A DNA stretch of 64,000 nt from an uncultured Candidatus Saccharibacteria bacterium (lineage in GTDB: Bacteria; Patescibacteriota; Minisyncoccia; Phycocordibacterales; PALSA-1337), in contig CAZBVQ010000002.1 in assembly GCA_964495685.1 (NCBI GenBank), positions 107,284 to 171,283 of the forward strand, read 5' to 3'. A program made the position numbers and the translations under genes. How positions within the stretch are numbered: position 1 is the stretch's first letter; every line of letters begins with the position of its first letter. The notes beneath the pieces are model-generated. The model saw only the letters and a program-made list of their open reading frames with translations. It was not told the DNA's origin and did not search any database. Positions 1 to 64,000 of the stretch are shown in pieces.

Positions 1-1067
1 TGTGGATGTAGTTTGATGCTCCATTTGGAAGTGCCATCAATATTTTATCTGTGTTGATGAGCACAGCATCAAAGTTTTCGTTGTACCAGTCCACCGTATA
101 CATGAGAAGCGGTGCACCCCATGAAATAGTTCCGTTGGCATTTGTGTTGCCCACTACGGCATATATACCAGTGGTACCCGCTTGCTGGCGATAAAAGACA
201 ATGAATCTGGTCGAATCCAACTCAATTGTTTTGAATACTCGATTACTCGTTGTTTTTGCAAAGGGGGAAGATAAAGTCTGAGTCTCCATATCTCGCAATT
301 TTGTATAGAAGGTTAGAGTTTTAACACTTCTTACTCTGCGCTCTAGAAAATTCATTGCATACATCTTTCTTGTCGCTCCGGCACCGATCAAAAACTCGTG
401 ATATGGGAATTCACGCAGAAGTTCATTCTGGATACCAAATGCTCTATCTTCGTCACCATCCCAGGACGACTTACCTATGTAGAACATCTCACGATTGTTA
501 TACATATAGTTCACATAGTTGTTAAAACAACCACGATAGCCAGGAATGATTAAAGAATCAGCATCAGTGGCAGATGCTCCTGCTCTATATGTCCCAAGAG
601 TTGTTGCATCAAATGCATTAGGAGCTACAAGTGTCGAAGTTGAAGCAATGGAATTGCCTGAGATCCCACCAATTTTGGCGGTGAAGAAAATATCGTTTCC
701 AGAAATGGAGGTTGCCTCTACATCACCATTCAAAGAGGTGGCTGATGCATACTGACTTCCAGGAAGACCTGAAAGATTTACTGCTGCCATTATATTGGCT
801 CGAGTAGCTGCAACATTTCCGCCGATAACAATTTGTCCGTCAGTATTGGTGACGAGACTAGCTACGAAAGAGTAGGTTTTTGTGCCGAGAGTGATGGTTT
901 CCCCTGCTGAAGGTTGATTTTGAAGTGTTAATTTTCCCTGCGCTTTCACGGCTGGCCACTGAACCATACCTGGTCTATCCCATTCCACAAATTTAGGAAA
1001 GGGTACGGTCTGCTGACTCTTAACTATTGTTGTCTTATCTAACCTTCGATCTACTTGTAAATTAATC
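1..1067 (-). CDS. Phage structural (tail/fibre-like) protein, 5' portion; the gene runs off the window start
   Basis: My own minus-strand translation from ATG at 1067..1065 reads MINLQVDRRLDKTTIVKSQQTVPFPKFVEWDRPGMVQWPAVKAQGKLTLQNQPSAGETITLG... and stays open to position 1. It is absent from the ORF track because no stop lies in the window. It sits directly upstream of the tail-fibre gene in a phage late operon. Confidence 0.45.
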
Positions 1068-1079
1068 ATAATAAAATAT

Positions 1080-1853
1080 TTAATGGATAATACTTGCGAT
1101 TCTTTCGTCTACGGCTCTCACCGACCACTTCTTCGCACCGTCATAGATGCTTCGAAGCAAGCGATTGTCGTCATACTCGAAGACAAATGTTTTTCCGTTC
1201 ACATTGTCATGTAGAGACCTCACACTTCCATCAGAATTCAACGCAACATCAACATATTCAAGACCAGCCTGAATGCCCGTAAGAGCTGCGGCTTGGAGTT
1301 GTGCGAGAGTCACAGGCTGTGATGCGCTTACCGCATTGGGAACATTTGGAGAATTTATAAAATTGTTATTTCCTGAAAAAGTATTGTTACCATTTGTTGA
1401 TGCTTTCCCCGCAAGATTGGTATCAACGTATCCTTTTGAAACAGCTTGTTTTGAATCATTAAAATTCGGATCAGCATCATACTTAAGAGGTTTTGTGGAA
1501 TCGAGCGTATCATCGCCATTCAAGATATCGACAATTATTTTTAAGTTTACGAAGTCAGTAAGATAGCATTTGGCTCCTGCCCTATGACCATTCAGGTTCT
1601 GAACGCCAGAAGTCTGTACCCCTTGTCGGGACACGCTGTAAATATTCGTCATAGCCGTGCCAGATAGATCGAACACAAGATGCTCCTCATCACCAGTTCC
1701 TCGGTCAATGATCATGCAGTATTTGCCACTTGGAAGTGCAACACTGTTTTTATCAGTGACTGAAGTAAGGGCTCCGGAGGTTGCCCCGCTTCCGAGCTTG
1801 GTCGCAAGAGATGTCTCAAAATTTGCTACAACTTTAGTGAGTTTGGACGCCAT
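1080..1853 (-). CDS. Phage tail fibre-like protein
   Basis: 257 aa rich in G/S/T/N. The QPVTLAQLQAA stretch is typical of tail-fibre proteins, and the gene lies at the distal end of the structural module. Confidence 0.5.
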   Translation of the reverse strand: MASKLTKVVANFETSLATKLGSGATSGALTSVTDKNSVALPSGKYCMIIDRGTGDEEHLVFDLSGTAMTNIYSVSRQGVQTSGVQNLNGHRAGAKCYLTDFVNLKIIVDILNGDDTLDSTKPLKYDADPNFNDSKQAVSKGYVDTNLAGKASTNGNNTFSGNNNFINSPNVPNAVSASQPVTLAQLQAAALTGIQAGLEYVDVALNSDGSVRSLHDNVNGKTFVFEYDDNRLLRSIYDGAKKWSVRAVDERIASIIH

Positions 1854-1893
1854 GAATCCATTATCCGCCTCAAAATATGAAAAAGTGTGTCAA

Positions 1894-3795
1894 TTACTGA
1901 TCTACGAGCTTTCCATCGAGACTTACATGCTCCTTTTGGCGATATAACTTCGGCAATTTGTCCTCGTAGGTGAGAACATCCCAATCGATTGACTCCATAA
2001 TGCTCACATATCCGATGCCTTTGGCTATAAAACGGATGCTTCGGCGTCTGAATTTGGGAATTCTCACCGCCTTTATCTGAAGTTCGTATGGATAGACCTT
2101 AGCCTCTCCATCGCCACCTACGGCAGATTCACCAATCATCGTAGTGCCCACGCTCGAAGGACTCGTTCGATTGACATATGTCGCATCGCCTCTGATTGTG
2201 CCAATGAGGTTGTATCCAGCGCCATCAAAATCAGCATAAACTTCCACATATTGAGCTGGATCAATCTCACCTCGATATCGCAAGCGACGATATTTCTTCA
2301 ATCGTCTCATGCCATAAGTTTCATACTTGCTATCCCACGTATTTTGAACAACGTATCCATCATCATCAAACCCATTTAATATTTTATAGACAGTCTGAGT
2401 ATGAGGACTTCCCCCATAAAGCACACCTGAATCCTTGGCGAGTGATTTCATTCCATAGTTCGTAATATCGACTGTATTTTTTGCAATATCAATCACGAGT
2501 GTTCGGTCATTGACTATACTTCCTTGCGATCGACAAGAAAGAACAATGAACTGGCCATATGTTTCCATGAAGGTATCGGAATAATCAAACTTTTCCCAGG
2601 CAAAATGCGGAATGAGTTCTGTTGCCAGAATGTCATCACCAAGGGGATTCTTTTCAAGGACCGTGAGCTGAGGCCTGTCAGGGTTTGCTGTATTAATGAA
2701 GACCACACCTCGGCCGGTAGTGACCGAACTTTTTCGAGTAAGCACTCCGATGTTTCGGCGAACTACCTGGTTGGTAAAACTTTTGTCATCATCCGTGTAC
2801 TTGTGCTGGTATGCACTCTGTTTTTTCAGAGAATAGTAATTACCATCAATACCGATCACTAATTGTTGGACAGCATCACCTCCTTCATCTTGACGAATAA
2901 CGTCTCCTTCGCCTGCAAGTCGTGATGCGCTGTAAGTAAAATCTGCAACGCCCTTGCTTGTACTATTTTCCCACACGTAATCAGCCTTGATATTATTTGC
3001 GGAGTTCAAGGGAACTGTCACAAATGTCACGCTCCATGCACCAGTAATATAATTTATTGTCCCTACTCCACCCGCACTACCTTTAAGTCCTCCATTTTTA
3101 TCATCGGTAAATATTTCTCCTCCTCCATCGGTACACTTCACAGTAACGAGTCCGCAATTTCTTTTTGGCTGGCCGCTTTTAAACGATAGAGTTCCTGAGA
3201 ATGTCACTTGTGATCCATTGCCACTTGCAAGATTTTCGTTTGAAACTTGAGTGAAGCTCACTCCGTCACGCTGAACATCGATGTAACTTCGGTAAAGGCT
3301 TGTTGGGTCTTTAGCAATTCCCCACAAGTACATGCGTGCTTTATCTATGAGCGGAAATCCACAGAAAAAATCCGTTAATGAGTAGAGTTGAACGTAGTCA
3401 TTCGGATTCGCATTGGCAAATTTGAATAGTCCGCCTGGACCACCCGCAAATGTCCATGCTCCGGTAAGCGAACTGTAGTTTGAAAAGACATAGAGATCAT
3501 TAGCATTGAGTCCCGATACTACATCTATCCATGTCGAGCCATTAAAATATTGAATCTTTGTTGAAATTTTTCTCCATAGCACAGCCGTTCCATTCGCTTT
3601 ATAGCCAGAATGAATGGCAGGACATGATCCGGCTGCACCTTCAATCCCTACTGTCACTTTTCCTCGGGCAAGTTCAAGACGGCCATCAATCGTGATCCAA
3701 TTCAAGGCATCTTTAGCACTGTCTTTCGGAGTATCCTCATTGTCCTCTCGGTTATGAACGCCTGAAGCAAATTTTTTAATCTCATGATCTGCCAT
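1894..3795 (-). CDS. Phage tail protein (tail tube/baseplate-like, 633 aa)
   Basis: Large ORF between the capsid-proximal genes and the tail fibre, with stop-start adjacency to 3798..4421. No specific motif recognised, so the call rests on position and size. Confidence 0.4.
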   Translation of the reverse strand: MADHEIKKFASGVHNREDNEDTPKDSAKDALNWITIDGRLELARGKVTVGIEGAAGSCPAIHSGYKANGTAVLWRKISTKIQYFNGSTWIDVVSGLNANDLYVFSNYSSLTGAWTFAGGPGGLFKFANANPNDYVQLYSLTDFFCGFPLIDKARMYLWGIAKDPTSLYRSYIDVQRDGVSFTQVSNENLASGNGSQVTFSGTLSFKSGQPKRNCGLVTVKCTDGGGEIFTDDKNGGLKGSAGGVGTINYITGAWSVTFVTVPLNSANNIKADYVWENSTSKGVADFTYSASRLAGEGDVIRQDEGGDAVQQLVIGIDGNYYSLKKQSAYQHKYTDDDKSFTNQVVRRNIGVLTRKSSVTTGRGVVFINTANPDRPQLTVLEKNPLGDDILATELIPHFAWEKFDYSDTFMETYGQFIVLSCRSQGSIVNDRTLVIDIAKNTVDITNYGMKSLAKDSGVLYGGSPHTQTVYKILNGFDDDGYVVQNTWDSKYETYGMRRLKKYRRLRYRGEIDPAQYVEVYADFDGAGYNLIGTIRGDATYVNRTSPSSVGTTMIGESAVGGDGEAKVYPYELQIKAVRIPKFRRRSIRFIAKGIGYVSIMESIDWDVLTYEDKLPKLYRQKEHVSLDGKLVDQ

Positions 3796-3797
3796 AG

Positions 3798-4421
3798 TTA
3801 GACGAGTTTAAATCGAGCATCACGCAATTTGAGATTTTTCATGTATCTCTGGTATTGAGCAAAGTTATCCTGCATGTTGCTGCGAGCTTTTTCAGCTTTC
3901 TTTATTATTTCCTCGTCAATGAGCATAGAAAAGACAATCATCGGGTGATATTCGTTTGGCAATAAAGGCGAAGTACCGACTGTGATGTCATTAGGACTTA
4001 TTTTGTAATCAAATTCGTAGGAAGTGCCTGCACCAGGACTCTGTAAAAAATTTATTTTTCCGTCTGACGCGTCAATCCAACAAATACCATAAAAGCTGTT
4101 GTTATTTCTCTGACCCATAGGGACAATGAGATATGGCGCTTTTGAGGGACCGATATAAATGACTTTCTGGGTCGCTTCATCACCATACTCATCAAAATTC
4201 TCCATAAACTCATCGAAGTCTGTGCTGAGAGTTATTTTTCCATCACTTTCAACCACACCGGTTTTCTTTCGTCTCAAAAACTCCCATGGCTGTTCCATAT
4301 AAATGAGACGGATTTTGTCATTGGCGAGATTAATAGCCTCGTCGCTTGATAGCTCAGTCGTATCGTCAGTGTATTGCCCGAAGCGTTCGATGATTTGCTG
4401 GCCTGTAAGTGGAGTAGTCAT
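3798..4421 (-). CDS. Phage head-tail joining or hypothetical structural protein
   Basis: 207-aa ORF immediately downstream of the major capsid gene, co-directional and tightly packed. Confidence 0.3.
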   Translation of the reverse strand: MTTPLTGQQIIERFGQYTDDTTELSSDEAINLANDKIRLIYMEQPWEFLRRKKTGVVESDGKITLSTDFDEFMENFDEYGDEATQKVIYIGPSKAPYLIVPMGQRNNNSFYGICWIDASDGKINFLQSPGAGTSYEFDYKISPNDITVGTSPLLPNEYHPMIVFSMLIDEEIIKKAEKARSNMQDNFAQYQRYMKNLKLRDARFKLV

Positions 4422-4498
4422 AAATTCTCAGTGGTGGAAGCAGGATCGACCGCTCTGCTTCCGCCACCAAGCCCGAATTGCTTCGGGTTGGCGTTTGG

Positions 4499-5704
4499 TT
4501 AGGCGTTAATTTTAACGTCGAGGAATTGTGGCTTGCCATCCGCGAAGGTGAAGATGCCGTAAATTGCATCTGCACGGATGATCTTTGCACGCTGATATGG
4601 ATCATCGACAGTCTCCATCTCGGCCTGATCTTGGATGACCACATCGATAGCGCCTTTCTTGCCGTAGTAGGCATGAATAAGGTTTTTGGTCACCGTGTAC
4701 ACTGCATTACCTCCGAAAGAAAGACGACCTGAACCGGTACCCGTAATGGTGATGGTGTTGGCCGCATCATCATTCACTGCCGCAAGCTGAAGGTCGATCC
4801 AGTTCGACTGTACATAGCCTGGGTCTGTATCAGTCCATGCAATGTACTTTGATCCAGCCGTGCCACTTGTCTGATGAACCGCATCAATCAAGTTGTCACG
4901 GGTTGCATCAACTCCTGCTTCAATGAGCACGTTACCTGGAGTTGCCCCGATAGCGCTTACAAACGTAAAGACATATCCATTGATTGAGAATGTCTCGCCG
5001 TTTGCGGGATTGGCTGACATGGTAATAACTGCTTCAGCAAGAAGATTCTCCGACAAGTAGAGTTCAGCTCCACCGACGGGACCGGCATATCCGTTCTTGA
5101 AGGCAGCAGCCGCAAGGTCGATGTTCTTCGACATGACATACTGCTCAATTACTGAACCTCCATAGCTATCAATCACCAAGGCAAGACTAGTAAGGTCTTG
5201 GTTGGCTCTGCGCAACTTGGCACGACCCTGCGCAAGAAGCTGAGGAATATTGGTAGTTGAGAGAACAATTGCGGTACCGTTTGACGTCATGGTCGTAAGG
5301 TCTCCGGTATCGAAGGTCTGAAGAGCATTCTTCACTTCTGCAAAAACATCGGCATCAATGTAGCGTGACAATTTCTTAGCCACCTCTGCACCAATTGTTT
5401 CTGCAGGATTCAAGGGACCAGCCTGGATCATTTCCTTCTTGGAAATACGGAAGTCAGAACCCTTATTCTTGTTGACAAGGAGAGTCTCACCAGAGTCATT
5501 GAGCTGATCAATGGTTCGGTTTACGCCGATTGTGATATTGCGGACACGAATCGGAGCAAGAGAATATTTTACACGCTTGACCGATGCTCCATATTGGAGT
5601 TTGGCTTCAAGTCGTGTATTGGCAATCTCCATCGCCACGAGCACTTTGTCGAATACCGCCTGGTACGCGTTATCAAACTGCTCTTTGAATGTTACTAAGG
5701 ACAT
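4499..5704 (-). CDS. Phage major capsid protein
   Basis: 401 aa, positioned directly after the scaffold gene in the canonical terminase-portal-scaffold-capsid order. Composition is capsid-like and G/A/T-rich. Confidence 0.55.
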   Translation of the reverse strand: MSLVTFKEQFDNAYQAVFDKVLVAMEIANTRLEAKLQYGASVKRVKYSLAPIRVRNITIGVNRTIDQLNDSGETLLVNKNKGSDFRISKKEMIQAGPLNPAETIGAEVAKKLSRYIDADVFAEVKNALQTFDTGDLTTMTSNGTAIVLSTTNIPQLLAQGRAKLRRANQDLTSLALVIDSYGGSVIEQYVMSKNIDLAAAAFKNGYAGPVGGAELYLSENLLAEAVITMSANPANGETFSINGYVFTFVSAIGATPGNVLIEAGVDATRDNLIDAVHQTSGTAGSKYIAWTDTDPGYVQSNWIDLQLAAVNDDAANTITITGTGSGRLSFGGNAVYTVTKNLIHAYYGKKGAIDVVIQDQAEMETVDDPYQRAKIIRADAIYGIFTFADGKPQFLDVKINA

Positions 5705-5745
5705 AAGTGTATAAAATTAAAGTGGTAAATGTCCTTCAAACATCA

Positions 5746-6603
5746 TTACTTCCTATGTCGAGAACGGTGAGTCAGGCGATCAATGAGGCCTTCTTGATAC
5801 TTCTCAAATTCCTGACCTCCACGCTCTCGGGATTCGGCAATACGCTTGTGATCTTCATCGCTCGGAGCCTTGTAGTCAGGTTCCTTCGGATGATTGCCGC
5901 CCTGAGAGCTATAGCCCTCCATTCCGGCTCCGCCTTTATCGCTGCCATAAAGCTCATCAAGAATATCCTCCATGGTGCGAGAAAGATTTTCCTCGCTCGA
6001 CATGATGTATTTTTTGACAGCTTCCTTCTTGGCAACCTTGGCAAGCTCAGGATTTTCTCCAATTACTCGGTCAAACTCTTTCGAGATTGCTGCCGAGATT
6101 TGAGCTTTGCTGATTTCCTTGGACTGCGTCTCAACTTTTGACTTGAAGTCTTTGATGTCTGAAAGGTACTGATCCTCGAATTGCTTCTTGGATTTACTTA
6201 AAAGAATGTCCGAGAGCTTGCGTACAAACTTGGGCTCCAGGTCCCATTCCTTGGCGAGTGCGTCGAGCTCGTCTTGAGCATCGTTAGCGCTGGTACCACC
6301 TTTCTTTACCTGCTCCTGCAGGTCACGAATAGTGGGGATGACCTCGTCACGGATCATCTTTTTCATCTCACGATTCTCTTTCTTAAGATCATCAAGGAGC
6401 TCGTCTTTCTCGATCTCTGCCCGAGTTCTTCGTACTTTAGAATCGTTCTGCTTGGAGCTATCGCCCCCTGCAACTTGTTCAATCGATTGACCATTTGAAG
6501 GGTTGGTATCTTTGGCATCGCCTTTGTTATCAGGTTTCTGCTCCCCTGCAGCTTTTGACTTATCGTCTTCAGGTACTGCTACCTTTTCTTTTGGTTGTGG
6601 CAT
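5746..6603 (-). CDS. Phage scaffolding protein
   Basis: 285 aa, extremely K/E/D-rich and predicted helical (e.g. KEKVAVPEDDKSKAAGEQKPDNKGD...), located between portal and capsid. Confidence 0.5.
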   Translation of the reverse strand: MPQPKEKVAVPEDDKSKAAGEQKPDNKGDAKDTNPSNGQSIEQVAGGDSSKQNDSKVRRTRAEIEKDELLDDLKKENREMKKMIRDEVIPTIRDLQEQVKKGGTSANDAQDELDALAKEWDLEPKFVRKLSDILLSKSKKQFEDQYLSDIKDFKSKVETQSKEISKAQISAAISKEFDRVIGENPELAKVAKKEAVKKYIMSSEENLSRTMEDILDELYGSDKGGAGMEGYSSQGGNHPKEPDYKAPSDEDHKRIAESRERGGQEFEKYQEGLIDRLTHRSRHRK

Positions 6604-6745
6604 ATATCGTTTACGTTTTTATGCAATGGTTTTCGCCCCATTGATGCTCGGTTATATACGCAGAGCACGAGCGCCGTTACCTTATTAAAAGAGGTTGGCC
6701 CCTCTATGTGATTAAATTGTAGATGTGGAAAAAGAAATAACTGTG

Positions 6746-7144
6746 TCAATTACTTTTTGCTTCCTCTGCAGCCGTACTTGGTCGCCTTCTTGAAAGTTCG
6801 TCGAGAAGCACGTCAAGGTCTTCATTGGCTCCGATAAATCTCCTAAGCATCTGCACTGATGCTTCAAACCTGGCAATTGCCGATATGAGCCTACCCATTT
6901 CAGGGTTCTGGTGAAGCATGGTAAAAAGCTCATTCATGGCCTTTCTTGCTTCGCTCTGCAAACGCTCAATCGTATCTTTTCCAGCCGGAGTCTTTGACCA
7001 AGACACAATGTCGTTTGCCACATCTATGGCTTTATTTATTTCCTCAACTTCGGCTTGATCAGCCGGTTTTTCCTGCTCGGCTTCTGCTGCTGCATTATGG
7101 GGACCAGTAAGGACTGGTTCTGGTTGTGTTTCGTTTTCGTTCAT
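6746..7144 (-). CDS. Phage hypothetical protein
   Basis: 132-aa acidic ORF with a 4-nt start/stop overlap with 7141..7515. Lies in the morphogenesis module. Confidence 0.3.
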   Translation of the reverse strand: MNENETQPEPVLTGPHNAAAEAEQEKPADQAEVEEINKAIDVANDIVSWSKTPAGKDTIERLQSEARKAMNELFTMLHQNPEMGRLISAIARFEASVQMLRRFIGANEDLDVLLDELSRRRPSTAAEEAKSN

Positions 7145-7515
7145 AGTTTTAATTGATTACGAATTTCTTTATTTTCACGCAATAAAGCATTGAGAACACT
7201 CTTTGTGCTCTTTTCCTGGTCTTTGAATTGCTTTGCTTTATTTTCCTGAATCGCAAGAAGAGTGAGAATAAATCGCTTCTTTGCGGTGAGTTTCTTCATG
7301 TATCGAACCAGGTCAGGATTTGCCCGACGAATATTTTCAGCGAGGGATTCCTGAAGCCTCGCATTGGCTTCAAGTTCCCGTACTTGTTTCCTCAATTGCT
7401 CAATATTTCGATTAAGCTCGCGCAGAGAAAATTCAGCAACCAATCCATGTTTAATTAAGCGATGGTCTCCCTTATCTTTCGCCTTCTTTTTAATTGTGTA
7501 GGTATATCCAGGCAT
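7141..7515 (-). CDS. Phage hypothetical protein (coiled-coil)
   Basis: 124-aa K/E/R-rich helical ORF translationally coupled to the downstream gene. Confidence 0.3.
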   Translation of the reverse strand: MPGYTYTIKKKAKDKGDHRLIKHGLVAEFSLRELNRNIEQLRKQVRELEANARLQESLAENIRRANPDLVRYMKKLTAKKRFILTLLAIQENKAKQFKDQEKSTKSVLNALLRENKEIRNQLKL

Positions 7516-7698
7516 TAGATTTCATGTTCAGGATGCGGTTCTTCAGGCATGGTGGCCTGAGTATTTTCCGCACTTTCTGTTGCAGTTCCTTCAACCTGAT
7601 TTTCAGCAGGTGTTTCTGCTGGAATATTATTCTGCTCAGCTTCACCATTAACATTTGCGTTCTCATTGTTTGTTTCTGACATATATTTTTAAATTAAT

Positions 7699-9711
7699 TT
7701 AATAACTCATCGCCGCGGTCTCTTGAACCTCCCGCGCCGGATCGCCCAATGGCACCACTCCGGTTGCGGCCAAGTCGGGATTTTCAAGAAGGCGCGAATC
7801 GATCATGAGGTTTTTAGACAGCAAACCTTCATTTGCAAGTTGAGAAACTCCTGCCTGAATAGTGTTCCTTTCTGAGACAGGAGTAATTGCTTTGATATAC
7901 AGGAGCACATCGACATGTTGTTCAAGGTTTAACTCATGATCATATTTGTCCCAAAGGTCATTAATTCTTTTAACATATGATGTAGTCGCGTCCTTATAGA
8001 GAGGCACCTTTTCACCACCAATGAGAAGCTGGAACGCTTCTTCAGCCTTGGCCATGACTTCAGTGGCCGCATCTTCACTCATGTCGAGGAGGCGATTGAC
8101 TGTATCTTCTTCAATTCCGGCAATTGAAGCCTGGGTTCTGAACAAAACTTTCTGATTGATACCCTGGTCTCCTTTATATACTCCAAGGAAAGTTAATTTG
8201 TTTTTGCTATCAGCGAGATTGCTCTGCGCTTCAGCAATAGATGACTCGACGAGAATATCATAGTCGTCTTGAAAAGGTTTCAGGTCTCTGGCACTTACCA
8301 TTTCTATTCCTAATCCCATTGGTCCCAAGATTTGTACTGCCATTTTCTTTTTCAAATCCTGCATCACTCCTTCCTTGTGCAAAACGGCAAAGCGATAATA
8401 GCCTTCGGCATAGCTTTTATTCAGAAGACCAAATCTGTCACCTGCTTGCATGAGATTGCCTTCATAAATACCGAGCGTATCTTCATCACTTGTGCCTCGG
8501 ACATCAGCCGTAACTCCGCTTTCCGATTCAACAATTTGCTCCAATTTGTCATACACTTTGAATGGTCCTTCAATTGGTGGAGTCTGCCGAGTCTGAATCA
8601 CACGATTGACGTCGACATTTCCTTCAATTTCTATATATCCGTCCCTTTTGTATCGAACTTGTGCAAGATTCCTGATGTAATCAACGTTCACAGCCGTCTG
8701 CGGGCGATTAATCTGCTCCGAGTTATCAAGTGACTGATTGATGCTCTTTTCTTGAGCCATAAATACTCCTCGAGCAAAGTCGCAGTATGACGGAGTCCAA
8801 AATTCCCGAGGGTCTGGAAATGCCGCCCAGGACCAGATCGGGTACTTGCCACTCTTTCGAATATATTTCCACGGCTCACAACGAATACAATCACCGGATG
8901 GTGAAAGAACGAGATAATAACGATCATCATTTTCATCGGTCGTTATCCAGGTGTAGAAAATAAATTGATTTTCATTTTTCAAATGGTCTCGCGGAGCTCC
9001 ATTCACCTTCCTATTATCCTTATCAACATCCTGCTTAGTTTTCGTATGCCGATTGCCACCACCATCAAGGATATCTTCAACTACTTTTTTGTAGTAAATT
9101 CCATCTTTCACACCCTTGAGGAGTTGAGCCCGACTGAGTTTCGTATTCCACCAACCGAGATACAGTGCTTTCTCAATACCGCTTCCATCTTCTTCCTCCG
9201 TGCAGAGGCCACCGACATCTGGGTCGATGAGAAAATCCTTTGGATCAATCAAATTGAGCAGACTTCTATACGTTCCTTTGTCATTTTTGGTGAGATAAAG
9301 ATAAATCGTCCTGCCATACACAGCCGCATCACGCTTACCCATCAAATCTTTGAAGTTCCATCTGCCAATTTTTGAATCTTTCTCCTTGATAGCATTCATG
9401 AGCTTGGACTTAGTAAGGTCAGCAGTCTCACCCTTGACGTATTTAAATGTGAGCGGACTATCGATTTTTGAAAGAATGGTATGAACAAAGCCATGCATCT
9501 TGAAAAGGGGGACCATGGTACGAGTATCAACCTGATTGGCTTGGTTGCCTTGAGGAGCAAGGTTAATGGGACTGACCTTGTCAGGATTCATCATGTCCTC
9601 ATTTTTATTCCACGAGCTCATCCTCGCTTTTTTATAGCGATATGAGTAATCAATTTCCTTCAATGCTTGGCTTGCAAGCGTATCTCGTACTTTGTAGTGC
9701 GCAAGAGGCAT
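7699..9711 (-). CDS. Phage portal protein
   Basis: 670-aa ORF immediately downstream of the large terminase and upstream of scaffold and capsid. The call is by position and size. Confidence 0.5.
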   Translation of the reverse strand: MPLAHYKVRDTLASQALKEIDYSYRYKKARMSSWNKNEDMMNPDKVSPINLAPQGNQANQVDTRTMVPLFKMHGFVHTILSKIDSPLTFKYVKGETADLTKSKLMNAIKEKDSKIGRWNFKDLMGKRDAAVYGRTIYLYLTKNDKGTYRSLLNLIDPKDFLIDPDVGGLCTEEEDGSGIEKALYLGWWNTKLSRAQLLKGVKDGIYYKKVVEDILDGGGNRHTKTKQDVDKDNRKVNGAPRDHLKNENQFIFYTWITTDENDDRYYLVLSPSGDCIRCEPWKYIRKSGKYPIWSWAAFPDPREFWTPSYCDFARGVFMAQEKSINQSLDNSEQINRPQTAVNVDYIRNLAQVRYKRDGYIEIEGNVDVNRVIQTRQTPPIEGPFKVYDKLEQIVESESGVTADVRGTSDEDTLGIYEGNLMQAGDRFGLLNKSYAEGYYRFAVLHKEGVMQDLKKKMAVQILGPMGLGIEMVSARDLKPFQDDYDILVESSIAEAQSNLADSKNKLTFLGVYKGDQGINQKVLFRTQASIAGIEEDTVNRLLDMSEDAATEVMAKAEEAFQLLIGGEKVPLYKDATTSYVKRINDLWDKYDHELNLEQHVDVLLYIKAITPVSERNTIQAGVSQLANEGLLSKNLMIDSRLLENPDLAATGVVPLGDPAREVQETAAMSY

Positions 9712-9755
9712 ATATACCTCGAGTATATGCCTAGATTTTCTGATTTTTGTGTCAA

Positions 9756-11438
9756 TTAAATGCCGATATCGGGGTATTGAGGAGGCAAATCAACCATTTC
9801 TTCCTCGTATGCAGGCTTTACCCTGCCATATGGAGTATCAATCAGGGTTTCTTGGTAAATATCTCTCGGCCGCTCTTTGCCTGCAGGCCGAGCAATATCG
9901 CTTTGGTATGCTGTCGCATCGCTTATATCGTCATGCGGAGAGTCGGGAAAACGCATCAGTTCATTTTCAAGATCATTGCACTCATTCTGCAAATGAAAAA
10001 CGCTTCTGGTTTCGTACCTATAAAGTAACCCTGTCCTGATACGATCTTCTTTTGAACGTCCTTGATGCTTGAGCCACGTTAGAGGTAAAAATATCTGCCG
10101 CATTCTCTGCTCATGCCTAAGCATCGGTTCTAATCCTCTCGTAAAAGCAGTATCTTCCCATCCGAACTTGACCGGAGGTGTACCGGATTGAATGAGAAAA
10201 CTGTAAATGCCGAACATCTTATTTATGATTTCTGACGGTCCCAGTTTTTCTCTCCATGCTTTGAGATGCCACTTGCCCAGAGTATCAATCCAATTGATGC
10301 AAAACCCCACAAAGTCTCCATCACCTTTTATGGGACCATCTTCTTTGGTGCTCGGCGTATCAATCGTCACATATGCCGCGACTTTTTTCTGCGTAAGCGC
10401 TTCGAAAGTCATTAGCTGGAACCATTCACGTTTAAATAGCGACTTGGACTCATCAATCGGCTGGCAAAGCATTTCAGCTTGGAAGTCAGCGTCACCTTCT
10501 TCAGGTGTCCACATTGAACGCCTCTTGGCTTCAATACTTACCCTGCCAGTCTCCAATGCTTCAACTTCAGTCATGGTCCAGCGTTCAGGCCATGTCGGAG
10601 TATGCAATCCTCCCATTAATGTGCCTTGGCAGATGGGTACAATACGAACTCGAAGCTCTGGGTCATTTTTGGCACGTTCAATCACACTTTCGACGTTCCC
10701 GTATTCACTTAAAATATTTCCTAGATACAAAACTCTCCGTCTCGATGAGTCGAGACCTCGCTTAAATTCTTGAATGTGAAGTCTTACCTGATTTGTTGCC
10801 GCTTCACTTTTTAAAGTCTTCTTGGTTTCAAAGTCATCAAGCAGTACAAAACCTGGACGCATTGCTCCATGAACACGGCCTCGAACGCTTTCCTGCGTGC
10901 TATATGCTTCTACACGTATGCCGTTCTTTATGATGTTTTGATTTTCATCAACAATAGGATTTGTAATGAAATCTTTTATTCTTTTTTGGGTTACTTGGTC
11001 CTTACTTCGCTTGATGTTATATTTTTCCCCGAAGTCACTCGTAAATCTTTCATTGGTCTGAAGCTCCCAGACCACATCAAAGAGAATGCGCTCCGAGTTT
11101 GTGCTATCAAACGCGTCTGCATTGATGTATGGCTCGATGTCATAGGCAATCATGTAGAGCATGAGCCCTTTGGCAAAACTCGTCTTAGCACTCTCACCAA
11201 ACATGAACCATCCGAGTTCACGGATTTTCAAATCAAGAAGGTCATGAACGTCAGCCATCATGTCGTAATGGAAATCGGCAAATTGACTGCGGACATAATG
11301 AGGCAGGTAGTATGCAAGAAAGTAACCGAAGTGCTCTTTAGCGTGGCTCATACGCACTTCCCTTCGTGCCTCCCGCAGAGTCTTGAGCCCCTCGGCCGTC
11401 ACTCTCGGAAGTATCGTTGTTGGTTCGGGATTTATCAT
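9756..11438 (-). CDS. terL: Phage terminase large subunit
   Basis: 560 aa with an N-terminal ATPase region and a C-terminal nuclease-like region. The FVLLDDFETK stretch resembles a Walker-B segment as seen in terminase large subunits. It follows a small-terminase-like gene. Confidence 0.7.
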   Translation of the reverse strand: MINPEPTTILPRVTAEGLKTLREARREVRMSHAKEHFGYFLAYYLPHYVRSQFADFHYDMMADVHDLLDLKIRELGWFMFGESAKTSFAKGLMLYMIAYDIEPYINADAFDSTNSERILFDVVWELQTNERFTSDFGEKYNIKRSKDQVTQKRIKDFITNPIVDENQNIIKNGIRVEAYSTQESVRGRVHGAMRPGFVLLDDFETKKTLKSEAATNQVRLHIQEFKRGLDSSRRRVLYLGNILSEYGNVESVIERAKNDPELRVRIVPICQGTLMGGLHTPTWPERWTMTEVEALETGRVSIEAKRRSMWTPEEGDADFQAEMLCQPIDESKSLFKREWFQLMTFEALTQKKVAAYVTIDTPSTKEDGPIKGDGDFVGFCINWIDTLGKWHLKAWREKLGPSEIINKMFGIYSFLIQSGTPPVKFGWEDTAFTRGLEPMLRHEQRMRQIFLPLTWLKHQGRSKEDRIRTGLLYRYETRSVFHLQNECNDLENELMRFPDSPHDDISDATAYQSDIARPAGKERPRDIYQETLIDTPYGRVKPAYEEEMVDLPPQYPDIGI

Positions 11439-11907
11439 GCCTTTTAAATAGTGTTTCGTGATTAATTGCTTCTTCTTGGGTAAAGAGAACCTTGCCGTTA
11501 AGTTTCATCTCACCTTCAACCGGCTGTTTTACCTTGCCGTCCACTCTCTCGAGCACAATCTCTGCGGCCTTGAGGTTGCCCTCGGATGCCATAGTGACTA
11601 CTTTTTTGACGATAATTTCATCGTAGGTCACCTTTTGTCCGTCTTTGGCCACACCTCCATGCTGTCGTATCACTCGTTTGAACATTGTCGAGAAATGTTG
11701 AGCTCCTACCGGCTTACCAGGGTTGCCCGTAACGAATCGGCCAGTCACAGGGTCTCTCACCGTATTTTCACCGTATTTACGGTCATCCGTTGACCCTTCT
11801 CCACTATCCGTATTCACCGTATGTTTAGGCGGAGGAAGGAGTAATATTGGTTTGTCATTCTTCTCTTGGTTCATATTTGGTTTTTTGCCATCCTTCGACC
11901 CTTCCAT
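11338..11907 (-). CDS. terS: Phage terminase small subunit (start may be the internal Met at 11874)
   Basis: Basic N-terminus with the TGRFVTGNPGKPVG motif typical of small terminase or DNA-packaging proteins. It overlaps terL downstream. Confidence 0.5.
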   Translation of the reverse strand: MEGSKDGKKPNMNQEKNDKPILLLPPPKHTVNTDSGEGSTDDRKYGENTVRDPVTGRFVTGNPGKPVGAQHFSTMFKRVIRQHGGVAKDGQKVTYDEIIVKKVVTMASEGNLKAAEIVLERVDGKVKQPVEGEMKLNGKVLFTQEEAINHETLFKRHDKSRTNNDTSESDGRGAQDSAGGTKGSAYEPR

Positions 11908-13174
11908 TCCGGACCACTTCCTCTACGCCGGTGTAATCGACCCACCTCTGTACTATGACATCGGCAAACTTTGGATCGAGTTCTATTCCTATGCATATTC
12001 TGCCTGACTTTTGACAGGCAACGAGCGTACTTCCACTACCAAGAAAGGGATCGATTACGAGGTCACCTTCTTTTGAGCTGTTGTGGAGGGCGTAAATGAT
12101 GAGTTCTACAGGTTTTTGTGTTGGGTGCTTATATTCGCTTACCTTGTCGCGCTTCATGGTCCATAGAGTAAACTTTCCTTCAGTCTCAAGTTTCTTTTGT
12201 TTCTTTGCCCAGTTCAAAATCTTCTGCTCGCTATCATGGAAATCTATGACTGTGTACTTGTCACGGCCGCTATAAAAGATTGATTCAACGCCTTCTTTTG
12301 AGGCATAAAAGAATGGTTCATGTTTCCATCGATAATCTCCCCAACCCATTGATGCTGTCGGCTTATTCCAAATCAATTGATTTCTCACAGCCATACCATG
12401 TTTTTTGAGTGCTTTCTCAAATTGAGATTGACTTGATGTGGAATGAAAGACATACCATCCCGCTCCTGCTTTAGTATGTGTTGCAATGCATCCAAATGCG
12501 TTATCGAGGAGTGTCTCAAATGCTTCGGCATTCATATCGTCATTCAAGATTCCCTCACTGGTATTCTTTCCTCGACCTGAATAGTTCACGTTGTATGGGG
12601 GATCGGTAAAAACCATGTCCGCCTGTCGGCCGAGCATTATCTTCTGCCAAATCTCCGGATCGATTGAATCACCGCAAATGAAGATGTGCTGGCCAAGCTG
12701 ATACACATCCCCTAGTTTTGTCTTTGGTTCAGTGGGAGTTTCAGGAACCACGTCGTCTTTCTCGTCTTCATCGAGAATAATGTCGCGGTCAAAGCCGGTA
12801 AGAGTGATGTCGAAGCCCATGGCATGAAGGTCGACGAGGTCTTCCCGTAAAAGTCCCATGATCCAGTCGCTCTCATTTAACTTGTTGTCGGCAATCCGGT
12901 AAGCCATCTCTTGAGCCTCGGTTAAGGGAGTGGTTTCTGGCGAACCATGGACCGTATTACCCATGTCATCCATGATCCAGATCGGCTTCAGCTCCTCTCT
13001 GTATTTCTGCCAAGTAGCAAAGCGTCCATGACCGATTACGATTATTCCTTTTTGGTTCACCATGACGGGCTGACGCCAGCCGACTTCTTTGACGATAGCA
13101 GCAAGTTGCTTCAATTGGCTCTCTGGATGAGCCTTGGCGTTATTTTTATACGGTTGTATGTGTGATATATCCAT
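11855..13174 (-). CDS. ParB-like nuclease domain fused to an N6-adenine/N4-cytosine DNA methyltransferase
   Basis: N-terminal ParB/Srx-like segment (RQPVMVNQKGIIVIGHGRF) followed by the methyltransferase catalytic motif TDPPYN and a C-terminal AdoMet-binding DPFLGSGST. This fusion is common in phages. Confidence 0.8.
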   Translation of the reverse strand: MDISHIQPYKNNAKAHPESQLKQLAAIVKEVGWRQPVMVNQKGIIVIGHGRFATWQKYREELKPIWIMDDMGNTVHGSPETTPLTEAQEMAYRIADNKLNESDWIMGLLREDLVDLHAMGFDITLTGFDRDIILDEDEKDDVVPETPTEPKTKLGDVYQLGQHIFICGDSIDPEIWQKIMLGRQADMVFTDPPYNVNYSGRGKNTSEGILNDDMNAEAFETLLDNAFGCIATHTKAGAGWYVFHSTSSQSQFEKALKKHGMAVRNQLIWNKPTASMGWGDYRWKHEPFFYASKEGVESIFYSGRDKYTVIDFHDSEQKILNWAKKQKKLETEGKFTLWTMKRDKVSEYKHPTQKPVELIIYALHNSSKEGDLVIDPFLGSGSTLVACQKSGRICIGIELDPKFADVIVQRWVDYTGVEEVVRNGRVEGWQKTKYEPREE

Positions 13175-13178
13175 ATGT

Positions 13179-13574
13179 TTATTTTTCCATCCAGCTTTTC
13201 ATACTCGATTCGTTGCAGGCACCGACTATGCCGCCATCGCTCATGTACTCATAACTAGGCTTGCCTGATTTTTCAGGATGTATGCCTATTATCATGCGCT
13301 CATCACCTTTGCCATTTTTACAAATCGTGCCAAAAGTATATGTGAGCTTTTGGTCGGCATATTTCTTTTCAAAGTGATGCCGGAGAGCTGAGAAAAATTC
13401 CACCTCTACCGTTTCAAGGTATATGCTAATAGCCTCCTTCTGTTTCGATTTGAACATGGGAAGAAGACTGTGAGCTCCGATAATCCATGCCCCCACAAGA
13501 TCAGGCCGAGCCGCAAGAAAACGGGCTGATAGATCAATAGGATTGGTTTGTATTTTATGTGTATTTTTAATCAT
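13179..13574 (-). CDS. Phage hypothetical protein
   Basis: 131-aa ORF in the phage early region with no recognisable motif. Confidence 0.25.
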   Translation of the reverse strand: MIKNTHKIQTNPIDLSARFLAARPDLVGAWIIGAHSLLPMFKSKQKEAISIYLETVEVEFFSALRHHFEKKYADQKLTYTFGTICKNGKGDERMIIGIHPEKSGKPSYEYMSDGGIVGACNESSMKSWMEK

Positions 13575-13585
13575 GATATTTAAAT

Positions 13586-13990
13586 TTAAATAATTTTCTC
13601 TATTTCCCTTGCAGGACTGTATTCAACTGCGTCAGAACCGATGATTTCTCCGCAAAGACTGCACCGCTTGACCCATCGTGCGTGAGAGCAATGCTCATTT
13701 CTCCGGCAATTCTCAACATTCCTTACGTCCTCGTACATTCCCTTAAATTCCTGGTTATATTTCTGCTTTTTTCTTTGTCGATAAATCGCGGCAACTTCCT
13801 CGGGCATGCGGCGTGCCACTTTGATCTTACGGACCCAACCCTTCGATTTCACATGGAAGTGGATATTGCCGTTTTTTACATTGAAGTACACTGATATCCA
13901 CAATATTTTCCAGCCGTCATCTTCATACCTCCTTCGAGCTTCCTCGATTTGTGAAGTATCCAGTTTGTATCGTGGATTATTTCTCTCCAT
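13586..13990 (-). CDS. Phage hypothetical protein with a Cys-rich C-terminus
   Basis: 134 aa. The C-terminal HCSHARWVKRCSLCGE segment could be a Zn-binding or HNH-like element, but this is not certain. Confidence 0.25.
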   Translation of the reverse strand: MERNNPRYKLDTSQIEEARRRYEDDGWKILWISVYFNVKNGNIHFHVKSKGWVRKIKVARRMPEEVAAIYRQRKKQKYNQEFKGMYEDVRNVENCRRNEHCSHARWVKRCSLCGEIIGSDAVEYSPAREIEKII

Positions 13991-14927
13991 GGCATGTAAG
14001 TAATTTCCTTGCTATAGCCTCTACAACATTCACTGTTACTGCATTGCCTAACGTCTTGTATCTCTGCGTGTCACTTACCCCTTCGGTCCACCCATCGGGA
14101 AACCCTTGAAGCCTCTCGCACTCGGTCGGGGTGAGCTTTCTAATATGCATGGTGTGTCGCCACCGACTTTTAAGGTCTGACATATTCCTGACACCTCGAG
14201 TGGCTTCCTCGATCGAAACATGCTCCTCACAATTCCATTCGTCATCTTTTTGGAGAGGAAATATTTCCGGTCGGGGTGTTCCTCTAAGATGTCCGACAAT
14301 GAAGACTCGTTCTCGGTTCTGGGGCACTCCGAAATTCTTGCTGTTAAGCACTTGCCATTCGACGTCATACCCCAGCTTGATAAGCTCGGATATGATGATT
14401 CTGAAAGTTCGGCCGTCGTCATGACTCGTGAGTCCCTTAACATTTTCAAGAAGGAATAGTCTTGGCTGTTTATGCCGAAGGATGCGAGAAATTTCAAAGA
14501 AGAGAGTACCTCTCGTGTCCTTGAAACCCTTCCGTTTGCCAGCAATGCTGAAACTCTGGCATGGAAAACCTCCGATGAGCAGACCAAAATCGGGGAGGTT
14601 ACTAGTTTTGATTTCTCTGATGTCGCCGTAGTTTTTGTGATTGAAGTATCTTTCATATATTTGGATTGCATATTTGTCGATTTCGGCATAACCCACACAA
14701 TGAGGTGCTCTCGGGTCATGGTTCCAGTGAGGCAATTGGAGAGGGTGTCGTTTCGAAGAGTCAATTCTTTTCCCCTTCTTGGACTCCAGTCTTTCCCCTT
14801 TTCCATCATTTGCTTTCGAATTCTTTTTGCTACTTCCGATCTTGTTTCCGTGAGTGATATCCACATAGGCTTGTATAAGTCCGAGCTCGAAGCCGCCGAT
14901 ACCGGTAAAGAGACTAAAGTACCTCAT
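13977..14927 (-). CDS. DNA cytosine-5 methyltransferase (Dcm-like)
   Basis: Motif I FSLFTGIGGFELG, catalytic PCQ motif GGFPCQSFSIAGKRKG, and the ENV motif LLENVKGL. The most likely start is the internal Met at 14927 (MRYFSLF...). The longer ORF-track start at 15077 would overlap the RusA-like gene by 164 nt. Confidence 0.85.
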   Translation of the reverse strand: MRYFSLFTGIGGFELGLIQAYVDITHGNKIGSSKKNSKANDGKGERLESKKGKRIDSSKRHPLQLPHWNHDPRAPHCVGYAEIDKYAIQIYERYFNHKNYGDIREIKTSNLPDFGLLIGGFPCQSFSIAGKRKGFKDTRGTLFFEISRILRHKQPRLFLLENVKGLTSHDDGRTFRIIISELIKLGYDVEWQVLNSKNFGVPQNRERVFIVGHLRGTPRPEIFPLQKDDEWNCEEHVSIEEATRGVRNMSDLKSRWRHTMHIRKLTPTECERLQGFPDGWTEGVSDTQRYKTLGNAVTVNVVEAIARKLLTCHGEK

Positions 14928-15348
14928 CGGCTCCGGTGTTAATGGTAATTTTGACTTCGACCTTTCCTCTGCCATCCGATGCATGGCATGATTCAAAGCT
15001 CCCGTCGAGGAACTTGTCATCCTTGAAGAGAGAGTCGGCAATGCCTTTGAAGATATTGTCCGGATCGCCATGGACACCGTTTCTCCAGAATATTTTTATA
15101 TCCATCCGCGCCCTTTCAGAGGCCTTTGTGGTAAGAGGCTCATCATCAACAATCAAGTGCCGGTCGTTGTAGGAAACGTATTCCGGATATCCTTTGAAGA
15201 ATGAATTGCGCACATATTCCTTCCATGCGTAGTACCTCTGAGCATTTGGAAGCCAGAGTGCACGGCTTACTACTCGAACATACGGAATTGGATTACCTTC
15301 ATTGTCTTCCTGATTTCCTTTAATGGTGAATGTGATTATCTTTGTCAT
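14914..15348 (-). CDS. rusA: RusA-like Holliday-junction resolvase
   Basis: 144 aa. The GDPDNIFKGIADSL segment aligns with the RusA catalytic D-x-D-N...K block (E. coli RusA RRDLDNLQKAAFDAL), and the length is right for RusA. Confidence 0.5.
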   Translation of the reverse strand: MTKIITFTIKGNQEDNEGNPIPYVRVVSRALWLPNAQRYYAWKEYVRNSFFKGYPEYVSYNDRHLIVDDEPLTTKASERARMDIKIFWRNGVHGDPDNIFKGIADSLFKDDKFLDGSFESCHASDGRGKVEVKITINTGADEVL

Positions 15349-15352
15349 TGGT

Positions 15353-15901
15353 TTATTTGAATCGATTAATGGTCATCTTTCGTGCAAGCTCTCTGGTGAA
15401 ATCCCCATAGTTATCCACAGGCGGGTCTGAATTTTTGCTAAGACTAGGTTTCAATTTGTTTCCTGAATTTTGTGGGTCCAAACTTTGAACTACTTTTGGT
15501 TCATTTTTTGGACTCCTTCTGGTCTGTTTTCTGAACTGGTCTATTTTTTGGACTACTTTTTCCACATCCATGTGGAGATTGATCTGGTAGCAGTTTCCCT
15601 TGCTCGTTTTTCTGACCAAAATGACAGCTTCGGCACGGACCAGATTTTTGAGTGCCTGCGTGACCGATGCACGGACCAGTCCGGTACCATAGTCGAGCAC
15701 CTTTCCGTATCTGTCTCTGATTCCATCAACGAATTGCGAGAAACTAATGCGATCGTAATCCTTGTGGAATCCGAAGGTTCGGCGGCAGATGTATAAAATG
15801 CATTTGCCTTCGGCCGAAGGAATACGAGGGAGTAGAATATCCATAACCACATTCGGTATCTGGGTACTGTTTGGAATCAATGTTTTCTTTGGTTCTTCCA
15901 T
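15353..15901 (-). CDS. Putative phage replication initiation or organiser protein (winged-helix)
   Basis: 182 aa with a predicted wHTH segment (ISFSQFVDGIRDRYGKVLDYGTGLVRASVTQALKNLV). It sits between an ATPase and RusA in a replication module. The call is weak. Confidence 0.3.
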   Translation of the reverse strand: MEEPKKTLIPNSTQIPNVVMDILLPRIPSAEGKCILYICRRTFGFHKDYDRISFSQFVDGIRDRYGKVLDYGTGLVRASVTQALKNLVRAEAVILVRKTSKGNCYQINLHMDVEKVVQKIDQFRKQTRRSPKNEPKVVQSLDPQNSGNKLKPSLSKNSDPPVDNYGDFTRELARKMTINRFK

Positions 15902-16016
15902 ATTGGTGAAGAAAGAAAGCGCCTTGAGGCGTAAATCTCTCGGTGCTTAGCCCCTCGTCTCAATCCTCACGCCACTGCGATGAGGACTGAGTCAGTGGCC
16001 AAGCCTTTTTGAAGGA

Positions 16017-17153
16017 TTACTTCTTAGGCTTTCCTACTTTCTTGATTGGTTTGTCGACCTTTGGTTCTTGGCTCATCTCTGCGGCTTCTGAGGCAGTATG
16101 GTCTTGGACAAATTCCTGGACCTTGGCAAATCCTGCTTCCAGTTCTTCTGGTCGCAGAGATTCAACTACCGTCCAGCTCATGGTGTTGAAGGCGTATTTA
16201 ATGGCATCAATTTTGAGCTTCTTTTGTTCAGCTGCCTGACCTGGCCAGACGGAGACGAGATAGTTTTCGATCTCCTCAAGCCATCGCTTTTTGAGTTGCT
16301 TCCACTCGTACTTTTCTTCTTCAGTCCGGAAGAGCTGTCCTGCGTCCCTTTCTGCGGCAGTTTGAAGTGCCTCCGGTGCTTCAAGCATGATGTCTATGGC
16401 TGGTGCGAAGTCCTTATAGCCAGGATTCTCAAAAACTTTTCCATCGATTACTGTTGAGCGGTCTTTGATGACAATTCCTTGGCGAACAACTTTCTTGATT
16501 GAGCCGCCCTCCATTTCCTGCATGCGTTCCATGAGGACAAGGAGATCAGGTTCATAGGCCGTTTCGCCTTCGACTTTCATCTTTACTCCTGACTTATAAA
16601 TTTCTCTTTTGCCGGTCTCTTTGTTGATCTCGTTTTCATACTCGTATCCCGCACGACCGGTCATCACGATGTGATATGGGTCTCTTACGAATGGGTCTGA
16701 AAATTCAGATTTCCATGTGGGCTTAATTACGCCCCAATCTTGAAATTCAAGTCTGGTGCGTCGAACTTTCTCGGCATATGCCTTAAGGAAGTCTTCCCAG
16801 ACGTGGGAGATTGAGTCGATAATGAGGATGTCGCCCGCACCTTGTCGCATGCGGCTCATGGTTTCCTTGAGGTCAGCAAGCGATCGTGATTCACGGACCA
16901 AGACCTCGATGCCTTCTTTGGCAAAAATCGGCTTCAAGAACTTTGCGGCCTTTTCTGTGTCAAAGATGACCACTGGTTTCTTTGACCCGATTCTCTTGTA
17001 GAGTCCTATCGCTATTTGAGCTGTGGTATATGTCTTACCCGATCCGGCAAAGCCTTCGAAGGCTGCCTTGAAGTAAGGTTTGGTATTGCCGATTGAGGCA
17101 AAGAAGTTATCTTTGGCCTGCGGCAATGGTTTTGATAATGTTTGTGTGTTCAT
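16017..17153 (-). CDS. Phage RecA-like AAA ATPase (AAA_24/Sak4-like)
   Basis: Walker A GFAGSGKTYT near the N-terminus and Walker-B-like ILIIDSISHVW. It lies in the replication/recombination module. Confidence 0.5.
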   Translation of the reverse strand: MNTQTLSKPLPQAKDNFFASIGNTKPYFKAAFEGFAGSGKTYTTAQIAIGLYKRIGSKKPVVIFDTEKAAKFLKPIFAKEGIEVLVRESRSLADLKETMSRMRQGAGDILIIDSISHVWEDFLKAYAEKVRRTRLEFQDWGVIKPTWKSEFSDPFVRDPYHIVMTGRAGYEYENEINKETGKREIYKSGVKMKVEGETAYEPDLLVLMERMQEMEGGSIKKVVRQGIVIKDRSTVIDGKVFENPGYKDFAPAIDIMLEAPEALQTAAERDAGQLFRTEEEKYEWKQLKKRWLEEIENYLVSVWPGQAAEQKKLKIDAIKYAFNTMSWTVVESLRPEELEAGFAKVQEFVQDHTASEAAEMSQEPKVDKPIKKVGKPKK

Positions 17154-17229
17154 AGTTTGTTATTGACTTCCCGAGAGGTTTTTGAGAGAATGGATTTATT
17201 GATGAATCTAATCTCTCCTCGGGGAGATT

Positions 17230-17496
17230 TTATTTTGATAATTTCTTTTTCTTGGGAGGTTCCTGTAACTGTCGGATGGTTTCCTTAACCAATCCTTGAT
17301 GGATGAGGTCTGCCGCTTCATCTAGCTTTTCCTGACTTGATTCGGCTGTAAGTGTTGAGAGTTTTCCAAGAAGCTCTCCCATCCAGTCTCCGATGTTGTC
17401 GAGGAGTTCAGGCAGGATTCGTTCATCCACGATGCTCGATGCTCTCTCCTTGAGGAGCAATCGTATTTCTTGCTTGGTTGTCATAGATGTTTTCAC
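17230..17496 (-). CDS. Phage hypothetical protein
   Basis: 88-aa helical ORF that overlaps the end of 17423..17782. Confidence 0.25.
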   Translation of the reverse strand: MKTSMTTKQEIRLLLKERASSIVDERILPELLDNIGDWMGELLGKLSTLTAESSQEKLDEAADLIHQGLVKETIRQLQEPPKKKKLSK

Positions 17497-17782
17497 TTAA
17501 CTGCTTAATTTTTTGCTGTCGAAGTTCTTCTCGCTCTTTGAGGCGTTTCTGCCTTTCCTTGCTGAGCTGAACATTCTTTCTGAGGCGAATTTCACTTGGT
17601 TGCTTGTGTTCGATATCGACTATGTCGCCTATACGTAGCCGATATAATGCTGTGAGCCACTTACCTTCGAGGATCAAGGCTGGTATGCCTCTCCTTCGGT
17701 ATGTGACTACACGTTTGTTCCTGATGATGATTGTCATTGGTAGCATCTGGCCGTGTGCACCGGCCGATCCCTTTTCGGGCAA
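17423..17782 (-). CDS. AbrB/MazE-family (SpoVT_AbrB swapped-hairpin) DNA-binding protein
   Basis: IPALILEGKWLTALYRLRIGDIVDIEHK matches the AbrB/MazE beta-barrel pattern, followed by a basic coiled-coil tail. The true start is probably an internal Met (MLPMTIII...). Confidence 0.4.
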   Translation of the reverse strand: MPEKGSAGAHGQMLPMTIIIRNKRVVTYRRRGIPALILEGKWLTALYRLRIGDIVDIEHKQPSEIRLRKNVQLSKERQKRLKEREELRQQKIKQLSENIYDNQARNTIAPQGESIEHRG

Positions 17783-17795
17783 TGATTATGTTCAA

Positions 17796-18227
17796 TCATT
17801 CGACAGAATGTCTGTGGCCGAGAGTAATCCGATGTTCCGCAAAGCAATTTCTTCCGAGCTTCTTTTCTAGAAAAGCTCCGATGGCCTTGAGGTTGCCTTT
17901 GGCTCCTATGTGCCAGGTTGTAACCTGCTTCACAAGCGAAGAGTCCTTGTAGTCGTATATGGTGAGAACTGTCGGGTTTCTGCCTACTGACTTGAATGCC
18001 CACTCAGCTCTGACTTTCTGATCTGCTGAGCGCCAGGGACCTTCAACTGTGCAGTCATGAGGTCTACCGAATGCTTTGTGCAATTTGCCGTATGAGATTG
18101 TCATGTTTCCATGACCACTCGTACCCATTACATCCTTCGGATTCGCGGCAATAAACGCATGTTTTGTCTTCATGATTGTTGCAATTGGTTGATAAAATTC
18201 GACCTTTGGCAGACGGTGCGGATACAA
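17796..18227 (-). CDS. Hypothetical protein, the last gene before the phage/host junction
   Basis: 143-aa ORF with no motif recognised. Confidence 0.25.
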   Translation of the reverse strand: MYPHRLPKVEFYQPIATIMKTKHAFIAANPKDVMGTSGHGNMTISYGKLHKAFGRPHDCTVEGPWRSADQKVRAEWAFKSVGRNPTVLTIYDYKDSSLVKQVTTWHIGAKGNLKAIGAFLEKKLGRNCFAEHRITLGHRHSVE

Positions 18228-18228
18228 A

Positions 18229-18262
18229 AAAGCTCCGCGTTTTACGGAGCTTTAAAGTTCGA
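18229..18262 (-). terminator. Rho-independent terminator downstream of gapA, with a bidirectional look
   Basis: AAAAAAGCTCCGCGTTTTACGGAGCTTT. An 8-bp GC-containing stem is flanked by an A-run on one side and a T-run on the other. On the minus strand it reads hairpin followed by TTTTTTG directly after the gapA stop. Confidence 0.6.
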
Positions 18263-18274
18263 ATTTTCTCTTTT

Positions 18275-19306
18275 TTAGATTAACATTCCGGCTTTTATGA
18301 CATGTTGTACGAGGGTATATGTGTACCCCATCTCATTGTCATACCACGCCAATACTTTGACCAAATTACCATCGACGACACGCGTCATCTCGAGATCTGC
18401 AATAGAAGCATGACGATTGCCGACAATGTCATGCGAAACGAGAGGCTCCTCGGTCACGGTGAAGATACCATTCCAGCGAGGCTCCTTGGCGGCCTTCTTG
18501 AGAAGAGTGTTGACCTCTTCAGCGGTAGTATTTTTCTTGGAAATGAAGGTGACATCGACGATAGAACCAGCGACTACTGGCACACGGATAGAGATACCAT
18601 CAAACTTTCCTTGAAGCTGCGTAGCAACTTTGGTCACTGCAATAGCAGCACCAGTCGAAGATGGGACAATATTCTGTGCAGCGGCACGACCTTCACGGAG
18701 GTCTTTCTTTGATGGACCATCGACGATAGCTTGTGAGGCAGTATATGCGTGAACGGTGTTGAGCACTGCCTTTTCGATACCGAGAGTCTCGTCGAGAATG
18801 GCGATGAGTGGTGAGCCGGCATTGGTGGTACATGAAGCATTCGAGGTGATCTGACATCCTTCGAGCTTGTCTTCATTCATACCCATAAGGACTGTGGCGC
18901 TCTGGAATGGAGAGTCGGGTGCATCCTTGGTCGGTGCGGAAACGACTACCCTCTTTGCACCAGCGGTGATATGAGCCTGGGCTTTTTCGGCAGAGGTGAA
19001 TAGGCCGGTTGATTCAACGACAATGTCAATACCCAGGGCCTTCCACGGGAGTTTGGTTGGATCTTTCTCAGAAATAAACTGAACTTCTTGTCCATCGATG
19101 ATGAGGGCAGTCTTCTTTTCATTGACCGAAACATCAAAAGGGCTAACACCATACGCGGTGTCATATTTGAGGAGATAGGCGAAATTCTCGATACTACCGA
19201 GATCGTTGACAGCGACCAACTCCAATTCTTGTCTATCTTTGGCGACCTTGGCGAATGCGCGACCGATACGACCGAAACCGTTGATTGCTACGCGGATTTT
19301 TTTCAT
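18275..19306 (-). CDS. gapA: Glyceraldehyde-3-phosphate dehydrogenase (type I)
   Basis: N-terminal Rossmann motif KIRVAINGFGRIGR and the catalytic region SNASCTTN. The true start is the internal Met (MKKIRVAING) at 19306, not the upstream ORF-track start. Confidence 0.9.
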   Translation of the reverse strand: MKKIRVAINGFGRIGRAFAKVAKDRQELELVAVNDLGSIENFAYLLKYDTAYGVSPFDVSVNEKKTALIIDGQEVQFISEKDPTKLPWKALGIDIVVESTGLFTSAEKAQAHITAGAKRVVVSAPTKDAPDSPFQSATVLMGMNEDKLEGCQITSNASCTTNAGSPLIAILDETLGIEKAVLNTVHAYTASQAIVDGPSKKDLREGRAAAQNIVPSSTGAAIAVTKVATQLQGKFDGISIRVPVVAGSIVDVTFISKKNTTAEEVNTLLKKAAKEPRWNGIFTVTEEPLVSHDIVGNRHASIADLEMTRVVDGNLVKVLAWYDNEMGYTYTLVQHVIKAGMLI

Positions 19307-19443
19307 GGAATTAAGGTAAAAGCTATGTGGGTAACACTCATATTCTATCATATACACAATCGATTTCGTATGTGCTATGCTCGGAAGTGGCTTAGAGTAG
19401 TAAATGGCACGACCTGTGCCACACAACCCAAGGAGTACCTCGT

Positions 19444-19989
19444 ATGTTTCGTGAAGAAGTTACGACAGGATCGGTCCCATCTCAGACGACATCCCCATCC
19501 GAATTCGAGAAATTCGTGGAGCAAATTGAAACCGAACTCCAAGTTCTCTGCGGAGGGACAGCCCGTAAATTCGGCCGTATGGTTAACCACTTCAAACCAA
19601 CGATGAACCGTCGTGGAATTCTTGCCAACCCTGAAGTCCAATACGTCTACGACCTCAGACTCCATTGTGGCAAACCCTGCCCACTGGTGATCATGGAGTC
19701 AGACGAAGACTTGAATACCTTCCTTCAACGATGTCGAGACAGTGACACCTTCATTCCAGCAATCGCCCCTCTCCCAAAAGAAGAGACCGAGGACAAGAAA
19801 GAACTACCCTACGAGCTACGCAAGCGAATCTTCAATATCCTCAAACGCTGGTTACGGCATCGACGACACGTTCGTCAGCATCAACACAAGGACAAGGCAC
19901 ATCAGCGAATGGTCATGCGTTCGGAACGGCGCTCACAACACAGTGTATTGCGCGGTCAGTATCCCCACACCTACCTGGTACGAACCTGA
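19444..19989 (+). CDS. Hypothetical protein
   Basis: 181-aa ORF between gapA and pyrD. It has a His/Arg-rich C-terminus and no motif recognised. Confidence 0.3.
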   Translation: MFREEVTTGSVPSQTTSPSEFEKFVEQIETELQVLCGGTARKFGRMVNHFKPTMNRRGILANPEVQYVYDLRLHCGKPCPLVIMESDEDLNTFLQRCRDSDTFIPAIAPLPKEETEDKKELPYELRKRIFNILKRWLRHRRHVRQHQHKDKAHQRMVMRSERRSQHSVLRGQYPHTYLVRT

Positions 19990-20035
19990 TCCGCTTCATC
20001 CTCTCTCACGCGCAGCCACCCCGGTTGCGCGCTTT

Positions 20036-21109
20036 TTATTTCCCTTTCATTGTCGCATACGCCTTCCCCATCTTCTTGATGAGTCCCGGTCCCTCAAATA
20101 TCATTCCTGTGATGACTTGAATGAGATCTGCACCGGCATCGAATTTCTCTTTCATAGTCTCGACTGACATCACACCCCCGACGCCGATAATGGTGAATCG
20201 CCGACCGAATGTTTCGCGTGTTTTGTAGATAAGATCCGTCGACACATGCGTACATGGCTTGCCCGAAAGTCCTCCCTTGAATGTCTTCGGGGCATCTTCT
20301 GCTACGTCGAGTGAATGATAGTCCTTGTTGAGATTGCCGATAACTACACCCTGGAATCCCGCGACATCAATGACCTTGAGCAGTGAATTGAACTGGTCCC
20401 ATGGGATATTGATGGGCATTTTGACATATACAGGTTTGGTACACGGTACTGTTTTGAGCGCATTCACTAATTTGGTCAGCAATTCTGGGGTCGTGAATGC
20501 CTCTCCACCGAATGAATTGGGACATGAAATGTTGATCGTGTAATAGTCGCCGACTCCCGCCTCATTCAAGCGCTTGAATGAATAGAGATAATCAGCGATA
20601 CCCTCTTCAACAGACACCGAGCACGTATCATTGGTGCGTGCGATCGAAATTCCAACAACGAATCCTGAATCCGTATTCGCTCTTCGTTCGGCCGCCTTCA
20701 ATCTCCCGATAACAACATCCACCCCATCATTTTTGAGACCTTTGTTGACCAGAATGCTCTGCGAACGCGGCAACCGAGTCAGCCGTGGAGCTGGATTGCC
20801 TGCACACGGACGTGCCGTGACTGATCCGACTTCTTCTCCCCCGAGGCCAATGTGCCCGAGTGTACGAGTGAGATGCCCATTGTAGTCGAAACCAGCCGAA
20901 AGCAAGAATGGTGTGCGATAGGTGATACCATCTACCGTTTTGGAAATGCGAGGACCATGGTAGCCATACACCAGATCAATAAGCCATGCGAGGGGTCGAC
21001 ATGAAGCGATCATGCGACCAATAGCAACGAACCATTCATGCACCTTCTCAGGGTCGAAATGGAAGAGAATGGGCTTGAGAATATGCTTGTAGAGCATAGT
21101 ACGACTCAC
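20036..21109 (-). CDS. pyrD: Dihydroorotate dehydrogenase (quinone), class 2
   Basis: FLLSAGFDYNG, NISCPN and GGLSG motifs in a TIM-barrel FMN enzyme, with the N-terminal extension typical of membrane-associated class 2 enzymes. Confidence 0.8.
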   Translation of the reverse strand: MSRTMLYKHILKPILFHFDPEKVHEWFVAIGRMIASCRPLAWLIDLVYGYHGPRISKTVDGITYRTPFLLSAGFDYNGHLTRTLGHIGLGGEEVGSVTARPCAGNPAPRLTRLPRSQSILVNKGLKNDGVDVVIGRLKAAERRANTDSGFVVGISIARTNDTCSVSVEEGIADYLYSFKRLNEAGVGDYYTINISCPNSFGGEAFTTPELLTKLVNALKTVPCTKPVYVKMPINIPWDQFNSLLKVIDVAGFQGVVIGNLNKDYHSLDVAEDAPKTFKGGLSGKPCTHVSTDLIYKTRETFGRRFTIIGVGGVMSVETMKEKFDAGADLIQVITGMIFEGPGLIKKMGKAYATMKGK

Positions 21110-21162
21110 TATACCATATCAGACAAAAAAGGTTGTGCTATAATTCAAGACAACAAACTCAT

Positions 21163-22686
21163 ATGCCTTTCATCAAAAAACACCCCCTCATTTCGGGCGC
21201 CCTTATTCTTGTCATTGCAATCATCCTCATCACCCTCCTTTTCGGCAGCAAAGGAGTCGAAGAACAAACCATGATCGTGCAACGTGCCTCCTATGTGAAC
21301 AAAGTCGCTGTTTCTGGCAAGGTCGTAGCTGCCCAAGGATCTGACCTCGGTTTCGACCAGAGTGGACGAGTATCCTCAGTCACGGTACACGTCGGCGACA
21401 AGGTCAAAGCAGGTACGATCATCGCCTCCATCGACAACGGTGCCATCCGTGCCGATATCGTGCAAAAACAAGCCACCCTCGAAAAAGAGCGTGCCAAACT
21501 AGCAGCACTCGAACGTGGTACTCGCACCGAAGAACTCGCCGAAGCAGAACAAACATATACCGATGCCTCATCGGCACTACTCATTGCCCTCCGGAATGCA
21601 CACGTAGAGATCGAGGGTGCCCTCATAACAAAAATAGACTCACTATTCATCAATGGCAACACATCCAATCCAGAAATAACTATCCGCACCCAGAGTTTCA
21701 ATGAGAAACGAAGTATCGAAAACGAACGCCTCGTCGTGGGAGAAAAGGTGGGTCATTGGAAAACAGCACTCTCCACCCTATCGCCCACGCCTGATGCTGC
21801 AGCCATAGCATCCGCACGGACAATCAGTACCGATACAATCAGAGCCGTCAAATCATTCGTGGATCGCCTCGCGACGATCGCAGGTGCCATGACACCAGCA
21901 AATTCTGGCGTACAACAAGCAGACATCGATACTGATCTCCAGGCCGTCAATGCCGCCGCCGTCCAAGTAGGTGACGCCGCAACCGCCGAACAGACGGCTT
22001 ACGCAGCATGGACATCAGCCACACGTACCCTCACACTCAAGCAGGCCGGCTCCGCATCAGAAGATATCACTGCTCAGGCGGCCCAAGTCCGTTCGGCCGA
22101 AGCAGATGTGGCCAGTGCCGATGCACAACTCCGCAAAGCGTTGATCATAGCTCCCTACGATGGCACCATCACCAAGATGGACCTCAAAGTCGGAGAAATT
22201 GTTTCTCCGAGCGCATCCGAAGTCTCCATCATGGGCACCAACACCTTCGAAGTTGATAGCTATATTCCTGAGGTGTACATCGCTCAGATTTCTACCGACA
22301 ACAAGGCAACCCTGACCCTCGATGCATTCGGTAATGATGTCGTATTCAATGCAGCTGTCACCTCCATCGATCCGGGCGAGACCATCAGAGATGGCGTCTC
22401 AACCTACAAGACCAAGCTCCAGCTCGTCGACGGTGATCCACGTATCCGTTCAGGTATGACCGCCAATATCCAGATCATCACCGAGACCGAAGAAGGTGCC
22501 ATCGCTGTACCCCAGGGTGTCATCATCACCAAGGATGGGGCCAAGTATGTCCAGGTCCGTTCTGGCACAGAGGTCCACGAAGTCCCCGTGACTGTCGGCG
22601 GCACTGCTGGTTTCGGTCAGGTCGAGATTCTTTCGGGCTTGAATGAAGGCGACGTCGTCATCCTTCCCCCTGTCACCACCAACTAA
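21163..22686 (+). CDS. HlyD/MacA-family periplasmic adaptor (membrane fusion protein)
   Basis: N-terminal TM anchor, a biotinyl/lipoyl-like hairpin (VKAGTIIASIDN), a long coiled coil and a C-terminal beta-barrel. It precedes FtsX-permease and ATPase genes. The start is taken at the internal Met (MPFIKKHPL). Confidence 0.7.
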   Translation: MPFIKKHPLISGALILVIAIILITLLFGSKGVEEQTMIVQRASYVNKVAVSGKVVAAQGSDLGFDQSGRVSSVTVHVGDKVKAGTIIASIDNGAIRADIVQKQATLEKERAKLAALERGTRTEELAEAEQTYTDASSALLIALRNAHVEIEGALITKIDSLFINGNTSNPEITIRTQSFNEKRSIENERLVVGEKVGHWKTALSTLSPTPDAAAIASARTISTDTIRAVKSFVDRLATIAGAMTPANSGVQQADIDTDLQAVNAAAVQVGDAATAEQTAYAAWTSATRTLTLKQAGSASEDITAQAAQVRSAEADVASADAQLRKALIIAPYDGTITKMDLKVGEIVSPSASEVSIMGTNTFEVDSYIPEVYIAQISTDNKATLTLDAFGNDVVFNAAVTSIDPGETIRDGVSTYKTKLQLVDGDPRIRSGMTANIQIITETEEGAIAVPQGVIITKDGAKYVQVRSGTEVHEVPVTVGGTAGFGQVEILSGLNEGDVVILPPVTTN

Positions 22687-22688
22687 GC

Positions 22689-23945
22689 ATGTCTTCACTG
22701 CTCAACGTCCGTATTGGCTCATTCCTGGCACTCCGCCAGATCAAACGTTCCAGCAAATGGACCACCGTTTTGATCATTTTCGTCATGGTTCTGACGTTCC
22801 TCAACTTGGTGGTCGTCTCTGGCGTACTCGTCGGACTCATCCAGGGTTCTGTCGATGCACAACGTCGCCAATACACAAGTGACGTCATCTTGTCGACTCT
22901 GAGCACCAAGACGTACATCGAGCACAGCGCCGACATCATCGCTCTCCTGCGCTCATTGCCCGAAGTAGATGCCGTCAGTCCACGTTATACCAGTGGCGTA
23001 TCACTCGAAGCCAACTACAAGACGCGCATCAATCAGACCGACAAAGCAAATACTGCTGGCGGCGAGCTCGTCGGCATCGATCCCGTGAGCGAGAATGAGA
23101 TCACTAATCTGTCCAAATACGTCATTGAGGGCTCCTACCTCTCCCCGACCGATTATGACCAGATCTTGCTCGGTTCATTCCTGGTCAAGAAATATGTGCC
23201 CGTCAACAACCCTGGTTTCAGCGCTCTCGAAAACATCGAGCCGGGCACCAAGATCCGCATCAAGGTCAACGGCATCACTCGCGAAGTCACCGTCAAAGGA
23301 ATCTTGAAGAGTAAAGTCAACGAAACAGGCTTGCGCTCATTCATGGTGGATAGTCAGCTGCGCAGCTTGATCGGCAGGAATGACTTCAACGTCGGCGAGA
23401 TCGCGATACGCCTCAAGCCAGGTGCTGATCCTGTACGTGTCCGCGACATGCTGGTACGAAGTGGTGTCGACAAAGTCGCCAAAGTGCAGACCTACGTCGA
23501 TGCGCAGCCCAAATTCCTCAAAGATATCAAGGATACCTTCGCCCTCCTCGGCAACATGATCAGCTCCATCGGTCTCGTCGTGGCTTCTATCACTATATTC
23601 ATCGTCATTTTCATCAACGCTATTACGCGCAGGAAATTCATCGGTATCTTGAAAGGTATCGGCATCAACGGCAAAGCCATCGAGATCTCGTATGTCATCC
23701 AATCAGTCTTCTACGCAGCGTGTGGATCAGCTATCGGTCTCCTCATCGTGTACGGTCTACTCCAACCCATGATCGCCGCACATCCGATCGACTTCCCCTT
23801 CAGTGATGGCATCTTGGTGGCACCATTCGGTGAGACACTGCTCCGTGTCGCCCTACTCATCTTCGCCACCATTATTGCCGGATACATTCCTGCCCGCATG
23901 ATCGTCAGGAAGAATACGCTGGATTCGATATTAGGTAGGAAATAA
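22689..23945 (+). CDS. ABC transporter permease, FtsX/MacB family
   Basis: 418 aa with an N-terminal TM helix, a large extracytoplasmic domain and a C-terminal three-TM FtsX-like region. It forms the operon adaptor-permease-ATPase. Confidence 0.7.
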   Translation: MSSLLNVRIGSFLALRQIKRSSKWTTVLIIFVMVLTFLNLVVVSGVLVGLIQGSVDAQRRQYTSDVILSTLSTKTYIEHSADIIALLRSLPEVDAVSPRYTSGVSLEANYKTRINQTDKANTAGGELVGIDPVSENEITNLSKYVIEGSYLSPTDYDQILLGSFLVKKYVPVNNPGFSALENIEPGTKIRIKVNGITREVTVKGILKSKVNETGLRSFMVDSQLRSLIGRNDFNVGEIAIRLKPGADPVRVRDMLVRSGVDKVAKVQTYVDAQPKFLKDIKDTFALLGNMISSIGLVVASITIFIVIFINAITRRKFIGILKGIGINGKAIEISYVIQSVFYAACGSAIGLLIVYGLLQPMIAAHPIDFPFSDGILVAPFGETLLRVALLIFATIIAGYIPARMIVRKNTLDSILGRK

Positions 23946-23954
23946 CTTACTTCC

Positions 23955-24632
23955 ATGATTGAAACACGCAATCTTCGCAAATCATTCAAGAACGGCATCG
24001 TCGAGACTGAGATTCTCAAGGGGATCGATTTCCACGTAGAACGCGGCGAGTTCGTAGCCATCATGGGACGTTCTGGCGCTGGTAAGAGTACCTTCATGTA
24101 CCAGATCAGTCTCCTCGACGAACCGACCTCAGGTGAGATTATCATCAATGGCGGCCACTATGCAGCCAAAATGAGTAACGAAGAAAAAACCGAGTTTCGT
24201 CTGACACGACTCGGCTATGTCTTCCAAGACTACGCCCTCATCCCCGAGCTCACCGCTCTCGAAAACGTCGCCCTACCGCTCCTCATGCAAGATATTTCAG
24301 AGAAGGACGCCTACGTCAAAGCTGGCGAAGCACTCAAGCGCGTCGGTCTAGCTGGTCATATGTATCAGTTGCCGAGTCAGCTCTCTGGTGGTGAACAGCA
24401 ACGCGTCAGTATTTCTCGCGCGATCGCCCATACACCAGATATCCTATTCGCTGATGAGCCGACGGCGAACCTCGATAACGAATCATCCAAAGTGGTGATG
24501 AATATATTCCTCGATCTGCACCGTGCAGGTCAGACTATCATCATGGTTACTCATGAACCTGAGTACGGCAAAATGGCACAGAAGATCGTCAGGTTGGATG
24601 ATGGGAGGATTGTGGATATTGTGAAGAATTAG
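23955..24632 (+). CDS. ABC transporter ATP-binding protein (MacB/LolD-like)
   Basis: Walker A GRSGAGKST, signature LSGGEQQRVSISRA and Walker B ILFADEPT. Confidence 0.85.
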   Translation: MIETRNLRKSFKNGIVETEILKGIDFHVERGEFVAIMGRSGAGKSTFMYQISLLDEPTSGEIIINGGHYAAKMSNEEKTEFRLTRLGYVFQDYALIPELTALENVALPLLMQDISEKDAYVKAGEALKRVGLAGHMYQLPSQLSGGEQQRVSISRAIAHTPDILFADEPTANLDNESSKVVMNIFLDLHRAGQTIIMVTHEPEYGKMAQKIVRLDDGRIVDIVKN

Positions 24633-24639
24633 CTTCATT

Positions 24640-26127
24640 TTACTGTTTCTCTGTCTTCTTTTTATTATTTATAAACTCAAACATATTTAAAATTCTTATA
24701 AGCCGTCGCTTTTTAAGATCTTCTGCAGAATTCTCTGTATAATTCAAGTCATTTAATTCTTGAATGTAAGTCTTTAGTTTTTCTTTGGTGAATTCATAAG
24801 GAAACAGAATGAGCGCCAATTCTACCGTAGCTTTTGTATCTACTTCTATTTGTTCTTGGAGGTATCTTGAAAAATTTTTAATAGAATCATTATCTCCAAT
24901 AAGCATTCTACTCGTAAATCCAAAGTTAGTACCTCTCTCTACCAGAGACTTCATTCGGCCTCTTTCGGCCCATGGCCGTATAAGTAGGGTTAGAAGTTGT
25001 GCCCATGTCATTGGATCAACTGTCGGGAAAAGATTTGAAGCAACCTCATCAAGCTGTTTATCAAAATCTTGATCTTGTTGTTGCTGAATACGAGACTGCG
25101 CCCAATGAAGGAACTGCTCAAGCCAGATTTTTGATATAAAATTATCTTTATTTTGAAAAGTTTCTTTTGTAGTCTTCCATTCTGGAGGGAAATATCCTCT
25201 TCCTTGCTGATCACCCCATGCGTCATATGCTTCATTTGAATCTGCAACATTATCAAAAAATGTTTTCGAAATAGAGCTTAAGAAAAGTTGCTTCAAGTAG
25301 TCTGGTTCTTTTTCTTGTACATGCTTTTTTAAGTTCTCAAACAAGAGAAATAATGTTCCTTTTTGAAGTGCTGACCGTACGAGTTTTTCAATAAGTTGCC
25401 GAAGAACACTTCGAATAATATATGCCCCATTTACATATTTATCTTTACTATCAAGACGGTTTTTATGTCTAAGGAACGAGACATGATTCCACTCCAGAAT
25501 TTTTTCAAATAAATCACCGAAAATAACCCAGTCATATAAAGACCGCTTATCAAGATGTGCCGCAAAGGTACTCATGTACCTTGAAGACCTGTTAGATTCA
25601 TCATTGGATACTAAGAAATCGAAATGCTGAATAAATACTTTTATCAGATTACGTTCTTCAATGATACTCTCAATCTTTTTAGACCATGTCATTCCCCAAA
25701 TTTTGTTTTTTTCATCCCAGTCGCCTTTTTCAGTAAGATATTCATTGCGCAGTTTATTTCTAAAATTATCTAGATCAGTGACGTTGTCACTATCTAGAGT
25801 TCTCATCCAACGATATGAATTTAATAGAGTTTGAATTATTAGTGTAATACCACCAGCAAATGCAACAAAAAGAATAGATCGAAAACCCTCCAAGTACCAC
25901 AAAAATATGGGAATAAAAACCAGACAAATAGCCACGAGAAACTTCTTAGCTTTGATAACCTTTTCTATTATCACGATCCGATCCCACCCAACACCCCCAC
26001 GAGCTTCTTCTAAAAGGAAGATTACTAATGGGATAAATATGGTGAGCAGTGCAATACCAAAACCTTGCATTGCATCAGGTAACAATTTGGCATCTAGGAA
26101 TTTATTAAAAACGCACACGATAATCAT
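24640..26127 (-). CDS. Membrane protein of unknown function co-transcribed with lexA: three N-terminal TM helices plus a cytoplasmic domain of about 380 aa
   Basis: Its ATG lies 16 nt downstream of the lexA stop on the same strand, preceded by AAAGG. GC is about 35% by eye, against about 50% for lexA. No motif recognised. Confidence 0.5.
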   Translation of the reverse strand: MIIVCVFNKFLDAKLLPDAMQGFGIALLTIFIPLVIFLLEEARGGVGWDRIVIIEKVIKAKKFLVAICLVFIPIFLWYLEGFRSILFVAFAGGITLIIQTLLNSYRWMRTLDSDNVTDLDNFRNKLRNEYLTEKGDWDEKNKIWGMTWSKKIESIIEERNLIKVFIQHFDFLVSNDESNRSSRYMSTFAAHLDKRSLYDWVIFGDLFEKILEWNHVSFLRHKNRLDSKDKYVNGAYIIRSVLRQLIEKLVRSALQKGTLFLLFENLKKHVQEKEPDYLKQLFLSSISKTFFDNVADSNEAYDAWGDQQGRGYFPPEWKTTKETFQNKDNFISKIWLEQFLHWAQSRIQQQQDQDFDKQLDEVASNLFPTVDPMTWAQLLTLLIRPWAERGRMKSLVERGTNFGFTSRMLIGDNDSIKNFSRYLQEQIEVDTKATVELALILFPYEFTKEKLKTYIQELNDLNYTENSAEDLKKRRLIRILNMFEFINNKKKTEKQ

Positions 26128-26143
26128 ATTGGCCTTTTAATAT

Positions 26144-26710
26144 TTAATACTTCCTCACCACTCCCGTCACCTTGGCAGCAATCTTGAGATCATACTCAGG
26201 ATAGATAGGATTGTACTTCTTGTTGGCGGGCTCGAGATAGACGCGGCCATTCTTGGTACGGTAATACTTCATGGTCCAGCCGCCATCCACCTCGGCGATC
26301 ACAATATCTCCCTCCTTGGGGACCGTGATACGCTCAGCGACCACTAGATCACCCTCCTGGATACCCGCATCGATCATAGAGTCACCTTTGACTTCGAGGA
26401 GATACGTCTTGTCTTTGTCACTGATCAGATACTCATCAATACTGAGTGTGTCCAACACCGTCTCCTCTGCCACCGTCGGAAACCCAGCCTCTACCAGCCC
26501 AAGCATCGGTACTTCACCGACCAATTTGTTGGGGATCAAGCGACCGCTCGAATCTTTGTCGAGCACACCTTCACCGATCAGTTTGTTGACCAGCTTGTAG
26601 ACGGCGTTCTTGGACTTGAAACCGACCAGCTCCATGATCTCTGAATACGACGGCATGCGCTTGGTCCGTTTGTAGAAATTGATGATTTTGTGTCTGTAGG
26701 AATCACTCAT
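26144..26710 (-). CDS. lexA: LexA repressor (wHTH plus S24 peptidase)
   Basis: N-terminal wHTH (YSEIMELVGFKSKNAVYKLVNKL), a cleavage-site region (VEAGFP), catalytic Ser in GDSM and Lys in a KVTGV context. Confidence 0.8.
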   Translation of the reverse strand: MSDSYRHKIINFYKRTKRMPSYSEIMELVGFKSKNAVYKLVNKLIGEGVLDKDSSGRLIPNKLVGEVPMLGLVEAGFPTVAEETVLDTLSIDEYLISDKDKTYLLEVKGDSMIDAGIQEGDLVVAERITVPKEGDIVIAEVDGGWTMKYYRTKNGRVYLEPANKKYNPIYPEYDLKIAAKVTGVVRKY

Positions 26711-27183
26711 AGTATTGGTTCATTGTACCTCTCTTTGTGTCCTCGTTACAGTCCACGAAGCTTACGGACTCGGGGAAAATACGCACGCTTCATGAACTTG
26801 AATGAGGACACGAAGGGCATCTAATTGAACGCGAAATTGAACAACTGAAGGATAGATCGACGTGGTGATAATCGTGCGAGCTGTGACATCAAGAACTTGT
26901 GACGCATCGATAGACGGCGGTATGGCAGGCCCTGGATGATGCGTAGATCAATGTCCTGATTGATACGATCCAACTCCATACGAATGGTACGAATTGCTTG
27001 ATATTTACTCATGGTAGCTAATTGATTAGTGGTAAGGTCGCGGAGCCTGCGAAGTCACATATCGGCAGAATAACGCCTGTTCTATATCCTACTGATGATA
27101 TGACTCCGGCGACTTCTCGACTGAATATAAGTATAGGTGAACTATCGTTCACCTGCAAGTCAAATCTGTGGATAACTAGATTT

Positions 27184-28167
27184 CTACTGCCCCACGTTGG
27201 TACCCTCAATAAGTTTGGGCTTATTGGGATCGACGGCCGGCAATGGTGGCACATAGCGTGTACCTGGTATAGGAGCCGACGGCTCACTCGGCGCCGGTTG
27301 ATTCGGACTCGAATTACCTCCTGACGTATCTGTAGTTTGCGGCTGCGGTGTACTAGAAGTATCTGGCGTCGTCCCACTTCCCGTGTCAGACGGTGTCGAC
27401 GGATTATTGATCGTCGTCAGTGTTTGCTGAAGATCATCCACCTTGGACTGAGTATCTTTGACCTCTTGTTGTTGCTGCTGCACGATCGATGGCGGCACCG
27501 ACGGCTGATTGATATCAGATATAGCTTGGTTGACATCCTCGATAATAATATTGACCTGATTCTGGTCAGCAGCAATTTCCGCAGGTGTCAGACCAGAATT
27601 GTCTGGCGTCAATTGATCGACTAATTTCTTGAGCTCATCAATGTATGTTTTGACTTCCTGGGCATATCCAGCTGATGTAGCAGCGGCTCCTGGAGCAACA
27701 CTGGCAACAGGATCGTTGACCAATTTTTTCCATTCCTGCAAAACATCAGCAATCTTCTGACGGTCCTCATTGATCTTCTGCTGGAGCTGTTGGAGTGCTG
27801 GAGTCGCTGTACCCTCGAGCTTGGCCTGTGCCGCAATGTCGTCAGCAACATCCATGACATGATTGAGAACATTGTCATAGACTTCTTCGCGCGCGACGGC
27901 GAGCGCCTGTGGCGAACTGGCATAATTGATGAATAGGTTGAGACGTTCGAGCTCAGCCGAAGCGACAGAGCGCGCCTTGGCTAGTTCTGCAGCCACCTGC
28001 TCGACACTAGCATGAGTCGTAGCCAATTGTTGACCGCGAGCGACCTGGGCATCCTTCTCCTGATTCTGATTGTGTACACGTACACCGACGTAGACGCCAC
28101 CACCGACGAGTACCACCACGAAAAGTGATGAGATGATCACGCCTGGCTGTAACAGAAGTCCTTTCAT
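27184..28167 (-). CDS. Membrane-anchored coiled-coil protein with an S/T/P-rich low-complexity C-terminus
   Basis: Single N-terminal TM, long heptad-like Q/A/E-rich region, then TPSDTGSGTTPDTSSTPQPQTTDTSGG. Confidence 0.4.
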   Translation of the reverse strand: MKGLLLQPGVIISSLFVVVLVGGGVYVGVRVHNQNQEKDAQVARGQQLATTHASVEQVAAELAKARSVASAELERLNLFINYASSPQALAVAREEVYDNVLNHVMDVADDIAAQAKLEGTATPALQQLQQKINEDRQKIADVLQEWKKLVNDPVASVAPGAAATSAGYAQEVKTYIDELKKLVDQLTPDNSGLTPAEIAADQNQVNIIIEDVNQAISDINQPSVPPSIVQQQQQEVKDTQSKVDDLQQTLTTINNPSTPSDTGSGTTPDTSSTPQPQTTDTSGGNSSPNQPAPSEPSAPIPGTRYVPPLPAVDPNKPKLIEGTNVGQ

Positions 28168-28905
28168 TTATGCTTTGCCTAGAAAGACCTTTTCTAATAC
28201 ACCAGTCGAAATAATGTCGCGCGGATGGCCCTCAGCATAGACTCGACCCTTGTCGAGCACATAGGCGCGCGTGGTGATTTCAAGTAATGATTTGAGATTG
28301 TGTTCGACAACGACGATGGCCATCTTACGACGTTCATTGATCTCCTTCACTTTCGCAAAAACTTCTTTGACTATCTTGGGCGCAAGGCCGAGCGACGGTT
28401 CGTCGAGGAGGAGAATTTTGGGATCAGTCATGAGGCCGCGTGCAATAGCAAGCATCTGTTGTTGACCTCCTGAGAGCGTACCCGACTTTGCTTTGAGTTT
28501 GCCACGGAGTGCAGGAAAAAGATCGAGGACATTCTCCATGCGCTCTTTGCGCTCTGCAGCACTTGCGATAGACCAGCCGCCAATCTCGATATTTTCGTAG
28601 ACCGTGAGATGCTTGAACACCCGTCGCCCTTGTGGCACGAATGAAATGCCGCGATGGACGACTTCATGTGAGACTGGCTTGAATTCATGACCTTCCCAGA
28701 GGACCTTGCCCGTCTCGATGGGCGCTAGACCAAAAATAGCTTTGAGAATAGTAGATTTGCCGGCACCATTGGGTCCCATAAGTGCTACAACTTCACCTTC
28801 ATCAATAGAAACAGAGGTGCCGGCCAATGCTTTGACTCCACCATAGTGGACATGAATGTCGTGAAGTGACAGGAGAGTTTCCGCTGATTTCGTGGCCTGA
28901 GTCAT
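28168..28905 (-). CDS. livF: Branched-chain amino-acid ABC transporter ATP-binding protein (LivF-like)
   Basis: Walker A GPNGAGKST, signature LSGGQQQMLAIAR and Walker B LLLDEPS. Confidence 0.8.
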   Translation of the reverse strand: MTQATKSAETLLSLHDIHVHYGGVKALAGTSVSIDEGEVVALMGPNGAGKSTILKAIFGLAPIETGKVLWEGHEFKPVSHEVVHRGISFVPQGRRVFKHLTVYENIEIGGWSIASAAERKERMENVLDLFPALRGKLKAKSGTLSGGQQQMLAIARGLMTDPKILLLDEPSLGLAPKIVKEVFAKVKEINERRKMAIVVVEHNLKSLLEITTRAYVLDKGRVYAEGHPRDIISTGVLEKVFLGKA

Positions 28906-29540
28906 GGGTATATTATGACATTCTTGCGTATGTGTTGCAAAAAGATGGAAGGCTGATAGGATAACGTAAACGGAAGAAAGGACCGTTCGTCCATGAAAAA
29001 TCCATTGCTCGCAGAAGCTATTCTCGCGGGACAGGATGTTGTGGTAACGGTTATTGGAAACGAGTTGGCTGTTGGGGCACTCAAAATGAATCTCAAACGG
29101 ACAGACCCTCGTGTCTCGTTTGGTGGTTCACGAGTGCTCCAGGATGGTCTGGAGCAGACTGTCCGGATACCGGCATCAGACGTCGAAGGGATACGTCATA
29201 GTATCATCAGCGCTCTGAATCAAAGTCCTCTCGACATTCAATTCCAACCTCAACCGCACCATGAAAATCCTTCCCCGTCGTAACCCTCCCGATCGCGTCT
29301 TTCGCAGGACTTCTTCCTCGACTGGCGCGATTATTTTTTACATCATTTGACAGATTGGAAATGGCAACAAACACTTTTTTAGTGTTATGTCGTAGGAAAA
29401 TAACTCCATAAGCGCACAGACCCCATGAAGGGGTCTGTCATAGTCCTGTCGTCAGCAACAGTGCCGAACAATACCATCTTGGGCGCAACTCCAATGGCCA
29501 CAGGTTATTATTAGCTCAAATTATATACCTAGAAATTGAA

Positions 29541-29620
29541 CTGTCAATACTTCGTAATGGTTCAATAGCTTGGAATCACCTAAGTGATTTAAGCTATTGA
29601 ACCATTACGATATATTGACA
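29541..29620. repeat. 80-bp near-perfect palindrome containing 19-bp perfect inverted arms (cgtaatggttcaatagctt / aagctattgaaccattacg) and an inner 6-bp palindrome
   Basis: Read directly: ctgtcaatacttcgtaatggttcaatagcttggaatcac-ctaa-gtgatttaagctattgaaccattacgatatattgacaa. It lies in the 1-kb AT-rich gap between livF and SBP1. Confidence 0.7.
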
Positions 29621-29882
29621 AATAATAAATGTGTGCTATTATCAGTACAAATGAATGGTCCGAGTTTATTCGGACAACTGTTCAGCTTAGCGTTGGTGCT
29701 GTACATCATGATTGTGGGACTTCTCTACATCACGCAACAGCAGCGACTCATCCAGCCACTGAACAGGTGGATCCTCACACAAATCGGTCAGTTTCTCCGA
29801 GCGTTGGCTAGAGGTCTGTGCAGGGCGCTCGAGGGATTCTTCAGATGGCTGGGCTCGCTTTTTTAGGAGCCCGGCTGTTTTT

Positions 29883-30953
29883 TTATTTCACCTGCACCGG
29901 CTTGCCATCCTTGATCTCCCAGACACCGATCGGTGAGCGGAATGACGAGGTTCCCTTTTCTTTGGTGAGTGTACCTGCCTTGCCTGGATAACTGGTGGTA
30001 TTCAAGAGATAATCGAGCACCGAGCCAGATTCGAAACCGTTGACGAGCAGCTTGAGTGAGTCATATGCATACGGAGCCACACGAACATTGAAGCGAATGT
30101 CGGGATAAGTCTTGGTAAATTCATCAGCGAACGCAGCGTCTGATAATGACGCGTCAGTATACCAACGATCATTGAAGAGTGATGGGTTTGCAGCAATAGA
30201 GAAAGTTGCAATACCCGCAACATTTGTCACACCGAGAGACTTGAGCTGCTGACCGATAATGTCGACCTGTGGTGGAAAGAACCCGACCAGAATCAGGTCT
30301 GGCTTGGTGGCACGTGCCTTGGCAATAGAAGTATTGAAGTCTTTGATTGTCGGCTCATGCTTCTCATCGTATACGATCTTGATGCCACTGGTTGAAGCTG
30401 AAGCGAGCACACCATCGACAAGAAGGTTGAATCCTGGTTGATTCTGACGAATGATGGCGACATTCTTGGCACCACGCGCGATGGCCTCATTGACCCAGGT
30501 ACGTCCTTCATCATCAGCCATGAGAATGTTGGTGAAATTATATTGCCCATCTGCTACGCGCGTATCACTACAAAGACAAATCTGTGGGATTTTTGCGCCA
30601 GCGGCGATCGGTTTGACGGCATTACCTGTACCCGAAGTAACCGTGAGGACGGCCTGGACTTTCTCGACATTGATAAGTTTTTGCGCAGCACTGGCAGCTT
30701 GAGCAGGATTGGTACCGTCGTCTTCGACGAGAAGCTGGTAGGTGTTCTTGGTGGTACCGAGCTGTTTCAGAGCAAGATCAACACCCTTGGCGAGGTTGGT
30801 ACCGTAGACAGATGCTCCACCGGTCATAGGGCCGATAATACCGATCTTAATGACCTGACCTTGAGTAGTTGCTGGTGACGAGGAACGATTGCTAGACCAG
30901 ATAGCTAGAATAATAAAGATAACGACAATGATTCCAATGATTATTTTTTTCAT
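29883..30953 (-). CDS. ABC transporter substrate-binding protein, LivJ/LivK (type I periplasmic-binding fold) family, paralogue 1
   Basis: N-terminal TM anchor (MKKIIIGIIVVIFIILAIW) followed by IKIGIIGPMTGGASVYG, which is typical of Leu/Ile/Val-binding proteins. Confidence 0.75.
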   Translation of the reverse strand: MKKIIIGIIVVIFIILAIWSSNRSSSPATTQGQVIKIGIIGPMTGGASVYGTNLAKGVDLALKQLGTTKNTYQLLVEDDGTNPAQAASAAQKLINVEKVQAVLTVTSGTGNAVKPIAAGAKIPQICLCSDTRVADGQYNFTNILMADDEGRTWVNEAIARGAKNVAIIRQNQPGFNLLVDGVLASASTSGIKIVYDEKHEPTIKDFNTSIAKARATKPDLILVGFFPPQVDIIGQQLKSLGVTNVAGIATFSIAANPSLFNDRWYTDASLSDAAFADEFTKTYPDIRFNVRVAPYAYDSLKLLVNGFESGSVLDYLLNTTSYPGKAGTLTKEKGTSSFRSPIGVWEIKDGKPVQVK

Positions 30954-31041
30954 AACAGAATGATATCACGCAACCCTTTTTCGTCAATAAAAATACCGCG
31001 ATCAAAGTCGCGGCTGAGGAGGTGCCATGTCAAGGTGTCGT

Positions 31042-31329
31042 TCAGGTCAGTGAAAAATCAGTGTAAACACCGCGCTCATAGTCGCGCTTGATCCTGATAA
31101 GATCTGGCCAAGTAATAATCTGGAACAAGCCGAACAACGCAACGACGAGAAGCATGAACACACTCTCAACACCGAAGTACGACCATGGGTCCGTGCGTGG
31201 TTCGACAATCTTACTGTCTCGGTACTGACACCGTACGAATCCGAGGAGTGCGATGCTGCCGATGCTAAGCCAGATAACAATGGCCAAAAAGATGGACTTG
31301 ATTATCCATTCGGAAGTTGTGTAGCTCAT
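31042..31329 (-). CDS. Small membrane protein (two TM helices)
   Basis: 95 aa and hydrophobic, lying between livG and SBP1. Confidence 0.3.
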   Translation of the reverse strand: MSYTTSEWIIKSIFLAIVIWLSIGSIALLGFVRCQYRDSKIVEPRTDPWSYFGVESVFMLLVVALFGLFQIITWPDLIRIKRDYERGVYTDFSLT

Positions 31330-31383
31330 AACGTGCTGTCCCTTTCGTAAGTCACTATAACACCTTTAGTTTTGACTGCAAGG

Positions 31384-32136
31384 TTACTCCCCCAAATACG
31401 CCTCAACAACATCCTTCCTAGCCAACACCTCATCCGGCTTACCTTGTGCCAAAAGCTGCCCCGCATCGAGTACATAGAGATGGTCAGAGAGCTCACGGAT
31501 AAGATCCATATTGTGTTCCACCAAAATCACCGTCTTGCCATGTTCGCGTAACTCCTTCATCACCGCCACGACTGTCTTGATCATTTCAGGAAAGAGTCCA
31601 GCGAACGGCTCATCAAAGAAAACGATCCCAATGTCCCCTACACCACTATGTACAATTGCGAGGACACGAGCAATCTCAAGCAACTTGCGCTGGCCGTATG
31701 ACAGATTCTTGGCAAGCTCATCGCGCTTATCCCACAGCCCCACCTTCTTGAGGACTTCCTCGGCTTTCTCGAGATGGAGTGCGGTGTGTTTCTCGAACAA
31801 TGCCCGCCAGATGCTGCGCTCAGTCAGTACCACCAAGATATTATCAAGAACAGGCATTTGCTCGAACAATTTGACGTCCTGGAAGGTGCGCGTCATGCCG
31901 AGAAATGGAACCTCGTACGCTTTGATACGGGTCAATTTTTCTACACCTGCAATGATAACTTCACCTCCATCTATCTCATGCATGCCGGTCAGTGTATTGA
32001 TGAGGGTTGATTTACCCGAGCCATTTGGACCAACAATCGAAGTGATCTTCCCTGCCTCAAATGAAATAGAAAGTTTGTTGACCGCATAGACGCCGTCAAA
32101 GTGTTTTTCTAGGTTGTGAGTGGAGAGGAGGGGCAT
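31384..32136 (-). CDS. livG: Branched-chain amino-acid ABC transporter ATP-binding protein (LivG-like)
   Basis: Walker A GPNGSGKST, signature LSYGQRKLLEIAR and Walker B VFFDEP. Confidence 0.8.
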   Translation of the reverse strand: MPLLSTHNLEKHFDGVYAVNKLSISFEAGKITSIVGPNGSGKSTLINTLTGMHEIDGGEVIIAGVEKLTRIKAYEVPFLGMTRTFQDVKLFEQMPVLDNILVVLTERSIWRALFEKHTALHLEKAEEVLKKVGLWDKRDELAKNLSYGQRKLLEIARVLAIVHSGVGDIGIVFFDEPFAGLFPEMIKTVVAVMKELREHGKTVILVEHNMDLIRELSDHLYVLDAGQLLAQGKPDEVLARKDVVEAYLGE

Positions 32137-32142
32137 GAATTA

Positions 32143-33228
32143 TTATTGATTAAAAATTCCCTTAGGCAATTCGCCCTTGATAATAGGACCAATGATAACT
32201 TTTGCCGTACGCAAACCAACATCATTGAACGTGATTGATCCGCTGGCTCCGAGAATGTTCGTATCCTGAATGCTTTCCAGCCATTTCTTTGTGTCAGGAT
32301 TATAAGCTTTCATAAGAGTATTGAATGAATCATACCCGGTCGACGCACCGATACCAGGATCCGCTCCGTACTTATTTTTATATGCATCAACAAATTCCTG
32401 AGCATCCTTATCACCACCAGTCACCATAGCAATAGATCCGTTAAGCGCGCCGAAACCTCCGAGCACCTCTTTTATCTCTTTTTCACCTGTCTGAATATCC
32501 TGATCAAACACGAAAACTAATGGTGACTTTGATTGTTTTTGAGCCTCTTTAACAATGAGAGCAGCCTGCTGCGGAACCGTATAAAGCACCATAGCATCTG
32601 GCTTGAGGGCAAGAAGCTTCACCACATCCGTCCGCACATCTTTGCTATTGGAATCAACCAGTATGCGTGTAGTACCTTCACCATAACCAGCCACAAATGC
32701 GTTCGCAAAATTACTCCACGTTTCCAGATTTTGGGACACGACAATCACGACGTTTTTGTAACCTTTTTCTTTGACGTGTGCACCGAGCAGTGTCTCAGTT
32801 GGAATTCCACTCGGCCATAACTGGAATATATTATCCTTTTCGGCTGGTTTACTTTGCTCGAAACCTTGAATAAACGGCTTGCCAGATTGATGTATCAAAT
32901 CATATGCCGCGTCGACAGTAATAGTGGTCATACTTATAAACGCATCGACATTGTCGACAGAGGCAAGCTTTTGATATGCAGAGAGACCTCTCTTGGCATT
33001 AAATTCATCATTCTCTGTTATCAAAGAAATTGCCTGATTTGGATACCGTGTTGACCATTGTTCTTTGGCCAGCTCGACACCTTTGTTGTAATTTTCACCC
33101 ACTACCGCATAGTCACCTGTAGTTCCCGAAATAAGGCCGATTTTGATTGCCGAAGATGAATCGCCACGTAAAAAATATACTCCGAGAATTATTACCGACA
33201 CCACCAAAACTGAAATACTTTTTTTCAT
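32143..33228 (-). CDS. ABC transporter substrate-binding protein, LivJ/K family, paralogue 2
   Basis: TM anchor plus IKIGLISGTTGDYAVVG. Confidence 0.7.
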   Translation of the reverse strand: MKKSISVLVVSVIILGVYFLRGDSSSAIKIGLISGTTGDYAVVGENYNKGVELAKEQWSTRYPNQAISLITENDEFNAKRGLSAYQKLASVDNVDAFISMTTITVDAAYDLIHQSGKPFIQGFEQSKPAEKDNIFQLWPSGIPTETLLGAHVKEKGYKNVVIVVSQNLETWSNFANAFVAGYGEGTTRILVDSNSKDVRTDVVKLLALKPDAMVLYTVPQQAALIVKEAQKQSKSPLVFVFDQDIQTGEKEIKEVLGGFGALNGSIAMVTGGDKDAQEFVDAYKNKYGADPGIGASTGYDSFNTLMKAYNPDTKKWLESIQDTNILGASGSITFNDVGLRTAKVIIGPIIKGELPKGIFNQ

Positions 33229-33233
33229 GGTCG

Positions 33234-34391
33234 TTATTTAAACTCAATAGACTTCCCGTCCTTTACGTGTCTAAACACTGTATTTCTCTGGACCTCGCAA
33301 TCAGAATCAAATGAGTACTTCCCCGTAATACCCTGATATTCTTTGAGGCCGCTAATATAATCTGCAATCTTCTGTGGATCTTCACCAACGACACTGATAG
33401 CTTTGGCAAGAAGCAAAGTCACATCATAATGTCCAGCCGAGAAATAGATGGGGCTAGAGTTATATTTCTCGCGATAGGCCATTTTGAAGGCCCTAGTATC
33501 GGAAGAATCTGTCGCCACATCATCCTTGGTGTATTCATACTCGACATAATCGACACCTTCGACGAGAGACATGTCTTTCAATGCTGGGTTCGTCAACGTA
33601 GCAAAATCACTAATAATCGGCTTAGTCAGCCCAATCTCCTTCATTTGTTTCAACATCGACTCGACCGTATTGAGCACATTCGACATAACAATACCGTCAA
33701 TATCGTCCTGCTTGGCCTTTATTTTGGTAATACTTGTCCGATAATCATTCATGCCCGGAGCGGCACTATAAAACTCCGTCACCACGATAGTGCCTCCTTG
33801 CGTAGGATATGATTTGGTAAACTCCTCCGCCCATCCACGTCCATATTCATTATCTGGCAGAAGTACAGCAACTTTCTTATACCCTTTCTTAAGCACCAGT
33901 TCACTCAATCGAGGACCTATTGTTCTAGCTGTAATGGAAATGCGACACGTTCGATTATTTCCATCATAATAGTTCAGTGCGGTGGCGACTGGCGCAATCG
34001 TGAAATTACCATCGTCAACAACCAACTTTCTAGTAGCGGCAACAACTGAACTACCGTCAATAATGAAGTTCCTCAATCCTTTGAGCTTGAGCGCCTGGTA
34101 AGCACTAACAGCCGTCTTGGGATCATAAGCTGAATCTTCAACTACAACTTCTAGCTGTCGCCCGTTGATGCCTCCATCTTTGTTTATCTTTTCAATCGCC
34201 ATACCGATAGCGCGCTGTTGTAATTCACCAAGAAGCGCAGTCGGACCAGTCAACATGAGCGCGGCACCAATTTTTATGGGACCTAATTCTTTACCTTTCT
34301 CCGACGATGATGTAGAACTCTTACTAGAGAATGACACACCAACAATGATGAGAATGATTATAATGATCAGAATCCAAATACCTTTTTTCAT
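33234..34391 (-). CDS. ABC transporter substrate-binding protein, LivJ/K family, paralogue 3
   Basis: TM anchor plus IKIGAALMLTGPTALLG. Confidence 0.7.
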   Translation of the reverse strand: MKKGIWILIIIIILIIVGVSFSSKSSTSSSEKGKELGPIKIGAALMLTGPTALLGELQQRAIGMAIEKINKDGGINGRQLEVVVEDSAYDPKTAVSAYQALKLKGLRNFIIDGSSVVAATRKLVVDDGNFTIAPVATALNYYDGNNRTCRISITARTIGPRLSELVLKKGYKKVAVLLPDNEYGRGWAEEFTKSYPTQGGTIVVTEFYSAAPGMNDYRTSITKIKAKQDDIDGIVMSNVLNTVESMLKQMKEIGLTKPIISDFATLTNPALKDMSLVEGVDYVEYEYTKDDVATDSSDTRAFKMAYREKYNSSPIYFSAGHYDVTLLLAKAISVVGEDPQKIADYISGLKEYQGITGKYSFDSDCEVQRNTVFRHVKDGKSIEFK

Positions 34392-34409
34392 GTGAATGAA
34401 ATAGACCGC

Positions 34410-35492
34410 TTATTTAATAACCACAAACTTCTCGCCATCCCATTTCTTGACCACCTGCACGACATCGAATGAACCGTCATTATTATACACGTACTGACCA
34501 GCGACTCCTGAGAAATTCTGACGAAGAGATTTCATCAAATCCGCAGATGAAGCCGAGGTAGCCGCGTGTGCAAGTTGAGTAACCGCATCATATATATAGT
34601 CACCGGCAATCGTCGGATATGAACCGTATTGATTGTGGTATGCATCGATGAATGCGACGTTGTCATTGCTGACAAACAACTGATTATCCATTGCTCCTTG
34701 GGCAGCCTTGATTTGATCGACAATCTCGAACACTGGCCCACTCACCAGTGGAGTAGTCAGACCGACATCCTTGGCTTGCTTGGCAAACACACCCACCTGC
34801 GGAGAAATATAGGCCACGATGACATCAGGCTTTGCGGCACGAATTTTGGTGATAGGTGTCTTGAAATCATTCTCAGACTTGGCCACTGATTCGTCGGCAA
34901 CGATGGTGTATTCAGATGCTGGTAGCAATGTAACCAGCGCATCATGCACAGATTTGGGTCCATCACTCTGATTCCAAACCAGTGCAATCTTCTTGTATTT
35001 ACCCTGCAACAACAAGTCACGTATAGCACGTGCCTGCGGTTCAGGACTCAACATATATTTGATAGCCCACTGTTTGCCTGTGTTGATCTCAGTCGAATTA
35101 CCAAGACCGATGAATGGTACACTTGCCTTCTCAGCAACATATGATGCGGCGACAGACGACGGAGAACCATAAGCGATCAGTGCGCCGACCTTGTCGATAT
35201 CAATGAGTTTCTGCGCGACCGAAACGGTCTGCTTGGGATCGAACTGATCATCGGCGTACATGACCTCGATACGTGATTTGTCTTCAGCCGAGAGTTTGGA
35301 GAGAGCCAATTCGACTGACTTCTTGGACGCTTCACCGAGCGTAGCTGCTGGGCCAGAAAGTGGCAGGATGATGCCAACCTTGAGTGTTTGGGTTTGATTT
35401 GAAGGTGTCGGCGACTGGCTCGTACCCCGAGCAAGAATGATGATCACGATCACAATGACGATGACGAGAATTCCGATTATTTTCTTGGCCAT
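34410..35492 (-). CDS. ABC transporter substrate-binding protein, LivJ/K family, paralogue 4
   Basis: TM anchor plus LKVGIILPLSGPAATLG. Confidence 0.7.
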   Translation of the reverse strand: MAKKIIGILVIVIVIVIIILARGTSQSPTPSNQTQTLKVGIILPLSGPAATLGEASKKSVELALSKLSAEDKSRIEVMYADDQFDPKQTVSVAQKLIDIDKVGALIAYGSPSSVAASYVAEKASVPFIGLGNSTEINTGKQWAIKYMLSPEPQARAIRDLLLQGKYKKIALVWNQSDGPKSVHDALVTLLPASEYTIVADESVAKSENDFKTPITKIRAAKPDVIVAYISPQVGVFAKQAKDVGLTTPLVSGPVFEIVDQIKAAQGAMDNQLFVSNDNVAFIDAYHNQYGSYPTIAGDYIYDAVTQLAHAATSASSADLMKSLRQNFSGVAGQYVYNNDGSFDVVQVVKKWDGEKFVVIK

Positions 35493-35600
35493 GTATATGA
35501 AATATTAAGGGTAATCTGACAGGCAAAGTATAGCAAGCTATATATAAAAAACCACCGGAACGAATGGATCGTTCCGGGGTGTGAGAATGTGGGGATCAGA

Positions 35601-35990
35601 TTACTGCACCAATGGATCTTCGGGCTGTGCGTAATTGATCTTGAGATCACCAGCAAGACGCCGGAGGCGGGTAATCACGAGCGTGTAGTCAGATCGAATC
35701 TCCTCATCAACCGCTTCGAACATGCTCTGCCCAATCATCGCCTGGTAAAACTCCAGCGAGACCACGTGGAGTCGGTGGAAAAGTTCAGGTGTCGGTTCAT
35801 CTCCGAAATCAGCCGTGCTTTCCGCCAATTGCTCGGCGAACATTTGAGCGGCCAGGACCTTGAGAGCATTCGTATTCTGTCCAGTAATGTGAGCCACAGT
35901 GAGACCTCCACCAATATTGTGTTGGGCTAACTGACTACCGTCCGGCACGCTCGCATGGGCGACTACGGTGATAATATCTTGTTTTTTCAT
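35601..35990 (-). CDS. Hypothetical protein (129 aa) inside an insertion that interrupts the liv operon
   Basis: Acidic ORF with no motif recognised. Confidence 0.3.
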   Translation of the reverse strand: MKKQDIITVVAHASVPDGSQLAQHNIGGGLTVAHITGQNTNALKVLAAQMFAEQLAESTADFGDEPTPELFHRLHVVSLEFYQAMIGQSMFEAVDEEIRSDYTLVITRLRRLAGDLKINYAQPEDPLVQ

Positions 35991-36182
35991 GGGTGTACTT
36001 TCGATCTATTGGTTTGTGTTTACTGGTATAGTTTATACCACATTTTCCATAATTATGCAAGGTTTTGTCGCGTATACCCCACCACACTCTTCAATCTTCA
36101 GCGAATCTTCATTGTTTCTTCAGCGTTTCTTCATTTCAACCTGATACAGTCCTCATATGGAAGGCGTGATGTCTTTCCATGT

Positions 36183-36251
36183 GGGCCCAGAGGCGGTCCT
36201 CCACTCCTTTTAGTCAAATTGGGTGTACGGGTTCGACTCCCGTTGGGTCCA
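36183..36251 (+). ncRNA. tRNA-like element with a canonical T-arm and acceptor 3' strand but a non-canonical remainder. It may be a degenerate tRNA or a tRNA-3' att remnant
   Basis: The T-arm ACGGG-TTCGACT-CCCGT is followed by TGGGTCC-A. A 5' GGGCCCA can pair with the acceptor 3' strand, but the interior (about 37 nt) does not fold into standard D and anticodon arms. No CCA is encoded. Confidence 0.3.
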
Positions 36252-36624
36252 CAAAACGACCTTGACTTTGTATTCGAATAAGAATATCATAGTGACAATT
36301 GACTAGAAGGGGTGGAGCAGTCGAAGACTGTCTCGCAAACAAAAAACCGTATGCCTAGGGCGTACGGATTTTTGTTTGATCTCACAATCCCTAAAAATGA
36401 TGCAAAAAATAACTTGGTTTCAGTTCGTTACCTACCCAAGGGCGTCGATTGCAAGATGAGTTTCTGGCTCTATGGCAACAAGTGTCTCTTTGCCTCTGGT
36501 GGCAGTGAGAAGATCGCCTTCGTCGTCCACAGCAAAGAGTTCTGTACCATGATGAAAATCTTGTGGCAAAGTTTGTGGGAGACGGCGAAGAGGTAAATCC
36601 CGCAAAACGAAACCCACATCTCCC

Positions 36625-37491
36625 CTACAACCTATATTCCCCCACCAACCCCTGTGGCCTATACAACATCAGCACAATAAGAATCACTCCATACACCACT
36701 TGCCTCATCTGAGCAGCAATGTCCGACGGGAATCCGACGAAGCGCAAAATTTCTGGCAACAAGATCAAGCAGACTGCACCGAGAACTGCTCCTTTGTTAT
36801 TTGCCAATCCACCCAGAATAACAATAGCCAAAAGGAAGATCGACTCATTCAAGGTGAATGTCGACGGATCAATGAACGTAATGTAACTCGCAAACAAAGC
36901 CCCTGCCACCGACGCCAGTACGGCGCCAATAACGAAAACCGTCAGCTTGTACCAGAGTGTGTGATAGCCAAAAACACGGATGGCTTCCTCATCTTCGCGG
37001 ATGGCTTTGAGGACGCGGCCAAACGATGATCGTGTTACGAAGACGCAGACGCCATAGACGATGAGGCCGAGCACAATGGCAAGAATAAGGAATGACAGAT
37101 TATCTGAAAATACATAACCGAACAACGATGGGCGTGGAATGCCTGGGATACCGAGAGGTCCACGTGTCAGACCTTGCCAGTTGAGGAAGATGCTGTAAAT
37201 GATGACGTTGAAACCAAATGAGCCAAGCGCATAATAGTCATCTTTGAATTTCGACAACACAAATCCAATCGCTAGTGACAAGACAGCAGTGATGACCATG
37301 CCGAGAACGAGTGCCACGAAGAAATTCATCCCCGTCGTCGTCAACAATATGGCTGTCACATATGCGCCGATGCCATAAAACGCTGCCTGTGTGATAGAGA
37401 GGAGACCTGCATATCCGACAATGAGGTTGAGCGACAACCCGAGGATGCCGTAGATGCAGATAAGAATGGCGAGGTGGATGAGGTATTCCAT
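36625..37491 (-). CDS. livM: Branched-chain amino-acid ABC transporter permease (LivM-like)
   Basis: 288-aa polytopic membrane protein located immediately downstream of a LivH-like permease. Confidence 0.7.
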   Translation of the reverse strand: MEYLIHLAILICIYGILGLSLNLIVGYAGLLSITQAAFYGIGAYVTAILLTTTGMNFFVALVLGMVITAVLSLAIGFVLSKFKDDYYALGSFGFNVIIYSIFLNWQGLTRGPLGIPGIPRPSLFGYVFSDNLSFLILAIVLGLIVYGVCVFVTRSSFGRVLKAIREDEEAIRVFGYHTLWYKLTVFVIGAVLASVAGALFASYITFIDPSTFTLNESIFLLAIVILGGLANNKGAVLGAVCLILLPEILRFVGFPSDIAAQMRQVVYGVILIVLMLYRPQGLVGEYRL

Positions 37492-37492
37492 A

Positions 37493-38359
37493 TTACTTTT
37501 TCAATATCCCCTGCGGTCTCCACAGAAGGAAAATAATAAGCACACCGAATGCGATTGCGTCTTTCCATTCACCACTGATCTTCCAAATACCAAAGTTCTC
37601 GATGAAACCGAGGAAGAATGCACCGATGACGCCTCCATATATATTGCCGATACCACCAATGATAGAAGCGATCACCCCTTTGAGGAGCAACGACATGCCC
37701 ATGGTGGGCTCAATACCTGTATCAAATCCTATCAATATTCCTGCCAGACCAGCAATACCCGAACCGATACCGAAAATCCAACCAATGATGCGTGGCGTGT
37801 TGATACCGACAATTTTGGAAACTTCCTCGTCATCAGAGACCGCCTTGACCGCTTTGCCGAAAATAGTGAACTTCAAAACCAACGCCATGATGGTCATGAT
37901 GACCAGACCGCAGATGAGGATGATCAGCTGAACTTCAGTGATAACGCCGCCAAAGATATCGTAGACCTTCCCCGCTCCAGCACTTTGGGATAGTGTCTGG
38001 AATTGACTGGTGAAGAGGATGGCGATGATGGCTTGAATAGCTGTGAATGCACCCAGTGCGCCGACGAGGAGCACCATGCCCGACGACTTACGTTTGCGCA
38101 ACGGCGAATAAATACTGCGATAGAGCAAATAGCCGATCAGTCCTGAAATGAGGACGCCGAGAACGACGGAGAGATAGAGATTGAGGCCGAGTGTCTTGTA
38201 GAAATAGAAAACTGCGTAACCACCGACGGCAGTGAGTGCACCGTAGCCGAGGTCGAAGAACTTCACGGTGCCATAAATCAAATTAAAACCGAGGGCAACC
38301 ATAGTGTAGATTGCTCCGGCGATGATACTGTTCACAATCAATTGGGGAATGATGTCCAT
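37493..38359 (-). CDS. livH: Branched-chain amino-acid ABC transporter permease (LivH-like)
   Basis: 288-aa polytopic membrane protein in the first permease position of the LIV operon. Confidence 0.7.
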   Translation of the reverse strand: MDIIPQLIVNSIIAGAIYTMVALGFNLIYGTVKFFDLGYGALTAVGGYAVFYFYKTLGLNLYLSVVLGVLISGLIGYLLYRSIYSPLRKRKSSGMVLLVGALGAFTAIQAIIAILFTSQFQTLSQSAGAGKVYDIFGGVITEVQLIILICGLVIMTIMALVLKFTIFGKAVKAVSDDEEVSKIVGINTPRIIGWIFGIGSGIAGLAGILIGFDTGIEPTMGMSLLLKGVIASIIGGIGNIYGGVIGAFFLGFIENFGIWKISGEWKDAIAFGVLIIFLLWRPQGILKK

Positions 38360-38435
38360 AAATGGTTGTGGTTGTAGCGCTATAAATATATACCAAAACC
38401 CGCTCTGTGGCGAGCGGGATTAGTGATTGTAAATC

Positions 38436-39542
38436 TTACTTCACCTCAACAGTCTTCCCGTCTTGTATACGCTTCACGCTGTACACAGCTGAGGTCATAT
38501 CACCATTCTGATCGAACTGTATAGGTCCAGAAATACCAGTAAAATGTATGGAGCGAATTGTACCTGCCAAATCTGCACCAATACCCTTATTCTCCTTGAG
38601 AGCCATCAAAACGGTTCGAGCAGCATCATATGCCTGCGGAGCACATGTGGGGACCTGCGTACCTCCAATCTTAGTCAAAACTTTAGTATTAAACTCCGCA
38701 TTTTCTGGCACTGAAGCACCGACAAAAAGAATATCTGCTTTCTTGTTCACTTCTTGGACAAATTTGGTATCCCCCCAAGCGTCAGCACCAAGAATTTTTG
38801 CCTTGATACCAAGATCAAACATTTGCTGAACAGCAACTAGCGCCCCCTCTGTATACATTGGCGTATACAAATAATCAGGAGCTAGTGCTTTTATTTTTGA
38901 AAGTTGTGTCTTGTAATCACGGACTTCTTGAGCCGTTCCCTCTTCGGCCACAACCGTACCTCCAAGTTCGCTAAATCGTTTACTGAAAACCTCTTTAATG
39001 CCCGTTCCCCAATCAGAAATGTGATAGAGCACAGCAACTTTCCTGGCACCAAGAGTATTATATGCATATTCAGCAGCATATTTGCCCTGATATGCATCAG
39101 ATGGATATGTTCGGAAGAAATATGCACCCGCTGAACTCAACGATGGCGCAGACGAACAATAAGCAACGACAGGAACCTGAGCCGGAGTCGCAACACTCAT
39201 TATTGCGGTAGTTTCACCTGAACACAGTCCACCGACAACCGCAGCGACTTTATCTACATTGATTAGCTTTTGCGCGGCACTTGTAGCTGGGGCTGGTGAA
39301 CACTTACCATCTTCAGCAATAAGTTGGACGTTCCTACCATCAAGGCCACCCGCCTTATTGAATTCATCGACTGCAATTTCAGCTGCCGCCCGTGAAGCTG
39401 CTCCAAGCGCCGTAAGATCACCCGTCAGTGGCCCTACGAATCCAATCCTAATCGGCCCCGCCTCCCCCTTCTTGCCACCACTCAAGGCGATAATGAGGAT
39501 GACGATGATTACTACAATAACGACCCCGAGTATTTTTTTCAT
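38436..39542 (-). CDS. ABC transporter substrate-binding protein, LivJ/K family, paralogue 5
   Basis: TM anchor plus IRIGFVGPLTGDLTALG. Confidence 0.7.
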   Translation of the reverse strand: MKKILGVVIVVIIVILIIALSGGKKGEAGPIRIGFVGPLTGDLTALGAASRAAAEIAVDEFNKAGGLDGRNVQLIAEDGKCSPAPATSAAQKLINVDKVAAVVGGLCSGETTAIMSVATPAQVPVVAYCSSAPSLSSAGAYFFRTYPSDAYQGKYAAEYAYNTLGARKVAVLYHISDWGTGIKEVFSKRFSELGGTVVAEEGTAQEVRDYKTQLSKIKALAPDYLYTPMYTEGALVAVQQMFDLGIKAKILGADAWGDTKFVQEVNKKADILFVGASVPENAEFNTKVLTKIGGTQVPTCAPQAYDAARTVLMALKENKGIGADLAGTIRSIHFTGISGPIQFDQNGDMTSAVYSVKRIQDGKTVEVK

Positions 39543-39551
39543 AAATAATTA

Positions 39552-40703
39552 TTATTTAATAACCGGGATTTCCTTGCCGTCCTTTATGACAAAGTTAGCA
39601 AACCCCACACCTACTACATCACCATTTTCATCAAAGTGGTAGGTACCAACGGCTCCTGTATACTCTTTCATTGAGTACAAATAATCCTTTATCTTAGTAG
39701 CATCTGTCCCGACTGCCTTAATTGCTTGAGCAATGATATATGCGCGATCATATGAAGCAGCCATCTCAAACTGATTTATTGGGTCAGAATTATATGTGTC
39801 TTTATATTTCTTCAAGAGAGATTGGCCCTTATCTGAAAGCTTTGTCGAATCACTGATGACTATGCCATCGGTATATGATCCTGCAATAGCAATAGCATCC
39901 GCCCCACCGAGATTGAGGTTGCTTGTAACGGGGATTCGGATACCTAGATCCCGCATCTGTTTGAGTATACGAGCACCTGTCTTACCGGTCTGCGCATTGA
40001 TATAGATAACCTCAGGATTCTTCGCCTTCACACCTTGTAACACCGTACGAAAATCATCAACCGCAATTCCTGGACCACCAAATAGTTCGTCAGCCACAAC
40101 AGGGACATTGGCTTTAGCCAACACCTCCTTCATGACCGATCTAACGCCTTGCGTATAATCTGTATTTTCTGATATTAGCCCTGCATTCTTGAAGTGTGAA
40201 GCAATGTAAGTGGCGTCTGTTTTTGCAACATCAGCATCTGAAGGTGCATTGCGGAATATATAATCACCAGCCGTAGAAATTTGAGGGTTACTTGAGAAAG
40301 ACGACAATACAATCACGTGAGCATCTTCAGCAATTGGAGCAATCGCCAGCGTCTCACTACTACAAGCTCCGCCCAATATAATACTCACCTTGTCTATATT
40401 TATAAGTTTTTGTGCGGCACTTGCAGCGTCCTTGCCAGTACACTTGCCATCCTCATAGATGACTTCGATTGATCTACCATCAATACCTTGTGAGCTATTT
40501 ATCTCATCAACAGCGAGCTTAAGCGCATTCTTTTCTGTTTCTCCATAGACCGAGGCATCCCCTGTCAACGGTCCGATAAACCCAATCTTGACTGGCTCTT
40601 TTGAGGTCACAGATGTATCCTTGGTTCCTCGTGACGACGAAACACCCCAAATAATGAGGAGGAGTACAATCAAACCAATGATTATTTTTGCTGTTTTTGA
40701 CAT
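39552..40703 (-). CDS. ABC transporter substrate-binding protein, LivJ/K family, paralogue 6
   Basis: TM anchor plus VKIGFIGPLTGDASVYG. Confidence 0.7.
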   Translation of the reverse strand: MSKTAKIIIGLIVLLLIIWGVSSSRGTKDTSVTSKEPVKIGFIGPLTGDASVYGETEKNALKLAVDEINSSQGIDGRSIEVIYEDGKCTGKDAASAAQKLINIDKVSIILGGACSSETLAIAPIAEDAHVIVLSSFSSNPQISTAGDYIFRNAPSDADVAKTDATYIASHFKNAGLISENTDYTQGVRSVMKEVLAKANVPVVADELFGGPGIAVDDFRTVLQGVKAKNPEVIYINAQTGKTGARILKQMRDLGIRIPVTSNLNLGGADAIAIAGSYTDGIVISDSTKLSDKGQSLLKKYKDTYNSDPINQFEMAASYDRAYIIAQAIKAVGTDATKIKDYLYSMKEYTGAVGTYHFDENGDVVGVGFANFVIKDGKEIPVIK

Positions 40704-40815
40704 AATAAATACAGGTAATTAATAACGAGAAATATCTTTGCCCTAAGGATAGCATGGCCCGAAAATGATGCAACAAAAAGGGGCGCTACTGCCATACAAG
40801 GTTTAACCTTGTATC

Positions 40816-41100
40816 CTACTTCCCCTTCCTCTGATGTATCGCCACACAATTTCTGTCAGGATCATAGACCACTGCCATCTTGCAGCTCGGGAAATCTTGG
40901 GGTTCTATCTTGAATGAAACCTTGGCATCCTTGAGCTTCTTCACAACAGCGTCGAAATCGACAGCTTCCAAGGCAACAACAGCTCCATCCGATGAAGGTT
41001 TCCAATCAGGAGAACACCCGATAGACAAAGTGCCTGAGCCAATATTGTACTCGATCCACATCGAGTCTTCCTTGGCCGGATAATCATCATTTGGCACCAA
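40816..41100 (-). CDS. VOC (glyoxalase/bleomycin-resistance fold) family protein. The domain homology continues upstream of the first ATG
   Basis: The in-frame upstream translation up to the stop at 41218..41220 reads ...HTISSPLFKEIAFSIYAVTDIKKARAFYEGILG-MVPNDD..., which is the beta1-alpha1 start of a VOC domain. No ATG, GTG or TTG occurs in that upstream stretch. Confidence 0.5.
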   Translation of the reverse strand: MVPNDDYPAKEDSMWIEYNIGSGTLSIGCSPDWKPSSDGAVVALEAVDFDAVVKKLKDAKVSFKIEPQDFPSCKMAVVYDPDRNCVAIHQRKGK

Positions 41101-41217
41101 GCCAAGAATACCTTCATAAAAGGCACGAGCTTTTTTGATATCGGTTACCGCATAGATCGAGAACGCAATTTCTTTGAAAAGTGGTGATGAAATAGTGTGT
41201 GCATTATACCCATATAC

Positions 41218-43287
41218 CTACCGTGAATTCAAGATGCGTTGGAAGAACGTCCCTTTGGCGTTTATGATCTTCTCACGCTCCGTGAAGTTGCCCGCCTTGT
41301 CATAGACCCGCAGACGGATTGGGATCTGACCAATATCCACCAGCGGCACATAGGTCTGACGTCCGACAGGCAAGAATGTATTGTTATTTATGTTCACATA
41401 CATCATGTCTTGGAGTCCGCTCATCGAATCACGACCACTGAACTCCAGACGCACCACATCTCCGACGCTGACCGACTCTTCGCTCACCCGAATAGAGACA
41501 TCCGTCGGCGGTGTCGTATCCACCATGACCTTGTAGTGACGAACCGTACCGTAGGTCGAGCCGAACAGTGGTACGACATGGAAATAAAATACCCCATCGA
41601 ATGGTGCCGTCACCACTGCAGATATTCCTGTTGTTTTCGTGCCCGCATAGGGCACCGTATCAGTGGCTTGATCCAATGTATACAGATACGCATCCGCACC
41701 GACTGACGTCCAGAACATCTTCATGGTCGCCGCATTGTACCATCGTGATGGATTGGCATGTGTCGGCGAGAATATGATGGGCATGTGCGGATCAGTAGTC
41801 GACGCGTGCGGATTCTGGGTCACAATACTATCAGACACAATGCGGAACCCCCCACCCGTCGCCCGGCGTAGCACATTGGTACCCAGACCGTCATTGGCGA
41901 GCACCTGTGTGTCAGCGTCGAATTCAAGACGAGCAGTACCGACCTTCTTGGGCTTGAAAATAATATCAGCCACCAACCCTTGCGAACCAGAGAACCCTGG
42001 AGGAAGCACGATACAGGAAATACGTATCTCCTTGGCGGCCACATCTGCCTCTTTCTCCAGATACTGATCACATATAGAATGCGATACATCAATATCCTCG
42101 ATGTCGACAGCTGTCGGGTCATATGACGCATCGATGCGAAGTGCGTTGATAGATTCATCGCCTGTATCGACTAGAATCGAAATTGGTCTCTCGAACGCAA
42201 GATCGAACACACCTGCTTCAGGCTGCAGTCGGAGCGTCGAATTATACAGAATGTAAGGTACTTTCTTGAGTGCGATATATCTGACGAATGATGCACCGTT
42301 GACACTGTATATGATCACAATGAGTACGGCTGCCAAGGTGATGAGTGACCATATATAGTATCGATTGCGATATTCTTTCTTGGTCGACCGATAGGCACGG
42401 TACACAATGCCGCTAAAGACTCCCAACGTCAGGATGACTACAAAGAGTCTAATGGAGAAGGCATAGCCATAATACGGCACGAACACAATAGCTCCTGTCA
42501 GCCGATCACCTTCCAGGCCAGGAAATACGATTGTGTGAACACGATAATAGGTATCCGTCCCGATTTTGACCACATCACCAGTACGCTCTCGTTGGATCCA
42601 ATCAGAATCGACGTTGAAGTGTGAACGTATGATACGACTCGTCTCATCGTCAAATGATGAGCCATATATGCCATATCCTTTCGTATAGAACACAACCTGG
42701 AGACCATCAAATAGATATTTCTCTTTGAACGATCGGGCATATGTATTATCCAGTAGGTTATTGGCGAACAGGGCCCCAATAGTGCTCGTCCCAGACGCAA
42801 TCTGACGACCAGTCGTCATGAGGACTTGTGTCGGATCGAAACTACTAACTTCAATCGATGCAGGACGCCCACCTGCAGCGACAGCGCGCCCCTGAGGACT
42901 GATAAGGAATGTGTTCTCTCCACGACTCGATGAGCTACGTGTGCGAGAAATGATAATTCCTCGATTGTCAGCGACGCCCATAAGTCCGATTGATCGGCGC
43001 TCACGTTCGGCATTCAATACCGTAAGTATCTTGTAGGGATCGTCATCCCGCATATATCTCTGTAGAAGCTCATTCTGGGCGATCAGATCACCTTGTGTGG
43101 TGAGATGATGAAGCTCGGATGCCAACCCTCGATCGAACGCCTTGAGTCCACGTGTATCCAGATGTTTGCTATACAGCCACGCCATCGACAGTGCGATAGC
43201 GAGAAGTACCACGAATACTATGATGCTCACCAAGAATGCACCCCGTAGTGACGACAAACAACGGCACGATGTATATCGAGAAGCCAT
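41218..43287 (-). CDS. Large membrane protein (689 aa) with an N-terminal TM, an extracytoplasmic domain of about 250 aa, a second TM and a long C-terminal beta-rich region
   Basis: Hydrophobic segments at residues about 17-37 and 280-300. No catalytic motif recognised. Confidence 0.4.
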   Translation of the reverse strand: MASRYTSCRCLSSLRGAFLVSIIVFVVLLAIALSMAWLYSKHLDTRGLKAFDRGLASELHHLTTQGDLIAQNELLQRYMRDDDPYKILTVLNAERERRSIGLMGVADNRGIIISRTRSSSSRGENTFLISPQGRAVAAGGRPASIEVSSFDPTQVLMTTGRQIASGTSTIGALFANNLLDNTYARSFKEKYLFDGLQVVFYTKGYGIYGSSFDDETSRIIRSHFNVDSDWIQRERTGDVVKIGTDTYYRVHTIVFPGLEGDRLTGAIVFVPYYGYAFSIRLFVVILTLGVFSGIVYRAYRSTKKEYRNRYYIWSLITLAAVLIVIIYSVNGASFVRYIALKKVPYILYNSTLRLQPEAGVFDLAFERPISILVDTGDESINALRIDASYDPTAVDIEDIDVSHSICDQYLEKEADVAAKEIRISCIVLPPGFSGSQGLVADIIFKPKKVGTARLEFDADTQVLANDGLGTNVLRRATGGGFRIVSDSIVTQNPHASTTDPHMPIIFSPTHANPSRWYNAATMKMFWTSVGADAYLYTLDQATDTVPYAGTKTTGISAVVTAPFDGVFYFHVVPLFGSTYGTVRHYKVMVDTTPPTDVSIRVSEESVSVGDVVRLEFSGRDSMSGLQDMMYVNINNNTFLPVGRQTYVPLVDIGQIPIRLRVYDKAGNFTEREKIINAKGTFFQRILNSR

Positions 43288-43367
43288 GTGACCTCTCTAG
43301 TGTACCACTTCAGGCGCAATACATCTTGACGGTGTTGTGAATATCCTTTATAGGGTACAGATCACGT

Positions 43368-43457
43368 GCTGGGAGGCTTGGACGATGTTCGGGCCTACGG
43401 TCACAAAGCAGAGCGCGTGGCCGCATTAATATACGCTCACTTTAAAAAGGAGTTTGG
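43368..43457 (+). repeat. Direct repeat copy A (90 bp), about 90% identical to 45130..45219
   Basis: It begins with the 48-bp identical block gctgggaggcttggacgatgttcgggcctacggtcacaaagcagagcg. In one frame it reads LGGLDDVRAYGHKAERVAALIYAHFKKEFG. Confidence 0.8.
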
Positions 43458-43664
43458 GGATTCGTTCGGGGGTTCAGGTACGAAATAATTAAGTCACACA
43501 TATAGGTTAGATTATACACTAATTCTTACAAGGAGGCGGAAGTTGCCGAAAGTGGCAAGCAATTGAGCTAGATTTGAACGACCCCTTGTCTTTTTTCCAC
43601 CTCAGAGATATACTCTTAATTGTCTATCGGTTTACCCATAACTGATAGGGTATAACATCCAAGG

Positions 43665-43688
43665 GCCACCTTCCTCGCGGAGGGTGGC
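43665..43688 (+). other. 10-bp GC-rich hairpin GCCACCTTCC-TCGC-GGAGGGTGGC followed by TTTGCGTT
   Basis: Read directly. It lies in the gap between NYN and the 689-aa gene, both of which are on the minus strand, so it is not in a standard terminator orientation for either. Confidence 0.35.
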
Positions 43689-43694
43689 TTTGCG

Positions 43695-44300
43695 TTAGGG
43701 GGTCTTTCCAATCTCGATACGACGTTTGAGTTCTCTACCCCAAATATCATCGGCGATCTCCAAAATGTCAGTATACCCGTCTCCACCCGTCTTCAATTCT
43801 TGAGAGATATTGTTCTTTGATGAGAAAACATGCACCTTCTTTCCACCCCGTTTGAGGTACGTCACTAGAGCCAAGAAATCCGAATCGCCAGTGAATAGGA
43901 CTGCCGTGTCGTATTTGTCACGATGGTGAACCGCATCAATGGTCATCTCTACATCCATATTCCCCTTCTCTTGGATTGCTTCACCATGCTCATCCACAAC
44001 CGTGATTCGTTTCAGTGCCTTTTTCCGCACTTCAAATCCGAGCCCCTTCTTGAGAAATGTGAAAAACTTGTGTTTGCCGTCGAGACTAAACTGACGTGTG
44101 CCTTCTGCGGGGTATGCGGTGTAATAGTAAACAGAGATTGAGGTGCCCTCGTACTGCTTCTTTATATAAGCGATCAGTTTCTCATAGTCAAGAAATCGCC
44201 CCTTCGCCTTTTGAGCCTGCCACAGATTGGACGCATCAATGAATACGAAGATCGTGTTTAGTTTTGGGACTGATTTGTGTGCAGCATCTTTTTTGGACAA
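43695..44300 (-). CDS. NYN-domain (PIN-like, LabA/YacP-type) nuclease-fold protein
   Basis: FVFIDASNL near the N-terminus, then DVEMTIDAVH and LFTGDSDF, matching the NYN acidic residues. Confidence 0.6.
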   Translation of the reverse strand: MSKKDAAHKSVPKLNTIFVFIDASNLWQAQKAKGRFLDYEKLIAYIKKQYEGTSISVYYYTAYPAEGTRQFSLDGKHKFFTFLKKGLGFEVRKKALKRITVVDEHGEAIQEKGNMDVEMTIDAVHHRDKYDTAVLFTGDSDFLALVTYLKRGGKKVHVFSSKNNISQELKTGGDGYTDILEIADDIWGRELKRRIEIGKTP

Positions 44301-44397
44301 GGAGGTTTTCTAAACAGAATAATAGTCGCATTGTATCATAGCCGATAAATAAAATGTGACGGCGTGGGCCATCACATTTAGTAAGCAGACATCGCTG

Positions 44398-44670
44398 TTA
44401 TCCACGAACACAAGATAACTCTTCGGCACGTGCGGCAGCTTCCTCCACCAAAGTCGTGCCGACAAGAAACGTGGGTGAGCTCCAAACTGTTCCGGCCAAG
44501 ACAATTTTTTCTCGGGGAATCTGAGGGAACTCAGTTTCAATCGCTTTAAGGACATCCTCAAGTTTCACTGGCTCACCAGTAAAAGCCAATTGTTTTCCCA
44601 AACCATTGTGGCCCGTTGTTTCTCCAATAATCTGATATTTCATTCTTAATTCCTTTCCTTGAACGTTCAT
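44398..44670 (-). CDS. Small hypothetical protein upstream of the NYN gene
   Basis: About 80-90 aa (MKYQIIGETTGHNGLGKQ...). Co-directional with the NYN gene and 100 nt upstream of it. Confidence 0.3.
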   Translation of the reverse strand: MNVQGKELRMKYQIIGETTGHNGLGKQLAFTGEPVKLEDVLKAIETEFPQIPREKIVLAGTVWSSPTFLVGTTLVEEAAARAEELSCVRG

Positions 44671-45065
44671 GTTCTTTTTATCATAAAGTGACAGTTCTGT
44701 ATATGGGAGAGAACGTGTAGAGAGCGGAACCTATACGTGGGCGGATGTTGCTGAAGCGGCCGATCGAATCGAATAATAATCCTCATTGACTTGCCACTTC
44801 CGGCAAAGATTGCCGTCTTTCCCCATTTTGCGTGCAAGAATACGCTTACCTAGCAACGTCCCTATCAACCACACGACGTTGCTCACAAATATAGTCGAAT
44901 TGTGAGTGGGTAATATGGACACCTATGTTCTACCGGCACGGAGAAAACACCTCCCAGCGCATACTGAAGAACGTGATCGCCATACGAGATACACTCTGGA
45001 CGATTGAAGACGTTCTTACGGACTGGGACGATACTCTCACTGAGAGATCGGAACGCATGATGTAG

Positions 45066-45092
45066 CACTGGGTTCGAATCCAAGTGCCCCGT
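45066..45092 (+). other. tRNA 3' fragment (T-arm with a canonical GGTTCGAATCC loop plus acceptor 3' strand), a candidate attachment-site remnant
   Basis: CTGGG-TTCGAAT-CCAAG-TGCCCCG-T. No matching 5' half lies within 100 nt upstream. Confidence 0.4.
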
Positions 45093-45129
45093 AGCTTGAG
45101 GAAGCCTTACAAATACAGGTTGTTTTCGA

Positions 45130-45219
45130 GCTGGGAGGCTTGGACGATGTTCGGGCCTACGGTCACAAAGCAGAGCGAGCAGCCGCACTCATATATGCTC
45201 ACTTCAAAAAGGAGTTTGG
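45130..45219 (+). repeat. Direct repeat copy B (90 bp), the partner of 43368..43457
   Basis: It reads ELGGLDDVRAYGHKAERAAALIYAHFKKEFG. Differences from copy A are mostly synonymous third-position changes. Confidence 0.8.
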
Positions 45220-45264
45220 ATTTCCAGACGAACGGTAATGTGAAAGGTGCCGTTAGTTTTTGTA

Positions 45265-45624
45265 TCACTCACCTTGCTTGGCTTGGCGAGCGATTTCCCG
45301 CGCGATGATGTCGAGTGATGCCTCAATCTCCCGAAGCATCTCGATAATCTTCGCAAGCTCCTCGTGGCAATCGAGGCTTTGGCGTTTAATAAAACTGTCG
45401 AACAATTGTTTGATAAATCGACGGACCGAACGCTTGCGCGGTGTGTTGTATATTTTTTTCATACACGCCCAGAATAAACGGCGGGAACAAACCGACCAAG
45501 AGGGCAACCTTTGCCGGAAGCGGCAAGGTTTTGCGTACTTTGACAGAAAATAATGGTACGTTAGGATCCGAACGTCGTCGCATTTATTAGTCGTTAATCC
45601 CCAAACGCCCAAGCGCAAGGCCAT
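45265..45624 (-). CDS. Hypothetical small protein. The true start may be the internal Met MKKIYNT, giving about 66 aa
   Basis: The ORF has a basic N-terminus and a helical C-terminus. Confidence 0.25.
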   Translation of the reverse strand: MALRLGVWGLTTNKCDDVRILTYHYFLSKYAKPCRFRQRLPSWSVCSRRLFWACMKKIYNTPRKRSVRRFIKQLFDSFIKRQSLDCHEELAKIIEMLREIEASLDIIAREIARQAKQGE

Positions 45625-45653
45625 TCTTTTAGCCGAACCGCTGGGGAAAATAC

Positions 45654-46070
45654 ATGGGTGCTGACCTCTACATCAAAACCATCCGCCGCTCTCATAAGAC
45701 TCAACCTGACAACGAACAATCCACCAAACATGATCCAGCGGCTTCCGTGCTGTATTTCCGAGACCCCTACAATTTTACCAGTGTGCTTTGGACCCTTGGC
45801 TTATCCTGGTGGCGGGATGTGCTCCCCCTGCTCGACGCGAACCAGGAATTGAAAGGGCAAACGCTCCAACGCTTCAGAGATCAGGTAATGTGCGCCTATC
45901 AGCGGTTACCCACTGTGGAAGATTTGCAACGCGAGAAAGTCCGCGTAGATGCCACCGGCGAGCGCAGCGTCGCAGAATTGCACCGATATTACATCCAACG
46001 GCGAAAGCAACTCCTACGCTTTCTCAACTTCGCCATTTCAAATCGCGCGGCAATCACCTGCTCATTGTGA
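45654..46070 (+). CDS. Hypothetical protein (138 aa)
   Basis: ORF with no motif recognised. Confidence 0.3.
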   Translation: MGADLYIKTIRRSHKTQPDNEQSTKHDPAASVLYFRDPYNFTSVLWTLGLSWWRDVLPLLDANQELKGQTLQRFRDQVMCAYQRLPTVEDLQREKVRVDATGERSVAELHRYYIQRRKQLLRFLNFAISNRAAITCSL

Positions 46071-46661
46071 CGGTTTGCGCGCACGGGCAAGAGCTGCTCC
46101 TGTCCGTGTCAACTTGAATGATAGGCAGTCGCCGGTATGCTCAATTTCAAGTGCTCCCATCCGAGCAAGCGTCTTGAGATCATCTTCGACGAACCTCGGC
46201 TCGATGGGTTTCAACAGTTCTCCAAAATCGTTAAAACCATTCGCCAGTTTAAGTGTCCCCAGTTGAGGCCAAAAATTCATAAAGCGAAAATCGCTGTCGG
46301 CAAACTTGGTCAGGAACCCTTTGGCTTGCTCCGATAATCCAACACCGGGAACGAGCACATCGGCGAGACCGGAAAAATCAACCACACGCGTCAGCACAGT
46401 TGCCAAAGCTTGATTGAGCTCTTTTATCTGTTGAAGAATTGCTTCTTGGTTCTTCTGCAAGAGGGCGTCCACTTCGCGGGCCACATGGCTATCATTAACG
46501 ATCAGGTTTTTTAGTTCTTCATGTTTGTGGTACGCAAGCCACTCGATGAATTCCTGATGGCTGGAAGTTTTTTCCGAGCCACGTTCCTGACGAAAATTAC
46601 AGAGCAGGCCGACGAGGGTCGCAAAATTTTGCGCAAGGAAGGCGGAATCCATAATCATCAA
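46062..46661 (-). CDS. Hypothetical protein (199 aa), the last gene of the minus-strand protease cluster
   Basis: ORF with a 9-nt overlap with 45654..46070 on the opposite strand. No motif recognised. Confidence 0.35.
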   Translation of the reverse strand: MMIMDSAFLAQNFATLVGLLCNFRQERGSEKTSSHQEFIEWLAYHKHEELKNLIVNDSHVAREVDALLQKNQEAILQQIKELNQALATVLTRVVDFSGLADVLVPGVGLSEQAKGFLTKFADSDFRFMNFWPQLGTLKLANGFNDFGELLKPIEPRFVEDDLKTLARMGALEIEHTGDCLSFKLTRTGAALARARKPSQ

Positions 46662-46703
46662 ATCCAGTGTCTGGCTTTATTGTCTCGTCTGGCAGGTTTC
46701 TGC

Positions 46704-46931
46704 TCAATCACGAAAAGATGAGTGATAATTCCGCAGATGATTGATCGTCAAGAGCAAGCCCACCACGCACGCCAAGGCCGGAATGATTCGCAGGCAATTC
46801 GCAACCTCAACTGCCTTGGCCGCAGACTCTCCAAAAACTTGCTCAAAAAGCGAGGCGATCCGACCAATGATGAAAAAGCCAAATAGACCGCTGGCGCAGA
46901 GCAATATCGAATCTCGCAGCTTTCGTTTCAT
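46704..46931 (-). CDS. Small membrane protein (75 aa, two TM helices)
   Basis: Hydrophobic ORF between 46062..46661 and the protease gene. Confidence 0.3.
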   Translation of the reverse strand: MKRKLRDSILLCASGLFGFFIIGRIASLFEQVFGESAAKAVEVANCLRIIPALACVVGLLLTINHLRNYHSSFRD

Positions 46932-46995
46932 CCTTTGTTCAACAACAACAATTCAAAAAAGTTGCGCGGTGCTAGAATGTTCCCCTGACACAATT

Positions 46996-47697
46996 CTAAT
47001 CGTTGCTAAGATTGCTTGCCTTCATTAAGGCTAGAATCAAATTGCCACTGACGGCGACTGCATTTTCCACATTTATCGTCCGCTCGCCGTTGGTGCTCGA
47101 TCTTTGAGAAGTTGAAGCCTGCATTCCAAAGACTCTCCCATCAGTATCGAAAACCGGCCCGCCACTCATACCAAATAGACCCACGTCGCGAATCAGTTGC
47201 CCCGTATGAACTCGGACAACGCCTTGTTTGTCCACGATTTGAGATTCTGCAAAATCCAACAGAAACGAGGGCTGAAAATACCGGCGCACTTTGATGACAT
47301 TGATGCCGCCTTTCCCATCGGCCTCCAATGCGCTCAGTGGGTATCCTCCGATGCAGAGGCTCTTCCCAACATCACCTACCTCCGGTGACAGTTTCGCAAA
47401 GTCAGGGGTTTCAATATTTACTTTTCCCAAAAAAATATCTTTGCCCTGATCCCGTGCGACCTCTTCTATGGCTAACGACGGATTTACTACATTATCCGGA
47501 AGCCACCCCGGGAAAATGAACTGCGTATGGTCATTTTTGTTGCTGAAGACGTGTTCCACAGAGGCAAAAACACCGTGAGAATTGACAAAGAACCCCGTCC
47601 CAACTACGCCTATCGAGAGCTGGCCTGGCTGCAATTGGTCACACCTAAACACGGGGAACATTGCCCTTTGGATCTTCTTGATTCCCGCTACGAACAT
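46996..47697 (-). CDS. Trypsin-like (chymotrypsin-fold, S1) serine protease with no signal peptide
   Basis: His region GTGFFVNSHGVFASVEHV and Ser region GMSGGPVFDTDGRVFGM, with a candidate Asp in KDIFLGKV. No N-terminal hydrophobic signal sequence is present. Confidence 0.6.
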   Translation of the reverse strand: MFVAGIKKIQRAMFPVFRCDQLQPGQLSIGVVGTGFFVNSHGVFASVEHVFSNKNDHTQFIFPGWLPDNVVNPSLAIEEVARDQGKDIFLGKVNIETPDFAKLSPEVGDVGKSLCIGGYPLSALEADGKGGINVIKVRRYFQPSFLLDFAESQIVDKQGVVRVHTGQLIRDVGLFGMSGGPVFDTDGRVFGMQASTSQRSSTNGERTINVENAVAVSGNLILALMKASNLSND

Positions 47698-47766
47698 GTC
47701 GTGATTTATCCTCTAAATGTGACAAGTTGTAAACTTGTTGTTCTCTCCACACCGCCGACAATGCGA

Positions 47767-48339
47767 TCAAAGCCGATAATTCTCAATCAAGTCGCCCGGT
47801 CGGGGGCGGCGTAGAAGCGTCAAGGTAATATCGACCGTGACCGTTGCGCTTTCCTCGGGCTCGCCAAATTCTATCGTGTATTTACCCTCCGGCTCGTCCT
47901 CCGCTGGCAATTCCCTGACGATTCCAGCCATGCCAGCCAGCAAATCATGTGACGGGATGTCTGCAAGAAGTATAACGACCTGATTTTCCTCCAAAGGAAA
48001 CTCATCGCCGAATCGTGCACACCGCATCAAACCACGCTCTTGCTCCGGAAGGAGATTTTGCGCCGTGACCCAAACAGGTGTCTCGAACGATCCTTTGCCA
48101 GGCGGAAAACCGTATGCTGAATCAACAAAAATGGCAGCCGCCCGAAGCAAATTCGATGGAAGGTTCCTTGCTGGTAACGTCCCAGCGCGTTGTATTAACG
48201 CAGTCGCTAGATCATTTTGGTACTGAACATCACGCAGTCGTGCAAGGGCTTCAACCAACTGGACAAAACGTTGTTTTCGGGGTTTTGCGTCCTCCTCAGC
48301 CAACGCATCCGCAACCTCATTTACGGCAACTCGTTTCAT
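47767..48339 (-). CDS. Hypothetical protein (190 aa) upstream of the protease
   Basis: ORF with no motif recognised. It lies about 180 nt from the IS element on the opposite strand. Confidence 0.35.
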   Translation of the reverse strand: MKRVAVNEVADALAEEDAKPRKQRFVQLVEALARLRDVQYQNDLATALIQRAGTLPARNLPSNLLRAAAIFVDSAYGFPPGKGSFETPVWVTAQNLLPEQERGLMRCARFGDEFPLEENQVVILLADIPSHDLLAGMAGIVRELPAEDEPEGKYTIEFGEPEESATVTVDITLTLLRRPRPGDLIENYRL

Positions 48340-48515
48340 ATCTATTAAAAGCTAAAGGACTATGCACCAATCAGTCAATGCAACGTAGATCAAGACACAG
48401 GGCAGACGCATCTAAATGTTTTTTGAAAATGTGTTTGCAAGTGGTTCAATGGAGCCAGCTTGCGCGGCCCGATTTTAAGGTTCCCAAGCGCGCCGTTTTA
48501 TGATTCAAACTGGGG

Positions 48516-49676
48516 ATGCCAATTCATCCCAAACTCAGTTTGATCGAACATTTCCAAAACCTCCCCGATCCGCGCATCAACCGCACCAAGGATCACGACT
48601 TGATTGACCTGCTGGTCATCGCCGTCTGCACGCTGCTCTGCGCCGGTGAGTCCTTCAACGACATGGAGGATTTCGGCCACGCCAAGCACGACTGGTTCAA
48701 AACCTTTTTGCACTTGCGCAACGGAATTCCCAGTCACGACACCTTCAATCGCCTCTTCGCGGCATTGGCCCCGGCGGCATTTCTGGAGTGTTTCGTACGC
48801 TGGACGCAGAGCCTGCGGCAGGCGGTGACACAGGAGATCGTGGCGTTGGACGGCAAGGCGCTGCGCCGGGCCCTGTCCGGCGCGCAAAGTCTCAAGATCG
48901 TGGTGAGCGCGTGGGCGCAGAGCAACCGGCTGGTCTTGGGCCAACTCAAAGTGGACGCCAAAAGCAACGAGATCACCGCCGTGCCCGAGTTGTTGCGCGC
49001 GCTGGAACTGGCCGGCTGCATCGTCACCGTGGATGCCATGGGCTGCCAGAAGCAGATCGCCAAGGAAATCATGGAAGCGGATGCCGACTACGTGCTGGCA
49101 CTCAAAGGCAATCACGAAACGGTGCATCAAGAGGTCAAAAGTTTTCTGGACGCAACACGCGCGGAAGTCCAGCCGCCGCGACCGGTCGGGGCCAAACGGT
49201 CCGCGGCGGCGACGACGTTGGCGCAGTGTCAGACGGTGGAGAAAGACCACGGGCGGATCGAAACGCGGCGCTACTATCAGAGCGCAGCCTTGGAGTGGTT
49301 TGCCGATCGGGCCGAGTGGCCGGGGCTGCAAACGGTGGGGATGGTGGAAGCGATCCGGGAAGTGGGCGCTCAACGGACGGTGGAGCGACGGTATTATTTG
49401 TCGAGCCTGCCGCTGGGGGTGGAAACGTTTGCGCGGGCAGTGCGGGGGCATTGGAGCGTGGAAAACAGCCTGCACTGGGTGCTGGACGTGCAAATGCACG
49501 AAGACCAGAGCCGCGCGCGGGCGGGCTACGCGGCGGAAAATCTGGCGACGTTACGGCGGCTGGCGTTAAACCTATTGAAACGCGAGACGACCAAACGGCG
49601 CGGCATCCGGGGCAAGCAACTCAATGCCAGCTGGGACCATGCCTATCTGCTCCGCCTCCTCGACGGCGAAATTTAG
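48516..49676 (+). mobile_element. ISAs1-family (H-repeat-associated, DDE) transposase gene. The IS boundaries are not resolved
   Basis: N-terminal region RINRTKDHDLIDLLVIAVCTLLCAGESFNDMEDFG together with the C-terminal HWSVENSLHWVLDVQMHEDQSRARAGYAAENLATLRRLALNLLK block is diagnostic of ISAs1/IS1358-type transposases. GC is about 62% by eye. Two long overlapping ORFs in other frames are high-GC artefacts. Confidence 0.85.
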
Positions 49677-49810
49677 ATGCGTTTGCCCTGGATCAAGACA
49701 TGGCATGGCGTAAGAGATTGCCTCCTATTGCCAGTGAGGTGAGATTTAGTCAGGCCACAAGAAGGCGCAGCTCGTGCGGAACTGCGCTTCAATGTCAAAT
49801 GACCAGTGGA

Positions 49811-50032
49811 TTATCCCTTCTTTGCGGCTTTGATCTTGGCCCGGCGTGCCTGTTGAGCCGCCCGCATCTTTTTCTTGGTAGCCGCACTCATAGTGCGTTT
49901 CTTAACGGGCGCAGCATCAGGTGAACCGGAGCCAAGAATCGAGGCGAGTTCCTTTTCCAAACGGGCAATCTTCTCTTTGAGATTGGCAGCACGTCTCAAC
50001 TGTGCAGATGTTAACAATAATAGATTACTCAT
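49811..50032 (-). CDS. Small lysine/arginine-rich protein (73 aa) with a short coiled-coil
   Basis: KEKIARLEKELASILG followed by KKRTMSAATKKKMRAAQQARRAKIKAAKKG. It could be a nucleoid-protein-like or HU/H1-like tail. Confidence 0.3.
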   Translation of the reverse strand: MSNLLLLTSAQLRRAANLKEKIARLEKELASILGSGSPDAAPVKKRTMSAATKKKMRAAQQARRAKIKAAKKG

Positions 50033-50704
50033 ATTGACGGGAATGTATGCGGCGATTTCAAAAATGCAACATAGTCAAATTGCGAGAACAGGGCTCGAAA
50101 TTCCATCCCGTTGGCCACTCACTAGTGGCGTGGTCTGTTAAATACAAAGAACAGAACCCCAATGATTGCCGAGAGGACCAGACCGACGATCACCGCTGCC
50201 CAAAAGGCTCGCCTTTGTTTGCGCCGGAGACTGCGTGAGGAGCTACCAGACCCGTCAGACGTTCGCCGCTCTTTCATGGCGGCGAACCTTAGTTGTCCGG
50301 GTAACCATTGCAAAGGGTATTTGAATCACCGGGGCGCCGAGGTGTGCGCCGGTTGATCAATATAAAGGGACACCGTTTCCGATGTCCCTATTACCTCAGA
50401 TGATTTCGATCCGATGAGTTGTCCCGTCAATCGTCAGGTTGATGATGACTGGAGTCCCCACCTTCAAAACCACCATCAGGATTACGACTCTGAGTAGTGT
50501 TGTGTTATCCACAAAAACCACCTCCTTTCCGAGAATACATATCTGGCCTAAATCCCAAAACGACGGGTATTTTGCCCCTGTGTCACAGCCGGGTACTAAT
50601 GTGTCTCACATTCACTGAACACACGACTCACGCCGATACCGCATACGATCCTGAAAACTTTTGTTTGACCTTAAATCCAGCGGGCGATTAAAAATTCAAG
50701 CCGT

Positions 50705-51055
50705 ATGGAAAACGCGCGACCGCTTCCGAACGCAGAAGATTTGCAACGTCTGGTGGAACGCTTTCATCGGGCACGATGGGTTGGCGGCGTCAGTTTTGTT
50801 TCTCCCGAGCCATTCAAAATGGAATTCACCCTTCTTGGGCAACGGCGAATGCGACAGCTATTCGAGGCGCTCAAAGGTGCCACTGCGGAGAATTTTCCAG
50901 ACGGATCGGATCTTTGCGCAACCGACGCAGGCACAGCCATTATCAATCGATTTGCAGATGCCATGTCGGAGTTGTATCCGCCAGCGCTCTCGCCAGGGGA
51001 AAAGGAAACGCTTGTCGGTTTGACTATTGCATTTGGTAAGGAACGGCGCTGGTAG
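50705..51055 (+). CDS. Hypothetical protein (116 aa), first gene of a four-gene operon
   Basis: ORF overlapping the next gene. Confidence 0.35.
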   Translation: MENARPLPNAEDLQRLVERFHRARWVGGVSFVSPEPFKMEFTLLGQRRMRQLFEALKGATAENFPDGSDLCATDAGTAIINRFADAMSELYPPALSPGEKETLVGLTIAFGKERRW

Positions 51056-51554
51056 CTGCACCCAAGGCCCTATGACAATTCAAGAATATGCGGAACCAGA
51101 TTTACACGCTGTGGGTGAACGTATGCCGGCGATCAGCCCATCGTTTCACCTATGGGGTCACACATTTTCGCCGAAACGGGTGACCGAGGAAACCGGCGTG
51201 ATCTTTGCAAAAGCCAATGAGCCAGGCGAAATCAATGTGGCCGGACCTTTCCAGGGACGATCTCTTGATTATGGGCCGGGCTACGGCGCCGGAATTATCC
51301 GGGCACCCCAAACCATCTCCCGTAACGAACGGCTCAACTGGCTGCTTGAGAACGTCCTTGCAGGTTACACTCGCAAATTTCGAAAGGAGTATGGAATTGT
51401 TGAGGAGGTTCTATATTTCACAGCTCATTTTGCATTCAAGCAGCCCTGCTGTCTGATATTGCCGAATTGGCTGATACGATCAATCCCCACTGACGTTCCC
51501 GTCGTCATCACGTGCATTCAAGAAAACGATCCGCCAGACTCGTTCGCTGCCTAG
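51027..51554 (+). CDS. Hypothetical protein. The start is probably the internal Met MTIQEYAEP at 51072
   Basis: Second ORF of the operon. Confidence 0.35.
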   Translation: MHLVRNGAGSCTQGPMTIQEYAEPDLHAVGERMPAISPSFHLWGHTFSPKRVTEETGVIFAKANEPGEINVAGPFQGRSLDYGPGYGAGIIRAPQTISRNERLNWLLENVLAGYTRKFRKEYGIVEEVLYFTAHFAFKQPCCLILPNWLIRSIPTDVPVVITCIQENDPPDSFAA

Positions 51555-51557
51555 CCA

Positions 51558-51926
51558 ATGAATGATTATCGCGATTTCCTTCCATTCCTGAAAAAGGAGC
51601 TTTCTTCTCTTGAGCGGGAGCCGTTAGCCCTGTCGGCCGACGCCATTCTTGACGCGCTGAGCAGCAATGGTTCGGAGGCAGCTGATACCGCAGTCCGACA
51701 GTATGCTGCGACTCTTATCTGGCCCGCCATGTCGGATCGCGTTCGATTCGAGCTTTGCCTTCGCTTGCGAGTGGCCATCTGGTGGATTGAAAGCCTCAGC
51801 GACACATCAAGTGATGGCGAAGAATTGGGCGTCTTCTTGACGGACACGATGATCGACTATTGGCGAGATGTGGGGCGGACTGACTGGATTTGGAACCATT
51901 TTGTAAACCAAGACGTTTCGATCTAG
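51558..51926 (+). CDS. Hypothetical protein (122 aa)
   Basis: Third ORF, 4 nt after the previous stop. Confidence 0.35.
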   Translation: MNDYRDFLPFLKKELSSLEREPLALSADAILDALSSNGSEAADTAVRQYAATLIWPAMSDRVRFELCLRLRVAIWWIESLSDTSSDGEELGVFLTDTMIDYWRDVGRTDWIWNHFVNQDVSI

Positions 51927-51940
51927 CGAGCGAAAGTGAG

Positions 51941-52624
51941 ATGAACAAAAGAGCACAAGGGGTGTTGCCGACAGACGAGCAGATGCTCAAACTGAAAACT
52001 GAACTCAATTTTCTTTTCTGGACGACAGATGTCCCCGAGGTCCCGAGAGATTTTCCAGTCGCAGTCCAATTTCAGACGACACCGGAGCCAGCTAAAATCA
52101 ATATGCAGTGCACGAGCCATGCGATCGTAACCGCGGCAATTTTCATGGCCCTGAGTTTTGGCGTGACGACACGCGCAGGCATGGCCTTCGTATTGGACAC
52201 AAGCGCGGATGGCAATCCAGATAATGATTTCCTCAATCAGATCGGAAAACACTGGTGGATAACATTGGATGACCACGGCCTCGTGGATTTGAGTTTGAGT
52301 GCGGAAACCGAAAATCCACTGGTTTACTGCAATCGAAGTGTTAGCGGGAATTGGCGTGTTGCCTTCGGTAAAAACCAACAAGAGCTAAACGTCTTTCTAA
52401 AAGCACGACAGCGCGGCTGCTTTTATTTAACGGCTAACAAACAGAAAGCTACAGCGAGCGCGCTCACACAATCATTGGCACAGCCGGTTGCGCCCGCAAA
52501 GAAACACGGGATTCACATTCCCTATGCAAACATCGTTCGCCACTGTGAGGAACTACTTTCGGGCGCTGGGCAATCCCTGACCAGCACAGCCCAGGTCGAG
52601 GCGTGGCGTAAGCTCGCTTCCTAG
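51941..52624 (+). CDS. Hypothetical protein (about 228 aa, start MNKRAQGVL)
   Basis: Fourth ORF. The ORF-track start at 51890 would overlap the previous gene. An internal hydrophobic segment (AIVTAAIFMALSFGVTT) is present. Confidence 0.35.
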   Translation: MNKRAQGVLPTDEQMLKLKTELNFLFWTTDVPEVPRDFPVAVQFQTTPEPAKINMQCTSHAIVTAAIFMALSFGVTTRAGMAFVLDTSADGNPDNDFLNQIGKHWWITLDDHGLVDLSLSAETENPLVYCNRSVSGNWRVAFGKNQQELNVFLKARQRGCFYLTANKQKATASALTQSLAQPVAPAKKHGIHIPYANIVRHCEELLSGAGQSLTSTAQVEAWRKLAS

Positions 52625-52714
52625 TACCCCTACATCACGGGCTACATACATGGTCCGTAGGGGCGAGTGCCCGTCACGATTGACTGGCACGGCTTAACCG
52701 CCGCACCACTAGCT

Positions 52715-52844
52715 CCCCAACGTGTCGTCGGCTACCGCCCGACTTAACGCTTTTTCCCTTCGGGCTAACCGGGTGCAGTCCACTAGCCGATGTCCTTTAC
52801 CCAAAAGCGTTAAGTCGGCCATTATCCGCCGACACGTTGGGGGA
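52715..52844. repeat. 130-nt nested inverted repeat with outer 13-bp arms ccccaacgtgtcg/cgacacgttgggg, inner arms of about 15 bp cgacttaacgcttttt/aaaagcgttaagtcg, and a 47-nt core carrying a CCC-TTC-GGG hairpin. It is a candidate oriT or structured RNA
   Basis: Read directly. It lies in a 430-bp GC-rich ORF-poor gap upstream of the T4CP-like ATPase. Additional local stems are at 52636..52674 and 52890..52920. Confidence 0.5.
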
Positions 52845-53057
52845 CTGGTTTTAAGAGAAGGTGCTACCGCACCGACCACCATTTCGCTAACGCGACCGCT
52901 TCGCCTCGAAGGGCGGAGGTGACGACGGTCCCCACGACCGCACGAGTCTGGAAAAAGCGTTGCCGCGACTGCGGCACCTGAAAGGCAGTCGCGCCGACTG
53001 GCGCGTCAATTTGCTGCCCACCTTGGCAAGTTTTGGTGTCTATGCCTCTTTTCCCAA

Positions 53058-54509
53058 TTGGTATATCGTGGGTTTCCCTATTCGGATTTCACAACCAGTC
53101 GCCATTACCTCGCCGGCTTGCCCCAAACCGCAGTTGCCGACGTTTGCAGACAAGAGGGCTTGCGGCAGGGCCACATGAGAAGTCTAAACGACACGGGGAC
53201 TTTTGGTGTGGCAGGGGTGGCGACTGGTTTTGGCACCATGAATGACCACACCATCATAATCGGCGAGCGGCACGGCTGGGGTGATCCTCAGCGCTTTGGC
53301 ATATCTGCGGAGGATCAGCGCCAGCATATTTATATCATTGGAAAGACTGGCTCCGGCAAAACCACCTTGCTGCGCAATCTGATTTTGCAGCACATCGCAC
53401 TTGGGCACGGTGTTGGCCTGATTGATCCTCACGGTGATCTGGCCGAGGAACTGTTAACCCACATTCCACCGCATCGAGCGGATCATCTTGTGTATTTCAA
53501 TCCGGGTGATCTTGAGTTTCCGATTGGCCTCAACCTGCTTGCCGATGTTCTAGCCGATGACCGGCACCTTGTTGCTTCCGGCATCGTGGGTGCATTCAAA
53601 GGCATCTGGCGCGACTCATGGGGACCAAGACTGGAATATATCCTCTACAATACTGTGTCAGCATTGCTTGATTGTCGGAATGAGACGTTGCTGGGCGTCA
53701 ATCGGATGCTCACGGACGACACCTTTCGGGCCAAGGTCGTTCGCCAGATCAAAGACCCCTTCATCCGGGCGTTTTGGGCGGAGGAGTACGGCGGCTACGA
53801 CGAGCGTTTCAAGCGTGAGGCTATTGCGCCGATTCAAAACAAGGTCGGGCAGTTCCTGTTGAATCCAGTCGTGCGGAATATTCTCGGGCAGGTCAAAACT
53901 AAGGTGAAGATTCCCTTCATCATGGACAACCAGCGATTGTTCATCGCGAACCTTTCCAAAGGACGCCTTGGTCACGACAAAGCCAATCTACTCGGTTCCT
54001 TGCTGACGACCCAATTCGAGCTTGGCGCCATGGCGCGGTCGAATCGTCCTGAATCAGAGCGCCGTGACTTTTACCTGTTCATTGATGAGTTCCAGAATTT
54101 CTCAACCGACGCGTTTGCTTCCATCTTGGCGGAAGCTCGCAAGTATCGTTTATGCCTCACGCTCTCACATCAATACATTGACCAGCTACCACTGCCGATC
54201 CGGCAGGCCGTGTTTGGTAACGTGGGAACCCTTATCGCCTTTCGCATTGGGAACACCGATGCCGAGGTGATGGAAAAGGAGTTCGGCAAAACGTTTCCAG
54301 CGAGCGCCATCGCCGATCTTGACCGATATGACGCAATGGTGAAGTTGCTTCAAGACGGATCGAACTGGGAACCGTTCCGGGCGAAGATGCTGCCACCATT
54401 GGAGAATCGCATTGGCCGCAAGGACAAACTCATCGCCCTGTCACGAGAACGATTTGCCACGCCACGCGCCATCGTTGATGACAAACTGAATCGGTGGATA
54501 CAGGTATGA
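53058..54509 (+). CDS. TraD/TrwB-type (type IV coupling protein-like, FtsK/HerA superfamily) P-loop ATPase without an N-terminal TM anchor
   Basis: Walker A IIGKTGSGKTT, Walker B FYLFIDEFQNF and the sensor-like LTLSHQYIDQ. The ORF-track start is a TTG. Alternative ATG starts at 53175 and 53238 are equally plausible. Confidence 0.55.
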   Translation: MVYRGFPYSDFTTSRHYLAGLPQTAVADVCRQEGLRQGHMRSLNDTGTFGVAGVATGFGTMNDHTIIIGERHGWGDPQRFGISAEDQRQHIYIIGKTGSGKTTLLRNLILQHIALGHGVGLIDPHGDLAEELLTHIPPHRADHLVYFNPGDLEFPIGLNLLADVLADDRHLVASGIVGAFKGIWRDSWGPRLEYILYNTVSALLDCRNETLLGVNRMLTDDTFRAKVVRQIKDPFIRAFWAEEYGGYDERFKREAIAPIQNKVGQFLLNPVVRNILGQVKTKVKIPFIMDNQRLFIANLSKGRLGHDKANLLGSLLTTQFELGAMARSNRPESERRDFYLFIDEFQNFSTDAFASILAEARKYRLCLTLSHQYIDQLPLPIRQAVFGNVGTLIAFRIGNTDAEVMEKEFGKTFPASAIADLDRYDAMVKLLQDGSNWEPFRAKMLPPLENRIGRKDKLIALSRERFATPRAIVDDKLNRWIQV

Positions 54510-54688
54510 ACATTCCGTTGTCACTTGAAACAGATCCCTTAAATAGAGCCGGAGGTCCGACGATGCTTGCAACAGTCCCGGAATCTGAAGCTGAAGTGAA
54601 GACCTTGTACGTCTGGCGTTGGAGCATCGTTTTTAACTATCAGTTGACTTTAACGACGCATTTTATAATGTGCCGAAGCGATGTCTGA
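54494..54688 (+). CDS. Small ORF (64 aa, GTG start) bridging the ATPase and jetA with overlaps at both ends
   Basis: It overlaps the ATPase stop by 16 nt and the jetA start by 8 nt. It may be a spurious ORF in the other frame. Confidence 0.25.
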   Translation: MDTGMNIPLSLETDPLNRAGGPTMLATVPESEAEVKTLYVWRWSIVFNYQLTLTTHFIMCRSDV

Positions 54689-56105
54689 AGCATTTTGGCG
54701 CGGGGCGGTAAATCGGAGGGCGAAGAATCTCGCCTTGATGAAGCCCTTTTTCGAACTGGAGGATAACAAGGGTCTCCACTTGCAGTTTGACCTGAAGCCA
54801 TACGACATGCATTTGCTCTGCTCTGTGCTGATGGAGTCCATCATCGCTGAGATGGGGGGACTGATAGCCGGCGCACAATACAATGCCGTTTTACGCGAAC
54901 TCTCGAAAGTGGTTCTCAAAGTCAATCCCTCAGCTTCCGCCAGCGAAATAGACCGGATCGCAAGTCATATTATTGGCCATCTCACAAACGAGCGCGGTCG
55001 CAGCCATTTTGAAGCATCATATCAGACGATTCGTGACGATGGCAGTGTCGAGACACTGACCCATCCATTTCGACTCCTTGAGCAGCGGCTTTCACCTGAT
55101 GACGATTTAGTTTATATCGCCACCTCTGAGGCCATCCACATTTATTTGAGTGGTCTGGGTCAAGACCTGGAGGCAGAACAAGCAGCGAATGACGCCGTCT
55201 TAGACCATTATCTTCGGCGTGGCAAGCACCGCGAAGCCGGAGAAGCGGCCGACATGGCACGTAAACGCAGCATTGAGCTGCGTACCCGTCTGCGCGGCTG
55301 GCTCATTGCAGCAGAACGTAGTTTCGACGAAATCCACTATGCGCAAAGCGTCCTTCAGGAGCTTGCGCGGATGCTCCAGCATGTGGAAGATCGGGGTCAC
55401 GTCGAACAACGTCAAATCGAAGAGATTCAAGCCCGCGCACTTCAGTTGCCCCCAGGTGACGAGGGACGTAACACACTGGTTGGGGCCCGTAAAGCAATTG
55501 AGGTGTCTGCCGATGAGCACGTCCGCTTGCTGGCTGACTTGCAATGTTGCAGCCGCACGCTTCTGGATTGGCAATCGCACCACCGGTTTCGACGCGGTGA
55601 AAGTCCGGCGTTACCGGATCCGATAAACGAATTTCTTGAGCCGGTACTGCGACTTACCAGCGGGGAGTTCCTAAATTTCCTTCCGATGCTTTGGCCATTT
55701 GCGGTACCTCCTGCACTTCCAGTGCTGCCGGATTTGCCAGCATTGCTGGATTCCCTGTTGGCCGATACACGTGAGCGGCCAGAGATATCTGAACTCGATC
55801 CAATTGCGGAATCCTATGAGGAGATGGCGGCTCCAAAGCGATTTACTCCCGAGACATGTAAGGCGGTGGAGGAGTTGCTCGCCGGACTGGGCGGAAAGTT
55901 TTCCCTTTCTCAAGCACTGGGGGCCGTTGCAGAAAGATTTTCTTTGGACAGCCCTGAACTCGCCTATGTTGCTGTTCTTGTGCCGCAATGGTTCGAGCAC
56001 GAGCCAGGTGACGGCAAAGTGGCCCATCCCAAAGGATGCGAATTTGAAGCGGCTGGATTTTTTGGAGACGACCTCGCAGTGACAGCAGAAGGTGCCATAG
56101 TATGA
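54681..56105 (+). CDS. jetA: Wadjet JetA (MksF-like kleisin-type subunit)
   Basis: 474 aa, the first gene of a four-gene operon whose third gene is an SMC-like ATPase and whose fourth is a Toprim-type protein. Size and position match JetA. A 4-nt ATGA overlap with the next gene indicates translational coupling. No catalytic motif is expected in this subunit. Confidence 0.5.
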   Translation: MSEAFWRGAVNRRAKNLALMKPFFELEDNKGLHLQFDLKPYDMHLLCSVLMESIIAEMGGLIAGAQYNAVLRELSKVVLKVNPSASASEIDRIASHIIGHLTNERGRSHFEASYQTIRDDGSVETLTHPFRLLEQRLSPDDDLVYIATSEAIHIYLSGLGQDLEAEQAANDAVLDHYLRRGKHREAGEAADMARKRSIELRTRLRGWLIAAERSFDEIHYAQSVLQELARMLQHVEDRGHVEQRQIEEIQARALQLPPGDEGRNTLVGARKAIEVSADEHVRLLADLQCCSRTLLDWQSHHRFRRGESPALPDPINEFLEPVLRLTSGEFLNFLPMLWPFAVPPALPVLPDLPALLDSLLADTRERPEISELDPIAESYEEMAAPKRFTPETCKAVEELLAGLGGKFSLSQALGAVAERFSLDSPELAYVAVLVPQWFEHEPGDGKVAHPKGCEFEAAGFFGDDLAVTAEGAIV

Positions 56106-56830
56106 CATCGGACCAGGTCAACGCTATTTACGAAGCCTCACGCCTTCTTCGGATCGCGCTTAACCCACGCGAAACGGCCGCTCGCAGCGCTGAATATCAG
56201 CAACTTCTCCAACGATTCCATACGGATCCGGTTTTCCGCGACACCACTCGCCAGATTGCTCGCGGTCTTGAACTCCAGATATTCGAACTCGCCCGTGACC
56301 TTGGTCTGGCGATAGTTAATACCGCGGGTGGCCCCTACGCACCTACATTGAATGATTTCCGCACTTCGATGCGTCCCCGCGACCGCATTATTTACGGTCT
56401 GCTTCTAGCCATGTTGACTGCTTACGTATATCCCAATCGGCGAGCGCTAGGTGAACTTGATGACAGTTCGGTCGTTTCCATCGAGTTGCGCGGCTTAGTG
56501 GAATGGGCATCGAGCACAAGTCGGCAGATGAAGTCTGCTGCCAATATTGAGGATGTAGCCAATGAAGACATGCGTGCTGGGTTTGAAGCCATCGCCATAC
56601 TTGAGCCATTCGGGGATGGGCAAAACACCTTACAGCATCGTTTCCGCTTTACGTTGCAGTGGCTTGCCGATCGCGGACTGTTCCTCTATCGAGAGGAGGG
56701 AGGAAAGGAGCTGTGGGTAGCCCGCCCTCACTTCCGTGTCCAAGCCCGCCACCTCATGCAAAGCACGCATGACCGCTTGATTGAATATTTGGGTGCCCGC
56801 GCGGAAGATCCCCGGAACACCTCAACCTAA
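56102..56830 (+). CDS. jetB: Wadjet JetB (MksE-like subunit)
   Basis: 242 aa, second in the operon. Size and order match JetB/MksE. Confidence 0.5.
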   Translation: MTSDQVNAIYEASRLLRIALNPRETAARSAEYQQLLQRFHTDPVFRDTTRQIARGLELQIFELARDLGLAIVNTAGGPYAPTLNDFRTSMRPRDRIIYGLLLAMLTAYVYPNRRALGELDDSSVVSIELRGLVEWASSTSRQMKSAANIEDVANEDMRAGFEAIAILEPFGDGQNTLQHRFRFTLQWLADRGLFLYREEGGKELWVARPHFRVQARHLMQSTHDRLIEYLGARAEDPRNTST

Positions 56831-56836
56831 TCTGTC

Positions 56837-59800
56837 ATGGCCAAACTTCTTCGAGTTCATCTTGCCGGCGTTGGACATCCAGATGCCCGCTTCCACCCTT
56901 TGTCGTTACGTCTTGATCAGAAAGGGTTGCCGATGAATTCCGTGGTAAACCTTCGCAATGCTGGCGGCAAGACATCGCTCCTGTCCTTGATCTACGCTGT
57001 TCTCCTGCCAGGCAAGCATGATTTTCTGGGGAAGGTGAACAACAGCAACCGTACACTTGATGAAAACTTCAACCCAGGAAAACTGGGTGTCGTCGCGCTG
57101 GAAATGGAAAGCCAAGCGGGCCGATTCAGTCTGATCTTGGCGTGGGTGCGCCGGGAACGGGAGGACCCGCCCACACTCCTTTCGTTTCGTTCCGGTCGCG
57201 ATGGAATCGAGTTTGATACGCTGCCGATTCAAGGTTTGAGTTCGGCACCTGTGGCAACGCTGTCAGAACTTTTGAGCTGGCTCAATGATCGGCATAGCCG
57301 ATCACCAGGCAACGTAGATCTGTATGTCGCCTCCAACTTTCGCGAATGGCAACTTCATCTCAAAACGCAGCGGGGAGTTGATTCGTACCTTTACCGAAGT
57401 CATTTGCAAATGAACAAGGCGGAAGGCGCAGTGGACGAGGAATTTAAGTTCACAAAAACCAACGACTTCATTCGGCGTTATCTTGAATTCGCCGTCGAAC
57501 CGCCCACGATGGGTCGTGAAGCTGAAGATCCGGTAACGGCCAACCTCAATGAGCACCGCCACGCGCTCATGAAGCAGCCGCACTACCGGAAAGAGCAGGA
57601 ATTCATCCAGGAAATGGTGCCTCACCTACAGGAGTTGGATGGCCATGCGCAACGGAAACGAAACGCGGATTCGGAGCGAAATGCAGCCGTTTCTGAACTT
57701 CAACAGCATGCGGATGGGGTTTTGTTTCTGGAGTCAAAGTTTCGCGCGGACGAGAAAACATACGCGACCGACTATGTCACCAAAAAGGGAGAACGGGACG
57801 AATTGGTGCGAAAACGCGATAATGCGAAGCGTCACGCTGCTGGATATGATCGCCGGGGCAAGGAACTAAAAATCGACGAAGCTGAAAAGGCCCGGGCAGA
57901 TGCCCAGAATAAAGCCCAACAATGCCTTGAGCGGTTTCACTTGGTTTCCGCAGCAATGCTGTGGCGTGACGTTCGGGGCGCCAAGGTTATGCTTGCGGCA
58001 TTGGTGGAACAACGCGAGCAATTGGACCAGGAGCTTCGTCCGGAGTTGGAGGAGGTTCAGCGGCGCGCTCTCCGTCTAAGTGCCGCGTTTGAAGAAGCAA
58101 TTGAAAATGCTCAATTCGCCTTGGAGGAAGTTAACGAGCAGAATTTGCAGTTGGGAACAACTTTAAGCCAGCAGCGTAAGGAATTAAAAGAATTGGAAGC
58201 CAAATGGTCCACGCTCACCAATGAACTTAGCAAGATCAACGGGCAGATCGATTTGACGAACAAGGCACGTGCACGCCTTGTATCTGACAGAATCGTACAA
58301 CCGCGCGAGGAAGTATCCGATGCAGAGGCTCGGCTAGGCACTGAAATTCAAAAGTTTGACGAAACGGCCAAATCCCTCCGCAATGATGCCATTAACGCCC
58401 GTGGCCGGGCCGGGATTCATCGTGCGGAAGCCGAACGACTTTCGAAACTGGCTGAGCAGTCCAAGAATATTGCGGCACAAGCCCGCTCCGATATCGGTCG
58501 GTTCGAGAAAAACCGGGACGCTTGTGCCGACCTTGAAGCGGTGCAGGAAATTCTTGAAGGTGGCCCATTCGACCCGTTCAACCCGGGCGTTGTCGATGCG
58601 TTGCAAGGGAGGGAAAAAGGATACCGTCACCAGCTCCTTGCTTTGGGAATTGAAAGGGCCGAAGACAAACGTCTGATTGATCATTATGATGCCGATAAGC
58701 ATCCGCTTTTCCCAGTCCCGCGCGAGGTTGAAAACCTCCTCGTGCGATTACGCGACGAGCAAAAAATACGTGGGATTCTCACGGCTTACGAATGGTTAAG
58801 CGCCAACTTGCCAGTGGATCAGGCGCAAGTCCGTCTGCAATCGGATCCAGCCACCTATAGCGGTTTGGTCGCGAATACCCTGGCGGACCTGGAAGCCGCC
58901 ACACTGGCCTTTTCAAAGTTCCCACTTTCTCGCCCCGTCAAAATTACATTGTCCAGCACGCTGGCGGCTTTCACGAGCAATTCAACCGCCACCGTAATCC
59001 CGGAACGGGCCGGTCTTTTCAACTCTCAAGCAGCAACAGTCGAACGCGGACAAATTCTCGAACACCAAAGTCAACTGGATCGTCAAGAAATCGAACTCGC
59101 TCAAATGGCCGAGGCTTTTGGAACCGCGGCCAATCAGGTCGGGGGTTTCCAGAAAGAGTTCGTCGTTGACTGGATCGAAGAAAGACGACGTTCGTTGGCT
59201 GAGAATGAAGCACTGACGTTTCAACACAACGCTTCTGCTGCGGCAGAACAGTCATCGGTCAACAGTGCTGATCAGGAAGCGCAGCGAGCAGACGCAGAGG
59301 CTTCTAGTTGCGAGACAAAAGCGGGCAGCGCCAGAACACAACTTGCTCAAGTCATAGACTTCCGGAATAACTTTGGTAATCAACTGGGCGAATGGCTCAA
59401 GCGACAAAAAGAACTGGCCGATCAAATTGCTGCAAACCAAGCTGAGCGAGGCTTGGTGGACGCACGCATTCGCGATCTGGAATCTCACGTTCCTCAAATG
59501 GCGGAAAGAGCGCAGAAAGCCGGAGTCCGGGTGATTGAACTGCGCTTGGCAAAGAGCAACGCAAAGTTAAGCACTTATCTTCCGCCGGATCCTCCTCCGG
59601 TGGCTCACGGCGATATCACCACGGAAGAACTCCCTTTTACCACCGCCCGCGATACTTACGAAAACAAAGCCCGGAAGGGGCCTTTGGAAACCGCGATCAG
59701 TTCGGCCCAACAGAGGCTTACAAACTGTGAAGGAGCTTTTGCTCGCGATGGCCACGGGAAAACATCTGAGCACGTCGCTGCTCTCTCCGCGGCTCCAGAC

Positions 59801-61180
59801 CTGGACATACAGGTGGAAACGGCGAAAAGGGATGACATCAATGCCAAAACCACACTCGCCGTTGCGCAAAAAGAATTGTCTCTGGCCGAGAGGGAACGTC
59901 CCAAGCCGTTGGGTGTCAATGAGCGTGCTGACCTTGATCCAGACCTGCCTGAACCCGTGACTGCGGCGGAGGCAATACAGATTAAGGACGAGAAGCTGCA
60001 GATCATGAGTGATTTTCATGATCAAGCAGAGGCCTTGCGAGATATCGTGAGCGAGCTGGAAAACAAGCAGCGGGAGGCCAAGTCGGTTGCCGATCAGTAT
60101 CGGAACATGGCGGACTTAACTTCCCCTGCGCGAGCTGCCGAGCCAAAGGAATATCAGGGATTAGTTGGCAATCCTGACAGAGATCGTGACCACATCAGGT
60201 CTGTGAAGCGGCGCTATGAAGATGCCAAAAAACTTCACGAGGAGCTTGCCGCAAAGATGGAACGCATCCACGACAATCACATCGAGATACTGGTGAAGCA
60301 CGAAAAATGGGATCGCTTTACGGTTGATATTCGTGACCGTTTGCGTCGGTTCACCCGTGCTGATTATGAGGCAAATACGATTCAGCTGATTCAGGATTGC
60401 AATGAACGCAAGGCTGGGTTGGAGGCGAAGCTGCAGGAGATCGAAAAAGTCAGGGGTGTGCTAATTGACCAGCTCTACAATCGTGCGAATGAGGCACTGC
60501 GTTCACTTGAGCACGCAGCCCGCCTAAGTCGGATGCCGGAAGGAGTTGGTGCGTGGTCTGGCCAGCCATTTCTGAAAGTACATGTTCCGGCCCGAGCTCC
60601 CCAGGCCGAGCGCCGCGTTCTATTAAGTCGCTTGATGGATTCGTGGATGTCGCCCCAAAAGAAGGACATGACCATCCCCCGCGGAGCCGAGCTCGCTTAT
60701 GAGTGTCTGATCGCCGTCATGAATCAACGGGAAATCGATATCGAAATCCTCAAGCCTGAAGCTTTTGATCCATTGGTTTGCAATTACCAGCCGGTGACAA
60801 AGCTTGCATCCTTTTCCGGTGGCCAGCGCGTGACGGCAGCCATCCTCCTATATTGCGTCATTGTTCGGGTTCGATCTGACCAGGGCGATATTTTGACCGA
60901 CTGTGGTTTCTTGATGCTCGACAATCCTTTTGGCAAGGCCAGTCATTTCCCCTTGGTGGAACTGCAATTGAAGATGGCTAACGTAATGGGAGTGCAGTTG
61001 ATTTACATGACCGGGATCAATGATCTGGAAGCCCTAGCGTCGTTCCCATTACGTTTGCGTCTCCGTAACAGCGCGCGTAATACGGCAAATGGCGAGCGCG
61101 TGGTCCAGCACGAATTACATACGGTCGAAGCAGTCCGCCTTGGTGAATCCGCCCCAAATGGAAACGCAACTCGTTCTTGA
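56837..61180 (+). CDS. jetC: Wadjet JetC, an SMC/MukB-like ABC-type ATPase (1447 aa)
   Basis: N-terminal Walker A LRNAGGKTSLLSLIY, a central coiled coil of about 1000 aa rich in E/A/R/Q/L, and a C-terminal ABC signature FSGGQRVTAAILLY with Walker B/D-loop FLMLDNPFGKAS. Confidence 0.75.
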   Translation: MAKLLRVHLAGVGHPDARFHPLSLRLDQKGLPMNSVVNLRNAGGKTSLLSLIYAVLLPGKHDFLGKVNNSNRTLDENFNPGKLGVVALEMESQAGRFSLILAWVRREREDPPTLLSFRSGRDGIEFDTLPIQGLSSAPVATLSELLSWLNDRHSRSPGNVDLYVASNFREWQLHLKTQRGVDSYLYRSHLQMNKAEGAVDEEFKFTKTNDFIRRYLEFAVEPPTMGREAEDPVTANLNEHRHALMKQPHYRKEQEFIQEMVPHLQELDGHAQRKRNADSERNAAVSELQQHADGVLFLESKFRADEKTYATDYVTKKGERDELVRKRDNAKRHAAGYDRRGKELKIDEAEKARADAQNKAQQCLERFHLVSAAMLWRDVRGAKVMLAALVEQREQLDQELRPELEEVQRRALRLSAAFEEAIENAQFALEEVNEQNLQLGTTLSQQRKELKELEAKWSTLTNELSKINGQIDLTNKARARLVSDRIVQPREEVSDAEARLGTEIQKFDETAKSLRNDAINARGRAGIHRAEAERLSKLAEQSKNIAAQARSDIGRFEKNRDACADLEAVQEILEGGPFDPFNPGVVDALQGREKGYRHQLLALGIERAEDKRLIDHYDADKHPLFPVPREVENLLVRLRDEQKIRGILTAYEWLSANLPVDQAQVRLQSDPATYSGLVANTLADLEAATLAFSKFPLSRPVKITLSSTLAAFTSNSTATVIPERAGLFNSQAATVERGQILEHQSQLDRQEIELAQMAEAFGTAANQVGGFQKEFVVDWIEERRRSLAENEALTFQHNASAAAEQSSVNSADQEAQRADAEASSCETKAGSARTQLAQVIDFRNNFGNQLGEWLKRQKELADQIAANQAERGLVDARIRDLESHVPQMAERAQKAGVRVIELRLAKSNAKLSTYLPPDPPPVAHGDITTEELPFTTARDTYENKARKGPLETAISSAQQRLTNCEGAFARDGHGKTSEHVAALSAAPDLDIQVETAKRDDINAKTTLAVAQKELSLAERERPKPLGVNERADLDPDLPEPVTAAEAIQIKDEKLQIMSDFHDQAEALRDIVSELENKQREAKSVADQYRNMADLTSPARAAEPKEYQGLVGNPDRDRDHIRSVKRRYEDAKKLHEELAAKMERIHDNHIEILVKHEKWDRFTVDIRDRLRRFTRADYEANTIQLIQDCNERKAGLEAKLQEIEKVRGVLIDQLYNRANEALRSLEHAARLSRMPEGVGAWSGQPFLKVHVPARAPQAERRVLLSRLMDSWMSPQKKDMTIPRGAELAYECLIAVMNQREIDIEILKPEAFDPLVCNYQPVTKLASFSGGQRVTAAILLYCVIVRVRSDQGDILTDCGFLMLDNPFGKASHFPLVELQLKMANVMGVQLIYMTGINDLEALASFPLRLRLRNSARNTANGERVVQHELHTVEAVRLGESAPNGNATRS

Positions 61181-62183
61181 AGCGGTTCAAGCCGCTATGC
61201 CGTCGGGGCGCACGCAGACCGATGTATTGTCTGTTTTTAATGCTCTTGCTGAACGCATGCCTCGATTGAAAACCGATCAGAACCGATGGGAGACTTTCGT
61301 CGATCTCCTAGGCGCCGCCGAAACGGAGGGACTCATTGTCCTGCCTTCACGCCTCGGGGCTGGATGGAACCAGGAGGTTATGCCAGCTCGACCCCAGTGG
61401 ATAAGACTTGCATTAACCAGAGAGCCTAGGGAAGTGTTTAACCATCGCGGGTTTCCGTGGAACTCCGCTCTCTCATTCCTGGCCGGAGAGAGAAGTCTGC
61501 CAACAGGAATTCGTGATGCCGCCGTCTCGATCCAGCAGTTCTTCGCCACGAATGGTCTGTCCCGACCGTTCGTTCCCGTCAAAGAACGGTCATTCGCAAT
61601 TTTTGGTGAGGAGAAACGGCTTGGCGCGCTCCAACACTCCGAGATTCTGTTCGGTCCTGGAAAATTGTCGCTCGAACAATTGCGCTGCTATGTGGTCGAG
61701 CCGACGCCCGTGACGGAACGATTTGATCAGGGTCACGGGATCATAGTTTTGGAAAACGAAGCCACCTTCGACTCATTTTGCCGGCTTTGTCGGCACACAC
61801 CCGCCTACCAACTCGTGGTCTATGGCCGCGGCCATGAAATCCAGAAATGCGCCGCTTATCTCAACCGCGAAGCCAGCCGATTGGGTGTTACAGAAATGTT
61901 TTACTTCGGCGACATTGACCGACGCGGCCTGGAAATCCCCTATCAACTGGCACATGACCCAGCCACCAAGGTGAAAGTCATACCCTTGCTTTTGGCTTAT
62001 AAGTTCCTCCTACGCCGTACCGCCTCTGCACCCTGTCATGTTTCTGAGGCTTGCCTGTGGTTACCCGAGCCATTAGCCACTTTGGCTGCAACCGTAATAG
62101 CTGAAGCAGGTCGCATCCCGCAAGAAGCATTCGGTTGGGAAGACATTTCGACAACTTATGGCATCGATCCTTTTATTACATAA
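61158..62183 (+). CDS. jetD: Wadjet JetD (Toprim/topoisomerase-VI-A-like nuclease subunit)
   Basis: The C-terminal region IIVLENEATFDSF ... VVYGRGHE ... MFYFGDIDRRGLEI matches the JetD/MksG Toprim-like layout (E ... DxD). The start is uncertain (61089, 61158 or 61197). The 61158 start would overlap the jetC stop by 23 nt. Confidence 0.6.
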   Translation: METQLVLEAVQAAMPSGRTQTDVLSVFNALAERMPRLKTDQNRWETFVDLLGAAETEGLIVLPSRLGAGWNQEVMPARPQWIRLALTREPREVFNHRGFPWNSALSFLAGERSLPTGIRDAAVSIQQFFATNGLSRPFVPVKERSFAIFGEEKRLGALQHSEILFGPGKLSLEQLRCYVVEPTPVTERFDQGHGIIVLENEATFDSFCRLCRHTPAYQLVVYGRGHEIQKCAAYLNREASRLGVTEMFYFGDIDRRGLEIPYQLAHDPATKVKVIPLLLAYKFLLRRTASAPCHVSEACLWLPEPLATLAATVIAEAGRIPQEAFGWEDISTTYGIDPFIT

Positions 62184-62992
62184 TGGGCAATCGAACAAAC
62201 ACTGACAATTGGACCGCTCGTGAGCGTTTGGTGCATATTGAACGCCTTGCTTATTGGCGCGGTTGGCTACGGCGAGGGGATCTTTGTGCTCGGTTTGAAA
62301 TATCCATATCTCAAGCCTCGGCGGATCTTGCGGCCTACATGCGATTGAATCCTGGGGCCCTCCATTATGACAGCAGCGCCAAACAATACGTTGGGGCCCC
62401 TAACATGTCTTGCCGACTGGTGACGCCGACTCTCGAAGATGCATTGCCCTTCATCGCTGTATCCAAACTCGTCGCATTTTCTGAGCATGACCAAATTGTC
62501 CGCATTGATCTGCCCCATCGGTGTGTTCCGCCACGCGCGGCACGCGACATTATACGGGCTATTGCCAATAAGTTGTCTTTGGAAATTTATTATTTCTCGA
62601 TTCACTCCGCGACCGAACAGTGGCGCCGGATTTCCCCCCATGCGCTCGCCCACGATGGCTATCGCTGGCATGTAAGAGCGTGGTGTCACCAAGGTAATGA
62701 ATATAAGGATTTTGTCCTTGGCCGAATCGGTAAAACTCGTTCCCTTGCAAGTGAAGGTGTGTCGCCCAAGCCTGATGAGGACTGGATAACATGGGTCACA
62801 TTGCATTTGCGGCCATACCGACGATTGTCATCAGTACAACGAAAAGCGATTGAACACGACTATGCGATGAGCGGTGGAATTACCGCTCTTAAAGTTCGGA
62901 AGGCAATGCTGATTTACACACTTTCCTATCTCCGGCTCACTCCAGAGATGGCAGAATTGGCGCGCCATTTGGAGGTTGTTAAATTTGACTGA
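62183..62992 (+). CDS. WYL-domain transcriptional regulator (wHTH plus WYL, BrxR/CapW-like)
   Basis: N-terminal wHTH (WTARERLVHIERLAYWRGWLRRGDLCARFEISISQASADLAAY) and WYL core HDGYRWHVRAWCHQGNEYKDFVLGRI. Its ATG overlaps the jetD stop (TAATG). Confidence 0.6.
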   Translation: MGNRTNTDNWTARERLVHIERLAYWRGWLRRGDLCARFEISISQASADLAAYMRLNPGALHYDSSAKQYVGAPNMSCRLVTPTLEDALPFIAVSKLVAFSEHDQIVRIDLPHRCVPPRAARDIIRAIANKLSLEIYYFSIHSATEQWRRISPHALAHDGYRWHVRAWCHQGNEYKDFVLGRIGKTRSLASEGVSPKPDEDWITWVTLHLRPYRRLSSVQRKAIEHDYAMSGGITALKVRKAMLIYTLSYLRLTPEMAELARHLEVVKFD

Positions 62993-63065
62993 CAAGCCTG
63001 TGTTCACTCATGACTCACCCGCCCGGCCAAGCTGGGTGTTGGTCAATCGTTTCCAGTACGTCGGG

Positions 63066-63551
63066 CTATCTCTCCCATCGTCCGCAATACGCCTCGTTGA
63101 AATGCTTCACCAGTTTCCAATATTTTTCAGGGTCAGTTTCCTTCATGGTCAAAAGCTCCGCCAGTTTGGCTGAAGCTCCAATCATGAGTTTCTTCATCTC
63201 GTCATCCGTGATGCGCGAAAGCTCCGGCTTTTCCAGAAGTTCTGAGTATTTGCCGGCGTGCAGTTCTTCAATGTAACCATTTCGAAATGCACAGCACGTC
63301 AGAGCATTGGCTTCTTCCCTTTTTGTCCACGAGCGTTCCATATCCATGATGGACGAAATTTTAGCAGAAATAATCAACGCCGGCAATGTGTGCTGCCAGC
63401 AAAACGACACCGCTAACGAATCAGTGAGTCCACTGTTTTCTTGAGCGAATATGAAATCAGTTCGAGGAAGCTTGGGAACTTGCCTCAAGCGGCAAACCCT
63501 GACGCCTACTGTCTCCGCTTTGCATCCGCCATGATGGTGCGATGCAATCAC
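63066..63551 (-). CDS. Hypothetical protein. The start is probably the internal Met MDMERSW, giving about 92 aa
   Basis: ORF with an acidic helical C-terminus. Confidence 0.25.
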   Translation of the reverse strand: MIASHHHGGCKAETVGVRVCRLRQVPKLPRTDFIFAQENSGLTDSLAVSFCWQHTLPALIISAKISSIMDMERSWTKREEANALTCCAFRNGYIEELHAGKYSELLEKPELSRITDDEMKKLMIGASAKLAELLTMKETDPEKYWKLVKHFNEAYCGRWER

Positions 63552-63590
63552 GCCTTCCCCGCTTCAATCGCGCTTCCACGGTTGCTCCCA

Positions 63591-64000
63591 TGCAACTCAC
63601 GGAGCGCGACCGCGAAATCATCCGGCTCGTCCACCGGCATCGTTTTCTCCGTTCCCCACATATCGTGGCGCTCATTGGCGGCAGTCAACAGCAGGTCTTG
63701 CGAAGATTGCATTTGCTCTACCATCACGGTTTTTTGGAGCGGCCCCGCACACAGATCGACTCATATTACAAAATCGGCTCCCGCCCCATTGCCTACGGGT
63801 TAGGAAACAAAGGTGGGATGCTTTTGCGGCAGGAGTTTGGTGTTAATCCCCGTGAAATATCTTGGAGTGAAAAGAACAGTTCCGTTGGCCGGACATTCCT
63901 TGAGCACGCGCTTTTTGTTTCGGATGTGATGGTCGCGATTGAACTCGCCTGCCGGGCGCGCGGGATTCGCCTTGTGGCCGAGCATGAGCTTGCCATTCCG
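63591..64000 (+). CDS. Replication-relaxation family protein, N-terminal part. The gene runs off the window end
   Basis: My own translation from ATG 63591 reads MQLTERDREIIRLVHRHRFLRSPHIVALIGGSQQQVLRRLHLLYHHGFLERPRTQIDSYYKIGSRP..., which is the characteristic N-terminus of plasmid/ICE replication-relaxation proteins. It is not in the ORF track because no stop lies in the window. Confidence 0.6.

What the first reader, a model, noticed from the sequence alone, without database searches (positions are those of the whole stretch)
45066..64000. Compositional island from about 45.1 kb to the window end, with a tRNA 3' fragment at its left edge and plasmid/ICE-type genes. Wadjet may ride on an integrative mobile element
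By eye, GC rises from about 45% to about 55-60% at roughly 45.1 kb, exactly where a tRNA 3' fragment with a canonical GGTTCGAATCC T-loop (45066-45092) sits with no 5' half. The island contains an ISAs1-family transposase (about 62% GC), a T4CP-like ATPase, a putative oriT-like repeat, and a replication-relaxation gene at 63591 onwards. A defence system that attacks circular plasmids being carried on a mobilisable element is notable. Alternatively the contig could be a metagenomic assembly chimera.
Basis: partly seen in the sequence, partly recalled or inferred. Interest (0 to 1): 0.55.

Follow-up and report, generated by a model that had tools for sequence, protein, structure and literature searches.

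The report
Wadjet cargo on integrated serine-recombinase element
The high-GC stretch is a roughly 37-kb plasmid-like mobile element, sitting in a strain-variable tRNA-Gln insertion hotspot, that carries a type III Wadjet anti-plasmid system as inserted cargo and belongs to a family that enters tRNA genes with serine recombinases whose attachment site lies inside their own gene.

Summary
GC rises from 47% (host, 17.8-43.4 kb) to 53-56%, but gradually between 45 and 50 kb, not as a step. The tRNA-like 27-mer exists, but no tRNA tool calls it.

Contigs from conspecific strains diverge from the window at 43,366-43,371. One of them has an empty tRNA-Gln(UUG) site there. Another has a 7.2-kb element that ends in a large serine recombinase (LSR) gene reading into that tRNA.

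The window carries two orphan LSR 3' tails, at 43,366 and 45,131. From 45,131 to about 82.6 kb (beyond the window) lies a 37.4-kb element. Its backbone is a conserved hairpin region, a T4CP-like ATPase, Replic_Relax, a primase, ArdC, a 1029-aa ATPase and an LSR. This backbone recurs in 27 genomes, nearly all labelled Verrucomicrobiota.

In four relatives the T4CP-like gene ends 150-200 nt before Replic_Relax. In the window 9 kb lie between them: JetA-D plus BrxR. None of the 29 related loci carries Wadjet.

No tyrosine integrase was found and the 27-mer has no second copy. Four assemblies cover the junction, so it is not a chimera. The matching LSR body and tRNA-Gln at the right end are missing, so the element may be locked in place.

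The parts
43366..43488 (+). Tail 1: orphan 3' end (40 codons plus stop, VLGGLDDVRAYGHKAERVAALIYAHFKKEFG...) of a large serine recombinase gene. This is the junction with the host flank and the true start of the strain-variable region.
   Evidence: Contigs of other strains with the identical 689-aa gene stop matching the window at 43,371-43,397. The tail is 68% identical to the C-terminus of the intact LSR in L031. It also finds 58 clusters of short orphan ORFs that end with this tail.
43365..43457 (+). Copy 1 of a 93-nt direct repeat. Copy 2 is at 45,127-45,219, 91% identical.
   Evidence: Five of the 7 differences are synonymous in the + frame (four synonymous codons and one V/A replacement), so these are two diverged copies of a coding tail.
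43695..44300 (-). NYN-domain gene inside the 1.76-kb remnant E1 (43,366-45,126).
   Evidence: Pfam NYN, 4.7e-26; PADLOC NYN/HEC-09.
45066..45092 (+). It is probably a tRNA-derived relic on the flank side of the second junction and is not an att repeat.
45131..45238 (+). Tail 2: second orphan LSR 3' end (LGGLDDVRAYGHKAERAAALIYAHFKKEFGFPDER*). This is the left end of the 37.4-kb element E2.
   Evidence: DNA homology to the intact L031 LSR gene starts at 45,134. L028 has the same order, tail followed by an o119-like gene. Homology to the element family spans 45,134-82,573.
45265..45624 (-). o119, a family-associated small gene next to the tail.
   Evidence: 54% identical homologue next to the tail in L028.
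46996..47697 (-). Trypsin-like peptidase gene (accessory).
   Evidence: Pfam Trypsin_2, 2.6e-9.
48398..49690 (+). ISAs1-family insertion sequence, a secondary insertion. It accounts for the 60-66% GC peak.
   Evidence: Pfam DDE_Tnp_1_assoc plus DDE_Tnp_1. 20-nt inverted repeats (pair I7). 10-bp target duplication GATCAAGACA.
52627..52930 (+). Conserved non-coding, hairpin-rich region (oriT-like). The long hairpin has arms at 52,708-52,754 and 52,803-52,849.
   Evidence: 70-83% nucleotide identity in 15 relatives. The outer stem is invariant. The inner stem covaries, with 7-9 of 16 sequences changed on both sides. No Rfam family matches.
53175..54509 (+). T4CP-like (TrwB/VirD4/HerA-type) ATPase, a backbone gene.
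   Evidence: Pfam, NCBIfam. 68-89% identical in the Verrucomicrobiota-labelled relatives.
54681..56105 (+). JetA (type III Wadjet), cargo.
   Evidence: PADLOC JetA3, 1.5e-62.
56102..56830 (+). Presumed JetB, assigned by position and size only.
   Evidence: No HMM or PDB hit. The AF2 model has pLDDT 49.
56837..61180 (+). JetC (SMC-like ATPase, type III), cargo.
   Evidence: PADLOC JetC3, 1.2e-127, full length.
61158..62183 (+). JetD (Toprim nuclease subunit, type III), cargo.
   Evidence: PADLOC JetD3, 1e-52; Pfam JetD_C.
62183..62992 (+). BrxR-type WYL regulator, part of the cargo block.
   Evidence: Pfam WHD_BrxR, WYL and BrxR_CTD, precomputed; WYL, 4.4e-12.
63066..63347 (-). 93-aa ORF, the last gene of the 9-kb cargo block. 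The block runs from about 54,520 to about 63,465.
   Evidence: Cargo limits come from alignment with relatives that lack the block.
63480..63495 (+). TTGCC-N6-GGCAA palindrome upstream of Replic_Relax. It also occurs at 43,543, 44,791 and 45,511.
   Evidence: 5 matches in the window against 0.32 expected. The copy at this position is conserved in relatives.
63590..64000 (+). Replic_Relax gene, 5' part. It is a backbone gene and ends at 64,444, beyond the window.
   Evidence: Pfam PF13814, 5.3e-13. Full gene seen.

Best explanation
Shown.
- The DNA right of the 689-aa gene, from 43,366 on, is an insertion hotspot at the 3' end of a tRNA-Gln(UUG) gene, and its content differs between conspecific strains.
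- Elements enter there by large serine recombinases (LSRs) whose attP lies inside the last 25-40 codons of their own gene. Integration therefore leaves the gene's tail at one end of the element, while the gene body at the other end reads into the tRNA on the opposite strand.
- The window holds a 1.76-kb remnant (E1, 43,366-45,126). It also holds a 37.4-kb element (E2, 45,131 to about 82,573, of which 18.9 kb lie in the window).
- E2 belongs to a family found in 27 genomes, nearly all labelled Verrucomicrobiota. The shared backbone is a conserved hairpin region, a T4CP-like ATPase, Replic_Relax, a DnaG-type primase, ArdC-RadC, two small genes, a 1029-aa VirD4/VirB4-like ATPase and an LSR.
- Type III Wadjet (JetA-D), a BrxR regulator and one small ORF form a 9-kb cargo block between the T4CP-like gene and Replic_Relax. 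Relatives have nothing at that point, or other, partly defence-like, genes.

Inferred.
- The element moves as a circle: the LSR handles integration and excision, transfer starts at the hairpin region with the Replic_Relax/T4CP-like pair, and primase and ArdC help establishment in the recipient.
- It is mobilisable rather than self-transmissible.
- In this strain it is probably locked in place, because the LSR body and tRNA-Gln that should flank its right end are absent.
For: Strain variation. The window shares more than 99.9% identity with L011, L013 and L014 up to 43,371-43,389 and none beyond.

Empty and occupied sites. L014 and L011 each carry a 5'-truncated tRNA (Rfam 37 bits, anticodon UUG). 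In L014 it abuts the 689-aa gene, which is an empty site. In L011 it is overlapped by an LSR of at least 551 aa that ends ...VLGDLDSNQDNQDQNLMSYH.

Split-gene model. Joining L011's LSR body to the tail at its other junction gives a C-terminus that aligns end to end with full-length family members. Of the 120 best relatives, 56 end in a tRNA read-through and 14 in the LD[DE]VR tail. A second LSR clade shows the same pattern. In L047 the LSR overlaps tRNA-Ser(CGA) by 33 nt and ends ...WRKGWDSNPR*.

The window's tails. They match the intact L031 LSR tail and 58 clusters of orphan short ORFs.

Backbone and cargo. Synteny holds across 29 loci, none of which has JetA-D or BrxR. The T4CP-like gene ends 150-200 nt before Replic_Relax in L023, L027, L029 and L034. 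At that hotspot relatives carry a TIR-DeoRC gene with PfkB, a caspase-like gene, and an AAA protein that matches PADLOC candidate families PDC-M36A and PDC-M28C.

Extent and support. Family homology runs from 45,134 to 82,573. Four assemblies give the same junction context.
Against: - The right end is not a clean junction. No LSR body of the tail's type and no tRNA-Gln exist anywhere in 1-92,246.
- The only LSR present (575 aa, 80,537-82,264, minus strand) is of the other clade. It is full length with its HTH_3 tail, so its own attP is un-recombined.
- The DNA left of the tail-2 junction is not the 689-gene flank, so E2 did not integrate directly into the site seen empty in L014.
- No mating-pair-formation genes were recognised. 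Replic_Relax is not a proven relaxase. No circular form or empty site was seen for E2 itself.
- Host taxonomy is inferred only from where relatives of the element occur.
Confidence: 0.7

Rival explanations
1. Classical tRNA-integrated genomic island. A tyrosine integrase would have inserted the island into a tRNA gene, and the 27-nt fragment at 45,066 would be the displaced att repeat, with an intact tRNA and the integrase at the far end.
For: A tRNA-like 27-mer lies 39 nt from a real junction. Composition changes near there.
Against: - No tRNA and no second copy of the fragment occur in 1-92,246.
- No Phage_integrase domain occurs between 43 and 92 kb. tblastn with L011's tyrosine integrase gives only noise.
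- The fragment points away from the island.
- The variable region starts 1.7 kb to the left.
Confidence: 0.04
2. Mosaic without a single integration event. The two tails would be fossils of earlier LSR elements. The Wadjet-bearing backbone would have arrived separately, for example by homologous recombination between an incoming plasmid-form relative and the resident relic, or as part of a multipartite or inverted arrangement. The '37-kb element' would then be a hybrid that never integrated as a unit.
For: - LSR575's attP is intact and of a different clade from the tails.
- The orientation of the LSR/HTH75 unit differs among relatives.
- The right junction is missing.
- Three independent assemblies break at 75,774-75,828, which suggests another related copy in the same community.
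Against: L028 shows the same order (tail, o119, hairpin region, T4CP-like gene) as the window. Family homology is continuous from the tail to HTH75.
Confidence: 0.2
3. Assembly chimera joining two organisms at about 45.1 kb.
For: Composition changes there. Logan contigs end at 43,397 and 45,148.
Against: The Logan breaks coincide with the 33-nt exact part of the 93-nt repeat, as expected for k=31 assembly. Four longer contigs, from the two WANG18-1 assemblies, a MEGAHIT-style 700-kb contig and one more, carry the same context. The two that were read across the region show 0-1 mismatches.
Confidence: 0.02

Closest known systems
Integrative conjugative or mobilisable elements with cargo hotspots that hold defence systems (for example SXT/R391 ICE hotspots; from my own knowledge)
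   Same: A conserved transfer and maintenance backbone, site-specific integration, and variable cargo inserted at fixed intergenic points, often defence genes. Here the cargo is Wadjet plus BrxR. Relatives carry a TIR-domain gene, a caspase-like gene, or a protein matching PADLOC candidate families PDC-M36A and PDC-M28C.
   Different: - The host range is almost entirely MAGs labelled Verrucomicrobiota.
- The integrase is a serine recombinase, not a tyrosine recombinase.
- The backbone genes (Replic_Relax, two TrwB/DUF87-type ATPases, DnaG-type primase, ArdC-RadC) match no curated conjugation family at its cut-off.
- No T4SS membrane components were recognised.
Integrases whose gene spans attP: phage Mx8 IntP and the SSV-type 'suicidal' integrases of archaea (PMC4383910, PMC7253208)
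   Same: The attachment site lies inside the recombinase ORF, so integration alters or splits the gene. Orphan fragments mark the ends of integrated elements.
   Different: Those are tyrosine recombinases. Here two clades of large serine recombinases do it, and only the last 25-70 codons are exchanged. In the second clade the exchanged part is an HTH_3 domain. In 2014 the Islander paper stated that serine recombinases were not known to target tRNA genes. I found no later description, but my search was limited.
[quoted passage not shown]
   Same: Integration in tRNA genes, replication genes on board, and a single T4CP/FtsK-type ATPase. The adjacent pair of T4CP-like gene and replication-relaxation gene also occurs on an Embleya plasmid.
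   Different: Tyrosine integrases and different Rep/Tra proteins. Protein identity is only 30-33%.
Type III Wadjet (JetABCD; PADLOC JetA3/JetC3/JetD3 models)
   Same: Gene order is A-B-C-D with overlapping genes. HMM matches for A, C and D are full length.
   Different: JetB is not recognised by any model. No solved structure is related by sequence. A BrxR-type regulator follows directly.
Tripartite ICEs of Mesorhizobium (PMC5882170)
   Same: One element with several recombinases whose att sites are not all in the simple integrated configuration.
   Different: This is an analogy only. No second or third part of the element was seen here.

Membership tests
Wadjet type III | JetA, JetC (SMC-like ATPase) and JetD (Toprim nuclease) homologues | tested here: met
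   PADLOC JetA3 1.5e-62, JetC3 1.2e-127 (residues 2-1427), JetD3 1e-52; Pfam JetD_C.
Wadjet type III | JetB (KITE subunit) between JetA and JetC | tested here: inconclusive
   A 242-aa ORF sits in the right place and overlaps jetA by 4 nt. It has no Pfam, PADLOC or PDB match, and the AF2 model has pLDDT 49.
tRNA-integrated genomic island (Islander signature) | Intact tRNA gene at one end, its displaced 3' fragment at the other, and an integrase inside | tested here: not met
   No tRNA in 1-92,246 by ARAGORN, which passed a positive control. The fragment at 45,066 has no partner. The signature is met in the sister strain L011 and in relative L047.
Large serine recombinase (integrase) | Resolvase catalytic domain plus Recombinase domain, with or without a zinc ribbon | tested here: met
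   LSR575 has PF00239, PF07508 and PF01381. The L011-type family has PF00239, PF07508 and PF13408. Only tails of the latter type lie inside the window.
Large serine recombinase (integrase) | Recombination between the predicted attP and attB | not testable with these tools
   Inferred from junction sequences and from the two classes of C-terminus.
Integrative conjugative element (self-transmissible, T4SS type) | Relaxase, T4CP, VirB4 ATPase and mating-pair-formation genes | tested here: not met
   The T4CP-like gene passes Pfam TrwB_AAD_bind. However, every NCBIfam conjugation model scores far below its cut-off. No membrane T4SS components were found among the Pfam annotations. A mobilisable or minimal-transfer element is more likely.
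Replic_Relax (PF13814) | Match above the Pfam gathering score | tested here: met
   49.9 bits against a cut-off of 25.3 on the part inside the window.
ISAs1-family insertion sequence | DDE_Tnp_1_assoc plus DDE_Tnp_1 transposase, terminal inverted repeats and a target-site duplication | tested here: met
   (pair I7).
BrxR-type regulator | Winged-helix, WYL and BrxR C-terminal domains | tested here: met
   Precomputed Pfam PF26109, PF13280 and PF26107; WYL 4.4e-12.

The most novel reading that the evidence does not exclude
Capture of a plasmid-cutting Wadjet may have gone together with immobilisation of its carrier. Of 30 elements of this family examined, only the Wadjet-bearing one carries Wadjet, and it lacks the recombinase body and tRNA junction it would need to excise. 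Its excised form would be a 37-kb circle. That is below the roughly 100-kb upper limit reported for JetABCD cleavage (abstract of bioRxiv 10.1101/2022.10.04.510915; the systems characterised so far are mainly type I). On this reading Wadjet is incompatible with an actively excising element and marks a domesticated one. Alternatively, the missing junction lies elsewhere on the chromosome and the element is split like a multipartite ICE. Independently of this, tRNA-targeting serine recombinases with attP inside their own ORF may be an undescribed and very large class, with thousands of homologues in two clades and named members in Verrucomicrobiota and Patescibacteria MAGs.
Probability: 0.12. 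Interest if true: 0.8.

Novelty: new variant of a known kind. Interest (0 to 1): 0.58.

Why it matters
- It gives a concrete case of an anti-plasmid SMC system carried by a plasmid-like integrative element. It shows how Wadjet got there: as a 9-kb cargo block dropped into a fixed backbone hotspot. This raises a testable question: can such an element still excise as a circle in the presence of its own Wadjet?
- It defines an apparently undescribed family of integrative elements found almost entirely in Verrucomicrobiota MAGs, with a conserved oriT-like structured region.
- It shows that two clades of large serine recombinases use tRNA 3' ends as attB while carrying attP inside their own gene. 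The Islander paper (2014) stated that serine recombinases do not target tRNA genes. Orphan tails and tRNA read-through C-termini could be used to map such elements automatically. They could also supply new att/integrase pairs for engineering.

Tried and rejected
- Megablast of 44-64 kb against PLSDB plasmids and GenBank phages gave no match.
- The 689-aa flank protein found no relative in GTDB genomes or JGI metagenomes, so no empty site with its right flank could be recovered.
- I first read the 93-nt repeat as a tRNA-like RNA, then as a minus-strand coding end, and then as the C-terminus of a tyrosine recombinase (an 'YGH...IYAHF' motif). All three were dropped. The minus frame has a stop 11 codons upstream. 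The L011 and L031 recombinases proved to be serine recombinases with exactly this tail.
- An apparent extension of tail-2 homology upstream ('LEEAL') was rejected. DNA alignment with L031 shows that homology starts at 45,134.
- A minus-strand ORF at 44,883-45,188 that reads 'LDSNP' through the fragment is not LSR-like upstream of that motif.
- Rfam on the fragment, including placing it at the end of the searched stretch, gave nothing.
- A search for an LSR body of the tail's type in 1-92 kb found none.
- A look-up of o119 for an alternative (circular) context returned only the integrated context.
- JetB single-sequence structure prediction was too poor to use.
- Sample accessions were not found in the paper library. 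Protein names were masked, so taxonomy could not be read directly.

Full report
**1. Checking the observation**

Sliding GC and a segment table show a real but modest and gradual change.
- Host genes between 17.8 and 43.4 kb (GAPDH, DHODH, a MacB-type exporter and a branched-chain amino-acid ABC cluster) average 47.3% GC.
- 45,127-48,397 averages 49.8%, the insertion sequence 60.3%, 49.7-52.6 kb 51.5%, the backbone 55-56% and the Wadjet block 53.0%.
- There is no step at 45.1 kb.
- The tetranucleotide distance to the host segment doubles from the 45-kb window onwards.

The motif GGTTCGAATCC occurs exactly once, at 45,071. ARAGORN and Rfam do not call a tRNA there.

- the ISAs1-type transposase;
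- the T4CP-like ATPase;
- the 47-nt inverted repeat;
- Replic_Relax from 63,590;
- type III JetA, JetC and JetD.

**2. The sequence beyond the window**

Exact-protein look-ups found the same DNA in several metagenome assemblies, with 0-1 mismatches. These include a 700,686-bp contig. I extended the sequence to 92,246 in window coordinates.

To the right of the window lie, in order:
- Replic_Relax, a DnaG-type primase, small ORFs and ArdC-RadC, ending at 68,783;
- a low-GC (46%) block with a glycosyltransferase, a radical-SAM enzyme, two TrpRS/TyrRS-like genes and PrnB, up to about 74.9 kb;
- a high-GC block with a 1029-aa TrwB/DUF87-type ATPase;
- a 575-aa serine recombinase on the minus strand (80,537-82,264) and a small HTH gene;
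- SUKH immunity genes and a giant RHS toxin gene.

No tyrosine integrase and no tRNA were found up to 92 kb.

**3. The real left boundary is a tRNA-Gln hotspot**

Looking up the 689-aa flank protein returned contigs from other samples. They are more than 99.9% identical up to 43,371-43,389 and unrelated beyond that point.
- In L014 the next 59 nt are a 5'-truncated tRNA (Rfam 37 bits, anticodon UUG). This is an empty site, with tRNA-Gln 81 nt upstream of the 689-aa gene.
- In L011 a 7.2-kb element sits there. At its far end a large serine recombinase (LSR) gene runs into the same tRNA on the opposite strand and ends ...VLGDLDSNQDNQDQNLMSYH.
- At the near end of L011, right at the flank, an orphan reading frame encodes VLRVLDDVRTSLISISDLNWFRIVKTW*.
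- Joining the LSR body to this tail gives a C-terminus that aligns end to end with full-length relatives of 557-568 aa.

So attP lies inside the 3' end of the LSR gene, and integration splits off the tail.

**4. This is a family-wide property, and it occurs in two LSR clades**

Among the 120 best relatives of the L011 enzyme, 56 end in a tRNA read-through ('DSNQ/DSNP...SYH') and 14 in the LD[DE]VR-type tail.

The 575-aa LSR of the window's element belongs to another clade.
- Most relatives are about 500 aa and end ...WRKGWDSNPR.
- About 20 are longer and carry a C-terminal HTH_3 domain, as the window's enzyme does.
- In L047 the 503-aa relative overlaps tRNA-Ser(CGA) on the opposite strand by 33 nt.

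The Islander paper (2014) stated that serine recombinases were not known to target tRNA genes. It named Mx8 and SSV, both tyrosine enzymes, as integrases that extend across attP. I found no later description, but the search was limited.

**5. What the window contains**

A 93-nt direct repeat (43,365 and 45,127; 91% identical) encodes two versions of one tail: LGGLDDVRAYGHKAER[V/A]AALIYAHFKKEFG.... Five of the 7 nucleotide differences are synonymous.

The same tail ends an intact LSR in relative L031. It also begins locus L028, where an o119-like gene follows it, as in the window. A search of 1.8 billion representatives found 58 clusters, all short ORFs with variable N-termini that end in this tail. 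These are orphan tails of integrated elements.

Homology of the window to the intact L031 gene starts at 45,134, the same point as the flank junction of tail 1. Both tails are therefore recombination junctions.

E1 (43,366-45,126) is a 1.76-kb remnant with a NYN gene. E2 starts at 45,131.

**6. E2 is a member of an element family found mainly in Verrucomicrobiota**

A scan of GTDB species genomes with Replic_Relax returned 29 loci. Twenty-seven are full-length relatives (51-74% identity). Nearly all come from MAGs labelled Verrucomicrobiota, such as Limisphaerales, Verrucomicrobiae and Pedosphaera.

tblastn shows a shared order:
- T4CP-like gene, Replic_Relax, primase, and small ORFs o94, o109 and o95;
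- ArdC, o153, o242 and the 1029-aa ATPase;
- o148 and o81, the HTH gene and the LSR.

Homology of the window to these loci runs from 45,134 to 82,573 and stops there. That gives an element of 37.4 kb.

The 300-nt non-coding region upstream of the T4CP-like gene is 70-83% identical in 15 relatives. It folds into a long hairpin with an invariant outer stem and a covarying inner stem. No Rfam family matches it. I read it as an oriT or another single-strand structure.

**7. Wadjet is cargo**

In L023, L027, L029 and L034 the T4CP-like gene ends 150-200 nt before Replic_Relax. In the window 9.08 kb lie between them.

Alignment places the cargo limits at about 54,520 and about 63,465. None of the 29 loci contains JetA-D or BrxR.

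Other relatives carry different genes at the same point:
- a TIR-DeoRC protein with a PfkB kinase;
- a caspase-like protein;
- an AAA protein that matches PADLOC candidate defence families;
- a transposase.

The low-GC biosynthetic block between ArdC and o153 is a second cargo insertion of the same kind.

The ISAs1 element is a third, recent insertion with a clean 10-bp duplication.

**8. What does not fit**

- The right end of E2 lacks the LSR body and tRNA-Gln that the tail-2 junction predicts.
- The LSR that is present has its own attP un-recombined. Its core, GGGTGGCGGAAGGGGT, is shared with the tRNA-Ser 3' end.
- The 65 nt left of the tail-2 junction are not the 689-gene flank. The fragment is therefore most simply a relic of a convergent tRNA beside the attB in which E2 first integrated. 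This was followed by deletion or rearrangement, or by arrival together with a piece of foreign flank.
- E2 in this strain is probably unable to excise by the route its family uses. A multipartite or inverted arrangement cannot be excluded.

**9. Verdict**

The proposed att site, the integrase type and the limits do not hold.

The element is a new variant of a known kind. The most interesting by-products are:
- the tRNA-targeting serine recombinases with attP inside their own gene;
- the question whether a circle-cutting Wadjet is compatible with an excising 37-kb carrier.

Noticed in passing
window 1-17,800: Prophage or phage-like region, all on the minus strand: SU10-type portal (7,699-9,711), a weak large-terminase match (9,756-11,438), an N6/N4 methylase and a C5 methylase (11,855-15,077) and an AAA_24 protein. 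GC is 44.6%. Host GAPDH follows at 18,275.
   Followed up: partly
window 24,640-26,710: A 495-aa ORF with only 34.8% GC (GC3 29%) and no Pfam domain lies next to an S24-peptidase gene, between two ABC systems. It looks like a separate small foreign insert.
   Followed up: no
window 52,627-52,930 and relatives L018-L042: A 300-nt non-coding region is conserved at 70-83% in 15 relatives. It has several small hairpins that keep pairing through double changes (for example CTACATAC/GTATGTAG versus CGACTTAC/GTAAGTAG) and a 40-bp long hairpin. No Rfam family matches. It could be an oriT, a single-strand promoter or initiation site, or a new RNA.
   Followed up: partly
window 43,543; 44,791; 45,511; 63,480 (also 17,086): The palindrome TTGCC-N6-GGCAA occurs 5 times against 0.32 expected. 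The copy upstream of Replic_Relax is conserved in relatives, and two copies lie in remnant E1. It may be an operator of an element-encoded regulator or a small terminator.
   Followed up: partly
proteins P0001-P0120 and P0122-P0241; loci L011, L047: Two LSR clades have thousands of homologues (2,295 and 5,511 hits). Named members include Paceibacterota, Minisyncoccia, Bacteroidota and Verrucomicrobiae MAGs. Their annotated C-termini are translations of the reverse complement of tRNA 3' ends. In the second clade integration removes a C-terminal HTH_3 domain.
   Followed up: partly
beyond the window: extended coordinates 68,881-74,700 (L015 7,822-13,656): A low-GC cargo block holds a glycosyltransferase, a radical-SAM enzyme, two class-I (TrpRS/TyrRS-type) aaRS-like genes and a PrnB-like gene. 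The 557-aa aaRS-like protein has no relative at E<1e-30 in 5.8 billion proteins. It may be a small tryptophan-derived natural-product cluster.
   Followed up: no
beyond the window: extended coordinates 83,030-92,246 (L017 1-9,217): A giant RHS/YD-repeat toxin (more than 3,460 aa, with Colicin-DNase/WHH tips) and at least two SUKH-family immunity genes directly abut the right end of the element. The RHS gene has 57.5% GC.
   Followed up: no
L011 1-7,243: The 7.2-kb element that occupies the tRNA-Gln site in another strain carries both a tyrosine integrase (382 aa) and the LSR, plus an IF-2B-family protein.
   Followed up: no
P0266 (78 aa): A predicted protein fuses the first 47 residues of an L031-type LSR directly to the conserved tail. 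This looks like an internal deletion derivative of the recombinase gene.
   Followed up: no
extended coordinates 75,774-75,828: Three independent assemblies (two WANG18-1 scaffolds and a Logan contig) end at 75,828, and a fourth scaffold starts at 75,774. This suggests a second, related copy of the backbone in the same genome or community.
   Followed up: no
PLSDB NZ_CP108778.1 (Embleya plasmid) 281,441-283,327: The adjacent pair of T4CP-like gene and replication-relaxation gene also occurs on an actinomycete plasmid (33% and 30% identity). The pair may be an old functional module.
   Followed up: no

Follow-up and report, generated by a model that had tools for sequence, protein, structure and literature searches.

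Relaxases of the MOBC family correspond to the Pfam family PF13814 (PMC5357655, Table 1). They are PD-(D/E)XK-like and occur on integrative and conjugative elements (ICEs) and on mobilizable plasmids (PMC12857230). One such plasmid, CloDF13, is of the MOBC1 type and encodes its own type IV coupling protein (T4CP) (PMC7431656). Forms of TrwB, MobB and PcfC from which the transmembrane (TM) part has been deleted are non-functional in conjugation (PMC7431656). Defence hotspots inside mobile islands are an established pattern (for example PMC12629846, PMC10250203).

The window analysed here, a stretch of 64,000 nucleotides, carries a gene for a P-loop ATPase directly upstream of a Wadjet operon. 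We consider it probable, at roughly 0.8, that this ATPase belongs to the backbone of an integrative mobile element found widely in Verrucomicrobiota, with Wadjet as interchangeable cargo behind it and the 64-aa open reading frame (ORF) at their junction accidental. The protein is best read as a coupling or DNA-translocating ATPase, TrwB/TraD-like and part of a MOBC-type integrative element, adjoining a defence-cargo hotspot. To our knowledge this element family has no description, and a literature search gave nothing specific; we also know of almost no experimental mobile-element biology in Verrucomicrobiota. The features are collected in Table 1.

Table 1. Coordinates of the features discussed, numbered from the first nucleotide of the window.
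Feature	Position	Strand	Basis
3'-terminal fragment of large serine recombinase gene	45130..45219; second copy 43363-43458	+ (45130..45219)	tblastn, blastn
Block 1, structured non-coding element (candidate oriT)	52632..52928	+	nhmmer, covariation, ssDNA fold
5'-leader long-range helix	53085..53236	+	RNAalifold on 33 loci
TM-less TrwB/TraD/HerA-superfamily P-loop ATPase	53238..54509	+	Pfam, PDB match, homologues, codon bias
Orphan small ORF	54506..54688 (or from GTG 54494)	+	regarded as an accidental frame rather than a gene
Conserved 60-nt cassette upstream region	54621..54680	+	nucleotide homology to L083, L084 from 54621/54622
jetA (type III Wadjet)	54681..56105	+	PADLOC JetA3 1.5e-62
jetB	56102..56830	+	position only; 242 aa, between jetA and jetC in all relatives
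jetC	56837..61180	+	PADLOC JetC3 1.2e-127
jetD	61158..62183, 341 aa as called; longest ORF from 61089	+	PADLOC JetD3 1e-52, Pfam JetD_C
BrxR-like WYL regulator (brxR), fifth cassette gene	62183..62992	+	WHD_BrxR, WYL, BrxR_CTD domains
Replic_Relax (PF13814, MOBC-type relaxase) gene, cut by window end	63590..64000	+	tblastn, 63% identity to cluster-2 representative

The longest open frame of the ATPase, 53058..54509 on the + strand, encodes 483 aa from a TTG start, and a length of about 480 aa had been given earlier on the sequence alone. Such a frame exists, but the start is placed at ATG 53238, which gives 423 aa, because of conservation over 33 loci, indels of lengths not divisible by three and the conserved ACCATGAA. 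On these comparative grounds, nucleotides 53058-53237 are a structured, non-coding 5' leader. A protein-coding leader was rejected, since tblastn matches to leader ORFs change frame between segments and the indels there are not multiples of three. The motifs GKTGSGKTT, FIDEFQNF and LTLSHQ are all found in the ORF; in the 423-aa protein Walker A starts at residue 35, so that some 35 residues precede it. Among all 19-residue windows, those of the 483-aa ORF included, no TM segment was found (Kyte-Doolittle maximum 1.22). The earlier description of a P-loop ATPase with these motifs, lacking an N-terminal TM segment and lying just before jetA, is thus confirmed by ORF, hydropathy and Pfam analysis.

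Profile searches had been proposed as a check. The protein exceeds the Pfam cut-offs for TrwB_AAD_bind (42.9 bits against 20.5, 3.9e-11), with partial model coverage in two stretches, and for DUF87/HerA (1.1e-6), and its top PDB match is TrwB (E = 3e-4). The cut-offs of the curated NCBIfam TraD/VirD4 equivalogs are far from reached, with 47.2 vs 366 bits for SXT_TraD, 26.9 vs 521 for TraD_Ftype and 34.9 vs 250 for conju_CD1115. In PADLOC the matches are to mad8 (4.6e-16) and, partially, to HerA, both at the level of the domain only. Close homologues number more than 8,000, the best 120 being 83-100% identical (83-91% without the window's own protein), and 21,164 representatives at 50% identity are found at E<=1e-3. 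The ORF is intact and of full length, every family-invariant residue is kept, and differences from relatives number about 60/28/215 at codon positions 1/2/3. This third-position bias in divergence points to purifying selection. Type IV coupling proteins have an all-alpha domain inserted in the nucleotide-binding domain; here residues 106-222 are helical in predicted secondary structure, but the AlphaFold2 model, built from a low-diversity alignment of 22 sequences, reached a pLDDT of 44.6 and was too poor for use.

Comparison of the window with 80 related loci shows a conserved unit that ends with the gene: nucleotide conservation has a sharp onset near 52630 and does not extend past the stop codon of the ATPase at 54509. 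In 57 of the 80 loci the next conserved gene on that strand is Replic_Relax (cluster 2), and beyond it the relatives carry primase, DUF6166, RadC and ligase genes. The cluster-2 representative matches PF13814 at 6.4e-22, and Replic_Relax proteins of 284-300 aa with PF13814 are called in three loci (L081, L082 and L168). The order in the source organism is ATPase, Wadjet with brxR, Replic_Relax, primase and ArdC-N/RadC, with relaxase and primase intact in the source contigs. The ATPase gene thus shares its module with a PF13814 relaxase gene, the arrangement that marks a MOBC-type mobilisation module. Distal to ArdC/RadC, many relatives encode a polytopic membrane protein, then another TrwB-like ATPase, of about 1,000 aa, and a serine recombinase. 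Upstream of the leader, a cluster taken at one stage for a large primase is actually a large serine recombinase. The conserved order of the element runs from the structured non-coding element through the TM-less ATPase, a variable slot, an XRE regulator, Replic_Relax and a DnaG-like primase to DUF6166 with small genes, and then to ArdC/RadC. By homology and gene neighbourhood, the ATPase would serve in DNA transfer as a hexameric, NTP-driven coupling or translocating motor that receives relaxase-processed element DNA, much like MobB, the T4CP of the MOBC plasmid CloDF13. Inspection of roughly 20 kb of backbone showed no genes of a type IV secretion system (T4SS), such as VirB4, so the label "coupling protein" presupposes either a helper T4SS or a pore of an unusual kind. 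The failure of TM-less TrwB, MobB and PcfC in conjugation likewise counts against a coupling role for an ATPase lacking TM segments.

Roughly 600 nt of leader upstream of the ATPase are conserved and covarying. They have no match in Rfam, whether the whole window is searched at the gathering score or 52400-54800 at E<=5. Their first part, block 1, contains a large inverted repeat with arms at about 52711-52755 and 52803-52849 and several small GC-TAnC-GC hairpins. It was found by nhmmer as a single copy per locus in 74 of the 80 related loci, always on the + strand and upstream of the ATPase. Its 49 predicted pairs hold in 98.4% of cells, vs 35-49% when slid, and 88 cells show double changes, vs 8-19 when slid; none of 500 shuffles attains what was observed. 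The single-stranded DNA fold has z = -5.5, and G.U pairs are almost absent. In pAD1 the origin of transfer (oriT), situated next to the relaxase gene, combines a large inverted repeat with short direct repeats; block 1 looks similar and is a candidate oriT of the element. Nearer to the gene, RNAalifold on 33 loci predicts a long-range helix of some 20 bp, with arms near 53085-53108 and 53213-53236, enclosing the purine-rich ribosome-binding region before ATG 53238; it is 95% paired, with compensatory changes at 8 pairs and one invariant U.G pair. Many G.U but few A.C cells indicate that the helix forms in + strand RNA, and the window's leader RNA folds at -72.6 kcal/mol (z = -3.7). By sequestering the ribosome-binding site, this conserved helix may hold down expression of the ATPase. 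Upstream of the leader, four ORFs of no known kind occupy 50705-52624. An ARAGORN scan of the window gave neither tRNA nor tmRNA.

The genes downstream of the ATPase form a type III Wadjet operon, in which jetB has no match among the Pfam and PADLOC models. The four closest Wadjet loci, whose JetA proteins are 89, 87, 72 and 70% identical, all keep jetABCD. Three of them (L084, L087 and the P0129 locus) also have a brxR-like gene after jetD; the contig of the fourth ends too early to tell. Against independent Wadjet loci, homology covers 54621-62993 exactly, the end at 62993 being set by L084. As delimited by these alignments, jetABCD with brxR is a portable, self-contained cassette of five genes with its own 60-nt upstream region. 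L084 has a 448-aa gene upstream of its jetA, which was tried as an analogue of the ATPase and rejected for want of any similarity. The distance from ATPase to relaxase in relatives ranges from -6 to 7,884 nt. Slots bounded by the relaxase hold a complete QatABCD (L055), IetAS (L051), a type II R-M system (L039) or methyltransferases (L056), mostly on the opposite strand. The genes for 464, 1258 and 368 aa downstream in L073, tried as another Wadjet type, proved to be housekeeping genes, for an MFS transporter, an enolase-like protein and a protein of the ThuA/DUF7133/cytochrome c kind. The cargo slot starts right after the ATPase stop codon, filled here by jetABCD and brxR and in relatives by QatABCD, IetAS, R-M or almost nothing.

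The sequence-only reading had offered, as one of two alternatives, a different relation between the neighbours: the ATPase might be an unrecognised Wadjet accessory, a sensor or loader, co-expressed with jetA and coupled to it translationally through the small ORF. Several features of the junction fit this proposal. Both genes lie on the same strand, with an intergenic stretch of 171 nt between the ATPase stop at 54509 and the jetA start at 54681. The GTG-started ORF is present (54494..54688, 64 aa) and shares 16 nt with the ATPase and 8 nt with jetA; the gene caller begins it at ATG 54506 (60 aa), with an ATGA overlap at the ATPase stop. Of the separating signals that had been suggested, TTGACT-N14-TATAAT is present together with short inverted repeats in 54621..54680, left unscored by a simple sigma-70 scan owing to its 14-nt spacer, but no terminator-like hairpin was detected on the + strand in 54510-54680 by a simple scan. 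Read-through co-transcription from the ATPase into jetA is therefore possible. The small ORF, however, is an orphan: its sole match among 5.8 billion clusters is itself, tblastn finds it at 0 of the 80 related ATPase loci, and family searches give no match. Unique junction DNA supplies its first 38 or so codons and the conserved jet upstream region its last 22 or so, so that cassette homology begins inside it, 60 nt before jetA. In the two nearest Wadjet relatives, L083 and L084, stop codons close its frame at 37 nt and 1 nt ahead of jetA. We judge it an accidental open frame where unique junction DNA meets the cassette, and the translational link finds no support. The accessory role had also been made to depend on the company kept by homologues. 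Homologues of this window's JetA-D occur within 10 kb of the ATPase at 0 of the 80 related loci, where the relaxase is the usual follower. Conversely, neither the ATPase nor the small ORF occurs at any of the four closest Wadjet loci, whose genes upstream of jetA are unrelated. Relatives carry unrelated defence systems in the same slot, often on the opposite strand. The comparative data appear largely to refute a Wadjet accessory, and its probability is close to negligible.

It had also been suggested that the ATPase was left over from the mobile element that delivered the island. The origin in a mobile element is in substance supported, the gene being a conserved backbone gene by a MOBC-type relaxase; "remnant" does not suit an intact ORF with third-position-biased divergence. 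That the protein is a non-functional leftover of a decayed element, intact by chance or because decay is recent, and has no role in this genome, we regard as unlikely. The state of this copy speaks for it. No intact recombinase of the element is present in the window, only two 3' fragments of about 95 nt (tblastn to residues 561-605 of the L008 recombinase; blastn to L003, L008, L016 and L056), and an IS (DDE_Tnp_1) lies at 48516-49676; the left part of the element looks decayed. In the 10 kb beyond brxR, relaxase, primase and ArdC/RadC are followed by glycosyltransferase, radical-SAM and tRNA-synthetase-like genes, and the module of membrane protein, second ATPase and recombinase is missing there. 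Because both the intact recombinase in the window and the distal module in these 10 kb are lacking, the copy in this genome may be immobile. Yet the ATPase is of full length with all family-invariant residues, leader, relaxase and primase are intact, and the coding divergence is biased to third positions. Variable DNA also separates RadC from the distal module in other relatives, so absence within 4 kb is no proof of loss. Still less probable is that the ATPase, rather than being a transfer protein, belongs as a HerA/mad8-like component to a separate defence system, with the four ORFs upstream of the leader as partners or as a stand-alone effector. The PADLOC matches to mad8 and partial HerA, the DUF87/HerA score and the defence-rich neighbourhood are compatible with it; the four ORFs, however, are found at none of the 80 loci. 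There the invariant partners are relaxase, primase and RadC, and NurA, Sir2, a DUF4297 nuclease or other mad genes are not among the conserved neighbours. The top Pfam and PDB matches, moreover, are of the TrwB type.

The preferred reading, a backbone ATPase with exchangeable cargo behind it, disposes of a candidate Wadjet accessory factor that was tempting but wrong, and illustrates how adjacency in a single genome can mislead. To mine defence cargo in Verrucomicrobiota, the ATPase with its leader would make a practical anchor, and the leader offers two concrete cis-elements, a candidate oriT and a putative translational gate. A broader proposal is put forward tentatively, with rather more doubt than confidence. 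The 1.9 kb of structured leader and ATPase may mark undescribed, very widespread Verrucomicrobial integrative elements with a MOBC relaxase, two soluble TrwB-like ATPases, one polytopic membrane protein and no recognisable T4SS, whose DNA is perhaps moved by a non-canonical minimal apparatus. The leader would then combine an inverted-repeat/hairpin array of about 300 nt, acting at the DNA level as oriT, with an RNA switch gating translation of the ATPase, both absent from Rfam, and the slots on both sides would be general hotspots for defence cargo. Wadjet cuts small circular DNA. The question arises how an element that possibly excises as a small circle would tolerate carrying it.

Among described systems, CloDF13 with its T4CP MobB and MOBC relaxase MobC, and likewise the TraX module of pAD1, share with this locus a MOBC relaxase beside its own TrwB/TraG-like ATPase and no visible T4SS of its own (PMC5357655, PMC7431656, PMC12857230). 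MobB has an essential N-terminal TM domain (PMC7431656), whereas the ATPase here is without one. The element also differs from CloDF13 and pAD1 in being chromosomal, serine-recombinase-associated and in Verrucomicrobiota, and its family encodes, behind a polytopic membrane protein, a second and larger paralogue of the ATPase. With TrwB of R388 and VirD4/TraD, the ATPase shares the nucleotide-binding domain of the FtsK/HerA superfamily, Walker A and B, and a TrwB_AAD_bind score above gathering; it differs in the missing TM anchor, the short stretch of about 35 residues before Walker A, the low equivalog scores and the lack of a cognate T4SS in the backbone seen. The Wadjet operon is a standard jetA3-jetB-jetC3-jetD3 set as in canonical type III Wadjet (JetABCD); the ATPase lies outside the system, and the portable cassette adds a BrxR-like WYL regulator as a fifth gene. 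As in the hotspots of SXT/R391 ICEs, P2/P4 and Pseudomonas islands, a fixed site between two backbone genes holds a defence system that varies by copy (here Wadjet, Qat, IetAS or R-M), but the carrier is a MOBC element of Verrucomicrobiota and the slot opens directly at the stop codon of the ATPase.

The ATPase gene that precedes jetA is a backbone gene of a mobile element; its product is TM-less, TrwB/TraD-like and paired with a MOBC relaxase, and the gene adjoins a hotspot for defence cargo in which the Wadjet system is cargo. The open frame 53058..54509 (+) described by the sequence-only reading exists, contains the quoted motifs (Walker A GKTGSGKTT, Walker B FIDEFQNF, LTLSHQ) and, as claimed, lacks an N-terminal TM segment, no stretch coming near that level in a hydropathy scan. 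The proposed length of about 480 aa fits the open frame and not the protein, which starts at ATG 53238 and has 423 aa; this start is assigned because in an alignment of the upstream regions of 33 loci ACCATGAA at 53235-53242 is conserved, and the stretch 5' of it shows structural conservation and indels whose lengths are not divisible by three. Differences from relatives fall approximately 60/28/215 on codon positions 1/2/3 and every family-invariant residue is present; the gene is intact and under purifying selection. Among the profile models suggested for a check, Pfam TrwB_AAD_bind matched above its gathering score and DUF87/HerA also matched; NCBIfam TraD/VirD4 models matched too, but with scores far below their cut-offs. 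PADLOC mad8 and HerA match at the domain level. Close matches number more than 8,000, the best 120 having 83-100% identity (83-91% without the window's own protein), and those with an organism name are mostly from Verrucomicrobiota. At E<=1e-3 the family has 21,164 representatives at 50% identity, many of them 600-1,200 aa long, with extensions flanking the ATPase domain.

Two roles had been proposed for the ATPase, an accessory of the Wadjet system downstream of it or a remnant of a mobile element. The operon 3' of the ATPase is a type III Wadjet (see table), and the accessory role would be favored by translational linkage through a 64-aa GTG ORF. Such an ORF does exist (54494-54688; the gene caller prefers ATG 54506, giving 60 aa, where start and ATPase stop overlap as ATGA). 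Its first ~38 codons are junction DNA unique to the window genome, its last ~22 are conserved non-coding cassette leader, and in the two nearest Wadjet loci, L083 and L084, stop codons interrupt its frame 37 nt and 1 nt short of jetA. Among 5.8 billion protein clusters the ORF matched only itself, and neither a family match nor a tblastn match in 80 loci with a related ATPase was obtained. It was therefore concluded to be a chance ORF, and the proposed linkage is not supported. A scan of the ATPase-jetA gap showed no terminator on the + strand; read-through from the ATPase gene into the cassette (jetABCD plus the brxR-like gene) is possible, not required. An accessory role is further contradicted by the distribution of the genes: JetA-D and the WYL protein of the window are absent from 80/80 ATPase loci (tblastn), and the four closest Wadjet loci elsewhere (JetA identities 89, 87, 72 and 70%) have unrelated upstream genes. 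Homology of L083/L084 to the window begins at 54621/54622, 60 nt 5' of the jetA ATG, so the cassette carries its own conserved upstream 60 nt; for L084 this homology reaches as far as the brxR stop at 62993. The 60 nt contain TTGACT-N14-TATAAT and could be the operator and promoter of the BrxR-like WYL gene, since three of the four related cassettes keep all five genes and end with it (the L083 contig ends just past jetD). The core GTTGACTTTAACGACG and short inverted repeats also lie in this region.

The mobile-element origin is supported by the conserved neighbours of the ATPase. Across the 80 loci, nucleotide similarity to the window has a sharp onset at ~52630, and its other limit coincides exactly with the ATPase stop codon. 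Clustering of all ORFs found conserved downstream neighbours on the same strand: Replic_Relax (PF13814; 57/80 loci), a DnaG-like primase, DUF6166, RadC, an ATP-dependent ligase and small proteins, one N6-MTase-like. Farther downstream, relatives encode a second TrwB-like ATPase (~1,000 aa, 34% identical to that of the window) as well as a polytopic membrane protein; in two metagenome loci a serine recombinase comes after the second ATPase, with housekeeping genes beyond. The membrane protein lies directly 5' of the second ATPase, itself TM-less, in L038 (17797-21260), L088 (52-3135) and L097 (8-2056); in these elements a serine recombinase and chromosomal genes follow. A large serine recombinase lies upstream of the leader, the conserved structured DNA 5' of the ATPase, in 14 loci.

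The slot between ATPase stop and relaxase start measures -6 to 7,884 nt in 57 loci and about 9.1 kb in the window. Slot genes in the four relatives listed in the table are for the most part on the opposite strand, and further models were matched when 104 proteins encoded downstream of the ATPase were scanned as a pool (Ssp/Dnd, Hma, ThsB, PglX, TIR, KAP NTPase, double-GTPase). Between brxR and the relaxase gene, a minus-strand ORF (63066-63347, 93 aa as called) has nucleotide matches within the L056 and L048 slots.

Features of the window and of related loci (window coordinates unless a locus is named)
Feature	Location	Match or setting
Transposase (IS)	48516-49676	DDE_Tnp_1 with DDE_Tnp_1_assoc domain
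Block 1, ~300 nt	52632-52928	non-coding, upstream of ATPase
Long-range helix, ~20 bp	arms 53085-53108 and 53213-53236	ATPase 5' leader
60-nt region upstream of jetA	54621-54680; L083 7941-8000; L084 7942-8000	conserved in independent Wadjet loci
jetA	54681-56105	PADLOC JetA3 1.5e-62
jetB-position gene	56102-56830	242 aa
jetC	56837-61180	PADLOC JetC3 1.2e-127
jetD	end at 62183	PADLOC JetD3 1e-52
BrxR-like WYL regulator	62183-62992	
Replic_Relax relaxase gene	63590 onward	
QatABCD, complete	L055 5468-10199	relaxase-bounded slot
IetAS	L051 11281-14761	relaxase-bounded slot
Type II R-M system	L039 15306-18736	relaxase-bounded slot
MTases	L056	relaxase-bounded slot

Block 1 of the leader occurs once per locus, 5' of the ATPase, in 74/80 loci; in four of the other six the sequence breaks off no more than 170 nt from the ATPase start. 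In L073 and L079 block 1 precedes a relaxase-ATPase pair. The element folds as a ~130-nt inverted repeat accompanied by five to seven small hairpins, in which GC-TAnC-GC loops recur. Covariation is strong: over the 49 predicted pairs the paired share of cells is 98.4% (35-49% when slid), there are 88 double-change cells (8-19 when slid), and 0/500 shuffles reached the observed value. G.U pairs are no commoner than A.C mismatches, both being rare, and the stem shows no variation in its outer 12 bp, the pattern expected of a DNA-level palindrome or hairpin. Given its position beside transfer genes, oriT is the leading candidate role. Past block 1, many loci have a promoter-like motif of the extended -10 type, TGnTAnnAT (alignment columns 229-237). 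The purine-rich region enclosed by the long-range helix lies directly 5' of the ATG. Over 33 loci the helix has 95% pairing and 8 pairs with compensatory changes, and the fold of the window sequence has z = -3.7. This pairing, one invariant U.G pair and G.U cells far more numerous than A.C indicate a predicted + strand RNA structure that would sequester the ATPase ribosome-binding site. Neither block 1 nor the helix has an Rfam match. Insertions of 1.5-6.3 kb between block 1 and the ATPase in eight loci (L004, L039, L049, L062, L065, L066, L067, L068) suggest a second slot inside the leader. Just upstream of the leader are four tightly spaced co-directional ORFs (50705-52624; 116, 160-175, 122 and 227-244 aa), possibly cargo in a second slot, with no Pfam match and no tblastn counterpart in the 80 loci; the last (51890-52624), the one scanned in PADLOC and NCBIfam, matched neither.

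The element copy in the window may be partly decayed. All that remains of a recombinase is two ~95-nt 3'-end fragments (43363-43458 and 45130-45219), direct copies that match the large serine recombinase found 5' of the leader in relatives. A tRNA-T-loop-like motif, GGTTCGAATCC, lies at about 45072-45082, where ARAGORN found no tRNA. At about 48 kb the GC content increases from about 47-50% to about 53-57%, and the transposase sits at this step. In the source organism the relaxase gene is followed by a primase and an ArdC-N/RadC protein, and past these the source contig carries glycosyltransferase, radical-SAM and tRNA-synthetase-like genes; the distal membrane-protein/ATPase module was not found in the 10 kb covered beyond brxR.

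The element family is not known to have been described and, together with its structured leader, adds modest interest. The closest solved structure to the ATPase is TrwB of R388 (E = 3e-4), and no VirB4 or other T4SS genes were seen in the context of the related loci. PF13814 is the Pfam counterpart of the MOBC class of relaxases (PMC5357655), whose members are PD-(D/E)XK-like and found on ICEs and mobilizable plasmids (PMC12857230). One MOBC1 plasmid, CloDF13, has its own T4CP, MobB (PMC7431656).

Follow-up and report, generated by a model that had tools for sequence, protein, structure and literature searches.

To our knowledge, the only Wadjet systems that have been dissected mechanistically are of type I (MksBEFG), from E. 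coli GF4-3, P. aeruginosa PA14 and C. glutamicum. Type III is said to stem from the classification of Doron et al. 2018, reportedly with its prototype in Bacillus thuringiensis, and Wadjet is usually assumed to be constitutive. The roles of the Wadjet subunits and the restriction of circles below about 50-100 kb have been described, and the only demonstrations of anti-plasmid activity are in type I and, after heterologous expression, in other types (PMC10586767). In the literature searched, we found no experimental data on any type III Wadjet. BrxR and CapW are palindrome-binding repressors whose release is triggered by ssDNA, and their association with defence systems, including Wadjet, has been reported (PMC9122601, PMC11662680). 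Genes of the brxR family usually precede the genes that they control, and surveys have centred on the systems downstream of brxR (PMC9122601). Both type III Wadjet and the association of BrxR with Wadjet are already published.

Here we analysed a 64,000-nt stretch of DNA (the window) in which four genes most probably encode an intact type III Wadjet system and a fifth, at the end of the operon, a BrxR/CapW-family repressor. Five ORFs lie on the same strand, with stops and starts that overlap or almost touch (Table 1), and ORFs of 474-1447 aa that match families strongly go far beyond what chance would give. The jetA/jetB junction is ATGA, in which the jetB ATG overlaps the jetA TGA, and a gap of 6 nt separates the jetB stop from the jetC start. 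The jetD ORF opens at 61089 (364 aa), and the ATG at 61158, the start in most homologues, gives 341 aa and a 23-nt overlap with jetC. At the jetD/brxR junction, TAATG, the brxR ATG has one base in common with the jetD TAA; the mechanical brxR ORF opens at TTG 62135, and ATG 62183 gives 269 aa, the length of the protein in public assemblies and homologues. Family matches bore out what the initial annotation had proposed: a Wadjet operon with the gene order jetABCD, a Toprim nuclease and a WYL regulator at its end. The regulator had been described as fused to the 3' end of the operon, which is correct for the overlapping stop and start codons; there is no protein fusion.

Table 1. Positions of the genes, motifs and upstream block in the window
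Feature	Position (nt)	Strand	Size or residues	Assignment
Conserved upstream block	54624-54675	+		Candidate promoter and candidate BrxR operator
jetA	54681-56105	+	474 aa	Type III kleisin subunit (JetA3)
jetB	56102-56830	+	242 aa	Divergent type III KITE subunit (JetB3-like, tandem winged helix)
jetC	56837-61180	+	1447 aa	Type III SMC-family ABC ATPase (JetC3)
JetC NAGGKTS	56957-56977	+	aa 41-47	Walker A motif
JetC FSGGQR	60812-60829	+	aa 1326-1331	Signature motif
JetC FLMLDNPFG	60908-60934	+	aa 1358-1366	Walker B motif
jetD	61158-62183	+	341 aa	Type III Toprim nuclease subunit (JetD3)
JetD ENEATFD	61752-61772	+		E-x-E motif
JetD YFGDIDRRG	61902-61928	+		DxD motif
brxR	62183-62992	+	269 aa	BrxR/CapW-family wHTH-WYL-WCX transcriptional repressor

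Assignment of the Jet subunits

JetA aligned with the PADLOC JetA3 profile PDLC00567 (E 1.5e-62; residues 5-470 against positions 8-482 of the 504 in the profile), and this full-length match identifies it, by profile, as the Wadjet kleisin subunit. Homologues of 471-473 aa occupy the same position in related operons. JetC aligned with the JetC3 profile PDLC00579 (E 1.2e-127; residues 2-1427 against positions 3-1429 of the 1453 in the profile), and JetD matched the JetD3 profile PDLC00594 along its full length (E 1e-52, as against 3e-6 for the best type-1 JetD model). All significant matches of JetA and JetC were to type-3 PADLOC models, and their best similarity is to type III, not to type I or II. 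Comparison with the PADLOC Wadjet models, which had been suggested as a check, thus returned type III for JetA, JetC and JetD. This narrows the original label of a type II/III-like variant to type III specifically and replaces its ground, a JetC thought to be at the long end for the family: the protein has a normal size for type III, where the PADLOC JetC3 profiles are 1451-1486 long and Bacillales JetC proteins have 1469-1493 aa.

The translated JetC contains the motifs that had been quoted for it, and its Walker A, signature, Walker B and long arm are those of an SMC-family ABC ATPase. In the Walker B motif, the Asp is followed by Asn (LDNPFG) and not by the usual catalytic Glu, as in every type III JetC examined; in type I JetC this position holds the catalytic Glu that is changed in EQ mutants. 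Because these proteins have D-N in place of D-E, the type III ATPase cycle may differ from that of type I. JetD also matched Pfam JetD_C (29.2 bits; gathering cutoff 22), and its E199, E201, D252 and D254, in the E-x-E and DxD motifs, are invariant among 30 homologues. The top Foldseek matches of an AF2 model of JetD (pLDDT 91.8) were to topoisomerase VI-A (9o7o_A, E 4.2e-4) and to MksG, the C. glutamicum nuclease (8b7f_A, E 7.1e-4), so that structure prediction upheld the Toprim fold expected of this protein. Encoded alongside SMC genes, JetD is a Toprim nuclease subunit of the JetD/MksG kind. Sequence searches of the PDB gave no match for JetC or JetD.

JetA, JetB and JetC had no match in Pfam or NCBIfam, and JetB, which is too divergent for JetB3 or Pfam DUF6063, had no direct match in any library searched. 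Its profile relatives match JetB3 models only, a broad JetB profile aligned to Bacillales JetB3 (hhalign, 92.9%), and the JetB structure model matched MukE/JetB/Nse1-like folds, including JetB 8dk1 and 8as8. Transitive homology, profile-profile comparison and fold together tie JetB to JetB3 and identify it as the KITE subunit. The initial annotation had made the Wadjet identity depend on matches of JetA and JetB to DUF3375 and DUF4194. Neither protein matches these Pfam families, so the test fails when taken literally, but it is invalid for type III Wadjet, because a canonical type III JetA from Bacillales and its JetB miss the same families: in this control, JetA had no Pfam match and JetB matched DUF6063, not DUF4194.

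The terminal BrxR and its recurrence

From its homology, we assign the product of the fifth gene as a full-length BrxR/CapW repressor. In phmmer searches of the PDB, it matched BrxR 7T8K (E 3.5e-43; residues 8-258 on residues 7-263) and CapW 9C5G (E 8.6e-38), both over almost the full length, and precomputed Pfam matches to WHD_BrxR, WYL and BrxR_CTD give the three-domain architecture; our own Pfam search matched WYL at E 4.4e-12. S139, the RWHVR motif (R161-WHV-R165) and R181 are kept in 8 clade members; the serine, arginine and RWHVR positions are the ssDNA contacts described for CapW (PMC11662680).

About 11 verrucomicrobial operons of type III, with differing neighbours, likewise end in brxR. 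In all related clade operons, brxR lies directly 3' of jetD, and in 8 of 8 clade loci it starts no more than 2 nt from the jetD stop. The order jetABCD-brxR is retained at JetD identities of 78%, 67%, 63-59% and 48%, with different flanking genes. Among nine metagenomic BrxR relatives at 47% identity or more, seven are encoded immediately 3' of a jetD, and these seven include one complete type I operon and two more type I jetD genes on contigs that end upstream. The type I operon of locus L071 ends in a BrxR that is 58% identical. Placement of the regulator inside the operon had been called unusual, which holds against the characterised BrxR and CapW; within Wadjet, it is recurrent for this BrxR lineage, in types III and I. 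The lineage is found mainly with Wadjet, and close relatives outside it are divergent from a type IIG restriction-modification gene or beside unrelated genes (L076, L069). A close relative of the operon (L008/L009; 53% JetD identity) lacks brxR and has mraZ after jetD, and the regulator is therefore dispensable; L012 and L018-L021 also lack it.

Genes 3' of brxR vary by locus, whereas jetD on its 5' side is constant. In L005-L007, a set of genes resembling a defence island (CoiA-like nuclease, DUF3800 and nSTAND3) comes after brxR, and in the window Replic_Relax, primase and ArdC do. The operon (GC 0.533) was correctly placed in a high-GC region (0.536 over 48000-64000, versus 0.463 over 1-47000). 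Its description as part of a plasmid or ICE island is supported by gene content only: the context includes a TraD/TrwB-like ATPase, an ISAs1-type transposase, Replic_Relax, a DnaG-like primase and ArdC, and a search for island borders and for an empty site found neither.

A conserved upstream block and possible regulation

A conserved block precedes jetA in the window. It reads gcaTCGTTTTTAACtatcag-TTGACT-TTAACGACGc, then TAATGT/TATAAT, with TTGACT at 54644-54649. TTGACT is invariant, with its end 29-32 nt before the jetA ATG, in 8 of 8 distinct aligned type III loci that end in brxR, and the same block lies upstream of the type I jetA1 in L071. Among 147 loci, the block patterns occurred only upstream of jetA in BrxR-terminated type III loci and in L071. 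In L075, an inverted repeat with 13-bp arms containing TTGACT ends 24 nt before jetA; the window's block has weak dyads only, with no strong or obvious 20-bp palindrome, and the AAACGA-like elements that flank it are direct repeats. A generic sigma-70 scan called no promoter at the block. That the block tracks the BrxR lineage in both Wadjet types suggests, at the level of sequence, autoregulation from one promoter.

By analogy with type I systems, JetABC would load on DNA, translocate or extrude it, recognise small circular molecules by their shape and license a JetD dimer to cut, which would make plasmids and other circular elements targets of restriction. All five genes probably share one transcript. 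It would start at the TTGACT block, which is separated from the jetA ATG by 31 nt, and its leader may be very short or absent. As the last product to be translated, BrxR may bind as a dimer at or next to the block and keep expression of the whole operon, brxR included, at a low set-point. Binding of ssDNA, or of another signal of DNA damage or invasion, to the WYL domain would then release BrxR and raise Wadjet expression.

It is unlikely that BrxR merely rides at the end of a correctly identified Wadjet operon while controlling its neighbours, such as the downstream mobile-element genes, or itself alone. The usual place of BrxR-family genes before their targets (PMC9122601) would suit such an arrangement, as would the mobile-element genes after brxR in the window, the defence-island-like set in L005-L007 and the want of a strong palindrome upstream of the window's jetA. 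The genes after brxR, however, differ in every locus and jetD before it does not; the conserved non-coding block is found before jetA and not after brxR, and it recurs in a type I operon that has only the BrxR lineage in common; and the start/stop overlap ties brxR expression to that of jetD. Translational coupling and a fixed position also resemble those of complex subunits, and we considered whether BrxR belongs to the Wadjet machinery itself, sensing DNA or ssDNA and gating JetD or JetABC through protein contacts. The conserved WYL ligand-contact residues and a lineage found mainly with Wadjet, in two types, accord with this idea, but the alignment with the demonstrated repressors BrxR and CapW is full length and includes the wHTH, close relatives sit beside type IIG restriction-modification or unrelated genes, and several operon relatives lack brxR altogether, which makes a role as a machine part very improbable.

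Least probable of all, and barely credible, is a role outside defence, in which the operon would encode an MksBEF-type condensin that organises the chromosome, or some unrelated SMC system. Although JetA, JetB and JetC lack Pfam matches to Wadjet or Muk families and the JetC Walker B is atypical, the operon encodes a JetD/MksG-type Toprim nuclease and a defence-associated regulator, its best matches are all type III Wadjet models, and the cassette, surrounded by mobile-element genes, moves from one unrelated context to another. 

Returning to an autoregulated Wadjet operon, we tentatively raise the possibility that a Wadjet-dedicated BrxR lineage and the TTGACT promoter/operator form a portable regulatory bracket, with the operator before jetA and the repressor as the last gene, that has been moved between, or retained across, types I and III. 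Such a bracket would make Wadjet autoregulated and inducible by ssDNA or DNA damage, and it may matter for a Wadjet system on an integrative mobile element that forms circles on excision.

Comparison with described systems

Like other type III Wadjets, the locus has JetA3, JetC3 and JetD3 matched at full length, a JetC of about 1450 aa with the Walker B LDNPFG and the signature region as in Bacillales JetC, and a short Toprim protein of roughly 340 aa as JetD3. It differs in gene order, which is jetA-B-C-D in the window and all verrucomicrobial relatives and jetD-A-B-C in the retrieved Bacillales loci, in its far-diverged JetB, in its extra fifth gene brxR and in its lineage, which is Verrucomicrobiota (Opitutae-like) and not Bacillota. 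With the Acinetobacter BrxR (7T8K), the E. fergusonii BrxR and the CBASS CapW, the regulator has in common full-length homology, the three domains, RWHVR and the ssDNA-contact residues. Unlike in those systems, brxR is last and translationally coupled in its presumed target operon, not upstream of it, and the candidate operator is not an obvious 20-bp palindrome.

What sets the locus apart from an MksBEF condensin, which has no Toprim nuclease gene, is a JetD/MksG-type gene overlapping the end of jetC. At the sequence level, similarity to type I Wadjet/MksBEFG is very low. The present JetC has about 340 aa more than that of type I, and JetD has no detectable match to the type I N-terminal region, with only residues 215-289 matching JetD1 models. 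The architecture of kleisin, KITE, SMC and Toprim nuclease is nevertheless that of type I, the JetB model resembles 8dk1 and 8as8 and the JetD model MksG 8b7f, and some type I operons, as in L071, have a BrxR of this lineage as their last gene together with the same upstream block.

Components of the type III Wadjet operon

The region is made up of five consecutive plus-strand open reading frames, jetA to jetD followed by brxR. From 5′ to 3′, jetA and jetB overlap at ATGA, jetB and jetC are 6 nt apart, jetC and jetD overlap by 23 nt (with the jetD start at 61158), and jetD and brxR overlap at TAATG. The starts that give a 341-aa JetD and a 269-aa fifth protein agree with public gene calls and with most homologues. 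The GC content of the operon is 0.533, compared with 0.463 over positions 1-47000 of the window. Our re-reading of the reading frames, junctions and GC content found the initial annotation's description of this five-gene region to be accurate.

Coordinates of the features discussed in the window and in compared loci (L labels; L001 is the window's own sequence, with L001 coordinate + 51157 = window coordinate). Slashes separate values for alternative starts.
Feature	Sequence	Coordinates	Strand	Length
NYN-domain protein gene	window	43695-44300		
Trypsin-like peptidase gene	window	46996-48339	-	
ISAs1-type transposase gene	window	48516-49676		
TraD/TrwB/VirD4-like or HerA-like ATPase gene	window	53058-54509		
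TTGACT block	window	54624-54675		
TTGACT	window	54644-54649		
jetA	window	54681-56105	+	474 aa
jetB	window	56102-56830	+	242 aa
jetC	window	56837-61180	+	1447 aa
Walker B of JetC (aa 1358-1366)	window	60908-60934		
jetD	window	61089/61158-62183	+	364/341 aa
brxR	window	62135/62183-62992	+	285/269 aa
Replic_Relax, primase and ArdC-MPTase-RadC genes (run past window end)	L001	12433-17626		
RCC1/WD40_RLD-repeat gene fragments	L002	1378-1758 and 11908-12354		
Gene in the place of brxR	L012	10972-11892		306 aa
XhoI-family endonuclease gene and methyltransferase-like ORF	L018	5349-7042		
Type I Wadjet operon with terminal brxR	L071	1394-8795		
Inverted repeat	L075	344-375		

Full-length matches to the type III subunit models of PADLOC were obtained for JetA (JetA3, E 1.5e-62), JetC (JetC3, E 1.2e-127) and JetD (JetD3, E 1e-52). 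JetC carries intact NAGGKTS, FSGGQR and FLMLDNPFG motifs. The predicted structure of JetD is confident (pLDDT 91.8) and most closely matches topoisomerase VI-A and the MksG nuclease of C. glutamicum, and its residues E199, E201, D252 and D254 are invariant across 30 homologues. On the basis of the matched subunits, the fold and residues of JetD and the motifs of JetC, we conclude that the operon is a complete type III Wadjet. The Wadjet assignment of the initial annotation is therefore upheld by the three PADLOC matches, the MksG-like JetD and a link between JetB and JetB3.

Within the operon, the only Pfam matches were JetD_C (29.2 bits against a cutoff of 22) and WYL, an NCBIfam scan of the operon proteins gave zero matches, and JetA, JetB and JetC had no match in either database. 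The Pfam DUF3375 and DUF4194 matches that had been proposed as a test of JetA and JetB were not obtained. The test does not apply to type III, whose canonical proteins fail it too: Bacillales type III JetA and JetC likewise have no Pfam match, and we dropped missing Pfam matches as evidence against Wadjet. Searches of PDB sequences with JetC and JetD (phmmer) and with JetD and JetB (profiles) revealed no significant match; JetD gave a sub-threshold alignment to the Spo11 Toprim (E 0.91), and the JetB profile found designed helical repeats only. A tblastn search of plasmids with JetC returned only distant matches to part of the sequence, none of them above 36% identity.

A direct PADLOC scan of JetB was empty even at E = 10 and yielded nothing useful for five related verrucomicrobial JetB proteins; a Bacillales JetB3 control matched the JetB3 models at E 4.7e-122, as well as Pfam DUF6063. 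Searching 1.84 billion proteins with a profile built from 27 JetB homologues gave 448 representatives. PADLOC JetB3 was matched by 11 of 53 sequences (the window JetB and 52 sampled relatives), and no other family was matched. When aligned to Bacillales JetB3 with hhalign, the broad profile reached 92.9% probability (E 3.8e-7), and a narrow 12-sequence profile only 1%. Current Pfam and PADLOC models fail to detect this divergent JetB family, which is now tied to JetB3, so annotation pipelines probably under-call type III Wadjets of this kind. We found no description of such a family in the literature searched.

The Walker B motif of JetC reads hhhhD-N-P-(F/L)-G, and Asn follows the Walker B Asp in every type III JetC examined, both verrucomicrobial and Bacillales (the window, L002, L005, L010, L012, L013, L017, L019, L020, L023-L025, L031 and L034). 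ABC and SMC ATPases normally have the catalytic Glu at this position. The type III motif presumably resembles the D-T-P-L-G of DndD-type ATPases. Given D-N rather than D-E, the type III ATPase cycle may differ from that of type I.

Genomic setting

Upstream of the operon, an ISAs1-type transposase gene (DDE_Tnp_1_assoc and DDE_Tnp_1) lies in the 2-kb bin that is richest in GC across the window (48001-50000, 0.571) and stands where base composition shifts from about 0.46 to about 0.53. A gene for a TraD/TrwB/VirD4-like or HerA-like P-loop ATPase is also found upstream (TrwB_AAD_bind, E 3.9e-11; SXT_TraD, E 1.1e-12; PADLOC mad8, E 4.6e-16). Genes for Replic_Relax, a DnaG-like Zn-ribbon/Toprim primase and an ArdC-MPTase-RadC protein lie 3′ of brxR. 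Together, these genes support a mobile-element setting for the operon. They are followed by glycosyltransferase, radical SAM and tRNA-synthetase genes that look like housekeeping genes, and the end of the mobile element is probably some 5 kb beyond the window. We found no tRNA in the window, no integrase and no empty-site contig; the arrangement is identical on all contigs that carry the flanking NYN gene. The trypsin-like peptidase gene (Trypsin_2, E 2.6e-9) adjoins a gene whose 190-aa product matches DUF4926 weakly, and these two and the NYN gene may be additional genes of defence or toxin type at the island edge.

We considered the upstream ATPase as a sixth component and rejected it as part of the system because no homologue adjoins the cassette in any related locus other than the window's own. 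In a 78%-identical relative (L002), the jetABCD-brxR genes and an unknown 448-aa gene, whose product is not homologous to this ATPase, form a block flanked by two RCC1/WD40_RLD-repeat gene fragments. The block looks as if it was inserted into a repeat-protein gene.

BrxR at the end of Wadjet operons

By homology, the fifth gene encodes a full-length BrxR/CapW-family repressor: over residues 8-258, phmmer matched Acinetobacter BrxR (7T8K, E 3.5e-43) and CapW (9C5G, E 8.6e-38), and the precomputed Pfam domains are WHD_BrxR, WYL and BrxR_CTD. CapW contacts single-stranded DNA (ssDNA) through a Ser, an RWHVR motif and a further Arg (PMC11662680). These residues are present as S139, R161-R165 and R181 and are conserved in 8 of 8 clade members.

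Homologues of JetD came almost entirely from Verrucomicrobiota or Opitutae. The jetABCD-brxR order is kept at JetD identities of 78%, 67%, 63-59% and 48%, with brxR starting at most 2 nt from the jetD stop and with different genes on either side from locus to locus. The initial annotation had placed the regulator correctly at the end of the operon, but its view of this placement as unusual does not hold in the sense of a one-off, as the layout recurs in related operons. One relative (53% identity) has no brxR and carries mraZ after jetD; more distant verrucomicrobial type III operons likewise have no brxR. At one of these (L012, 37% JetD identity), a gene overlapping the end of jetD gave a weak, sub-threshold match to Peptidase_U49 (Lit-like; E 0.0026, 17.9 bits against 23.9) and is followed by an AbiEii/DUF6088 pair and a serine recombinase. 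At another distant type III Wadjet (L018), an XhoI-family restriction endonuclease gene (E 5.9e-87) comes directly after the operon, beside an ORF whose translation resembles a DNA methyltransferase by eye; Wadjet would then be adjacent to a restriction-modification pair. The others of these distant operons carry unrelated genes. Bacillales type III loci (L023-L025, L031 and L034) have the order jetD-A-B-C with overlapping junctions, whereas verrucomicrobial operons place jetD last.

We also approached the association from the BrxR side by a metagenome scan. Nine relatives reached 47% identity or more and had upstream sequence that could be used. Seven of them lie directly after a jetD (four type III, three type I); the other two are divergent beside a type IIG restriction-modification gene (L076) or beside unknown genes (L069). 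Of the relatives with less than about 45% identity, a single one, L095, whose contig has 338 nt upstream, follows a jetD; about 48 of them have at least 600 nt upstream, and none of these does so. One sub-lineage of BrxR thus sits mostly at the 3′ end of Wadjet operons, and these operons belong to two types. On contig Ga0209201_1000044 (L071), PADLOC called a complete type I JetA1/B1/C1/D1 with a terminal BrxR that is 58% identical to that of the window; L073 and L074 have JetD1 and then BrxR.

A shared upstream block and proposed working

TTGACT is invariant upstream of jetA in 8 of 8 distinct BrxR-terminated type III loci, where it ends 29-32 nt 5′ of the jetA ATG and lies between direct repeats that resemble AAACGA or TTTAAC. 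The same block, aaaaacgacctgTTGACTttaacggcg, precedes the type I jetA1 of L071, and two block motif patterns match only at these sites across 147 loci (about 1.5 Mb). Because L071 and the window share the BrxR lineage and not the Jet type, the block is most likely part of the regulator module, serving as a promoter -35 element and candidate operator to which BrxR may bind. In L075, a BrxR-terminated type III operon that is more distantly related, an inverted repeat whose arms are 13 bp long, GTAGTAATTGACT-atcggt-AGTCAAATACTAC, ends 24 nt 5′ of jetA. Each arm contains TTGACT, and the repeat is a plausible candidate BrxR operator with TTGACT in each half-site.

No strong palindrome was found upstream of jetA in the window. 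In the regulatory region, an inverted-repeat scan gave one 11-nt palindrome over the -10 area, a custom palindrome scan gave only dyads with 6-7 of 9 pairs, none at a conserved position, a generic sigma-70 scan called no promoter at the TTGACT site, and terminator counts equalled the shuffle expectation. The 29-32-nt spacing suggested a leaderless jetA mRNA. This reading fails for L071 (type I), whose start lies 71 nt downstream, and in the type III loci a leaderless mRNA is at best tentative.

By analogy with type I Wadjet (PMC10586767), JetABC would translocate or extrude DNA, recognise small circles in this way and license JetD to cut them. BrxR, produced last from a putative shared transcript, would repress the jetA promoter, and ssDNA or DNA damage, which has been shown to release CapW (PMC11662680), might be the inducing signal that lifts this repression. 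Wadjet is expected to be constitutive yet often lies beside CapW/BrxR, a point raised in the CapW paper (PMC11662680). The recurrent jetABCD-brxR arrangement and its shared upstream block offer a concrete, testable case of possible transcriptional control of an anti-plasmid SMC nuclease.

In the literature searched, we found no solved structure or dissected mechanism for type III Wadjet, and no description of a terminal, translationally coupled brxR or of its recurrence across types I and III with a shared upstream block. This verrucomicrobial operon is compact, intact and well covered by homologues, and can serve as a starting point for work on type III structure and mechanism. Its identification holds with clean support; it is of use for annotation and for a test of Wadjet regulation, and would not surprise a specialist. 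Type III Wadjet is already a published class and the co-localisation of BrxR/CapW with Wadjet has already been stated (PMC9122601, PMC11662680); our findings are refinements within known kinds and leave the picture of Wadjet and BrxR unchanged.
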